A stretch of DNA of 64,000 bases from Catajapyx aquilonaris. Lineage: Eukaryota. A program made the position numbers and the translations under genes. Shown here in pieces: positions 1-64,000 of the stretch. The first letter of the stretch is position 1. Each line of letters opens with the position of its first letter. Under the pieces are notes generated by a model. The model had not been told where the DNA came from. It was given only the letters and a program-made list of their open reading frames with translations, and did no database searches. The stretch lies in NCBI GenBank assembly GCA_000934665.2, contig KZ537988.1, positions 1 to 64,000 of the forward strand, given 5' to 3'.

Positions 1-761
1 CCCCCATTTTGCTGGCATCTCCATCTGGAAGGCCGTATAGCCTAAAATTGCAGGCGGCAGTAGCAGCAGGAGGCGCCGCCATTGGCTGGCTGGCAGGAAA
101 TAATGGAGCCCGAGTGCAGTATTAGAGGAATCAGGAAACTGGATCTCCCCCGCCATTCCGAAAGCTTCTGCTCGTCTTCCAACACTTTCTGCACTCGGGA
201 AACTTTGCCAAATTTATGGGCCGGTCCGGAGATTATCTTGCCTTTAATGCTGCCGGTTATTCGTCCCCGGGGTTTTCTTAACATTACCACAAAGAAATCT
301 GCACTTCCCCCGCCCCGATATTGAGTTGAAGGATGGCACCCGAGCTGATTGCACCAAGCAGCCGAAGGGACTTCCTCACAATGACTACCCATTACGCCCC
401 CAACATTATAAAAATGCATATTAATTTCTCGCCTCATTGCCCTATTCTACTACACCCCCACTTCTCCTCCCTCCCCCTCTCTTCCCTCTTCCCTTCCAAC
501 CTCTAGCCCCAACTCTCCTCTCGCGCCTTATGTCCCATTAGCTCATGTGAAAACGAAAGCCTATTTCACACTCGGCTTAGTTTCGCCTGAGTTTCACTTG
601 CTCACTATCATTTCACCCCCGAGAGCCATAAAGGAATGTTACATGAAGCTGTAATTCCTTCTGATGAGCTGCAAAAATGCATCCCCGGGGGTAATCGCTA
701 AGTTCGCCCAACCTCCCACTCCCACCTTTCCCCTCCCATCCTCCCCCTTACCACCTCTCTC

Positions 762-805
762 CCCTGCCTGCCCTGCCTGCCCTGCCTGCCTGCCTGCCTG
801 CCTGC
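762..805 (+). repeat. Compound microsatellite (CCCTGCCTG)3 grading into (CCTG)n
   Basis: Directly visible: ccctgcctg ccctgcctg ccctgcctg cctg cctg cctg cctgc. Confidence 0.9.
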
Positions 806-1593
806 AAAAGGAGGTACATTGTAGAGGAGGCCCTCTCTCTCTGTGGACCCACTAATCGCACTCCGGGGACAGCAACGGTCACCCGGAGCCCCAAACACCT
901 AATGGATCACGTCCGAAGAGGCCCACATACGCCATGTTCCACGGAATTAAAATGGATGAAGTCAGCTTCCATTATGGAGCCTTCTGTTTATCCTTCACTC
1001 GACTCGAGGCACCCAAACCCTGCATCTTGCGCAATATCTGACGTCAATTCCGCCGCAGTGTGCCGGGTGGTCAGCAACACTTACGAGGAGTTGTGGAGGG
1101 TTGTAACCATTCTGGACCCGGTTCGGTCAACTTCATATATCCCATTGCCTAACTTCCAGGATGGGCGTTTCCATCTCAGACTAACAGAGTTGGTACACCA
1201 AGCCGCCATTAATGGTCCGGACACTGGTTGCAAGATTTCCTGGATACAGGCTAACCATGGTGGACATCCGATTCGCTCACATGGAACGAGTTTGACTGCT
1301 GTCCATCTGTCCGTCGCAACAACCTCCGGAAACAAAACCAGCCAATTATTTTTTTTTTACCCCCCTCCATCCTCTCTGAAAACCCCCGGATATGAATCGG
1401 GGCGTAGTGAAACCCTTCGGCACACCCCACCCCCTCACCCATTCACCCCCACCACGCAAAACCCAACCCGAGACCCAGAGAGGGATCCGATGAAACTGCA
1501 ATCTAATCTGAGACTGGCTGCACAAGGCATCAAATTACTTTCCAAGGGTTGCTGGATGCACAGTAAAACAGGCTGACGGGAAATTGGGCAGTA

Positions 1594-1625
1594 GGGGTGT
1601 GGGGGTGGGGGTGGGAGGGGGTGGG
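1594..1625 (+). repeat. G-rich low-complexity tract with G-quadruplex potential
   Basis: GGGGTGTGGGGGTGGGGGTGGGAGGGGGTGGG: six G-runs of 3 or more with 1-3 nt loops. Confidence 0.7.
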
Positions 1626-1880
1626 AGAGTTTGAAGGCAGCAGATGCTACCAAAACCACCGCTTCTGATTGGCTCTCAATACGCCATGGCCGCATCCATG
1701 CGCCCCCGTGTTCTACGCCAGAATGGTGTCCAACTAAGCTTAAATTTCCTCCCGGGTCTCGGACAATAACTTCAAAAGGCCGGTGACATGTAATCGGTCG
1801 TCATTCGCGGATCCATGAACCAATCATGTCGATTGACTGGAGAGATGTCAAATTCGCTGACTGGATAGCACTTTGCCTAC

Positions 1881-1955
1881 CTTACATCCCCAAGCACCAC
1901 TGGCTCTATGCAGATATAGCGAGCGCTTACCTGTAAAGGAAGAAACAATAGGTTT
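1881..1955 (-). other. Candidate recursive splice site (ratchet point) at junction 1931/1930 with a 45-50 nt cryptic RS-exon
   Basis: Minus strand reads CCTATTGTTTCTTCCTTTACAG|GTAAGC, a 3' splice site abutting a consensus 5' splice site. Downstream donors are GAT|GTAAGG (GT at 1885, 45-nt exon) and AAG|GTAGGC (GT at 1880, 50-nt exon). Confidence 0.65.
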
Positions 1956-4900
1956 TAAAAACATGTACAAACACCGGGTAACGACCTATAAATTATGACT
2001 TCATAACAAAATGAGCCGTAATGAAAAGTGTATCCAACTAATTTGCAACCATCAACAGCATAAATTGCCCTGCAAATATTTGCTCCAAAATCAATTTGCG
2101 CCGTTAAGTACCTTTTAATTGCGCAAGCTACATTTATATCCCCTGCATATCTACGCTGGAGGCTTCTCCATAACCCTTCCTCGCATAATTCTATTCCCAG
2201 CCATCGGCAAGCGCAATAATAACAACTTTTCTCTTCGCAAAAAAAAGTCCCGGACCATTATCTTTGCCGAGAGTGCCAATGAGGAACATGCGAATCCCCT
2301 CCCCCCCCCCCCCTCAAAAAAAGGGGAAATGTTCGTCTGTCGGTGCATGCAGTCAAAAGCGAGAGAGACCCCCCCTTTTCCATGGCACAAACAACTTTTA
2401 TTCCTCCTCTTCCCCCATCTTAGACCCGGGCGAAATGAAGAAAGAGACTCCCGGAGCCCCGGAAAAATGGTCACGGTTGTGAAGAGAGGCTTGGGAAATG
2501 GACTATTACTGATAGCATAAACCTGGCAACAGATACTCCACGGGCTAGTAAAGGGTCCCGTTTACGGTCGCTACATGGCAATAAAGACAAGGGCAAATTG
2601 TCATAAAATTAATAGGAAAATTGTCCGGGTCGAGATTTACGGGCGACATGGCCGTAGTCAAAAAGTGACGGCGGGGCTGACAACCTTCCGGACTTGCCAC
2701 ACCCTTTTTTGGGGAGAGGGGCGTTGCATTTTCTTGCTTCCTCTTCCGTCTATCTGCAGGCTACAAAATAGCAGTTTGTACTCGCACGAGATGCTTGCAC
2801 GATATACTGGCTCCCCGGAATAGGAATGTTGTTTAACAGTGGTCAAAGTTGTTCAGGACCAAATGCGTGAATTCTATAAATTCTTTCCAAGAGCAGAAAC
2901 AATATAAGGGTAAAATTTGTCGCATATCTGCATATGGCAAATCATTTTTACATACAGACTAAGAACAACGGAATTGGAACTTGTGTCACAATGTCAACGA
3001 TAACACTATAACAATCCTGCACTTTAAAGTAGTGACGTCAGTACCTATGTTACATGGTCGTGCCTGCATGTATAATACTGTACATGACTAGTGACAGAAT
3101 CAGTCTGTTGGATGTCACCCGATGCAGGTGTGAACTCCAGGTGTCAGTGAGTCACGCATGAAGCTCTTTCATGGATGTGGAAATATTCAACGATCATATT
3201 GCAAAATACTGCATAAAATTATGTCGCTGTTATTATTGTTGTCGTTATGACCCTCCCACAAACAAAACTGTAATCAACTTCAGCTGCTATATCCTAATTC
3301 CCACAACAAATGTAAACATTTAACTGAAATATCAAATTATCCATTGATTATATATTTATTCGCAAAATTCTGCTGATGCTATAACACACTCGTGAATGAT
3401 TAAACGGATTACAACACATTTGACGATCATTTGGCAATACAAGCATGCTTCTCTTCAAAGCTTCCCTTATCAATGTGTACCGTATGCCCTGCGAGTGTTA
3501 GGCCTATAAGGAGTTTCATATTATAAATACTTCCATTATTGCTAATTATCTGCCAACAACAAGACATGATCCGAGTGGAGAATGACCAAATGTCGGGGTG
3601 TCGCGCTTCACACCCTCGCTTGTCACTTCATCCTGACAGATAGGCAAATTCTATTGGGTCGCATACCCGCCAGGATGAACGACAAAGTTGACTTCCTAGA
3701 ACCGAGTAGCCAATCGGACGACTCCTCCTTCCCCTCCCGCTGCTCGTTATGAATTTTAAAAAAGCGGTGCAAACGCATGTGGTCCCACAGTTGGCACGAG
3801 GATTGCCCCCTTTTTTAATGGTTGGTGCGGTGAGGGGGGGTGGGAAGGCTTGCAAAGTGACCCCAGGCAGAAATGATCACCAAACCCCATCTTAATGGCT
3901 GCCTCCTGCCCTTTTCCGAATAAACTGCGGCACATTAGAAGCGCGCTGAATTAACTGCGCTTTCCTCCACTGGGACACGTCGCAGCGGCAATGAAGATAA
4001 AAACCATCAAGCCTCGGCAACCGGATCATTACGATTATGTTTATGATTCCTGCTGGTGTGCGACAGGTGGAGCCCTGGCAGCACACCATTGCAGTTTCGC
4101 CCACTCTCCCCATTCCGGCAAAGATGGCGTTACCGGCCACCCGTATAAACTCGGCTTCATTAATTAGTGCGATGCAATCGCCCAATCAGGACCAGAGTGT
4201 GCTAATGCACTGTCATATCTCACGCTCTTACAATAAGCAAGCTAATAGTTAAACCAATTTCCATCCTGTTCCAGAGTTACAAATAAACAGTACAAATCCA
4301 CCTTTATGTCTCTTCCAACAATGCTCACAGGTGCCTAAAATGACCGGTTTCAAATAAATAATATTGCAAGTAACACTTTACGTACAGTAATTCAGAGCGT
4401 ATCTTATGGTTTGTTTGATCCACTACTTATTCGTGTAATTTTATTGCCAGAAGTTCTTAATTATTGAGATTAACTTCAAAACACTTGAACATGTCGCCAC
4501 GATTAGGAGAGGGGGACCTTTCAAATCACTGACATGGCTAATTGGTTTATTGTTATTAGGTTAAGTTTTCTCCTCGATTCCGAGTACAATTATTAACCGC
4601 GGAACATTACTTTGTGTCTAGCTGTCAACCCAAGCAATTTTTGTCAAAAACATATATATGTCTCAGTATGGGAAGGTTATTTTGCTGGTATCGAGGCCTT
4701 GCTGGATGTGCAATGTATTAAATTTCGGAAACCTTACCTTGAACAACACATTTGCATTGTTTTGTAAATACGCGAATCCTGTGTTCATCAGTTTGAGCAA
4801 AAAACGTACACAAATAGAAGAAAGTTATTAAATGAGCTGAAAAAGAAATATCGCCAAAGCATTGGGTGCAATTTAAGCGGAAAAACAATATTTAAAGGCC

Positions 4901-5008
4901 ACTCAGAATTATTTGAGGGGTATTTTTAATCTGCCAGCACAAATTTATCGGCAGTGAATAATGCCAGCGAATTAACCAACATTCACATCATTAGTCCTTG
5001 TAATGTCG

Positions 5009-5030
5009 CTTTTTTCACATGTGAAAAAAG
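5009..5030. repeat. 22-bp perfect palindrome CTTTTTTCACATGTGAAAAAAG
   Basis: Self-reverse-complementary, centred on the E-box CACATGTG, inside the AT-rich block of about 4250-5700. Confidence 0.85.
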
Positions 5031-8000
5031 AGACACCGACAAATATGGACATGAGTCACATGACATTTCCCGCATTCTAGGGCGGTTCAAGGACTGACCT
5101 TAAATGTCAGAATGTAAAAGAACAGAGTGATTTTTAAAACGTGAAATGCCAATTGATGTTGGACAGGAGGGTGCATTATATAGTCATGAAAAAAGGGCTG
5201 ATCATTTATTTACTGTTGAGCCATAGCTCTTTCAAAGGTGATGGTTATTTTAAAATAAAAACTCTACAAAACATTTCGAAACTTTTCTCATTTTGAAATT
5301 CTAAATTAACTCCATTCCTGCAGAACCAGAATTTCTACAAGTTGGCTCAGTGACTCAATTCCTGGAAATTTTCTTCTTCTTCATATGAGTCAACAGTTTT
5401 TAATATTAGAAAAACATCGTATTCCTTGAATGTATTATTTTGTTACCTGGGGAAAAATTCAACTCCAAACTTGCAGTACTTGTTTCATGTGTGGCAACAC
5501 GTGAAAACCTCTCAAATAAATTAACTTAACATCAAGCGAGCACAATGCCCGTTTTGATGATCCTCACGTGAAATGTTATTATAATTTAAAAAGTATCATC
5601 CTTATGATTTTTATCCGAAAATTAACAGCTGCCAATCCTAGCGTCAATCAGCGACTACAAAAATTTCAGCAAAAATTCACCCCAGTTGGTCACAACCCCG
5701 CGCACCCCTGACACCCTGTTATTCATTACCAGTTATTAACATCAACAATACGTCGACTTTGACGTCGCCAGAGTCTACCAGAGTGCGCCTCTCCATTACT
5801 GGCGCCACAGTAAATTGTACATTTCTCTGAGACATGGCCCCCTATTTTTGGGAGGGTAGAACGGAGGACAGTTGGTATGGAGAAAGGGTGGGTGGGTTGG
5901 GGGGGTCGAAATAGCACAGCGGCGATGTGCCCTATTGGGTCGTTTGGCAGGCTGCATGCGACCTCTTTTTTCTCTCTATTTCTCTCTTTCTTTACCATCC
6001 CCCCTTTTCCTATCCAGAGGCGGAGAAAAGAGGCGAGAGAGATGCCTTCCTGTTGGTCCCCAAAGCCCTTCCCTGTCCATTTCCCGAGCTGGGGCGCCAT
6101 CCTCCCGTCCCCAAGTCCCAAACTGAAAAAATCGAAAATTGGATCCCTGTTTCTTCATTTTATTCCCGTTTCAATTCCATTCCTCTTCCGGAGGGGGGGT
6201 CGGGGGAGAGAGTGAGGCAAGAGGAGGTGGGGGCTGCAAAAGTAGGGGCTGTGTTATGGTAGGGGGGGTTCCATGGCGCGAAAGGGAGTTGGGTCGAGTC
6301 CCCAACGCGCCGTAACTATTTGACATGGCGGATGAAGACGTCACAGTATTAGTGGTTTACGGTCCGTGCGGGACCTTTCGGCTTCCGCAAGTCCGCACAC
6401 AGCCCCAGCATCCTATTACCCAAGTTCATCGGCGCACAAATCAAGTAGGCAGCAGGCCCCCCCTCTCTACCTTACCACCTTTTTCAGCCGACCTCCCCTT
6501 TACTAGAGCCATTCCCCATCCCAACGGAGACACCGGGGCCTTCGCTACTTACACCTTCCGAGCCCGTGGGAAATGCCCTCCGGTATCGATACACTCCCCA
6601 ACTTTTCGGGGGTCCTGCAGCATACCGGTACATGCTTTAAGTTTAAATGAATCGATTTGCTGCTCATGATGTTCTGGTCAATTAATGGGAATGAGCTGCC
6701 ATATTGCGCGTGTGGAGAATTTTCCCCTCTGTAATTATGTTACGATAATATTAATAAACCGATTCGGAATGATTACGCAAACACGACCCGGTATTATACA
6801 CAATATTGGTGCAAGCGTGTATAGCGAAATTCAGAGCCCTTTCCAAACTTCTAATCTCCTGGCAATAATTATCAATTATGCAAAGCACATTGTCAGCTGG
6901 AGTAAAAATAACAGGCCATTGAGGGACTATGAACGCAAAACTTGTTAAAATCGTCGAGAGATGGTTGACTTTTCCCACGGTTTCGCTGGTAAAACCGGTT
7001 GCTAGGCGTGGTTGGAGGCCGGGGGGGACCGCAGACTGCCATTTTCGGGCTGACAATGAGAAATGACGCAAGCACGAAAATTATCCCCACGTGCGACTAG
7101 TGCATCTGGAAATAATTCAATACCCCCTCTATTGTGTAATGGATTGCGGCCTGCATACTCTACCCTCTTTCACAACCCTCTAGCCTCGAGTTGACTCCAG
7201 CCAAGTGCACAATTCAGACCCGCTGCGGACAGAGTGCACCACGCACCTCTCAAAAAGCGGTTAAAAAAAAAAGAAATGCGAAAAAAAAGCAACAGGTTCC
7301 ATGGGAGGCTTACTTAGCCCCAACCTGTCCTTCCCTTTCTCCCGCACCAAGCTCATCATCTCATTTCATTAGCGGCAAGGCCCGATCTTCTTCCAATTCT
7401 TTACTGTCAGCCACCGACTAAGAAATATCTCCCCAATGACAACGATTAATGAGGAAAAGCATATCCAGGAAGGGCCTCGGGTTACAAACACGCCGGCTAC
7501 ATTACTCGCCTTATGTCCCAGCCATCTTCGCCTTTCTGACCTATCTCAACGAGGCTTTCAAGTTCTACGATTCTTGTCTAACCACTAGGAATACTGTCCA
7601 GAGGCTCCACCACGAAAAAGCACCCTTCACACTTCATAAGGAGCAGAAGCTGAGATGCACTATTTTTCCAGTTGCTTATTCAGATAGTTATGGTCATTGC
7701 ACCAACGCCCTCCATATATTCCTTCCCTGAAGAAAAAAAGAAAGAAAAAATGTGTTGCACCGTAACAGATATGGATGATTACCAAGTTCCCAGCCTGAAA
7801 CACCTAACGTTGCACACCTGCTCGCATACATTCACACAGTCATAAAACTCTCATCGGGAGACTAATTCCAATGGCCGACATGGGAGTAAAAGACGCGTGC
7901 ATTTGATGCTCGGTCTTAAGGCAGCTCTTCTTTATTTGCGTCAGAGGCGGATGAATTAACAACGTCGCCCATTCCAAGCCCGACTCTAATGAGAAGTGGA

Positions 8001-11000
8001 GCAGGCATGCGACTTCTACAATGTCTTCTTGCCAGACGTCTTCAGGTGAGAGAAGGTGTCGGTGGGAGGAAACGCAGTGGGGGAGGATAGTTTTCTTCTT
8101 CCTTCGGGGCCCGGGGCCGGCCTTCAAACGGCTGGCTTTTGGCCGGTGCCAGCGTCACACTGGCCCGTGAATAATTCATAAAGCCCGCGCCTAATCCAAG
8201 AAGGAGTTGGTGCCTTCAAATGAATTTTAATTGGCCCCGTAACGCAAAGCGGATTCCCTGCAGGAAAGTGGGGGATTATGCTAATGTATTGGAGTCATTA
8301 GCCGGCGATATTAAAGGATAATATAGCATTTATCTTGGTCGGAATATTGCGGGGCAAGAGACGCGTGACTTGTTCCCAGGCGTCCCTCCAGAGTGCGCGC
8401 TAAGGAGGCAAGATGGCGGACAGTTGTGAAAGGCGGGATTCCTGGAATGTCCGTCCGCTTGCTGGAGAATCCAAAAGTCCTCAACATCCGAAATAAGAGG
8501 CGGGGGGAGGGGCGGGGGAGTTTGAATTCCTGGTGGAGGGGACGCCTCCCAAGTTAGAATGAGTAATGACCGCGGCTGGCGGCAAGTCGCATTCTGGAAA
8601 TCCTTGCATTAATTAAGAGCGTAAGTGGGCAGCCCAATTCCGGGCCGGGCGAAACCTTTCCGCTGCACTTTGTCCACCTCCCTGTCCTGCCCCTTGGCAA
8701 TTAGGGAAAGCATTCGCTGTAATTACGAGGCTCGCAGCCTCCTTCAGCACCGCCTATTAAACCACCGGGAGACACGCTAACTTATCTGGCCGGCCTGGCT
8801 ATCACAACGGCCTGCTCCCGACGCTATATTATCTAAAGGGACCTTGCAAGCAACCCCATCTGCAAGTGATAAGGACTCGGCTGCACACGCAGGGAGGAGG
8901 AGGAGAAGAAGATGCCGCTGCTAAAACGCACTATCTTTTCATCCCGAGGCCGCCACCCGTGCCGCCCCGCTTGCTCCCAAATGACTCCTTCCGACAGCCT
9001 GGGCACCACTGTCCGTTCGACATGGATGACGTCGCCAAGTGGCACAATCGCAAACGGTGCCAGCCGGTTAATTAAACTACTTTTATTAGGAGCGAACCCG
9101 TTCCTTCTATCAGCCATCAGCATGAATTTTACGACCTCACTTCACACCTGGTAATTTACCATTTGCATTGCCACTCAATTATAAAATTGCGCTTTAATCC
9201 GCAATACAGGACTGTATATCTTCAACCCAGAAAACCCTGCTCCTCGAGCATGAGGTGGGTAATAATGTGTCATTAGGCTCATTGAGAGCTGCACATGCAA
9301 GGGGGCATGATAATGGCATGTTTGCCTTTCGTCCTGGAGGCCTGCGTGAAGCCGCCTCATTAGTTTTTGCATCAATGAGCCCCTGCTTTGTAATGATAGG
9401 CAGGTCTGAAGCGCCATGGGCTTCCTTCCTCCTTCGACACAATGGAACAAATAAACAAGCGCCTCCATTGCATGCGACTACAGGCCTTACCCGTCGGTTC
9501 CGGGAATGCAAGTGGCCGCCACTATACCCACCAACTTGCCAATCTTGAGTAAGAAATCAACCTAGCAATCGACGCACGCCAATTTTTCTCCTGCCCCGCA
9601 ACCGCTATAAAACGAAACTCATTTCCTGTCCCCCCTCTCAACATACACCCAAATTACAAGTGAAGACACGATACATAAAAAAAAAACGTGGGGGGGCTTC
9701 CTCACTATCAAGAGCCAGGCAGTAAAGCCTGGTGAATAGTTAACGAGCTGCTTGTTAGTGCCATCAAAACGGGTAAATCAAGGATCGGGGGGGCTTTGAT
9801 TTAAACTTAAATGAGTCCGCTGAATTTTTAATTAGGTTTCTCCTGGAGCAGGGGAACCTGTTTTTTCCCTCCCATTCCCTAACACCCCTACGCCCGGCTT
9901 ATGATGAGCCTCTAATCAACGGTGGTACGGGTTTCATTTTCTGCCTCCTCGCAGCGGATTCCCATAATGCAATGCTCGTTTGTCCTCGACGTGAAAGCAC
10001 GTCCATCTGGCAGCTTCGAGTTTTCATACGTTCAGGCTTCAACACCGCCACACCCGCTCACTTAAAATTTTTCCCCAAAAAAATGGCCAGTATCGACAAT
10101 CGCGCCCCGGTAAATTCATACTGCGATCTACAATACAATGGACAAACAGCATTTTGAAGTTTATTTCATTCTCAGTGCGCCCTCGGACCTGAGGGGGAAA
10201 AAAGGGCCACCTTTTCCTTGTAGCAGAGCCTCCTCTCTTCTCCTCCTCGTTTTGCCACCGCTGTCTCCTGAAGCGAATAGAGCTGTGCATTATTTAGCGG
10301 TGGCGGGTCCTCGCCCCTGCATGAAATGTCACCGAAGGGGCTTGCTCCGCGTTAAAGATTGATGGCCCAGAACCCCCTCAGCAACGCTTCCCCGAGGCGG
10401 CCACGGGGAACACTGCAACACTTGGATCTATCTCTATGTGCCTCGTGTCTTCCACATTGTTCCATTTGGACGCCCGTCCTCGCCCTCACTCCCCCACCTC
10501 GTACCACCACCCCCAACACATCGATTCTAGGGACGTATAGCGCCCCTCGCCCAATTATACCAGCCGCTTTCACACACCAGGTCGCTATCAAATTTGTTGG
10601 AATTGAATTTAAAGATTAAACGCGTGATGTGAAGTGAGTTTACAAGGTGCTGAAATAATATATAAAATTACCTGGAAGCATGGCCCTCCAGTTCAAGAAA
10701 CCATGCTTAATTTCTGTAGCGCAACGGTAGAGTAAGCTGAACCAGAATTGAAACAACCTGGATAATGAAAAATAGTGCAGGATAATTTCTGAACAATCAA
10801 ATTATCCTGCTGAAACAATGTTTTTAATGTGAAATGCAATTGCAAGAATTCGTATATTTTACTCCTAAAATTATTTGGCAGTGGGGAAATTGGCTTAAAT
10901 CCACTGCAATTAGCATGCTCCAATACGCGTATAATCCCATGTATATTTATTTTTGGAACAAAATCCTCCGGATTTGGTTGCATGATCCAGGCGAATTGGC

Positions 11001-14000
11001 TGGCTTGACGGGAAGCGGAGGCCGGCCACCGATGCATGACCAGCCCGCCAACCCAGGCAGCGCTGCGCCAACAGAACAACACCGGCAGCAGTCATCGCTT
11101 CGGTCTAACTCCATATGCCAAATGGCGAAATGGGATCCAGGTGTTGTTCAGCCCTTACCAACGAATTCGCCGCATCCCACTGCAGGACCCAAGGCGACCC
11201 CGAGGCGTATACCCGGATCACACAAGAGGGTAAAGCGCGCGCCTCACACATGAATATTCTAAGGTGTAGCTGTCCCTCCAATCTCCCCTCCTCCCAGCAC
11301 TTTCATAATTTAAAATGTGATTAATTCATTCGGGAAATAATTAGCATAGGATGAAGCCGATTCTTTACCAACAAGTCATGTAGGATAAAATGCCCTCACA
11401 TATAGCAGCTAATAAAACGTCACACGCTGTGGGAACTTGTAGGTACGTAGTAGCTAATACAAAAAGTGACCTTCCCGTGCACAGCTATCGTGAATAGACA
11501 AGATAATTTCCCACATCATTAAGAAACACACGAACTAGAGCTTTTTGTCGCGTACATACTCGTATTTCCTTGTATCGTTGCTCAATGAATAAATAAAAAA
11601 AAATCCTTCATTAGGTAAGCCTGATACTTATTCGTTACATGATGCACGTTGCAAGACACCTAGTAACCCTTGCAATAATATGGTCAGTCAAAGCATTTTA
11701 ATTTAAATAGTGGCATGCCAAAGCGAGCAATTCAATATTTTGATCTGGCCACCAGGATCTGAATTAATACCGAATATTGTGCATATTTTTGAATGCAATT
11801 TTCAATCAAAAAGTAACGTTGACGCTAGTACTAAGCAGCATAAGAACAAAACGCAACCAAATCCACAATAGTAAATATTGCGCACTGAATATACTACAGT
11901 ACTCATTGTGTACCATAAACTTTACAGCAATCAGAAAGTATATTTTCCAACCACATATCCTCGGTGCTTCCTACTCTATTATCTGATACAAGGGCACCAA
12001 ATATGCAATTTTTCGCTTAATTAATCAAGTTAAGAGCGCTAACCTATAACGTAGCGATAAGGCCAAAAAGAACCTTCCATCTCACCCATGACCTTTTTGA
12101 TAAAATTGAGAAGTTATTTGTAGGCTTCCGTTCCCAAAACGAGGCATCCATTATGCGAAAAGGACCTCGGAGGACTCAGCAGGGGGTCAGGTAGGGGAAA
12201 AAAAGAGGTGAAGGGGGTGGGGAGCTTGATTTCGAAAGAAGAGGAAAAAAATGGCACTTAGGGGACGTTGTTAATCAGGCAATCACACGCATTAGCGGTC
12301 CGAAATACTCCCAGCTTGCCATGCAAGGAGTGGAAATATGGGACTCACACATGCAATATCGAGTGGCTGGTAGGGAATGGGTTAGAGACCGGTATGTCCA
12401 CCCCCTCTGGATTACAGGTGATCTTACATTGGCAACATTCCAAACTGGTCGACATAAAAAATAGTTACACTAACCTTACTCCATCTAAGCTTACAATTAG
12501 GTAAGGTGGAATAGGGGATTGGGGGTATGGGGTGAGCAGGGTGGTATTTGATGGAAGTTAGATTTTTTTCCTGAGAAGGGGTTGGAAACAAGCCCCGCCC
12601 GTCATAAGGTAGGATAACTCCGCCTCCTGTCACCTGCTGACGGATTTATGCAGTCTGCACGCCAATTTATTGGCTCGCCTTTCCAACCTTCCAGGCATTT
12701 CAGGTAGGTGAGGCGCCCACCTCACCCTTCATGTACACCCCCCTACCACCACCACACCCCAACTCCTCACCTTTTGAATTATCTCCCCTCTACACAGATT
12801 AAATCGCATTATTGATAACCCCTCGGTTATTCAAATAGATTTCTGAAAGATCAGGAAATGAAATAAGATGTATGTATCACTGGTCATAATTTTTTTTCCT
12901 CCCCCTCCACGCCCCTTACCAAACACTCGGGTTGAAACCTGCTGTAGTCACCCTTCCCACATGTACACACGCACATGCACCCAGCAAGTGCACGCACCAC
13001 ACAGATAAAGCCAAGGAGTGAGCCGGACGATGGTTAATCACTTTATTCCCTAATTAACGACAGTGGGGCGAAGCCAGGCGGGAAAATATGGAAGAATAAA
13101 AATGATAGGCGCCGAGCCCATAAGAGTCCGGCCGAGTGATTCAGTGCCCCGGTGTTTATCGCCCAGGAGAAAACGTCCGCGATAAATCCGGAGCCCGCCT
13201 TGTCGCCAGGTAGTCAATAGTAAATTTGCAGGTGTGTGCCGCCGCCTGACATTCACGGCGGTCTAAAAATTCATTCTTGTCCTCGCCCGACCACCATTTT
13301 ACTTCCAGTATTTTTTTTTTCACTCTCTCCTTTTTTTTTTCTAAAAAAAACCACAACATTCGCGCCTTCCTACCTAATTGGACGCTTCGTTTTATTTACA
13401 GTTGTGGATGCCCGTCTTCATTATATTCACTTAGGCCAAATCGCTGGCACTCGAAATATGTTTTAAATATCATGCCTAACCAGCACTAGAATAAAACCCC
13501 CCCAGCGCGACAATACTACACTAGTCCCGCAGGTTTCCCAGCCAATAAATGTGCGTTCAGGCTTCTCTTCCAGCCATTATTCAGTTTAGCAAGTGTTCTG
13601 CATGACAGATAGTTAACATGAAAACGAATGGCTATGGGCAGCATAGATGTGGCGGAGCGGAGTGCGTTTATTTCGATGCGGCAGGGCCCTATGTGCATTG
13701 CATGGGTGGGGAGAGGCGGGTTGGGGTGGGGTGGAGGGGAATGTATGGTGCAGCCCAGCTTACAATCGGATCCCCCCTCAAAACCAGCCAGGCACCTCTC
13801 TCTTGCAAAGGCTCCATTGTGTGGGTGAAACCCGCCCTTTCCAGCCTGTCACATCTCCCAAAAACTGGCGCCGACTCCATTTCTACCCCCTCCCCACCAC
13901 CCATCCTATTTTTTTTGCGGTTTGGTCCAGGTTTAAATTTCTTTCGGATCGCTATCCCCTCACACCAGTCACACTCTAGTCCATGTAGGTGCCCTCGGAA

Positions 14001-16049
14001 TAATTCCCCGACGCTAATGGGAAGGCCTGCACTAAATCATGGCGGCTAGAATGGCGTGTCCATAACTATAAGTGAGGTGTGCCCCTGGCTTTTTGGGCGT
14101 CTAATGGCAATGGCGCCAGGAGAGCTGCACATGCAGCCCCGGTTAATTATTCTCCTATACTCCCAAAATGGACACAACATTAGAAATGGTTGCCCGTTCA
14201 TTTCATAAAAGTGGCCGGCACAGCCGTATGAAAATGTGAATGCATGCATGTAAAGCGCATGAAAAGCCCTCCCCTCCATCCCCCCCATTCCCTCCCCGAC
14301 CCCCCCCCCCAGCCATATATGAATATAGAGTATGTGTGCACTTCCTGGCATGTTGTATGAGATGTTTACACGCGGGCCCGTATTCAAACTCTACACGTCG
14401 CACAAAGTAAACATGCAACAAGCTGCAATGCACGTGTATGTACTGTATGCCTCCCCCCACCCCAACAACGCATTTTCTCCTGGCCCAACATTTTCAATGC
14501 GAGCTAGGGCCCCGGCTGCTGCTGTGTTTTCAGAGTGATAATTGCCGGCAAGCCATTAGGCCTGCGTTTTTAACGCGCATATATAATCATATTTAAGGCG
14601 GCGATGAAGCCCGGGTTTCATTTATTAATATCCAAGAGTGACTTTAACACTGTCGGCTCCCCTGAAATATGTGTTGTGTTGTGCTGGGGAACCAGCGACT
14701 GACTGCCAGCTATATGGGTAGTGCAAGCTTTCCCAAGGCCTCGGAAAAAATGTTTCGCTCGTGTAACGCGGTTTTTGTTTCACCTGCTGCAGTTTGCAGA
14801 AACGGAACCCCAAAAAGAGGGGGCATTTGCACAATCTCGCCTAAAATCTGCACTCTCTCAAATCCCCCCAAAATATAATGGAAGGCTCGAATTAAAAATT
14901 TTTTAAAGAGTATCTGAACCCACAACTTATAAGGGCATAAAACCGACCTATCATAACTTGTAAGCCAGTGGAGAGCCGCAAGCTCCTTCTTGATTGGCAA
15001 TAGCTGCCAATCGGCTATCCAAACCGCGGAAGCCTCGACATAAATCCCACCGCAGACCATATGACTTGGAATCCCCAACAGCGTGCTGCCTATCCTTCGC
15101 CGCCTTTCATTTGTCAAGACCCGTACCCTAAATAGCAATGCGGATGAGTGAAGCTCGGAACCAAAATGGCTGCTTCCTAACAAGTTACTGGCTGCGGTGT
15201 GGACGTGCATAAGACAAAGAGGGGGCTTCGGGCCATCTCTTCTTCTCCGCAACTTGGAATCGCCTTGGACACTGCAAGAAAAATAACGTCCTCCGGGTTG
15301 TTTCGATCCGCCTCGGGAGACTGGGATCGACAAGTGTGAGAGGAAGGCCTCTTTTTGCCACAGAGTTCAGAAGGTAGAGAAGTTTGGACCAAGGAAGCCT
15401 GGAAAGCGCTCCGAGGGAAACGGAACAAAGTTATTACTTGGAACCGTCTTTGAAGATTGCCTGCGTACACGTAGAGGTCAGTCTCGAATTCCCCAAGTTT
15501 GGCCCAAGATCCCTGCAGGTCTTCGAAGTTCGGAATAACCGATGGTGTGCAGTGCGTTAGGCCCGTTAATTGCTCTAGTCATGTGCAGCAGATGAGATAG
15601 AATGTACGGCGAATGCTCATTATTGGAATAGGGTTACGTGCCTTTGAATAGCGTACCATTGCGCTATACTTGCTCCTTTGTGCACAAGCTGTATACACAC
15701 TGCCAATCTCATTTTCTAAACATAGTAAAACATTGTAAGAAATAACAAATAAATGCCGAGACACAAACGAGCAGATTCCAACAATGTCTCATGCAGTGTA
15801 GTAAAGGCACCTCTTTCTTTACGGGCTTCTAATGCTCCTAAATTGCGACATAACTTGCATAGTTATGAGCAGCTTTATTATTTCAAGTGCTTGTGGTGGA
15901 CAGCAGGGATGTCAAGGACCGGTGGCTGTGGACTTGACTCCATAGGCTCTGGCTTTCCTTCAGAAAGCAGCTTCCGCCCTCCCCCGACTCACCCCCGTCG
16001 ACTCTGCAACGGTCGCTAGCAGCGAGCTGGTACACAGTAATTTCCAGTA

Positions 16050-16075
16050 AGCGCCCCCTGGTTCCAAAGACTGCC
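16050..16075 (-). promoter_or_regulatory. CTCF-like motif
   Basis: Minus strand GGCAGTCTTTGGAACCAGGGGGCGCT matches the CTCF core CCA(C/G)(C/T)AG(G/A)(G/T)GGCGC except at its 5' end, with an upstream GCAGT. Confidence 0.4.
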
Positions 16076-17474
16076 TCTGAATATCTCGCCGAAATTACCC
16101 CCATTCAAATTAATTCAATGGGCTAGCCAACGCGAAAGTTGCCCCAACTCCAGCAGTCTGCAATATAAGGCCTAACGAGCTTTTGGAGTTCCTCTGAATG
16201 CCCCATTAAGTCCATAGAAACGCGAAATGACCACATGGGATCACCTCCCAGAACGGGAAGGGAGGTTTTGGGGGAGGAGAGGATATGAGGGTGGGGGAGG
16301 AAGGGAGGGCCAAGGGGGCAAGCAGAAAAGTCATACTCTACTATTACACAATGGAAGACTAAATAATGCACAATGCAGCCATACTGGAGTGCGAGCCCGA
16401 GACGCTAGGCGCCCGGGCCCCAACAATAATTCATTTTTCAATCGTGACAACCCTGGGAGGTGATAGAATAATGGTGCACAATGCCTGCATTCACGCCGGA
16501 CACATAAGGACCTTTCAAAGGCCGCTTGCCTGCAGGATACAGAGCCTGCCTTTGGGTAAATATGCGCACGCCTTTCCGCCAGGACAATTCTCGGCCTCCC
16601 GAGGTTCATATTTTCCTAGTTTTACGGCGGATGGGCTTCCCAAGACAGCTTAGAACAACGGCAAAAATGCCGCAATGGCAATCGGGTTGCCTCGCACAAC
16701 AAAGACCCGCTCGCACACACATTGTCACGCGGTTCCACCCACACACGGCTGCGTCACAGGCGTTCGAGCGAGGATATATTCCGTAATCTGTGTCTTGTCA
16801 TCTGCGACTGTAATTTACGCTGCTGGTAATACTGTACACGCCTGTTGGTCATTTTACGCTTGGCTCAAAAGATGTCATTTCATCCGTCCTGGCACTGCCT
16901 TAGACACCGTCTCATATGGAATGACTGATGTGTGTTTTCATGAAATCCTGCCAGTGCTTCTCAAATTGACACACATCCAACAATCACCCATGATAAAAAT
17001 ATTTTGACAAAAATGCACAGCGAGTGCTGCTTATTTAGCAATACTTCTCAAAGATTGTTAAAATCAAACTGCAGCAGTAAACCTGCCCACATCGTGTAAA
17101 ATTCTACTTTCGTTGTTGCAAAAAGCAATACAAGGTTGGAACAGCAACATTTTAATTTTTGTATATCCTGCTATCATAAAATAAAACTAGGTAATATTCC
17201 AACGTGAGGAATACTATACATGCACTCGTATAATGTCACCTACTTCTGCCTCTCATTCGTGTGCGAAGTGCTGCAGTACGTACAGTGCATTGCAGAGCAC
17301 AGCGAGCGTTTCTCGCATAAGTGCATTGGGTGTCCGGTAAAGTTTCCTAGAATTTGCACAGCCACACGACTCTTGCTACCAAACTACGATCTAGTCTCTG
17401 AAACGTTAATGTTCACTGCAAGCTACATCGTCGTAACTTTCCACACAACAATCCACTGGCAAAACCATGACATT

Positions 17475-17939
17475 AGGCGTATTCGGCAATTCAGATTATT
17501 CTGAGACGCGTCACGTGATATCTGAGTTGTTAGCCCTGCCCCTCAGAAGATTATTGCCGAACGGCCGAACTGAGAGACCCCCCCTACCCGCCAGTGCTGC
17601 ATCCCAGTGATATGCCAATGTTCGGGTATTTCGGTGCCGTATTTCGGACGCTGGCGGGTAATGGTGCGGGTAAATTGAAAATGCGGGTAAAATCGGGTAT
17701 TTTCAGGTCCTCGCGCGGGTTTTTTGGGCATTTTGCATTGGCAACACTGCTGCATCAATAACATGAATTTGTTGTCCGCCTGTTTCTCAGCAAGTAAGTC
17801 AGGTCAGGAGTACACTAAGTTCCTGAGCTTGGGAAGTCAGGTAGGGCGCATGCGCACTTACTTCAGGGGGCGTGGCACCTGATTTGCCGAACATCCAAAC
17901 AGCCCAGGAAGTCAGATTCCTGAATTGCCGAATACGCCT
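17475..17939. mobile_element. Non-autonomous DNA transposon (MITE), 465 bp; PIF/Harbinger-group-like (ATT TSD) or Tc1/mariner-like (TA TSD)
   Basis: Perfect TIR AGGCGTATTCGGCAATTCAG (17475-17494) matches CTGAATTGCCGAATACGCCT (17920-17939). ATT flanks both sides (17472-17474, 17940-17942); TA flanking a TIR starting GGCG fits equally. Internal repeats of TTGCCGAA and CGGGTA; no transposase ORF. Confidence 0.85.
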
Positions 17940-20900
17940 ATTGTTTTCGCCCTTCACTTGAAAACAATACTAACTTATTTAATTATTGCCTTTTCCACGA
18001 AGAGTGGGATGTTACAATGTAATAATAGAGTAATTCAGTAACTTTAAAGGTGCTATGACATGCTGTCTACCGTACACGTTCTCATTCTTATGCACAATAT
18101 TTGCACGATTCTGAAACGATGGCAACATTAGGCCAACGCCACTACCTCCCATTTTCCCCACAGACTGTACGTTGGTTTAATTTTTCATTTCCATCAAAAT
18201 ATGAAAAATTCGGATGAAAAATACTTCTGATTCTTCCGTCGTGATTCTTGGCCAAGAAAATTAAACAAATTTTGCTCTTAATTGGGATTTTTCTGTCATT
18301 TTTTGTAACCCAATGGGTGTACTTTTGTATACAAAAATTGGTCAGTATGAAAAATTTTAAACACTTACACGAAAAGGGTTAGTTCTCTATTTTAATGTAA
18401 CCAGCTAACGTGGGAGGGGTGGGGAGGAGACGGAGATAATGAACTTGAAGCAAAGGCATAAATTATCCTGGTAGGTATGCATCCCTCAGCGTGAGTCCCT
18501 TTCACTGTGTATTTTGAATCTAATTGTTGCCGTACTGTACAATTATTACCAAACGCTATGCATTGTTCTCGCTATGATGCGAGATCATTACCCATTGAAG
18601 AAGTTAACCGCATGTAGTCTGGTTCCACTATGTTGTGAGCTCCCCTTTGCCTCTATTCAACTCTGTCAAACTCTGCTCTGGGTAAATCTGCTTACTGAAG
18701 GTGTTTATAAAATATGTACGGACACTAACCCAAACATATTTGTTGTTCCAGTAGGGCTAACTTCTCATGCACACTCGAAAAGGGAACCTGCCCAAAACTT
18801 GGTAAGCATTTCATCCGCTCTAACAATTTGACAATAGCCTCGTCCCCTGATTTGCTGTCCGAAATGTTGTGTCTCCCCTTCTAAATCGGCTTCCTCTTCC
18901 AACACTTGCTTTTCAGACAGCATTTCATTCACCTCTAAATGTGCCACAGCCCATGCAACTATCATGGTTTGGAGGTTGGATTCGCTCTGCATCCAGCATT
19001 CAGTAGGGCCCTAGTCCCTTTTCACCTGAGGGCTGAGCGCTTTTAGAAGCATTTATGTCACTTGCTCCCATTGCGACCATCAAAAAATGTGACTCAAAAA
19101 CACCTGAATATGGCACAGAGTGCAATGCATGCTTAGCTCGTAATTGGCTTATAAAATGCGTCGAGTTTTTCAATTCTGAATTAACAATGCTCGAGCAATA
19201 TTGTAATTTTGCATGTTATTATTTGTTGGGCGCAATCTCTGTGGCTAAGACGGAGTTACTAACCAAAAACCAAGCATCAGACTTTGTGTGTGTAGTATTG
19301 ATAAACATTTCCCTCCATTCACCCTATAGTTTCTGTTCGATTGCAACAAGGTTGGCACTTCGTATTATACAGCCAAAGCTCGGTTATATAATTTGAAAAT
19401 CAAAACTGTGTTAACCCTCGATTTTTGTTTTAAAAAAAGTTGCGCCTTTGATCACAAAAACAGTGTTAAAATCCCGTCCGCGCCATACTAGTAGAAATAT
19501 GCACCGGGCAGCTTGTTTAAGCGTCGCTCCAACAACAACAAAAAAATCTAATCCTGTGATCATCCGTTGAGTGACGGCACCACAAATCCTTCCAGTGATG
19601 TATACCTCACAAGTACACTCTATCCTCATCATTCGCCCGATACTGCATGATCCACTAGCACCGCCTCGATAGTGACAGCGTGACAGACAGGAAGGGTGCC
19701 TACAGTAAACACCTTTTCCACCGCCCCCAAAAAATCACGCCACCNCCCCCCCCCCCCCCGATAGAAACCTAACCTAAACTCAATCCATGATTTCTGGCCA
19801 TTCCTCCCTCTAGGGAGCCCGGATCTAGTCGCAGGATCACGTTTCCTAGGCCGGATCCGTACTATCTGCCGGAGCCGCCATCTATCGCGGGGGCGCTACC
19901 ATAATGCACCCGGGCGCGCAGCTGGCGTGTCTTCCCTAAATCAAATCCCGATAAAACCCGGCATGTACTCGCATCTGAGATCTGCTGCATGCCGGAGGCT
20001 GCTCCCAGCCGCCATCTTCCTCTGCCTTCCCCCTCCTCCCAAACCTAACCTCCCCTAGAAAAGCACAAGCTGGGATGATGCATGGCCCAAAACTTGGTCC
20101 CCGGCCGGCAATCCTGATGCGCCTCCTCCAAGACTCCTCAATATTGCAGCCTTAATATTGGGCTCTATAAATTTCCTCCTCCTCCCCCCACCCACCCGCC
20201 CTCCTGGGTTGGATTGGCCTCTCCTCGGGGCTGCCTAGGCCCTAATGGCCCACTACCAGCCCGGATGCACTTAACTACCTGGCCCACGTGACAGTATACT
20301 ATAAGCCTGGCCTTCATTCCTCCGTACTAAAGCATTGTTGCAAAACCCTGGCCCCGGCACTCCGAAATTGGCAATTTTTTCGCCCCTCTAAAAGTGACCA
20401 CGCCTTGATGATCCAGATACCCAGGTATTTTATATGCCCACAGGAAGCCCCCCGTACCTGAACTCTCATTTTGTGTTAATGGTTGATTATGATCGCGCCG
20501 TCCGCTTGTTGAATGTACGGTAGCGCAAAACTGCCCTTATCTCCTTATTTTTACACCTCAACAAATCATGGTTTGAAGTGAATTTAAAAGGTGGGCGAGG
20601 CTTGCTTTTTGTTTTGGTACGGAGGAAAAGAGGAGGTGGCCAGCTTAAATTGATCATCCTGTACCTTTCCCTTTACTTTGGAGGAGGTTTGATCAAGTTC
20701 GCTCTCCATAAAACATGAATCACTTTTGTGGGGATGGAAGTTTCAACAGTGTTGGGTTTATTCGCCGACACACTATTTACTTCGGCGTGAACCACTCGAG
20801 TACATGGCTTCCAGCTAATTCCAGTCCAGTCATATTCCCTCAGCACAAGGGGAACACCCTCACCCCACTCTATTTCATTTTTGCACTCGCCCCCCTTCCC

Positions 20901-23900
20901 CCACATTTTTTTTTTTTTTCCTCTTCCTCGGGTGCCATTATTCAGCTGGGGGTGGGGAATGATTCATTGATTCCCCATTTCCAGCTGATGTTTCTCTGCC
21001 GCGCTGTTTATAAAAGACACAAGCCGTTTCCCATTCACTTAGTGAAATCCTCGTTTTTCAGCTACACGTCCCTGCAGGGCTCCTCTCCCTCCGGAATGGT
21101 GGAAAAACGGTCCATCGAGGGTGGGGGTGGGGATATCGTACGATAGCCGCTGCAGCAAGCAAGCATCGCCAATGACACCGGCAACCAAAAAGCCAAAATC
21201 CGGCACGCGCGGCACATACTTTCAATTTGCACGCGGGCGCAGCTCGAAGAATAATTACGATGGGCAAAAACCGGGCCCCGGGCCTACTTTCGCAATGCCC
21301 GCGCATAAAAGTTGTGGTAGGGACATGGAGAGGGGGAGGGGGAGGGGGGGGGGGTTGAAAAAGCTATGTATGCACGCGTGTATATTACCATGATTACATA
21401 TAATTATTAATCATATTACCACCCCACTGCACTGACCATAAATTTTCATTGCATTTTAAACGAGGGGATGTGTTTGTGATAAAGAATCATCAACTGCAAC
21501 AGTTGAGCTCGCCACATTCGGACCGTCCGGCTTAATAAAACAAAACTTCCAAATCCGACTCTGGCATACAATGTCCTCTATCGGAATTTATCCCCGTTAA
21601 CCTACCAGCATTTCCCATCTTCACAAAATGTGACCGCTGGTTACATATTTTGTGTTTTTAATGATTTTCCAGTGGGTATGATCTGACAATTCGGACCAAA
21701 CATGGCGAAATTGACCCAAAATGGCCGCCCCCACAATCAGTCGCCTGCTCTTTAAACTATTTAATTTCCTCTTCACAGTCCAGATCGAGGAAGCTCCATT
21801 TTTGCATATAGGGTGTTATTACTTGTTCCCCCCTCTCGTCTTGGTGGACCCTCTTTTTTGGTAAGAAAAACTTGGTCCAAGTGCACATCTCTCCCTTTCC
21901 TCCCCTCTCTCCGGCAAAAAGCGAGCAAAGATTTCAATTTAGATCCCTCCTCGTGGCGCGTCTGTTTCTCTATAGGCCTGAAATCGCCCTCCTCCCCCGC
22001 ACTTCCCTCCCTCTCCCTCCTCCTCCCCCCACCACCGCACACACCACCCCTGCAAACCGTCAAAACGGGCCTTCGAGCACGGGCACTGTCAGTCGCCTCG
22101 GGGCCATGTCCGTGATGAAGAATGGAATGTAATTAGCCCTGCCTATAGCCAGCGAGCACGGGGCTAATAACATTTTATGCAACCTGGCCCGGCCCGACGT
22201 TCCGACAGGGTTCCGTCGAAATATAGATTGCCACGCCACAATATGATACCGGCCAACCGGCCTGGATCTGACACGCGCGCCCCGTCTGCCTACAACGTGT
22301 GAAAACCTCCCGTGTCTATTATGGGCTACAAATTAATGCACTCCCTATATGTACGTGGAGGAGGTGAGGGGGAGGCATAGGCCTATGCCGACCCCCACCT
22401 GGTTTTTTTTCCCAACCTCCCAATAGCTGTCATACGAACCAAGATTCTGCCTATCGAACCACCTCTCTGCAACATACCCTGATTGTAATTACGCTGCGTT
22501 GTGTATATCCTCATGTGGAAGAATATTGTTGACACCCTTACCTTTGAGCCATATTTTCAACAGGCGGAAATATCAAAAAATCGCCCAACGTGAAATGTGC
22601 TAAATTCAAACCAACAGGTCTCATGCACCTGCTTTACAAAATAACAATGTCTACTCTCTAAATTCATATCAGCGGGTTTTCACTCTTGCCCCTTTTGAGT
22701 AAATATGTTCTCCCACCGTAATTTTAACTAAAATATTTCATCAAACAGACAAGTTTAAAGACACACACCAAACTATTTGGAGCTATTTCAAGTTACATAA
22801 CAAAAGGAAGCCGTATTATTATTCGTCTGGCGTATTCTTATTTCCCCTCACACAGTGCCCAACCTCGTTTGCAGCAATGTGCCAATTTGTAATATGACAT
22901 GGCTTGTACCTCCATACTTAGCCCGGCTATATAATTTCAGGTTGTAAAACACGCCTCAGAACGTGACTTTCTCGGTCATCTCGCAATGACATCTGCAACT
23001 TAGGCCCTAAAACGCAAAACAATGCCCACACGTCGCTTATTCCAACAGCGCCGCTTGTTTCACATTGTCCTCTTCATCTCAACACGCCTTTTGCCGGGGG
23101 AAGGGGATGATAGAATAGGCGACGATCATCTGAATGAAAGACTCATTCGGTTAGCCGTGGATAAAATCTGAAGTGGCGTGGATAGGGGCCTCCCAAAAAG
23201 GAGATATTTCCATCCATCCCGCTTCTGGCATCTGCAATCTGATTTTGTCATCCGCGTTCCATTGTTTGATGGTCGCCCCAGACAACAGGGCATAAATATG
23301 CAAATGTGTCACACGTTACACCTGAACAGTGCGGCCTCGGATTTATTACCACTGTCTCCCCCCTCAATTCCTGTCATCATAAGAGAGGGTGGGGGTAGGG
23401 GGGGAAGCTTTTGCGGATTCCCAGCCGGAGACAAATGATTTATTTCGCTCGCACTGTTATGTGGAACATGCTGATTTCCCCCTACGCGTGTTGCTCCTTT
23501 GTTACCACATTAGCCTATGCTTGATGCCATGTAATCTCCACATACTGGGCAGAAGACACTTTGCACTTCGCCGCCATAAATCAAAAAGCGTCCCCCCTTA
23601 GGTTACTGCAGCTGATAAAAATGCACTCCCAGATATGGTGACACGGCCTCGTTATCGCCCAAACCTCCTCCAAAAATGTCCTCCTGAGCCACATTCACCC
23701 GAATAAAGTTGTAGCCAGAGCCCGGCCCCAATAAGCCAGAAGCCCTGCAACAATAAAATGACAAGAGAAACACGGCGCTATTTCCACCTAGCACGCATGT
23801 TACCCCCACCCTTGGCCCCCCTCTCCCCACCCCCGGCCAGCACCAGCCCCTTGGCGTGACTTGTCACTATCTTTATGGGTGGATGTGGGTTGCAATGGTG

Positions 23901-26900
23901 GAGATGTCAATCGGAAGGCTTGTATTTTACCCGGGGACATCGGAGAAGCAACTGGGCTTGAGATAAAATGCTGCTGGGGAACGAATGATTTAGGCCGTGG
24001 GGGTCCCCTCCGGCCTGGGTTCAAAGGCCAATATCCAAACCTCATGTATTGGTGAGAGGGTGGAAGGGGGTTGGGTGGAAGTGACCTGAATTCCCCATCC
24101 CAACTGGAGAACCGTTAGTTACATTGTCGACTAGTGTGTTAACGTCGGCATATACGTGAGGTGTAAATCTCTTTTGTTGCGCATTCACCTCCCGTGGAAG
24201 AATAAATCTGCACTTCCTCAGCTTCGGAGATTTTGGTCACTCAGTGACTTCCTTTCGCAGCCGGAGCTGTAAATCTTGCGGGCCCGCGATACCATCGGAA
24301 CAAGTCTCCTGTGTCTCACAAAGGGCAATTACGATACGTCACCCTCCGCTGATAATTAATTGGCGACATGTTAAGAATAATGCAGGATGATGTTCGCCGA
24401 AAATCTTCAGGCAGTGGTCCCAACAGCAGCCTGCATGTTATGACCCCCAGGTTATAAACTAGTCCATTGAACCAGACACCATGCATGCAGCAGGACCGCC
24501 GGTATTTTTGGCTAAGAAATAATGAAAAGGACCTGCGCTCCATTCCACGCACTGAGACCAGAAAAGGGCCTGCAATTTATTCGTGGGCATGTCGGTGACG
24601 TTGTGTATGGTCATCGTTTTCGGGGGAGGGGTAGAAAGGTATGAAACCCGCCGACATTCCCCCGCCTTTATTTTTGGTGATTTAGATTGGGAGGGGCCAG
24701 AAGTTGGTCACGGAAGGGTGAAGAAGAGACGGTCTATTACCCCTTTCGATATTTCCTGGGGCCGGCTGGTTTTCAAAAGGCCCTTTGTGAACAGCGGAAT
24801 TTAGTACCGGGGACCTAAGGTCGCTTTTGCACAAGCCTGCCACAAGCCAACTATAATCACACAGCTATAGCTTCCTGACGTTACTGCCCTCCCCTCCCCT
24901 CTCACAAATGGTTTCCTGCCTCGAATAAAATAGCAATAAACTGCCCCACAATTAAAAATATTTTCAGACCTGCTTTCAAGGTATCCCAAACGAACCGAGT
25001 CGCATCAGGAGCAGACCTGTTATTATTGTCGTCAGTATGTGCGTGGTGACTTGTGCTAACCCAGAGGGGTGTGGAAACCAGCAAAACTGCTCTCCCTAGC
25101 TCAGGCTCCTTGGGTTCCCCAATTGGAGGGGGGCGCCTGCATGGCATAGCAAAGCCGACCTCAAGAATTACGGTGCCGCGGCTGCAATGTGCTGCGCCGG
25201 AGAAATGGGAGAGCGGGTGACACAAGGCATGATCTATGTCTCAATATTGCAGCCAGGAATTTATTGAGGCATGCTACGCTTCTGGGGCCCGAGTGATAAG
25301 AAATCCTTCTCTCTCTCCCTCTCTCTCCCTTTTCCTTCTCCACTTTTCCCACCTTTTCCCCATCACTGGCCAAACAAACCGCTTCAAATATGTTCAACTA
25401 ATGAGTTTACAATTAAGTAGATCTATTCTAGCTCCCGCAACAGGCTCTAGGTTCCAATCCATTACACGCATGGTGCTTCTTCACTTTGGGATAAACTATC
25501 TGGCTGCTGCATCTGCTCGTTATTTCCCTTGAAAAGTTCCCCGGGCTGTATTCAAGAGGCCATCAGGACAGGATGCCGTTGTACACGCGCTCGCAAATTA
25601 ACCCAGCCCGCCCCATTAAAACTACCGTTTGCCCATGGACACGGCCAAGAAAAAGACCTTGTCTGTCTTTTACACTGGTCCTGAATGACGGCGCCAGCAT
25701 CCTTCTCTTTTTTTTGACATAAAAATTGGCCCGATTTAAACTGACCACCCTGCTAAACCATGACACACGCATCAACGATCCTGATATCACTTTCACCTTC
25801 CAACACATTCACATCCATTATCATAATCTCAGCTTGATCCATATCGGAATTATCCCCTTTTTTCGGAGGATTTTGCGTGATTGGCACGTGTTCATTTCTA
25901 GGGGTCGTCCAATCGAGTCATCGGGGCAGGAAGTTGGCAGCACTGATCGCACATTGGACCGTGCCGACGTATGATGCAAGTCGGCAGCATTGTTCCTAAT
26001 CAATGTCTCGATCGCACCTGAACATACTCGACGGAAACATCCATTACCGTCGCAGTACAATTGAACTAAATAAGGTCTCGCGGCAGGGGAGCGGATGCAC
26101 TTCCTACAAAACACTTACCCCCAACGCGCAACTGCCAGCCGCATATTTTTCACCGCAATTTACAGGTTTGAAATATCAACTTACGAGTGGCTTTTCCAAC
26201 CCACCAGACACATGGTGATTAGGCCAAAAACCAGTAGCGGCTAATTAACCGCGCAAAAAAATTAAGACAATGCCAGATAAGCTATCATTTTCAGTCGCCA
26301 CATTACTCACGACTGACTTCTCCTGCACTGCCTTCTATAATAGCCCAGGTAATAGGACTTCAAGATGGTCATGTAATGCAATAAGTCTTCCTCCGCCTGC
26401 AGCACAGTAACCCATTTTAGGGAAGAATAATTTACGATAACGCAATGGTCGTACAAAGTGTAATTATTTTCCCTCCCTCAGCCTCCCTGGACCATGTCCA
26501 GCCACCTTGCCTCCCCCCCCAAAAGATTTAAGTCTCCCTCCCCTTTTTGGGGAGTGTCCTGGACGATGCAAAACACACACTCCCATGGTTTCGTGAAGGG
26601 CTGGACGAGGCGCGCGAAATGGCCGGCCCGAAATGAGTTTCTTCATGTGAGCGCGTGTTTGGCAACGGCGGACCCTTTTCCCTCTCTCTCCCTTGTGAGT
26701 CCGTGATTAGGACCTATTATACCCCTCCCGAGCTGCACTTGGCTGCCGGCAAATAGGCCATGAATGAGGAGAACCCCGCCGGGCAGGTGCAAAGGACAAG
26801 GGGAATAAAGTTTCCAAGTCCGGAAGGAGCCTTTTTGCAGCTTGCAAATCTCGGCCCCCATGAAGCCCTTTCCGGAGGATTCTCTTTTACTTTGTTTCCA

Positions 26901-28120
26901 CCCTGGGTAGACTTGTCCGAAAACTGACTGTCCTGTACGTGTCCGGAAGTGCGCAAGACAACGGTGTTGTTATTTTGCGGCCAGGCCTTTTGGGGGAAGG
27001 CATGCTACATGCATCTGACATTTTGCAAAGTGCGCTGACTTCTGCCCGGAAGGGATGTAAAGAAATATATTTTTTTAAATTCTGGAAAATGCTGACCATG
27101 GATGTCATCCTGAAGCTACAAAAAAAAGGGCAGCAAACGAATCATATTAGCGTATCTAATGCAAATGACGGCTACTGTGCATATTGGCGCCTTTTCATTT
27201 TTTACCCCATCGTATTGTGCACCTCCGCCGGCGTTGTTCCAAAAAGGTGGTTAGAGTCGATTTGGTGAAATTAGATTTTAATGAATATAAAACTGGGCGA
27301 TTATTAGCCAAAAAATCCGGAGCCGTGGTGGAAAAGCGGGGAACAATCGAGCGCACCATACTTAAACTCCAGGCGATTAATTCCAGTGGGGTGGGGTGGA
27401 AAAGAGATGGGTGTGGGGGGGGGGGGGTCGGTGCGATGGATGGGAAAGGCTGGCTTGCCAATGGCAACCGCAAAAACCTTTACACAAACTCAAGTTTCTC
27501 CTACCGGAAATTGCTGCACTTCCTCCACCCCACCCTACCCTCCACAAATCGCTAATTTGAGTCCCAAAAATTGAGCGCCTGTTAATAATGTTGCGGACGA
27601 CACCGAATAAATTACTGTGCCCCAGAAATATGTTGGGTCCGAGAAGTGGTTGAAAAAAAAATGGAGGACCATAAAACTCGGGTTCCCTCTGGCGGAGGAG
27701 GTGAAAGCAGGGGGGGAACCCCCTGTCTTGTGCAGGCAAGGCGCCATAAAGCTGGCGCCCTCATCAGCCGCCATAATGACGACATTACGCCGACCCAGTG
27801 AGCCGGTTTACGAGCGCCAAAGAGGCGTATTCCCCCGACAGTCGAATCCGAATTTGATAGCCCATTTTACTGCCAACGGGCTTGCTCTCAGCGACCAATG
27901 TCAGGGTACTTGTTGAGGAGCTGGCAAGCTGCGGAGGAGGAGACGAGATGGTGGTGAGGGGGGGTGAAAGAGAAGGGGGTGCAAGCCCCATGTTCTTCTC
28001 CTCTAGAAGAAAAAAATTGTCGCTTTTGCATGTCTCGCTGCAGTGTAAGATGCCTCTTGAGAAGTTCTCTCCCCCCTGAATTTTCCTCATACTTTATACC
28101 AAGTTCCACCAAACAACACT

Positions 28121-28176
28121 AAGTTAATCCGCTTAATGCAAACTCGCTTAATGCGAACTTCTTGGCTTAATAGGAA
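28121..28176. repeat. 15-bp tandem repeat CGCTTAATGC(A/G)AACT x2 plus a degenerate third copy; possible terminal relic of a pogo/Tigger-type MITE
   Basis: Copies at 28130-28144 and 28145-28159, degenerate GGCTTAATAGGAA at 28164-28176. The repeat is seen directly. The transposon origin is inferred from resemblance to short subterminal repeats of pogo/Tigger MITEs; no partner TIR was found. Confidence 0.45.
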
Positions 28177-31100
28177 GAGGCGTTCTAAACTCCATTACTA
28201 CAGGCTTAGAAGCGATAATTTTTGCTGCTAGCACCCTTTTCCCCGAAAATTTTGCTCGTCATGCCACTCCATTTGGCAGCTTCAGAAACTCTAACCTGGT
28301 TAGATCAGGCGCTCTAATTCTAATATGGAGTAATGTATCAACCCCGGCGGCACGTAAATCGGTAAAAGAATCCCGGAATCATTTTGTCTGGAGATTCCAT
28401 CAAGGCAGATGTCCCGAGTCATGCGGCAGAAATAGTGAAGAGGGTCCTAAAAGCCCCCAAAACACTTTTTTACGGCCTCGTCATGGCAGGGGGGCCATGA
28501 AAGGACCAGCCCCATTACAAGGTTCAGTTTCAGGGAAGATCCTGTCCGTGGGCCTGTCCGTGTAGATGCCCAATGGTCATCTTTACTGGTGACCCCATCG
28601 GACATGCAAGGATTTACAAGACGAGCGATGGTAAACCCCCACGCCTCTGCCATCAACGTCGGGGCGTCGTAAAAGGGAGAGAGCCCTCCTGGAGAGTCGC
28701 CCTTTGCCAAAATACCTGCAGGTCCACGTGCATCCGTGCCTCAAATCGCTGCTATTATTTGCATCTTCATTTGCCTTCTCCTGGCATAAACCTGCCAACC
28801 AACTTTTTCGGATTGACGTTAAGTGCCCACCTTTCGGTTACACTTGACTTAAGTAGGCCTTAAACGTCGCCGTTTAACTCGCACCTGCCACCTGCGAAAC
28901 CTTCCATTGCCACGTGGTACTATCGCTTTTTTTTATCCATATTATTCTTACCCAAATTTCGGTCCCGTAATCAATGGCTACAAGCACCCATCTCGTAAGC
29001 GTGAGGTTGCTCGATAGGTGGCAGGCGCCGCAAGAGCCCTCTTCGACGTCCCTTCCCCGTCAATCCCCCCTTCTCTCCCCGCCATTCACCCCGTCGCAAG
29101 ATGGCCAAAAATGCCACTGACACAATCCCTCCCTCCCTCATTCTTCCCCCCTTTCTTGAAGCAAAAAAAAAAATAAAGAAACTGGCAAGTGGAGCCCTCA
29201 ACTGGCCCCAGAAAATCCTTGTTTCCGCCATTGCCTAGCCAAAATCCTCCTTTTTATATCCGACTCGGCGTCGTTTTGCTAATGATTCCATTGAGTGCAC
29301 ATAAATCGGCGGGTTTATTTGGCAAAAGTGACAGACTATGACCACAAGACCCGGCCATATTCCCCCCTCAACCGCCGCAGAAAACTGGTAGTAAAATGGG
29401 GGCTGTAATTTTGGAGTCCTCGCAAATTTTCTGTTGGACGTGAGGGTAGGGAGGTGGTGGCTGGGAGGGGAGGACTGGGGGGCAGCAACAGGTTAGTGTC
29501 TTGTGGCTTCTATGCCCTTGCCAAGGGGGAGCACACTTTGACAGGGGGGCACTCTCTGTCACTTCCACGGCCAACAGGACAGCTCTTAATCCTCTCCAAC
29601 CGCACAAGTGGCCTATAGCCCGACAAAGATACTCACGTCGAGTCGTCGTTCCCTTTCCGTTCTGTTATTAATACGCACTCATTTCACAACAATCGACACA
29701 CATGTCTCCTACTGTTGGCTACCAGCACAAACAAGCCGATATCGACCATGACGTCATTCCAGAATAAAAATGGCCCCCAGTTGCATAACAAGGCATGGTA
29801 TTCCCCCTCTCGCCCCTGCAAAATCCATTCCCCAGCACTTCCCGAAGATGGTATGGCCCGTATTATCTGGCTGACCAGTGGACGCAAATGTAATGCTCAG
29901 TTCGCAATTAGTGTGCCTTGCAGCAGCCCCCACCCTGGTCCGGAAATTTTCCCCAGTGACATCCTCAGTTGCAGGCAATTTTCAGTTACACTTTATCCAC
30001 TGGCAGTGGCTCCATCCTGCGGCGGGACTAATCTCGGGGCTGGAAAACGAGCCCGAAGCCGCAACGGTAAGAGGTCAGTTGTGATGCTAACTACACCGCA
30101 TCAGTTTCATTCGCCATTTTGGCAAAAAGAGGCATGGAAGTAGGGGGTAGGAAGGGGGGGGGGGTTCCTAATGGTTTGGGAGAGCGTTGAAAAAGGGGAG
30201 GTAGACTCCCCTCTCAAGGCTTGCTGAAATCGGCCTCATTTCTTGGCGTGTCCACGCCTTGACCGCCGCCCACTTCTCCCCTCCAGTTTCAGGGCAATTA
30301 ATTCTTGGAATGGCTGAGCGCATGTCCGCTATTAGCCGGCCACCAATGATGTACTTGGCTGCAGCTGGGCCAGGCCCGGATATGAAGGTAGTTGTAAACC
30401 TCTCCTTCTCAACACCCCCCACCCACCCACCCAGGCGCCACCATCCCCTCCCAAATCTGGGTATACTGCCCTTTTGCCTGGTGATGAGCCTTTTCCCGCA
30501 CTATCAATCCCCATTTGGTGGGATCCCTCCGAAAAAAAATCACGATGGATGAGACGCAACGTCCAGGCAGTCGGAAGTCTGCCAAATTGCTGCCATTTTC
30601 TCTTCGTTTCCACGTGACACTGCGTCCACTGCGTGACTTGGAGCTCTTTTTCGCAACAAAATGTGTGCCCGCTGCATCTCAGCAGCCCAAATAACTGCAC
30701 AGCATCTGGTTAGCACCAATTCACGGGGTTTGTAACTGCTCGACGGGGTCGTCATCTGCACTCGTAAAACCGGAGCCCTCGGACTTTTCCGTGTTGGGGA
30801 AATATATAGGAACTGGAGGGGGTGGGGTGGGGGGTCAGGAGCGGGGGTGTTTATGCAGGGGACCACCAAGGGGAAGATTGCCACTGCCCTTGGCCAATTG
30901 GACTGTTTAGGACACTTGGCGCCCACTTTTTGCGCTCATCAGATTTTTGGTGCTGGGAAATATGCTGTCTAAGGTCAATATTAGCGGGCCGGTGTCGCCA
31001 TTGGCGCAACACATACATGCAAATGATTTTGGCTGAAGTCACCCTAGGGCCTTTTTCTCTTCTCTAATACCGACCCGCTCTTTTTTTTTCGCCCTGCCCA

Positions 31101-31863
31101 ATTCTATCTTTTCGGATCCCTCATGATTACTCCACTAATTAGTATGCATGCCACCGCTGGCAACACACGCACTTTTTTCCCTCCCCACCAACCACATGAG
31201 TTGCGTATTTCCCCCCATTCCCATCTACCCACCCTCCTTCCTCCGGACAGAACATGGCACATAGGCGGTTGGTGGCTATGATGGGGGTGCACACATACAT
31301 AATCTGCGGGGGGAAGCCATATCCCTCCAGCTGTGGTACCGAGCACCAGGATATATTAAATCATACACATAGCCAGGCTTACAAACTAATTGCCCCGGGA
31401 TGAGCACCTCCAAAAAAAAATACCCCGGCATATAGCTAGATTGTCCGGCGCTCCAGCAGCAGCCTCCCGCCCGTATCAAGGCGTTTTATCAGTAACTGGA
31501 GAAGCCGAGTCTCCTCCATAATCCGCCCTGCTCTCTCTGCAAGGTTCCAACTCACACAACAAGCATCTCATTAAGCACTCCTCGTCTGATTCGGTGGTAA
31601 TTTATGCCCCCCGCCTTCACGAGACTGCACTGCGCTGCCTGCCGCCTCTTGCCAATGTTGCCGCCTAGGTCTTATGAGAGAGCCAGAAAGCCTTCCACCT
31701 CTGGCAACAAGGGTCCCGTTTTTACGCTTAATCTTGCCATTCTCTTCGCTCCTCAAAAAGCATAAGCGTAACGCTTTAGTGCCCGCTGAAGAATGTGTGT
31801 ATTCGCACTATTCGTGCTAAATGCGCGCACCCCCTTCGACAATAAAGTATCACATTATAGTAC

Positions 31864-31950
31864 CTTATCCTGATGGTGGTCACGAGGGACACGTGATGAA
31901 TAGAGTGTCGGGCTTACCTGGAAAGACAAAAGGATCATTATTAGACTTAT
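31864..31950 (-). other. Candidate recursive splice site (ratchet point) at junction 31918/31917 with a 54-nt cryptic RS-exon
   Basis: Minus strand reads AAGTCTAATAATGATCCTTTTGTCTTTCCAG|GTAAGC: branch-like CTAAT, pyrimidine tract, CAG and a consensus donor. Downstream donor AAG|GTACTA (GT at 31863). Confidence 0.68.
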
Positions 31951-34900
31951 TGCCACACTGCAGAATATCGCGCTGGGTATAAGAACCCACATAAATCCTC
32001 CCCTTTTTCGCTTCTCTCTCGTGTGAAAACACATCTATACTCTCCTCCTTTTTCTCCCTCCCCTCTTCACCACCATCCAGAACCACATACCAGAAGGGGA
32101 GTGGAAAAGAAGGCAAGAAAAATTGCCTTTCTGACAGAAGCTCCCCCCTCGGAAATACGACACTAGCCTCTCCACTGGCTAAATTCCGAGGCCTTCTCAC
32201 AATCCTCAAGGTCTGCAGGGGATCCCTTCAACAAGACAGAAATCACAGGCAACCCCTGCAAGGAGCCATGTTCCACCCTGCTGCCACCCTTATTATTCTC
32301 CTTGCATCACACACAAAAAAAATATATATGCCTGACGCTGTCCCGTGGGGACAACCAGCTACCTTGTTCCTATACCTCCCCGAAAAACAACCGATGAGTG
32401 AATAACACTCCACACACGCTCATAAAAAACACACACACACGCCAACCCCTCCCTTCCAGCTCATTTGGACCGCACGGTTTATTTTCGACACCAGCCAAAT
32501 ACCTGACACACTCCCGCTTCTCCTGTTTCTGGGAACTGACAGAGAAAAATAGCACGAAATATGAGCCCGGAGTCTGAGCTTTTCGGAGCCCCAAAATCGA
32601 CAGCATAGGCTGACTCAACAGGAAAACAACTTTCTGGAACCATGATTTACCCACCATGTGAGCATCACACTCGGAATGTTGAAAACCTTATACATTTCCT
32701 TAGTAAAGCACGCACCGCACATTGTTATGCAAAATGGCCGATACCGGTCATGCCTACACCGGTTACACAACTTATTGCATCGCACAAGATCAGTTTATCT
32801 GCCAGAGTTGCCGTGCTTTTGTCAAATCATCTTGATCTCCCAAGAACCGGACAACACGCATACCTCCTCACACCACACCTCTGACTTTTTTTTCTACTTC
32901 CATCCCACTCACTATCCCCCCCTAAAAACAAGACATTCCGGAATATGCTTGGAATGCGCACTGACTTGTACCGGATATAGTGTTCCCACGATTTGTCTCA
33001 AAATGACCCCATGAAAGTTGCCGATGGTATATCTCCTGCCAATCAGAGTGACGGCCACCTAATGGCTGTCCACTCATTCCGTGTGTCGACAAAAGTGCCA
33101 CCTGCTGCCGGCACCCCCTGATGGCTTTTTTGGCGGTGCCGGAGGTGGTGGAGAACACGGTTCTAAAAGGTACCCTACAGATTACCAAACCCTTTCGGTT
33201 TTTGGTTCCCGCCCGGAGCCGCCTCTTGTACCACTCGCGCCCCTGATGGCATTTCCCCGTTCCAACATTCTGTACAACATAGCTCCGGCCGCCGGGGTTG
33301 CCAGCTGGGACCCTGGAAATTTACTACACATCAACCTCGATCAAAAAAAAACAACCCCCAACAACCAAATTTACGTATTAAAATGGACCCGGCTTTAAAC
33401 ACCAAAAATTTATAGAAATTGACGTGAAATCCGAATCCCCACCTGTCCCCCATAAATGACATACGGCTCTCAACAATCAGCTGGAAGGCACTACAAAAAC
33501 TCGCGGGGGGAGCTCAAGTTGCGCCACCAAAGTCAGTCAGACGACATGACAGGAGAGGCAAAGTGATCGATGGAAAAGCCAACGCTCCCAATAATCTGCA
33601 CGCAAATAGTACCATGTTTTTTTTCTCTCTCCCCACTGCGCTTTTCACGGCCAGCCATTTCGTACTTACGCCCACATGTATGCACATTACATATATACTA
33701 ATTGCGGCCAGACACTGTGCATATTTTCCATTCCAAAAATACAGGAAACCCACATCTCCCCCCTCTTCTCTCCCTCATCCCTGGGACCTTCGTGCTGCAT
33801 GCAATGTTTTCATATGTGTAGGATGGCCATGGGTTGTACACGAGGCGCTACCAGCACACGAGGGAACTCGGATTTTCGCCTTCGCACACAGCACGCACGG
33901 AATTCCGTCAGTCTCCGTCTCCTCGTCAGTACCACATATACAAAAAAGGAGAGTGACTGACAAGATGTGAATCTCACTACGTTTGTACGAGGGGGTGATT
34001 AACCATCACGCAGGTCATTGCGTGCCGGGTCCTTTTTACACTGAATTAATGCCGCCTTCTGGGAATTGCATGGGAGGCTTCGCCGGTACACTGCAGTTTG
34101 CCTACCTGCACGGCGACAAAAGCAAGGACGATTGTGACACTAAGCCCACGTCAACCTCGCTTTTTTTTGCACGATTTTCGCAAGGGATGGAAAATTGACT
34201 CGAGTCAGGTGATGCCCTGCGTAATTCGCAGGCATTGTTAGCAAATCGGGATGCAAAGTGCTCCGCCGCACAAACAGCCGGAAAAACTACCATTCTATTT
34301 CCGACCGCTCACGTGTCCTTTCAACATACGCCGCTGAATGTGACCGAAATAAATCGATAAGAATATACAACCCACATATTTTTATTAGTCCCTATTTGCA
34401 CTACCGCTCTCTGGAAAAAGAACCCACCTGAATTATGCAGCCCAGCCCCATGTTAGTTCCGTCAGATTAGTTTGATACGAATCGACCTATTTTCTATCCT
34501 CTTTTCTTTTCTCTCCCCAGATTTCTGGATCAGATATGGCTGCAAAAGGGCCTGTCGTCGCGCCTATTTCCCATGTATCTCCGCTCGACCACAACCTATC
34601 CACTGGTGGTCAAAAGAGACCCCGCTGGGAATTCTGTCCACCCCCACCCCCCTCCCTCACCCTCTACCGCCACTGCGGAACATGTTGGCAACAGGGACGT
34701 AAACCTTCCTACCCCCGCCCCCACCTCCCGTCACATTTTACAAGCTCCCAACAAGCCAATCGCTTCGGTGATGAGTTCTTGATAAGGATGGGAACACCGA
34801 AAATCCATTTGGGGATACACGGCTGCAAGAGCTAAAAAGCCGGTCAGGTACATGGACAGTTAGCAGCGAGATGGCACTCGCTTGTCCTCACCCCCACGTG

Positions 34901-37900
34901 TTCACCACATTTTTTTTTTCAGGTGTGAAATCTCACCTTCCTATACCCTTTTTTTCACCCCCCACCCGCTATGTCGCTCTCTCATAGCTTCCGGTTAGCT
35001 TCAACTTTTAGTGCCCTTTACGTCCTCTCGGTGGATTTCCTTTCCGCCATCTCATTTGAATATACGAGTGTGAAGATGTGGGCAGTTTGTGCTTTCCGGG
35101 GCGGGGGGGGCTGTAGGGCCATCCGACAAGTGTCTAGGGGTGATTTGGACTCCTAGAAGTGCTCGTCCATGATGTGGAGCAATGCGCTTCTGACAAGAGT
35201 CAGGTGGCGACATTGATCATAAAAGTCGGGAAAGTGCCTCCCTGAAAAAGGGACCTGCACAACTGCATTTGTCCACTAATAAGCCGCGTGGCAGCCCCCC
35301 CTTCCCTCCCACACCTCCAAAAAGCTAATATACTAACCTAGTACATAATCATGAAGAGCAGGAAATTGTCCCGGGCAAATGTCGGCGGGCTTCGGGTTAG
35401 TTGACACGTGTCGCTCAAAACTCCCCCCAAGCAAGCCCGGTGCAAAACTCCGAGCTTGCCACAAGAGTCCAATCCGTCCCCGTCACGTACGTCCATCCGG
35501 ACATATCCCCGGGCCCTCCCTCCAAAACTCCAGAGGGGGGCGTCCAGTTTAAATCCCGGAGTGTCCAGGGTGTCAATAGGCCGCAAGGCAAAGCCGCGTG
35601 AAAGGAAGCCTCCCTTATTAAATCATGCCGCATTAAGTCCCCATCCCTCGACCACGTGTATATATACCAGGGAAAGAGATACAGGCATATAATACTGAGG
35701 AAGGGGGAAGGGGGGTGGAAGCCAGCCGTGCAACAAGCAGACAGGTGCATTTGTCAACCGGCATTAAAGGCTAAGGCCCCGGGTATAAGTGGACGCCCCG
35801 AGCGGTATTGTAAGTTGGGATTTAGCGATTGCCGCCTAGGGATGGACACGCAATTGTGCCACCACACTTCAGGCTACCACCCCAAAAAAATTCATCCACA
35901 CACTGTTCTTAGCCATGCAAACAATGGACATTTCCAGCTTGTGTATTATTACACATTTTTGTTGGCAGTTCGCAAAGTACACCCTAGCTGGCGCTGTCGT
36001 TTTAATAGGGAAGAACGGCTGGGGCAGTATATAGGGGTAAACTAGAGTATCGTGAGGGACACCGACGAGAGCCTGGGTCCATCAGTTGAGAAAATCGTGC
36101 CAACATCATAATATGGGGTACTCGGATAATCCTGGGCAGGGGGAAGGAGGCGGGGGAGACTGACTAAGCTGCCTGCGCTCCAGATAAGCGTGCTGTATCA
36201 TTTTATTTGAAAGGTAGTCCCCGACGACACCTCGGCCAAGATCCACAGGCATCCCTGCGGATTTGTTTGAGCACGTCAAACCAGGCCCCATCTCCAAACA
36301 AATTCCCATCAAGTGAGCAAGCTCGTTTGCAGCCAAGCCGACCAGGCGACACTTTCCCAACTGCACACCCTACCCCAGACCAAACACTAGCCGCCTACCC
36401 TCCCCCTGCAAGTTGACGTCACATCCGCCTGAAACCCCCCCTTAATTACACTTAGGGAGCTTAATTAATATCGGGGCAGCCTGGATCGTGTGAGGGACTA
36501 AAGACCAGTGGAGTGGACTCAGGGGTGTTAGATAGTCTGCTAGATGGCTTGTCATTTCTCCTCTGACCAACAGCTGTTGCTGAGTGATATTCTCTAATGA
36601 AGCACATAACCTACAGCCGGTCTAAGAATGCGATTGTTGGCCCCGCTGCCTATGCCACGTTGCACACCAAGGGCCTCCCCGAATCGACTGATGTATCGCC
36701 CCGATGTCGCATAAATGACAAGCTGCTCGTTTAGGTCCAAAAATGTCGCCATATGGTGCGGCTCTACTTATTTCGAACGTTAAAAAAATGTGCAATGTCA
36801 GACCATAAAACATTCGCCAGAAAACAGGTGTACCTTTTAGCCTATATTCTCCTTGTTTTCTAATGAGTAATCATCGTATGACTTCGGATCATATCTCAAA
36901 GGATTTTCTGATTATCTTAGGGTTGCCACAACAAGTTGCGTCCTTTTGCACCGCATGTCGTCCTGTTCTCCAAAAATGACAAAATAATCTGCATGAAAAA
37001 AAGGCAGGTTTTGAGGGGGGACATTTCTACCCAAATGTCATTGTCCACACAATGGACAAATTCTTGGCCGCCTACGCCCAGGCATGTGTAGACAAGTGTG
37101 GTGGAATATGAGCCGTGAGATTTAAAATCCAGGCCAGGTTAAACCAGAGACAGTGCGAGGTAAAAAGGAAAAGAAGAAAAAGTGGACCTTACAAACACTG
37201 TGGAACCAGTTCAGCGTAATAAATCAGTTTGGAGGAGTCTGGAAGGGGAATGGGGAAAGAGAAGAGCTTGTTTGTAGGTCTAGGGGGAAGAAGGGACTGT
37301 GGGGGAGAAAAAGAGAAGAAGGAATAATAATATCGGAGCCTGGCAACCTTGGTACAGGATTATGTGGTGGTCTTGGGGATTCTGGAACTAGCACACAGAC
37401 ACGTTCTCCTTTCGCCTCAGAAAAGAAGCGCAGTTTAGGGTTACCTCTAACCTATGTAACTTTTTTTTTACATTCTGAATATTCCATTCAACCCTTTCAA
37501 AAAACGCTAACCCCAGAAAAGGTCGACTCTAGTTGTTTTTTTTCTTCCACTTCTGCTATACCAAACCCTCTTGTTTACTCTTCGGCCCCCTAATTCTCTA
37601 CTAAAGCGATTTGGTGGCCAGCAGGAAGGGCCAGATAGAGTCCTTGATCTGACAGGTACATATTGACCGGCAGGGTGTACCCTCGAAGAATCCCGAGTGT
37701 TGCGGCGCCGACCACGAAAGACTTTACCCCACAACAATGGGCCGATAGCCGCCCTCTTAAGTAATCTGGTTGATTCCGGCAGACGTTACGTCCATTCCGA
37801 TTTCAGACTTGCCCCTTGCACGTTTTACCAGGACCGGTCGGGTGTACGAATCAGCAAAAGCACCAGCACAACCCTTATGGGAAATAAAAGGGATTGCAGG

Positions 37901-40900
37901 CAAACGCCCGGAAAACAGCGCACTTTACATTTTCCCTCCCTTAATCTCAACACACGTGAGTTAACTGACAGCAATAATTTCCCACCGCATTTCTACATCC
38001 AATTGCACAATTTTATATCCGCCTGTTGGCAACGCAACGGTCCAGTCCAACCATTCGGATGACAACTCCTCGGCTTACTGAGCCTCAGGTCGCAACCCCA
38101 CAGGACCCAGAACTTTTTCGCCGTACTTAGCAACTCCTTATCAAAACACCGAGTAGCTCTTTTTTTTTAATAAAAAAAAAAAGGTTGCAGCCCTTCCTAG
38201 CCGGCCCCATAAATTCCAACCGACATCTCCATCCAAGCGATCGCGAGGCTCCAGTCCATCTGATCGGCTAACCAATCATCACCTCTCGCCTGCCTAAGTG
38301 CAGTGATAATGATTTTATAGCAATCATAAAAAGGCGGCCGCCCTCTTCGGTAGACGCGGGCAGGTAGTCGTCGGATCCCCGTAGTTTTTTTATTACTCGC
38401 CCTAGTCATATTGGGAGAAGGGTAAGAGGTGGGGGGCTGGAAAATGTTATTGGATAATCTGCCAAGCTTTTGCTTTATGGCGGACCACACCCTGGTCTTT
38501 CAGGCTTCGCCGCCACTTGACAGCCAGCCCCCCGGCATCCCCCTCCATTTTTAATATATATATAAAAAAAGTTTCATTTCACTTTTAACGCTAGTTGCGC
38601 TCTCCCGGCTCCTGCTTTATTGTCACCTAAAGGATAAAAGTGAACCTCAGCTGGAAAAGTGCAACAACTAGATAAAATTCGGTCGGGTGCAGGTTCCCTG
38701 CAGCTGATACGACCTTTTAAACATGTTGAAACCATGGAACTTTAAAAAAAAAAGTATTGGCTTGTCACATTCGGAGACCCGCATTTTTATATAATACACT
38801 CAGTATGGTGGTGGCATGTCCCTTGTACTTCCTGGAATTCTACATTTTGGTAATTTTAAAAAATATATCCCCCGGACCGCGTCGCATGCAAGTGTCTGCC
38901 ATATCGAAGTGGGAAATTGCCCCGCTTCCCTACAGATGGCCTCAACAGTCCTCGCCCAAACAAATGCAAAGAAAGAAAGAAAAAAAAATCCAAAAAATAA
39001 AATATAGCGCTTTAACTCCCACAAGCACCATCAGCACTTATGAAACCGAAAGTTTGGGCACGGATCCGAACATACTGCGCTAAAATTTTCGCGCCTCCTG
39101 CTTACTTATCCCCAGTTTATTGTCTCGCCCTAAAAATACACACTTTTGCAACACCTTCTTCCTAACCCACGAACATTCCGTAAAATACGACCCGGGGCCC
39201 AGCAGCCATTGAAAAGTAGCGAGAGCGGACAGGAAAAAATAAACACTGGCCAGAATCTCCCGCTAATCCAGATTGCAGCCACCATTTGTTTTTCACAATA
39301 TCGCGTGCTGCTCCTGCCTCTGCCTTATTTGCACAACCAAAAATTATGCCAATAGGGCTGCATTTTTGAATAAAAAGGGGCTATTCAATTGTAGGGGCTG
39401 CCACATTTGTTTTTCAGAGCTGCAAACAATAATCAGGAATATTTGATACTGAAAATTACTTAAAACCACGCATTCTTGATTTTAATTAGGGGCTACCCCC
39501 CGTTTTTGCTCCGTTTTGCTAACTATCACGCCACGTACCCTCCCCCTCCATAATAATTCCACCGTTTTCAAACCGCTCCATGCCTGTTTTTCTTGCCCCG
39601 ATATTTCCATTATTCTGTACTGCAGCCTTACATCCACACAAAAAACGACGCCAATAATATTCCCGCCCCACCAAAAAAACATGGCTCCTCGTTTTAGTCC
39701 CCCTTCCATTTTGGTGTTTCCCTGATTCCGCCAATATAGAGCAGTCCCCATTCACGCCATCTCCGCCATGTCCCCCCCTCAGTCCATTCCAACAAATCGA
39801 AGCATGAAGAGGCCGTATATACAAAGTGAGGGAGAAAAACCTGGCAGGAATCTAGCAGCGCATAAATCTCCCCCACCTCTCCCCCGCCCCCACAACCCCA
39901 AGCCTCCATGTATAGGGAGGGTTTAGTTTCCATCCTTGACGCCTCCACTGTCAGAATTTTTCACAGCCACTGCATCAAGTTTTATTCTCTGGAGGACTCG
40001 GGCTGGAATTCCCCAAATCTCTTTTTAAGGAGCTTGGAGAAGCATAACGTTGACAGGGTGTAGTGTGGAGACGCGACCGATAGTGCAACAATGCGGGAGT
40101 GACTATTTTATTAGTTTCGTGCCCGCAATGAGTCCAAAACTTTGCTCCTAAGGGCAGTGTCCTCATCAGTCCCTCTTCGCATCTGGCCCGAAACGAGAAA
40201 CACGGCCATTATGTTTACGACCGACCATTTGGCCAACATGTTTGCCTTTTAAAATAAACCCCTTTCCCTATCCCCTTCCACTAACCTCCTTGTAAGTAGG
40301 TAAACATTGGCGATTAAGAGCGTGCCCTGTTACAAAACACTATTAACGGAGCAGGGAACGGGGAGGAATTGCTCCCCCTCCTAAAAAAAAAAAAACTCAG
40401 CTATAACTGTAGAAATGTAGATTTTCACATCAAGGCGCAATAATCCGGTGCCAATGGAACCGAAATAAAAGTTGGCGCATACGATGAATGCCTATCTCGG
40501 GAAATAAAAAAACGGGGGAGCGAAAAAGGGGGGAACAACTCGGTTACAGCCGAACTAAACGTCATCGCTCCAGTGAGAGTGTTTTTGTCGTTTTGTGTCA
40601 ACTGATATTTGAGTCCGTCAACGAAATTTGGCCTCCTGACGGCAATGTGGAAGGGGGGGCGGGAGGGTTTTCAACGACTGTCCTGACAGCAATTTCATCC
40701 CCAACACGCATCATCGAAAGCTAATTTTCGACTGTTTCCCCAACATGTTACGGACTCTTTAATCCAAGCCGGACGAAGCCAAAGCTTGACACTCACCTTG
40801 GACTTTTATCCGGAAAATTGTTACATGATTAGGAGCATTACAATTTTTCCCGCGTGCCGCAGAGAATAAACGCGGCCAATCACGGTAGTCTGACGTTAGT

Positions 40901-42117
40901 CCTGCGCTGATCCTCCTATTTTGTATCAGCGAAAATGCAAATATAATGCGAGGGGGGCTGGGGTAAGAGGAAAAATGAAATGCAACGTGAAATCCGCCGG
41001 CGTAAGTTGCTATAGTTCCCCCGGCCCAGCACGGGGTCGAATGAAAAAATTCGGCCATAATTTCTGGAAGGTAAATCGTTCTTCAATTTCGCACCTACAA
41101 GTCAATAACAGATCAAGCTGGAAGGTGCAATACCGCATTTACTTTTCCAGTCACAATCTGGTGCAAAAAATTAACGCCGAAATTTTAATATGCACGTATA
41201 TTACACATGAAACGAATTATGGCGGCAATGATATGAGCAAATCAGCTTGCTAATATCTGCCATATAAAGGTGTGACAAGTTGCGATCACCCCTGACTTGA
41301 ACTGCGTTATAAGGTCGGTCTCCGCTCGATCCGCATACCCGTCCCACCGCCCGGCGGCCAGCGTGGCCTCACTTCCCGCCAACGCCGCGAAGAATTCCCC
41401 GTACATTTCCCGCTCGGCCACCGACCCTTTTCCGCCCGCAAATCTCACACCAGCCTATGTCCCAAAATTCGCACAATTTAAATTCAAATTCACTCGCAAA
41501 GACACACCGCTTGTGCAAAGGTGTCTTGCCTTTGCCCCCCCCCCCTCCCGAATTGCAAAAGGCCTCCTGGGAAGGTCTACTTCCGCACTCCGGAACCTAT
41601 AATATTTTCCACAGGAGCACTTCATAAACGTCAGAGAAGGCACATAAGGAAGGTGCTTTTATACAGACTGTAATCGCCCCCATAATGGCCAATTTGCACC
41701 CAGACGATAAAAGCCCTAAAGACCTTTGCAAGGGTGGAGCCAAGGGTGAAGCCTTGGCAGAAGCCTCCCGGATTTTTGGGAGGGCATCAAGAGGATTACG
41801 ATCTTCTTTTGTCCCCGCATGAGCCACCACACGTGTGCAGACACCCTCGTCTGACTTGCATGCAGCAACGTGCTGAGATGAGATGCGGACAATGCCAGTG
41901 ATGTCGGACACATGCGCCATTTTTATTCCTCGCGTCATGCAGCACCCATCTGTATCCATGTAACTACCAGCGCGGCGGTATATAATTATTTGAAAAATCC
42001 TTTCAATTTGCCGCGGGTTATTTTGCGCCATATTTTATCCGGCTCAGGAAGACACGCCGCCACGAAATTGATTGAACCAATATTTTTCCCTAAGACCACA
42101 AAATTACCATTGTTTTG

Positions 42118-42216
42118 TAATCTGCCCTAATCTACAACATCAGGATGTAATAAATTAATCCGCAATTAAAGGATGGCGGCGCTATAATCATACTTCAGAA
42201 AATCAAAATTGCGCAA
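42118..42216. promoter_or_regulatory. Homeodomain (Otx/Pitx K50-type) site cluster
   Basis: TAATCT (42118, 42128), TAATCC (42156) and TAATCA (42185), all on the + strand, plus extra ATTA/TAAT cores and TTGCGCAA (42209-42216). Confidence 0.35.
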
Positions 42217-45200
42217 TTACATTCCTTCTCATCAATTTCCAGTCGAAGATCAATTTCCCAAAACTGCACCACAAAACAATTGTGCGACAGAAAACCGGTC
42301 GCTTTTAAGCCCTGAACCGATCAAAATAATGATACCACTCTCCCCGTTTTTCCCCACCAAATGACGAGATATACGCCCTAAAAGTTTGATAAAAATCGCC
42401 CATATACATTTTCACCTATCTTCCCCTAATACACCGTATAACCACTCGCATCCACTTTGTCGACATCCACCTGTCACAAACTCCTAATGCCTAGCCCTAT
42501 CATCAAAAACGGAGGGACACCCAAGCGTACATCCTGCATGTCCGCAACCGGCCGGACCAACCCCGTTACAAAATATGGGCGTGAAGGCAAGACTGGATGA
42601 TGGGGAGAAAAAAACTGCTGAAATAGGCTACTACGTACTACACCATTTCCTGCCTAGGACATCCTGGCGCACTCTATTTGACCCGAAACATACGGTTCCT
42701 ACCCGGCACAAGATGGAAGCTCTAAAGTCCAAAACGGCGCCACAAGAACTGCAGTGGCGGTTGTCATTGCGATCCGAAACCGGTGATAACCCTGGACAAC
42801 GGGTGGCCAAAGTACTTTTTATGCCGGCTCTGGAACGCGGCTTTTTGGACCGCCCCCCCTCGGGTGACAGTGCAACATCCGCATGAATTCCTTTGCCACC
42901 TCCCCAACAATTGCTCATTAACCCAGCACCGAGCATAAGTCTTGGGGGTCCGGCTCAAAATTGATCCGTCCCCAGGTCAGACCACCAAATTCCTTAAAGT
43001 AATGAAATCAGAACCACCACTTTTTTTCGTCGGTCTATAACCGCATATCTGCCCAATGAATTTTTCTAATCACGGTAAAGGTCCGACCACGTGACGTCAA
43101 TCCATCTTCAGGCCATTCACGCACACTTTCGTTCAAAAAAATGCAATCGAATGCTCTCTTGCTCGCCTGGTCGCAGCGTCGCAAGAGAGAATTACGGAAG
43201 AGGCCGTGGAAATACCTGTTGTCCCCGAAACATAGGCCACGATTTAATGCTCGCTGCCTTAGCGTCGCCTGGAATGCCCACAAAGTACGAAATGTGACGT
43301 GTAAGGGCCCCGGAGGACGACTACCGAAGGCATCTCGCAGCAACCTTGCGGTCTGGAAACACCGACCAAGAAGTTTCACTACATTACCACCGACTCCCGG
43401 AGTTTCTCGTCCTCGCTGCGCCTACCATGCCATTACAACTAACCTCCGCCAAGGCAACCGGAAGTTATTCTCCTTCCCAACCGTAAACAATTTTCCCTCA
43501 CTGGGCGATTAGCATCATGTAAGTAAATGCCCGGCTCATGAAATTAGGTTTCCTGCCTACATTCCCAACTCCGGAAATTACCTCATATGTGCAAGGCTTG
43601 CCCATCCATCAATCTGGGGCTGGCAACAATGGTGACTTCCCACAATCAGGGAGGATTATTTTTCTGCCAACAACGCGCGTATACCGAGCAACCTCTGTTT
43701 GACCCGATGTCCACCGACTGTATTTCCACCTGTCAACCTGCTGCCAACAAAAACTCAACGATCAACCCTACCTACACACATTTCATGCACCAGACACCGA
43801 ATAAATAGTAAAAAATTGCATCTATCAGGCAATCAAAACACATTGACGACTCCGCATTATAATCGGCCCACAAATGTATTTTAAACAGGCGCATTCCTTT
43901 TCCCCAACCTCAACTCGCCGGCGATCTCTCAACCCATCCAAAACACAAAAGACGTTTAGATTCAAACGATAATCCCCCATCTTCTCCCCCTCTCTTTCAC
44001 GGGGCTCCGAAGTGGATGGACCCGCCCTTGGCCCCGCCAGAAAGAAAAAGAAGAGAAAAGAAAACCACCCTGCAGCATCTCCATAGCCGGCATGCAAATG
44101 GGATACCACAGCCCATGAGGGATGACCGTGGAACAAGTGGTCGCCCTTGTAAAAGTCGACGAGATTCCCCCCCGCCATCACTACTACCTCTCTTCGGGCA
44201 CACCAGAGAAACCAGCACCAGCAATCATGGCGGTGGACTGCTGGTAGAAACCTGAATGCCTGCAGCAGCCGCCATCAAGTATACCGGCCAGCAACCAATG
44301 TTTATTTCCAAAAAGGAGACCTACATCAGCGAAAACCTCATAACGTATTCAGACTGACGTCGCACTGGGCAAAAAATGTCAACAATGTAACTACTAATTA
44401 AATGCGGATTCTGGCAGTGTCCTACATACATATTTACATCTGCATTTTTTAAGGTTGCCCGCACTCGGATTTGGGTCGCATTGGCTGATATTTCTGTAAT
44501 AATGTGACACAAATGCAAGCACCGTCTCTCGATTCGACAAGGTTGCCTTGGCGACCAGTCCTATATGTGTTTTAGACCCCGCGCTGCCCTACATCTTTAA
44601 ATTGTTAATTCCTGTGCCGAAACTTCATGTATAAGTCAAACCTCAGAGGTAGAAAATGTTGCCCTGCCCCTGCATTCTGCATTGCGTTAAAATTAACAAT
44701 AAAACCATGACCTAGAACGCAAATAACCCATTACGTCCTACCAGTGACATTTTCGCCAAGACCCCCCCGGATACCCGGGCCATTTTGTAATATTTCTTCG
44801 GCCGCTCGGAGGCGCCACCGGGCATGGGCAATGGCGGGCCGGTGACCCCCAGCAGCATGCATCCGCCATGGAGCAGTGCCAATGAGAAGAGGGGCCAGGC
44901 GCACAATGCTTGCTGCTGGAGTCCCCCAGAGCGCTTCGCACACTTCGCACTCCATTATTCCGAATCAATTACTGTACCAACACTTGGCTACGAGCGCTCT
45001 AATCTGTTTACTTCCCATTGAAATCTGAAGCGGTGTAAGGGCACCCGCGTCAATGTCAATGCAAAGCGCCGCTGCCCTCCATAGCCCCAGCCCATTTCCC
45101 AGACCGCACCTGATTTTCACAGCTATCAATAAGCCCCGGGGGGAAAAAAACTCGCTCCTTTTCCTAGCTATTCTATCTACGCAAACTATTGTGCGTGTTG

Positions 45201-45691
45201 CCAGCGTAGCTAGAGGTCAATTATAATTAACGCCCTTGCTGATATCTACCGATATCAACACACCTCTCCTTCCAAGTGCACCCGGATTAACAGTTTATCT
45301 CATTTACCCAGAGTGACGTCCGTGACATGTTATTTGCTTGCTAACAACATGCCCAGTGGCGTACAGAGGGGGAGAGGGAAGTGACAACCTCGGCAAAACG
45401 GGTCAAAATATGCGTTTAAATTGACGTCTGGAGGGTGATAAACTGCCCCCAAAAAATATTCCCAGGGTATCCTGGTATAACAGCAGTAAAAATAGCAACT
45501 GTACTCTCCAATAAACACCGACTCCACCCACAATTACCCTATATGACCCGTACACCAAAAAAAGGAAATTCCGCGTGACAGTTGGAAGCAGCGGGAGACA
45601 GGAGGTGACCCCCCGCGAGAGAAGAGGTCATAAAGTCATAAACTTCGGATTGGTTTCCCTCCGGGGCAGTCACAGTCCTCTCTCCCAGGAG

Positions 45692-45740
45692 GGGGTGTTA
45701 CAGGTGGCCCCGACACGACACCTAGGTGTTCTCACACCTG
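45692..45740. promoter_or_regulatory. Candidate T-box (Brachyury-type) binding cluster
   Basis: ACACCTAGGTGT (45718-45729) is the core of the Brachyury palindromic site. A perfect half-site TCACACCT follows (45732-45739), and a variant half-site GGGTGTTA lies at 45693-45700. Confidence 0.4.
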
Positions 45741-48700
45741 CTAGCAACGTCAGAAACAGGCGTACAAAAAATATATACACCTCCCATTCCAGACGGTACA
45801 ACTAAATGGGGGTCTTACTTAATGGCAGTCCGGGGGTCATAAGATTGATAAGATGTACTGAAGGATGGAATTGGCCTGTCACATGCTCTTCCTCCCCCCT
45901 AACTTCGACTTGGTGATAGATTGCCCACTGTGCAATTGGAAACCGAACCGGAATCCAGTTACAATTTGAGTTACCGGTTGCAATCACCAAAGCCGGTGTA
46001 CAAAGGAGTTTCAGGATAATACCAAAAAAAAAGGCGTAGTTGCCTAATTTTGCACACCTGAACAACAAAATATGCGCCCATTCAACTTCATCTATCCAGT
46101 AAATACTGTGCATTGTTGCGGTACCCACATGTGGCCTCAGTGCGCAATTGCACCCGGCTGAAAAGGGACACTGCTCACATCCAATTGCCGGTTCAGCCGC
46201 GTGAATAAATTTTGCAGCCTGCAAACGAAATGCGGTTTTCTAAAGCTAACGTCAGACGTCCGAAGGGAGTGAATAATTGATTCTACAACAGAAGAGTTTG
46301 CTGCCCGATGGATCCAAACCCGGATTATTCACTCGAGAGATTTGCATTGTAAGAGACGAGTATTGACCGGGTTTTCAGCTCCGGGCTCAGGCACAAGTGC
46401 ACGTTGGGTATCTTTTGTACTTTTACGTGTTTGGGGGAGGGGGGCTGACAACAATATTCAATGGCCAGGGTTGGCTGTGATTCTGCAGGATGTTAAGTCC
46501 AGGTCCATAACCACGGGCGAAAACAAGCCACGATATTCACTCCCCAAATTGTTTATGAGGTTTAATTGGCGTTCAAGCTACACCGGGCTTTTAAAAAATT
46601 GGCATAATAATGATTCCCGTCCGTCATGGGGAAGTTCCTGGTAAAAAATCATGCTAAAATGGGGAACGCGCTTTTTCTGCATAATATGGGGCCCTCCAAT
46701 ACCCTGTTATTATATTTACAAGAACTGACATTCTTGTTGGTATAATGCCTCTCCCGTGTTGTTTAATGACTTCGATTCTTCGAACTAATTTATCATCAAA
46801 TCTGCGTTTTTTTTAGCGATATGTTGTTCAAGAATGTTGGACATCTTTCCGTATCACAAATGGAAAACCGGCTTCCTCCGTGCCTCAAGTAATGAGTGGC
46901 GCTTTTAAAATTAAAAGTGAGGTGTCATATTATTCTACAAAACTGTGCTATGTACAGGGTGCTCCACTACCACAGTCCACAATCAACGAGGAAGGTACTG
47001 GATGTTTACTCGCACCAGTTTAATGACCAAAAAGCCAAAAAGAAAGAGCAACAATTTAAACTTGTTGTTCCCCTTCCCTCCTCTTTGACTGTATATCTGG
47101 GCAGTCCATATAATGTCCTAATAATGTCACTAGCATGGCTTATAAAACTTCGCCCAACCATTAAAACAAATGTCGTCGTGCATCATTCCAGAACTTAATC
47201 TCAGATCCATGAACTAGCTCCAGAATAACCGAGGGCAATGAATGCACTAGTCATCTCGTCGCAAAAAAATATATATGAAAATTCCCAGGAGACAGCAGTC
47301 ACTCAAGAAGTCACGACTTACCGCCTAGTTTACAATGCAATCCTTTCATTTCATGCTGCTCGACGCCGTGTAAAATACTGTAACTAGTAGATTCCAACAC
47401 CCGATAATGCAACCCTTCCGGTTTCAGTATCCACAGTACATCTCACTGAACGGATTAGTCTCAGCCAATAACAATGGCCAGATTTCAAAACCGATCTCCG
47501 TATTGGTCTTGCATAACCATGGTTTGTTGGCATTAAATGAGAGCAAGACGACAAAGAGTAAGAAGGATCTGTGCGAGGAAGTGTGTCGAATTGACAGCAG
47601 CTGGGGGGATGGGAAATGGGGAGTGACAGCCACGAGCACTGAGAGAAGAGATGATGGGATGAATTCTTTTAAGCGCAACAGCGTAATAGTCCAAGCGTTT
47701 AAAATCGTTGGCTGAAAGTCAATGCGCATTTTGCTTGTAGAAGGCAACATGGGAAAAGGCGGCATAGGAGGATTTCCATCCCACCCACTCTCCTTCTTCT
47801 TTCCTTATTGTGGAAAAAAACGTGGGGGGAGCTTAACTGGATTGGGAGCATGCACAAATCGACCCCGAGACGTTGCGGGTGTCCTGACAACACTTCCACT
47901 GACGTCACCCATGGCTGCTGGCAAAAATCTGCATCTCTTCTCCAGGATGAAGTTGCTTATATCCCACCACGCGTTCGACGAGGTCGCTTCCAAGTTTTGT
48001 TAAGACACAAACCACATGCACCACCAGTTCCCAGATTAAAAAATAAATAAATGTTAGGTGACCACTTCCCGTCGAGCACGGGTCCAAAGGCTGATCCGGA
48101 AGGTTGGGGGTCCAACTTGGGAGGCCATTTATCCAGCCCGGATGCTGCTCCACATTTACTCCTCTTCCGGAGAGAGAGAAAAAAAGGCTAAATTCAGCCC
48201 CCCTACCCACCCACCCTGCGCCATGTTTGATGGAAACAAAGTTGGCCCCATTAATCTGGAGAGCGAGGGTTCCCAGTCTACCACAAGAGTACAGCGAACT
48301 GGGGAGCGAATGATAAATTTATTTGATGTCCAGTGTTGCTGGGCCTAATGGGCCCTGTCTTCATGGCTTAATATTCCAAATAAATCTTTTGGCCCAAGTG
48401 CACTTGAGAGTTGAGACCTCAACGTAAATAAAACGTTTCATTCGAGGGGACCCCAAATTACAATTTATGCCCTCACACCAGACCACAGGGCGCATTTAGG
48501 CCAGCATGCGAAAAGGCCCCGGCTTGCCATCAATGGCCGCTATTGTAACTATTCTGATATGTGTTCCGATTGGGGATCCCAACTTTGCCGGTTAGTATTT
48601 TTAAACGCCTTGACCACATCATCCTGGGCATTGGCACCAGCCGTCACCCAAAAGGCAGGCGCCGAGGCAAACAAGTCCAAATGGCCAGCCCTCCTAACAG

Positions 48701-49449
48701 CCATCATGGGAACCCCTCGGTTATGACAGATTTGGCTTTTCCTCCTCCTCGTCTCTCTCGGACAGCTAGTTCTGGAAAACGGGCTGGGGAGCATAGAAGT
48801 AACCAAGAAAAAAAAACGCAAGCAAAAAAAAAAAGAGAGGCTGAGGAGAGAGGAGAAAAACTCGTTACTGGGGCCCTCGTCCGGGGCTGTCTAATAACTG
48901 CATGTCCCGCGTATACGGAACACGCCTTTGGCTAAATTATCCTCATCTGTCAAAATGACGGATTTCGCCAACGGCCTCTTACAATGGTAAAAACAACATG
49001 CATAATGTATACAAAGTAGGTCGTTTTCCTTCCATGCGCTTCTTTGGATCAAAGTGGAGAGAAGTGGGGGTGGGAAGGGAGAAGGGGGGCGACCAGGAGG
49101 GAAGGCTTTTCGGGATGGAAAAGGAAAAGGAGGAGGCAAACGAACTTGAGACAGGGATGCTGCAACTTGGAACCTGAGGCAAGGAAGAGGAGGAGGAGGA
49201 ACCCCCCCCCCCCCCCCCCAGAAAAGTCTTTTTCCCTCCTCCAACCCAACCGACACAAATGGAACCCTTCCAGGATTCCTCCGGCCGTAAACTTGCCAAC
49301 GTGAAAGATGGACGAGTAAGCCCGTGAGGTGTTGGAGTAGTCCTCCTCCAAAACCTATCCGGCCAAGAGGCTGCAACAAAACGGAAAATCTTGCCAAACT
49401 TCCCCCCACTGTGTGTCGGTATTGCCCAACCATTGCTAGATCTTCCACA

Positions 49450-49487
49450 TGACGTCATAAGCGGCTACTGTCCAAGTAGTGACGTCA
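49450..49487. promoter_or_regulatory. Paired perfect CRE (CREB/ATF) palindromes, starts 30 bp apart
   Basis: TGACGTCA at 49450-49457 and 49480-49487. Function is inferred. Confidence 0.5.
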
Positions 49488-52245
49488 CATGCCGATCAGT
49501 GTTCCATCTCCCAGCAACATGCCCTTATCGCACATCAAAGACTTCTCCCAGCCTTATCGTACTCTCAGTCGAAACATGCGTACAACAATGTTAACTTTCG
49601 AGGGGCCTCTCAGATAATTTTCGCTCTCATACCTGAAGCTCATCAAGCGACCTTGACGCATCTTTCCATTTCATCCAAATTCCCGGATGCTGCCTTACAT
49701 AACGAAGCTTCAGGCACTTTTTCGCAACTCGAGCTTATTATGTTTAGGTGTGGAAACCTCCAACGTCAAGAGCTTCTCTGTGATTTGTTATAATGTGCGG
49801 CTTTGAGGTCTTGCGCCGGAGAGAAATTTCCTACATACATTACCTATCAACAATGGCCGTTTTCCACCGGTCCGTTCGGATTTTTTTTTCCCCTCACCAG
49901 CCATTACTCCCAAGGTTGTGCTGAATAAAGGGGGGAAAAAAAACTTTTGCAACGTTTGGGGGCGCTGCGGCCTTGAAATTTATGGATAAGAACAGTGGCC
50001 ACACACAGCCTTTTATGCAGTACATGACGCACCTCGGCGAAGAAAGTAGGCGACCTGAGTACAGGACCATTCGGTTCCCGAGTTATACATTCAAGCGACA
50101 TGTTTTTTCTCCCGAAGCAGGGGCCCCAGCCTGTTCGACAACGTGATTGGGATTTTTGGCCACAATAACAACCACCCACAAGGTCGACGTCACCGTGGCA
50201 AAAACAAACAATATTGGTTCACTGTTTCCATCAAGCAGGCTGACCTCACAACGTCCAATTGTTCCATGGCCTAAGACAAAAGAGGCGCACTTGAGAAATT
50301 CCCTAATAATGCAAACGGCAAACTGGCATCCTTTATTGTGCCATTGGCCCCGCTTCAGCGCCCAAGAAATATCTGGAAGTCACTCTCAACTATTTTACAA
50401 ACACCATTGTTCTAAGAATTTAAGACCGACATTAACCTCCTCGTATCAGGCCGACAAAGTTGCCGTTCAACATTTACACCCGGCAGTATTCAGGTCGGGA
50501 CAGATAATGCGCTAGTCATGTAACAGCAATCCGGTTGTCTAAGTATGAATTAGCATTAAAAACATTACGGTAAGCTACAACATAGATTTGAACATGCAAA
50601 GCCACTACTTGCCGCAAACGAACTGTCACACAGACGAAGCTGTGATGGTTCACTGAAATGACGTTTTTTTTGCTGTTTGTTTGGTTCAGCGTCCAGATAA
50701 CCCCTAACAACCTCACGATATTATGAAATCGCATCGTTTGAGCGGTGAAAATGCCTTAGAATCGCAGCAATATAATTTGACGCAAAAACTTGTCAGACAG
50801 CTACACTACCCACTGCTAAACCGCAATTTCACACCAATTACCCATACAACAGCTGCTTATGCACTTATAAAGTAATGCAATTATATAGCTGCAGTGTAAT
50901 ACTCATTGAGCGGCAGTTCAGTGGGTGTACCGCTGTCCGTCATCATCCGGAATGACCAGCCTGAACTTTGTGCCTTGCCGTCATTATCGGGATCCCGTTT
51001 CGAATTTCAGCAAAATGAGACTAACAAGGCCATTTGAATGTGGCGTAAGCATGACCAACAAGAGCTTTAAAGAGCTCTAAGTGGAAATCCACTCTCCAGT
51101 AGACCTGGATTTTCCAGTCGGCCTGTCCTCTTCCACCTACTAGACTAGGTCTATGGACTCTATCAGAACAGGTACGAGGATCCTCGCAGCAGGGCAAAAG
51201 TACCGTTCTCCACCCACTTCTCAGCCAGCTCAACCCTTTACAAGCACGCAACAAAAGTTCTATTTTTGCACAATTAAATTATGCCTGCAATATTTACACA
51301 GCTCATCCGGGGCAAGGCCGCTTCTGGTTTCACATCTTGTGCATGAAAACAACCCAGTTGACACCAGAATTTACACTCCCGGCCATAAATGAAGCTCCTC
51401 ACGACCGATTTTTTCCGCCTCCCTGATCTTGAAATTGGCAAATTCTGTATTCCGCCCGCTGGAGTTTGCCTATGCAAGCAGAACCCTTGGAGGAAGGTCC
51501 ACCATCTTCCGGAACACCCCTCCCCCCTTCATTCCCTAGCCTCGATTTACATGCGACGCTCCACGAGATCTCCCAGCAGCCGGAACGATGCTCCTCTTTT
51601 GCACGGAAGGAGATTGATGATTGGGGGGCGCTGGCAGCCATATACTATAAGTTACATACTACGCCTTCTGCGGGAGAGGAGCAAGGCAGCTAAGCAACAG
51701 CTACACAAGCAATTCCTTGCTCCGAGGCAACTTCCCCGAGACCCTTTTTTGAAGGCCAATTGGCTCCAGGGGAGGAAGAAGAGATGGAGAGAGAATTGCT
51801 GATGTCACCCGCGGACTGCTTTGTTTAATTCATTGTCTTTGCTTTCTGAGAGTTCATGGGTTGGACATCAATCTCCCAAGGGACTGACTGAAACACTGAA
51901 TAGACCTGCAGCTATGTATTGGCTCTGGCGTCACTGACACAAATGAGCTCATCCGTGGTCCCCCCAACTTGCTGGAACGGGTCGCCTTGATCGTCTAAAT
52001 AAGTCAGTCTGCAGCCATGAGCCACATGGTATTGTACTAAGCAACATTGTAGCAACACAAAAATTGACCGAATATTTTTTCTGGTGCCATCGGTGCCACC
52101 CACCCACACACACTATCACATTTGGCCTGCTCTGGAAATCCGTACCATTTGGAAGCCTCGTCCACATTCTCTGGCAGAATAATCCGGGTGCGAAAATGGG
52201 AACTCGAAAATGCCGAGAGGTGGTAAGCTCCAGGAGGAGGATCCG

Positions 52246-52259
52246 NNNNNNNNNNNNNN
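52246..52259. other. Assembly gap (14 N) next to a poly-C run
   Basis: Run of N. Single Ns also occur at 19745, 54572 and 63123, each in or beside a homopolymer or G-rich run. Confidence 0.95.
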
Positions 52260-53593
52260 CCCCCCCCCCCAGTCCGCTCGCAAGGAATTGCGAACATAAT
52301 AAACAGCAGCAGCCGGGCCAAATGTTTGTCCAGAGACATTCGTAAATATTTACTGGACTTGGGAGCTTTTGGGGTGGCGGCGGTGCTGCGGGAGGAAGTT
52401 GGCGCCCGTTCAGGATATTTGCTCAGCGCCGCTTGTTGTTGCCCCCTCCAGACATGTGAAACTGGACGACTACCTGCCTGTGATGCCGCTGCGGAGGTGG
52501 AAAAACGTACGTGGCGAGCAGGGACACCCTTTTTGTCTCCCTCTATAGCACCCTCTGCCTTTTGTAAATTCTATGCATGATTCACGAGAAGGAGAGCCCG
52601 CATGTAATACGCGTATCACTGCCCTTTTGCCAAGGTGGGTTAGTCCGTGCCAAATGCGTCGCACTCGGGATTGCACACGAATTTTTATGGCCCAGAGGCT
52701 TATTCGCCGTGCAGTGCGCGTACTGCACTTAGCATTGTACACTCTCCTCCCTTTGTAATAAGCGCCAGATTCCAATCGGCTGGTGCATGACTGCTTTAGG
52801 AAATGACTGCGGAAAGTCCTGTCACCCCCAAAAAGGTGGTATTTCCAAGAGTGATCGGGGCCTGCGGTCAGGCCCCAGGGCGAAGAAGTCTCCAGCAACA
52901 GGGAGAGAAACGGGTTGGTTTCGTAAGATGCACAAAACTGGCTTTTGAAGTCGTGGGCTCCACACTGGATGTGGCGGTAGGAAGGTCAGTTTACCCTTTC
53001 CAAACCGTACAGGTGGTTTGCGTAAACGTGTTGTTCTTATGACAATGGTGCAAATGAATCTAGCCGGCCGGGAATTCATGACCCAGATAATAAACAATAT
53101 CGGGCTGAAACCACTCCCTTATACAGTGAGAGGTACGGGCGAGTCGAGAAAATATTGTTATCGAGCCTCGAGATAATCAGTCACAGTTTCCAAAGTTAAA
53201 GCCGCTGGTAGATAATAGCAGCGACTGCGCAATATTTTTTACAAAAAGTGTTTACATGTTGACTAATCCCCAGAAACTTCGTAACACTGGTATATCCTGC
53301 CATTGCCGACATGTCCCAGATCGCCATAGATCCGCGAGCCTATTAATCATTCATCGACATATCCTGTGCTAATGTCTGCCGCTATTGTACTATTCATGTG
53401 ACAACAGACGCTATTATATATTTGATCCACCGCGTTTACTGGCACTTGAATCGTCACAATGTTGCTCTACCTTGTGCTAAACCTGCCATCATTATTATTA
53501 TATTTCAATGCATCATGCTGGGAGGTCAGAAAATACCCCCGATGTTGGCTACACACTATACTGTACGGATTACCGTGTTCAAGAAAATCGCAT

Positions 53594-53614
53594 GTCACGT
53601 GAATCACACGTGAC
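53594..53614. promoter_or_regulatory. Inverted pair of E-boxes GTCACGTG-N5-CACGTGAC
   Basis: Two CACGTG cores with symmetric GT/AC flanks, a bHLH-ZIP (USF/TFE/MITF) or CLOCK-type preference. Function is inferred. Confidence 0.35.
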
Positions 53615-54557
53615 GAATGCAGATGACTGTTGTTTGAGTGACAATCATCCCTGATCCGTTCCACACACAACACTACTTACGAACGTTTCAACGTTTCAAT
53701 TGCGGTACCCTCCACACACACAAAAAAAAAACCCACCATCCCTTCTGTACATAAAGGATTTTGTGACAGAAGTGGGGGGGACCGAAGAAAAAAATATCAG
53801 TTAATGTAAGCAAAAAAACAAACACAAGAGCTTCTTTTTTCGCAGTGCACATTCCCCCTTATCAATCACCCCTCGGGCTTTTGTGATTACAAGTTACAGG
53901 CCCGCGAGCCCTATCATAGTAATTACGGCTCTATAGTTACCCTCGGGTTTGATACTGAACCTCGGATCGAAAAAAAAAAAAAAAGTGGCCCAGCATAGGG
54001 AGAGGTGGGGGACTGCCGGGTGAGGTGGGTGGGGAGGGGGTGGATAGAAAAAAATAAAAATAAAAGGGCGGGCCATTTGCAAAGTGGCGCAGGGAATTTT
54101 CATGGCAACGCGGCTCGGCGGGGACTGAATATTTCAAGAGTTGAGGATTTGGGGGATAATCGCGTCCGTTTGACGAATTGAAAGCAGGTGGGGGTAATAT
54201 TGTTGGGGTTGGCAGTGGCGGGGGTCCCCCGTCGCTGTCATGTGTATGCCCGCCCCCCCCCCCCCAAACCAACCAACCAACCCCCCCGATCCTCTATGTA
54301 CGTGTGCCTACATGGACCAGAAGGTGGGTGCAACGGGGGGTTAAACTCCCTGCACGTGCTATTGAAGTCACCTCACATTGTTGGATCATGATGGCATCGA
54401 CGATCAAAGCCACTGGAGCTCGAACAACAGCCGCTCGCTCGACAATGGCCTAAACAAAAATTGTCTTCGGGTCAAGAATTCTCCCCTCTCCCCCAGAGAA
54501 TTAATCACCCTACCGCGATGGAAGATAGCGTTGATCTCCAAATGTGCCCCCCCGTTC

Positions 54558-54597
54558 AAAAAAAAAAAAAANTAAAAAAAAAAAAAAAAAAAAAAAA
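54558..54597 (+). repeat. Poly(A) tract of about 40 nt, interrupted by N at 54572 and T at 54573
   Basis: Directly visible; true length uncertain because of the N. Confidence 0.85.
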
Positions 54598-57500
54598 GCG
54601 GAATAAATTAAACAAAGCATGTAATCTCGCAATTATCGGTACAAAATTCGAACATCGCTCCGTAAAATTACATGGAGCGAGTCGGCGTGATCTTTCATCT
54701 GTCAGGTGATCGACTCCTCGGGTTAATTATAGCCAGTCCAGTTTCTCATAAAACGGGATTTGAGATCCCATTTCCATAATGGGATAATAATCTCAGGGGA
54801 AAAATAATACCCCCCCTTGTTTTTATTTTTCCACCTGGGCAAAACCGTCACCTTGACACTGGAATGCCGGTGGAAGAATGCACTCCTCACGAAGATGACT
54901 GCCAATAGAGAGCGAAAGCGCAGGAAAGAGACTGAACCCCCGCCGCGACAAGTTCCTGCTTCTAAGCGATCAAATTACCCGACATTCTATTCATGCCAGG
55001 TGTAATTCCATGGGAACAAGTCACGACTATTTGTGCCGACCGTTTGCAATAGCCTATTGCCGACCCAAACGGCCCGGGCACGTATTTCCTTATCCCTCCT
55101 CACACTACCTTATAACACTATTTCCCCCAGACTATTTATAAAACCTTCAAACAGTGTAATTATCTTCCTCCGCCTAATGGCTCTTCCCAGAAAGTAAGGA
55201 GCTCCCAATCTTAACCCTGTAAGGACACAACCCCCCAAAAAACTGGGAGGCTTACGCATGAAAATTTAATGCCCAGCTTTTGTTTTTCCTTTTCCGTCAG
55301 ACTGGCGGAGTTCCCCGTGAATTATTCAGTTTGCTCCCTGGTCGGTACAAAAGAAACTGGAGGAAGAAAAAAAAAAAATGACACGTGATACTCGTCTCCA
55401 AGTTGGCATTGGCATGTTTCCCAACGTTTTTATCTACGAACAGAATCCTTTTAAATGCAGTTTGCTCTGATACCACCTCCTTTAGATAATGGATGGATTA
55501 ACACCTTAACATGATAACCTATCGTTCTGTTTTTTTGCCAGTAGCGGATGCAAAAAAACAGACCCAGGTCTCCGTTACGTCACACATGACAACCCCACGA
55601 TCGGTGAGCCCCGACGCGGAAATAACCATCCCTTTTATCCATACCTCTATTTTCCCTGGACCCCAAGCCATCTTGTACTGCAGGGGAGTATCAAAGGAGC
55701 CCCGCTGGACGGAACTGTGCCTTGGAGAGACAGAGAATAAAAAATATACCCCAGCAACCAGAACTCTGGGATGAAAAGGCCCGAGCTGGATGGGGTCTCC
55801 CCAAATCGTCTCTTGCGATGCCTTTTTACTACCAGGATATCGCCCCTCGTCTACCTCCTTTTTCCCTAGCACATGAGGATTAATACCGCAGCTTCCCCCT
55901 TTACAGATTGTTTGTCCACTGCCATGCCCCTGGTGAAGCTAAGAAAAATATTGGTCTCCCGGGACAATTCTGTGTGGGTAGTTGTGTGCCACGTGATGTT
56001 GAAGGATTGCATAATATTTTTAATGTCTGACGTAAAGCCTTTTTCGCATGTTAGCACCAGAGCAAAAACCGGCTATGAATCAGGTAAAAGAGGTTCGCTG
56101 CGCAATAGAGTCAGTCTGGTCCAGCTGATCAAGCCGTATATTTTCCACACAAACAGATGAAGGTTATATCACTCAAACCTTGGTATGTGTATCATAACAC
56201 ACTTTCGCGCGTGTTAGTGACTAAAATAAATGTGCAATAACACGCATTTCAGTGAACAAAGTGAGCACACAGTTTTGAGGGCAATCTTATTGTTGCGCAC
56301 TGGGTTGTAAAAGTCTGGATTGAGTTGGAATTCAATAACCACCATTTGGGAACGAGGTCTGTCATCAATAGATACAGGCATGCACATTATATGGTAGCTA
56401 CGCCATTCCTGATGAGAAGTGGGGCTCAGGCAGTAACCCCCTCCAGGGAGGAAAAGGACGGGAAATGCCTTTCTCTGACCCTCCGGGTCAGAACCTCAGA
56501 GGGCGGAGAAATTCCCCTCCTCCTCCTTCCCCTCCCTCCCACCCTTCCTCCAAAAGGTTCACATTCCGCTCAGTAAACCTCCTTCAAGAAGGTCAGAACT
56601 TCTCGCCCAAAAACCCTCCAGTTTACTAATAGCTGCATCTTTTTTTCCCCCTACTCTCCCTGTTCCAAAACCTCCAGCCAGCAACAACTGGTGGGGTCCT
56701 CCACTTCTTGGAAAGCGAAATAAACGACAATTTGGAGCACATGCCACTTGGGAGGGAAACTAGTTGTTTCGTGGACTCAAAATGAAGGTGGAGGAACCCG
56801 CTCGGCCACTCCAAGTTTCCTGACAAAGACAAATTTGGCCAACCCCCCCTTGGCACACGTGACCCACCAACCAAAATGTGCAACACACCGCTCCAATTGT
56901 TACACAACCGTAATTTTAAAAATGTAACGATGCCAGACCGATGACGAATTCAGAGACCCAACTCCACGGTCCGTCCCTGCTGTTGTAAGTTGAGGAAATG
57001 ACCTCTTGGCAGGGGCCCCTCTCCTGTCCATCCGCGGATTGAGTCCGTGTTCCATCTGCCAGCATCTTGGAGGAGACGAGACTTCCCAGCTACTTGACAA
57101 TGCCCATCAAATCCCAGCCAACGACACAACTTGGACATTTACTTTCCTTTGCCGCTGATTTATGAGCCTTAACTTTGTAGGCACCCATCTTGATAACCGT
57201 GGAATAGGACAGATTTGCTTGGGGTATCTCCGGATAGCCACTAAGTGATTAGTAATTGTGCCGCCAACAGTTTAACGTGTTTTATGAAGAGATTAACTCC
57301 GAAATAGGTCTCTCACTGACTCCCATTCTCCCCGTTTTTCCCCCAGCTCTGGCCCTGTATTTTTTTACGACGACTGCTACGACTCGTAAAAATTCCCTGA
57401 ATCATATTTGAGACGTCATGGGGCCGGGATTTACTTTTATCAGGCGAGTTGGGATGAAAAAACAGCAGGCCACGTGAAGCTAGCGTGTGCTGTTTTAACC

Positions 57501-60500
57501 TATCTGCTTGATTCCGATTACCAGGTTATGATGGACGACCTCACTAGGTCATCTAACCTGACCCTATTGTGGACAACTTTTTTTCGGCTAGACAGCAAAG
57601 TCTTCCCTATATGTACCACACGAGTGCTACACAAGGTAACACAGGACAGGGCACGGACAGTCCGTGCAAGCCCACAAATATTATTATAATCCCCGAAGAG
57701 AGCACAACAGCCGACCTTGTCTAGCCCACATGCGTTGGGAGTACACACGATACCAAAATTCACACCAGTCGAGAGTTTCACCCACCATTTCTGACAAATG
57801 GTCAATCTAGTCGGACTCACACATGAACCCCAAACTCATCTGAGCGTAAGTGGCAGAAAGTGTGGGAAACTCTCTCGACGTGGTCCCCAAAAAGCAGTCA
57901 CCGCCGAAAACCTTGACCGTGAGAAGTGTGGACCATGGCTTGAGTTTTGTTGAGGAGGTGGAGGATACAGAAGGAAGGAGAGAGAGGAGGAGGAGAAGGA
58001 GGGGTGCCCGTTGTGAACCCAGTGGAGCGAGTTGCAACCAAGAGAAGGCAAACCCCCCAACTACTACCCCTCTATCCCCAATTCTCCCCTCTTCCATTCC
58101 CTTCTTCTTCGTCTCGCTCCCCTTCTGCCCAACCCCCCTGCTGGCAACCTCTCGCCGTTGCCAGGTCCACCCCGCACTGCTGCCAGTGCTTCGGGATGGC
58201 CGGACGGACACCCCCTAAGCACGAGCCACAATAATCAAACCATGTTCCAAAAATCAAAGAGGTCCATCCCGTCACTCTTCGCTGCTGTCCCCATGATCAA
58301 CCGAGATGGCGCTGACGGAAACGGGTTCTTTTTCTTTCTTTTTTTTCCATCTTCGTCTAGGCTGGTTTTGTGGCGTGTCTTATTGCCTTTCCGGCCGTCA
58401 CAACGATGAACCTTGATACCCCGGCGCTCGCAAAAATCGGGAAAGAGAGAGGGCTGCTGATGGTAAAACTCATCCTCCACACGTGCCCCGGGGCATTGTG
58501 CAAAAATGCAACGCACTTGCATGCACTTGGTTAGCAGAGCTTATATTATTTATGCTTCCACTTCATGGACAGCATATTTCAGCAAGGGTATGTTTGCAAA
58601 ATTACCGTGACGTCAAGTAAACGTATTAACTAACCGCTCGAGATGTTTCGGCAACTGAGGCACAATGGGCACCCAGTAGTCCTGGGATATACACAAGGTC
58701 AAAAACCCCATAACAGTGAGGGGATGGCTGGTGGTTAATCCATCCCCAGCTGATTTGCGCGGCCATTTCCTCCAGCTGACTATTTATTACTTACACCACT
58801 GTTTAGATATTCAGCTTTTGTCCGTCTTGTGATTCATCGGAGGGGAACCATTGTGGTTGTTATAGCCTGGCCATTTCGGATGGCACACTGGGCCGGCTGG
58901 TGGTAGGAGGTAGGGGTGCTCTAAAATGGACTGTGGAATCGATGCCAAATGGTAGGCCGTCGCATTCGCTCAGATCGTATCGATACTAAAATAATCAGGG
59001 AATGATTAAATCATGCCCCCTGTGTACGTTTGCGGCCCGCAATATTATTTTAATGGCGCTCGGCTGTATGGGGCTTTCGGCCCTTTTGACTGCCGCTGAA
59101 TCCAGGCCGCCCTCCGCCCCCACCCACCCACTCCTCCCCCATTATTAAATTATCGTCGGACTTTTACTATTTGCAAGATGGCACGATTTGCATAGATGAC
59201 CCGCTGATAAAATCCAGGGGGGCCACGTCCGCCTCTCTTTCCTGTAATTTGTTTCCAATATTTGTTCCCAAAATTTTCTATCCCAACTATATTTTCGAAT
59301 ATCAATCAAGAATGGAGGGGGGATGGCAATTGATTTGAAACTAGCGCCACGCCACCCTCCTGAATAATTTGTGCGACGGTAGAGCAACGTCAATTGGATG
59401 GCGTATCACAGTCACCATGTAAATATACCAGGGGGGTGGGCCCGGGGGTCCAACTTTTTTTTCTTTTTTTCTTTTTTGCAGGGAGGCCTCATTCCAGAGG
59501 CCTTCTGTCACTCTTTCGGAGGCCTCCTTGGCATCTTTGATACAGGGGTTAGGGAATGAAAAAAAATGAAGAAAATAAAAATACCGCGTGTGGTAGAAGC
59601 AGCCAAACTGGAGGGTGGGGGAGGGGTGGAAGGAGGCTAAATTTATCACATTTTTTCCTCCAGAAATATACCCGGCGTGAAATAGGAGGCTCTGATCTAG
59701 AGCTTTGGGCTCGCGCAACTTGGTTAATGGTGTGCGACGCGAATAACTTTCGTTTAGCACGTCGTGCGTTTGTTGGTCGCTACACCCGGTCGTCTTATTG
59801 GACACCAGCCCGATTAATTTTTCAGGCACTACACACGGGTCCGTACCCTCTGGGGTACCACCAGCCACCACTCCAAACCGATCCGCCAAATGCATATTGG
59901 CACTAATTTCAATTTCCCCGGGCGAGGCCCCGGCAGATACCCCTAAAATTACCCCAAAAAATACCGAGAAAAATCGGTAACAGTCTTACTCAGCTTTTCA
60001 CGTAACCATTTTGCATGCACGCTAATAATTCATCACGTGCACGTGTGGCGCAGAAATCTATACAATTTGCTGCCCATTGATCGTCGCATGGAAAGTGAAC
60101 ATTAACATACGTGCTCGAGTGACAGTCGGTTTCGGTCTAGATAGTCCCCACCAGCGGGGTTAGAAAACCTTAACTTCTATTGTGCAGCCAAAATACACGC
60201 ACCGCGATAACCCACCCTCATAAAAATGCTAAAGTCTCATTTATTTGCCTCGCAATATTTCCTCCCTTATCTGATGAAAGGGGTTACCTGCCCAAAAATT
60301 TTCTGCTGGCTGCAGTCGAGAAAAAAAAACAATGGCCCAAAGGGCAACCGGTGTGAGAGCTAAATCGGTGAGATAATAGCAAGGTTTAAAAAATGAATGC
60401 CTCTATTTTTTTTTTCGACCTCTCTTTCTCTCTATGAAAAAGATGGGGGTCCTTGATGCAAGCCGAGTCCATGTGTTTGGTGCTCTTTAACAATCCCTGA

Positions 60501-63500
60501 ACTGCCTATCAGAAGGGATGGAAGCTTTTGCTGCATGGCGCTCATCAAAATTTAATGAAATTCCCGAAGCCGGCAGCTTGCTTCAGTCCTTCAATTCCGC
60601 CTGCGGTTTTCGAGGTGGAATCGCACTTGGCGCTGTTAAAACCCACCGGCGAATAAACGTGCGGATGAAGAGGGGGTGGAATTAAAATCGCCCTTACACC
60701 TCCTGCAGTCGTCGCCTTGACGTACCCCCTCTGCCCACCCGTGGAAATTAGAAACATTACCGTTCTGTTTATTACTTTGGAGATGAATGCCGGGTTACTC
60801 GCCATTTTACTACACCTTCCGGAAAAGAGAGGAGGGGGGAGGAAATCACCCACACGAATGGTGCGGGTGCCATGATCTTCAGATTTTACATTGTGCTAGA
60901 TGCGTGGATTGATATCCAGAACGTTCCGGTGCGTGCGAAACGCCACCAAAATATTGTAAACAGACCAAATGACAACACAACACGGCGATAACTTTTCCTC
61001 ATCCGTTAGCGCCATCCGGCTTAAAATACTGGCATTGTGATACGGCCATTGTGAAGGTGCGCCGGTACATATTTCGAAACATCCTCCCTCGCCTGGCATT
61101 TCAACAAACTGATATGCATTCTGCCCCCCACATATACCCCTACCTCCCTTCCCCAAAAACACACTCAATAGCGCGCAATGTGTTTATGCGACACCCCCCT
61201 CCCTCCCCCGTTCCACACACTCCCGACTTTCATTCATTACGCATGTAAATAGACTACGTGACGCCCTATGTGACATTGCCTGCCTGCAGCTGAAGGAAGG
61301 TCGCAAAAATGAGGCAAAATAGATCCCACTTCAAGGACTCTCCCAGCTTTTTTTTTTTACGTTACCACTGATGTAGTTGTGTAACATGCATTAGTAATCT
61401 CTGCATGATCGTCATCCAGCAGCGTACAAAAATATGTGCCTATTCCCCCCCATGTCGTTTCCCTACGTGCGCAGGCTGCCACATCCCACTATTCAATTTC
61501 CTTTCAAAAAATTTCCGAGTGTCTCCCCCAACAAGCCAACTTTTCTGGGGGCCACTTTCTTCGGGAGCCCTCCTGCTGCTCTCTTCTTTCCAAAGTGGAC
61601 AATGGAAATCGAAGCACCGGTCGTGGGCAATGGTCAAGGATTTAGTTGAGAGGCCTTCAAGCGAGACTGGAAGAGTCCAAAGTAGTTAGGAATAGGGGAG
61701 AAGGTCGTCCTCAAACATATTCCATAAAAATTTTCTCGGCGTCTTACGACGACTTCGCTTTGCTTACATCCCTGCTTTTCACTATAACAAAGAGTGTAGA
61801 ACCAAACTTGGTTCACTTCCGTATGAAAACATCACATGGGCAATGTTTGATACAACAAGCGCACTCCGACAACACGTGGATGTTTACCATACGCCATATG
61901 TTGTGATGGCGATACACATCTGCGAGCAGAAATTAAAACAACTATCATTATTATTTGCGAGCCCCATTTCAAACTGAACACCTATACATGGGCGTGAAAT
62001 AATGCAAAGATCACCCTGAGCAGCCAGTACCAAGAGCCGTTTGTTCCTACATCGTTGGAAATATTCATTACACTACAGATATGAGCGTCGCATTGTTTTG
62101 TATGTTACATCAGTATATTCTCGTCATACATGTATGTTCGTCTGTGCCTCATACATTTATACTGCGCAATATATACGCACGTGTCAGGTGTAAGTAGGTC
62201 TGCTCGGTATATTTTAAAATAATTTTGTGCCCTATCTGTTCCAACAGTACTTTTTAAAGATATTGACATAAACATTACTCACCATTGTCAACAAGACTGT
62301 GCATGCAGCATTAGAATAATATTCGCTAAATTACTAGCCAATTTTCAAATTGATAATTTCAGCATTTTTGAACATTACCCATATGTGCAGAATCCCCACA
62401 CCCAGCAAGAATATATCTTCAGCAAAGCCCAAAAAAGCCCCTAATTTTTAACACAGCATAATTTCATTGCCCATTGTTAACCCCAGCGCCAACGTGAAAC
62501 ACCCTGCTGGCACAACAAAATTCACGCTCCTAGTCGCAGGTGCAACAACAACACGCCAAAAAGCAGGGGTGTATATAACACTCCTTGTCCCGCTTTTTTT
62601 TCCCCAGGACCAGACCTAGGATGGCGGCCAGTGTGGAGGGAGGGGGTGGCGGCAAATTGTGCAGCTTTTACCCAAGAGTGGATTTATAGGGCGCTGTGGG
62701 CTGCGTTTTGAGGTTCATAACCCGGGGGTTGCAATGAGTTAATAAGCAACACACTATTAGGCTGCTCCATTTGTTTCCCCACGATTTGTCACTCCCACGA
62801 GCTAAGTGGCGCCTTCCTCGCCCCCTGGGTGAATAATAGAGCCCGAATGCCCGCAGATAAAATTGTAATCGCTCTTGGCTTTAGCTGGGCGTTTACTTCC
62901 ACTACTGCACGAGGAGGAGAGCAGAGGAGGGGGTAGAGAGAAAAAAGTAAGATGGAAGAGGAGGATGGGAGGCTATTTTCAGCACCTGTTGGCCAGAATG
63001 AGCCCACAGAAATATCCCCCCCGACTTATGAGTTGGTGGCTCTCCCATGTTATCCTTTGAGATGCCAAGAAACTCAAAGGGGACGGTAGAGAGAGACAGA
63101 GAGCGGGTGAGAAATAAGGGGGNGGGTGGGGGAAGAGATGGCCATATTGTCCTCAATTGCGTCACATGGTGGGGGCACTTTCACCTTAGTCCCTTCTGGG
63201 GGCGACTCTACGTCTTGGCGATTTTTCTGTGTCACGTCTCTCGCATCATGATCCGTAAAATCGCCGTTTGGAAGGTCGAGTTTTGTCTTATGAGTAGCCA
63301 GCATGCGATTACTGCGCTTGCTATGGCATTTAAAATTTAAATGTGCCACGCCCCTCAAGAAATAAATGGGAGGCTACACCTCACGTAGTGCTAAGTGGTG
63401 AAAATGCTAATGACACATAATTACCGGTATGTATATGGTAAATGCAGCTGGTTTCACTTTTTCACACTTGTAACCGAACTGTTTTCACACACAACAATTT

Positions 63501-64000
63501 TTTTACTTATCTAATCCCATAATCATCACAGCATTAAAAGACTAGCGGGTTTCCACACACTCAACATATGCATTTTTTCCACAATCATTTTGCCTGCGAA
63601 TAAAGCATCGCGCTAAATGCACAGCTAATGAATCTCAAACTGCCGTCAGTCAATCCATCGGAATGCATCACTAGTTGACCACAATTGAGGTCACTATCAG
63701 GAATTACGCTATCTGGCCTCTTCACAGCAAACACATGTAATTGCTGATAAAACCGTTCCGACTTACGCAAATAGGACTCGTGTTCGAGTTATCTCCTATT
63801 AGGATTTTTTGCGCCCATGCGGCTAAACAAACAGGGGTCAGAGAAAATTAATACTGTATGTTTGTCACACTACTAGTCCTTAAAAATTTCGACAGTAAAA
63901 GCGGTGATTGTCAACCCACATCACTAAACGTTCGGGGAGTGTTCATGACCCAAAATAATTATCAACATGACGCGAAAAAGCAACGCTCGTTGTGTTTATG

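Follow-up and report, generated by a model that had tools for sequence, protein, structure and literature searches.

Two candidate junctions at which a strong splice-acceptor motif directly abuts a splice-donor motif (AG|GT) lie on the minus strand of the window, which is the whole 64,000-base stretch of DNA analyzed here, and both are set in sequence that carries no coding signal. The octamer CAGGTAAG occurs twice, at 1926-1933 and 31913-31920; an exact search of all 64,000 bases agrees with the sequence-only reading, which had listed just these two minus-strand copies at these positions. Each copy is part of a longer form, CAGGTAAGC, that reads CAG|GTAAGC, and the core shared by the two junctions is CTTTNCAG|GTAAGC. 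The first G of the GT is at 31917 in site A and at 1930 in site B. Upon re-reading of the coordinates, the extension to CAG|GTAAGC and the junction spacing of 29,987 bp match the earlier description. The good pyrimidine tract claimed for each site is likewise present, with 13 of 16 pyrimidines at -20..-5 in site A and 14 of 16 in site B. TTT occupies -5..-7 in both sites, thereby including TT at -5/-6. Both sites display Y-tract-CAG|GTAAGC with TT at -5/-6, features of Drosophila-type ratchet points, which are also expected to occupy the sense strand of an intron of over ~11 kb. Coordinates of all features are given in Table 1.

Table 1. Coordinates of the features described in the 64,000-base window
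Feature	Position	Strand	Details
Non-coding stretch with uniform strand asymmetry	1..64000	-	Putative long intron or intron run of a minus-strand transcription unit
Site A, acceptor half	31918..31944	-	Pyrimidine tract 31934-31920; CAG 31920-31918; TT 31922-31923 (-5/-6)
Site A, branch-point-like CTAAT	31944-31940	-	Branch A at 31941 (-24)
Site A, regenerated donor GTAAGC	31912..31917	-	Heuristic donor score 7.2; among the top six of the minus strand
Putative cryptic RS-exon A	31858..31917	-	54 nt (31917-31864), then weak donor GTACTA 31863-31858
Site B, acceptor half	1931..1952	-	Pyrimidine tract 1952-1934; CAG 1933-1931; TT 1935-1936 (-5/-6)
Site B, regenerated donor GTAAGC	1925..1930	-	Heuristic donor score 7.2
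Putative cryptic RS-exon B	1875..1930	-	45 nt (1930-1886; GTAAGG 1885-1880) or 50 nt (1930-1881; GTAGGC 1880-1875)

The strand asymmetry extends across the entire window. In 2-kb bins, GC skew is negative throughout (32 of 32; mean -0.098) and AT skew positive in all but six (26 of 32), so that G outnumbers C on the minus strand in every bin and T outnumbers A in those 26. PMC2927911 gives G>C with T>A as the sense-strand pattern of vertebrate introns. The skew thus fits minus-sense transcription, under a sense-strand rule documented for vertebrates, and replication could also produce it. Its GC component is ~0.10 here versus <0.06 in primate and rodent gene bodies, as given in the same source.

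No period-3 signal is detected across the window, and the lengths of open frames are nearly geometric. Of the open frames that reach at least 70 aa, 340 in number, Pfam searches covered 300. The 150 longest frames yielded no matches, and the next 150 yielded two marginal ones, to DUF5490 (scoring under its cutoff) and to DUF4074 (18 residues aligned at 24.6 bits, none of the stretches passing by itself). DUF4074 is a C-terminal motif of Hox3; because no homeobox was found, the match was treated as spurious, and it was set aside as a coding signal, the frame also having no homolog among longer proteins. For the 293-aa frame at 695-1573 (+), a word-indexed search gave nothing, and an exhaustive search returned one marginal, uninformative match (E 9.1e-4) to a repetitive 539-aa protein in which no family lies above cutoff. 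The top conventional exon candidate of the minus strand (40957..40797) has no homolog, and whole-window searches returned zero Rfam families and zero tRNAs. The 24-nt cores of sites A and B have no matches in metagenome contigs, a collection unlikely to hold relatives. CpG observed/expected is 0.77, and the window is without interspersed repeats, a combination unlike that of a typical jawed-vertebrate intron. Since the window lacks detectable coding sequence, a very long intron is possible; because the searches turned up neither an exon on either side nor a host gene or promoter, we infer the intron from this setting.

Downstream of each junction, donors were scored with a heuristic matrix of approximate splice-site frequencies. 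In the cryptic RS-exon model described in PMC8605326, an exon of ~50 nt is closed by a second donor whose strength is below that of the ratchet donor. Site B has two such donors, GAT|GTAAGG at +45 (score 2.9) and AAG|GTAGGC at +50 (score 4.4), and only 0.8-2.3% of minus-strand positions have a donor at least as good at like distance. At site A, AAG|GTACTA lies at +54, and the top donor within +40..+60 scores -0.7; the claim of a downstream donor is weak here because 17% of positions score at least as well. The junction donor (7.2) exceeds the downstream donors at both sites. The second donor that the sequence-only reading placed 45-54 nt downstream of each junction is good at site B and weak at site A.

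Animal branch points are degenerate. The CTAAT of site A places a branch A at -24, and 7.5% of minus-strand positions have a CTRAY with its branch A at -45..-18. Over the 60 nt that precede site B, YTRAY is absent; 17.6% of positions have this motif at -45..-18. The branch A of site A falls in the range published for fly ratchet points, where the branch point lies 21-36 nt upstream of the acceptor (Duff preprint 10.1101/006163).

These features suggest ratchet-point-type recursive splice sites in a very long intron of a putative minus-sense transcription unit, a reading to which we give somewhat less than an even chance. It entails minus-strand transcription, a single intron shared by both sites and the use of either site, all three of which we infer. 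The spliceosome would first read each site as an acceptor, recognizing the tract with TT at -5/-6 followed by CAG, and a cryptic exon of ~45-54 nt, bounded by the weaker downstream donor, would aid this recognition. Joining of the upstream exon to the G at 31917 would rebuild a strong donor (exon|GTAAGC), which would beat the weak downstream donor and remove the next segment. Given no exon between the sites, that segment would end at the acceptor at 1931 and measure 29,987 bp, and the same cycle would be repeated from 1930.

The main alternative is that two good-looking composites arose by chance in non-coding DNA and are never used, a serious possibility that we nevertheless hold at well below even. 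The DNA may then be intergenic, transcribed from the plus strand, or intronic with a spliceosome that ignores the sites. The octamer count accords with this alternative: 1.81 copies are expected and two were found, a number equaled or exceeded in 56 of 100 dinucleotide shuffles, so the count by itself is at chance level, and the 'only two octamers' from which the sequence-only reading set out carry no statistical weight. Pyrimidine-rich 16-mers are also common, those with at least 13 pyrimidines making up 3.9% of the minus strand and pyrimidine-rich ones 3.9-5.1% of positions. The accessory features are mixed, given the weak downstream donor at site A and the lack of a branch-point motif at site B, and the window searches found no exon or gene.

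The composite score, which sums the tract (window from -20), YAG|GT and donor positions +3..+6, behaves differently from the octamer count. Among the 424 AG|GT of both strands, the two sites rank first and second, with scores of 13.1 and 11.3. The third-best AG|GT, a plus-strand one, reaches 7.8; nothing on the plus strand or in reversed sequences exceeds 7.9, and reversed-sequence controls with the -20 tract window reach maxima of 4.7 and 6.9. Markov models of order 1, 3 and 5 predict 0.02, 0.07 and 0.09 sites at or above 11.3, respectively, and none of the 200 simulations per order contains two or more. The most conservative null, which combines real acceptor halves with real donor halves, predicts 0.093 sites on the plus strand and 0.140 on the minus strand (0.233 in total), with a Poisson P(>=2) of 0.023; this P of ~0.02 covers one window among many screened, over which such a pair would recur by chance. 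All composite P values are post hoc because the approximate matrix mirrors the sequence-only reading's own criteria.

Narrower motif searches were also compared with chance. YAG|GTRAG occurs six times in the window (four plus, two minus), and at least 13 of 16 pyrimidines precede it in sites A and B alone. The literature-defined core TTNCAGGTRAG has two matches versus 0.24 expected, a number reached by 4 of 100 shuffles. CTTTNCAGGTAAGC, with 13 specified bases, is common to both sites; its expectation is 0.06 at no more than one mismatch, and none of 100 shuffles reaches two. Also weighing against chance are the location of both sites on one strand, the one favored by the skew, the recurrence of TT at -5/-6 together with the 13 shared bases between flanks that are not homologous, and the rank of the downstream donors of site B among all positions. 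By these post hoc statistics, the composite signal of the window exceeds what chance would give, and the octamer count does not. Octamer counts are uninformative, whereas the composite score and strand skew are informative, as is the TT(-5/-6) rule.

A second alternative holds that these are real splice sites of short exons that are sometimes retained. Instead of zero-length ratchet points, they would be expressed recursive microexons such as Ubx mI/mII, or else 45-54-nt exons of the cassette or poison kind. The 54 nt of site A and the 45 nt of site B (to its first donor) are both divisible by three with frame 0 open throughout, as read by eye, and among conventional exon candidates of the minus strand, site B taken to its +50 donor comes second. 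Ubx offers a precedent, its expressed RS-exons being 51 nt long and beginning with GTAAG (10.1101/006163; PMC8605326). We consider this alternative quite improbable. At both sites the ratchet donor outscores those downstream, which favors skipping over exon retention; the donor of site A is weak, and period-3 signal and homology are both absent. A rough estimate puts at ~3% the probability that chance alone gives both sites a frame-keeping length and an open frame, with the choice of donor flexible. The idea that both sites are copies of one repeat element containing CTTTNCAGGTAAGC, to which the 13 common bases lend some color, is highly implausible and effectively refuted, since MAFFT, given the 300-nt surroundings of the two sites, leaves the motifs out of register and the window has no direct or inverted repeats of at least 40 nt; the flanks are not homologous, hence the motif is not a repeat, and the two copies are independent.

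Recursive splicing of a long intron, the preferred reading, was compared with the published Drosophila cases (Hatton 1998, Burnette 2005 (as cited), Duff 2014/2015, Pai 2018, Joseph & Lai 2021), and the anatomy of the sites appears to match published ratchet points better than the sequence-only reading knew. As in Drosophila, the acceptor abuts the donor at AG|GT behind a prominent pyrimidine tract, and a GTAAG donor beats a downstream donor ~50 nt off in a long coding-free setting. TT at -5/-6 is present in 196 of 197 Drosophila ratchet points versus 43.8% of all fly introns, and ratchet segments measure 2.6-63.6 kb (Duff preprint 10.1101/006163), a range that includes the 30-kb step here. 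Differences are also apparent: position +6 is C here and T in the Drosophila consensus; site A is without a convincing cryptic-exon donor and site B without a canonical branch point; and for the present pair, use and a host intron are predictions. In flies, the first survey scored as recursive 6% of the introns longer than the smallest recursive intron (Duff preprint 10.1101/006163), and a later one (PMC6110457) 63% of introns over 40 kb.

Vertebrate RS-exons (Sibley 2015, Blazquez 2018) similarly have an acceptor directly before a reconstituted donor and a short exon set by a competing downstream donor. They occur in very long, usually neuronal genes, and their inclusion breaks the frame or adds a stop (PMC8605326); here, inclusion of the 54-nt and 45-nt versions would keep the frame.

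Fly-type zero-length ratchet points with TT at -5/-6, CAG|GTAAG and a short cryptic exon, constitutively used in a long intron of some animal that is neither fly nor vertebrate, form a more specific proposal that we regard as unlikely; if true, this form of stepwise intron removal would be old and widespread in animals. For such a lineage, recursive splicing is predicted by motif, and, as far as the literature searched goes, no RNA demonstration was found. The sole partly experimental invertebrate case outside flies in that literature is the locust NPF1 intron (PMC8892266), for which U2AF65 binding data are reported. The suggestion that recursive splicing may be undocumented in the lineage was overstated, as a 2009 report had already described the motif as enriched where sea urchin, mosquito, bee and beetle introns are large (PMC2773006). 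Because the mechanism is textbook-known in flies and vertebrates, the gain would be one of phylogenetic breadth and not a new principle. If the sites are used, they would add one more long intron removed stepwise, probably in a non-model animal, and would back what the 2009 report predicted from motifs, namely that large invertebrate introns commonly undergo recursive splicing.

The predicted RP-sites of that report (Shepard, McCreary & Fedorov 2009) resemble the present pair in being motif matches enriched on one strand of a large non-coding interval, but they come from hundreds of annotated introns, compared with two sites here. In PMC2773006, the motif is not enriched over the complementary strand in vertebrate large introns. 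For sea urchin, bee, beetle, mosquito and fly, its Table 2 gives 0.48-2.2 motifs per 100 kb of large intron; the opposite strands of large introns have 0.07-0.12, and that of mosquito has 0. By a matrix and cut-off that differ from those of PMC2773006, the minus strand of the window carries 2 composite sites in 64 kb (~3.1 per 100 kb) and the plus strand 0.

Recursive splicing, in which an acceptor fused to a donor (AG/GT, the slash marking the junction) permits stepwise removal of a very long intron, is a plausible but unproven reading of two minus-strand sites, here called A and B. A pattern search of the window returned exactly two copies of CAGGTAAG, at 1926-1933 and 31913-31920; each lies on the minus strand within the longer pattern CAGGTAAGC, which bears out the sequence-only reading that these are the only two octamers and that each extends to CAG/GTAAGC. 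The first G of each GT (see table) reproduces the proposed separation between the junctions, 29,987 bp. The sites also share CTTTNCAGGTAAGC and carry TTT at -5 to -7. Duff et al. (10.1101/006163) found TT at -5/-6 in 196 of 197 Drosophila ratchet points and in 43.8% of introns overall, a feature shared by sites A and B; fly recursive segments average 18 kb in the same work (range 2.6-63.6 kb), so a spacing of 30 kb is ordinary.

Coordinates and scores of the sites and other features in the window
Feature	Position	Strand	Sequence	Score
Site A, candidate recursive splice site	first G of GT at 31917	minus	...CTAATAATGATCCTTTTGTCTTTCCAG/GTAAGCCC	
Site B, candidate recursive splice site	first G of GT at 1930	minus	...CCTATTGTTTCTTCCTTTACAG/GTAAGCGC	
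Sole donor downstream of site A	+54	minus	AAG/GTACTA	
Donor downstream of site B	+45	minus	GAT/GTAAGG	2.9
Donor downstream of site B	+50	minus	AAG/GTAGGC	4.4
Third-best composite site overall, best on plus strand	34923	plus	TTTTTTTTTTCAG/GTGTGA	7.8
Best conventional exon candidate by splice-site scores (161 nt)	40797-40957	minus	AAG/GTGAGT (donor)	acceptor 7.9; donor 8.4
Stop-free frame (293 aa)	695-1573	plus		
Marginal Pfam DUF4074 match (18 residues)	33971-34195	plus		24.6 bits (cutoff 22.3)
Inverted repeat (25 nt)	17470-17494 / 17920-17944			
C-/G-rich patches, examples	1426-1452/1599-1625, 27386-27400/27524-27538, 35099-35113/35292-35306, 21311-21368, 49190-49232			
Assembly marks (14-N gap, single Ns, 40-base A run with N)	52246-52259, 54558-54597, 19745, 63123			

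That chance explains both sites keeps appreciable, if minority, weight: the finding was selected among many windows, and the bare octamer count of two is that of chance, as the expectation is 1.81 and at least two copies appear in 56 of 100 dinucleotide-preserving shuffles. Within one window, the composite motif clearly exceeds chance expectation. All AG/GT sites, 185 on the plus and 239 on the minus strand, were scored by log-odds for pyrimidines at -20 to -5, acceptor positions -4/-3 and donor positions +3 to +6; the matrix holds approximate metazoan frequencies, which makes the score a heuristic and not MaxEntScan. The candidates take the top two places, at 13.1 and 11.3, ahead of a plus-strand site with a weak donor, these composite statistics being post hoc, built on the criteria of the sequence-only reading and valid per single window among many screened. 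A shorter tract window gives the same ranking; a window reaching -25 lowers the top two minus-strand scores, not attributable to particular sites, to 10.2 and 7.2, the latter below the best plus-strand score (7.7) and that of one reversed control (8.6). With the -20 window, reversed non-complemented strands reach maxima of 4.7 and 6.9.

Strand-specific Markov nulls of order 1, 3 and 5 predict 0.02, 0.07 and 0.09 sites scoring at least 11.3 per window, and two such sites occur in 0 of 200 simulated windows at each order. A conservative null, in which the observed acceptor halves of every AG are combined with the donor halves of every GT so that real low-complexity tracts are retained, predicts 0.093 (plus) and 0.140 (minus), or 0.233 sites, corresponding to a Poisson P(≥2) of 0.023, or ~0.009 for the minus strand alone by hand calculation. 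The window contains six YAG/GTRAG sites, four on the plus and two on the minus strand; at least 13 of 16 pyrimidines precede only sites A and B, a richness shared by 3.9% of minus-strand 16-mers. The core pattern TTNCAGGTRAG, derived from 10.1101/006163, matches sites A and B only (0.24 expected; 4 of 100 shuffles reach two), and CTTTNCAGGTAAGC with one mismatch allowed has an expectation of 0.06, with 0 of 100 shuffles reaching two.

A second donor had been proposed 45-54 nt downstream of each junction, delimiting a cryptic RS-exon. This holds for site B, whose two donors are equalled at comparable distance by just 0.8-2.3% of minus-strand positions; at site A the donor is weak, the best score in +40 to +60 being -0.7, matched by 17% of positions. 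Site A has CTAAT with its branch A at -24 (background for such a motif, 7.5%), inside the -36 to -21 range of fly recursive lariats (10.1101/006163), whereas no YTRAY was found in the 60 nt upstream of site B. The accessory evidence is therefore split at each site, with one supporting feature present and another missing. The regenerated donor (7.2) exceeds the downstream donor at both sites, the same order that Joseph & Lai 2021 (PMC8605326) describe for skipped cryptic RS-exons of ~50 nt. Sites A and B might instead be short exons that are sometimes expressed, which we consider unlikely. Copies of one shared element are very improbable, since the 300-nt surroundings show no alignment whatever and repeats of at least 40 nt are absent from the window; the sites are therefore independent occurrences.

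Over its whole length the window resembles non-coding eukaryotic DNA: it has five ORFs (ATG/GTG/TTG) of at least 150 aa, stop-to-stop frame lengths are near geometric on both strands, and period-3 analysis gave no signal (signal-to-noise averaging 1.01 and peaking at 3.8). Pfam searches of 300 of the 340 frames of at least 70 aa gave just two marginal matches; Rfam and tRNA searches of the window found none, and the 64 kb yielded neither an exon nor a promoter nor a host gene. G+C is ~48% and CpG observed/expected 0.77. All 32 bins of 2 kb have a negative GC skew (mean -0.098), uniform over the window and still about -0.085 after removal of G/C runs of at least 4, and 26 of them have a positive AT skew; the minus strand therefore has G>C and T>A. 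This is the sense-strand pattern of vertebrate introns reported by Polak et al. 2010 (PMC2927911), although the GC skew exceeds the <0.06 given there for primate and rodent gene bodies. A putative minus-sense transcription unit across the window would be consistent with the skew, with the strand on which both sites lie and with the lack of coding signal; alternatively, the skew could be replication-linked instead of transcriptional.

Known densities allow the recursive-splicing reading to be weighed. Composite sites per 100 kb of large introns, by the matrix and cut-off of Shepard et al. 2009, number 0.48 in bee, 0.54 in sea urchin, 0.81 in beetle, 1.03 in mosquito and 2.2 in fly, versus 0.07-0.12 on complementary strands in all species studied but mosquito (0), with no enrichment in vertebrate large introns (PMC2773006). 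By a different matrix and cut-off, the minus strand of the window carries ~3.1 sites per 100 kb and the plus strand none; the nulls used here predict 0.05-0.2 per 100 kb for each strand, comparable in order of magnitude to the background of Shepard et al. Among fly introns >40 kb, 63% are reported to contain recursive sites (Pai et al. 2018, PMC6110457), and in locust U2AF65 binding supports a site predicted within a 230-kb intron (PMC8892266). A literature search turned up two papers in which recursive splicing and amphioxus are both mentioned, each just once. The 24-nt cores of sites A and B had no match among metagenome contigs. At invertebrate large-intron density, the probability of finding two sense-strand sites in 64 kb is roughly 0.04-0.24, against ~0.009 for two on the skew-predicted strand under the conservative null, giving a rough likelihood ratio of ~4-27 for recursive splicing over chance. 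The TT rule and the site B donors would raise this ratio modestly; the weak site A donor and the lack of a site B branch point would lower it. The prior for a recursively spliced intron in a random non-coding animal window is low, and the sites were picked from many windows. We thus put the case that at least one is a genuine recursive splice site close to, but short of, even; if so, they would be a further case of already well-known recursive splicing.

The best conventional exon candidate is open in one frame and carries the window's strongest donor, with no Pfam family and no homolog. The 293-aa frame, on the other strand from site B and ~350 bp away from it, is longer than chance (~0.03 expected, an estimate) and has proline-rich, low-complexity ends; it matched no Pfam family and no homolog in an indexed search, an exhaustive search giving a single marginal match to a repetitive protein. 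DUF4074, a Hox3 C-terminal motif, is matched with no single stretch passing the cutoff, and is probably spurious because the scanned frames contain no homeobox and the region has no homolog. Short patches that are either C-rich (38) or G-rich (32), each with at least 18 of 30 bases of the one kind, number ~70, about one per 900 bp; in several places a G-rich and a C-rich patch lie close together in inverted orientation and might pair as a stem. The arms of the inverted repeat, 96% complementary and 425 nt apart, may belong to a small foldback or be the ends of a MITE-like element.
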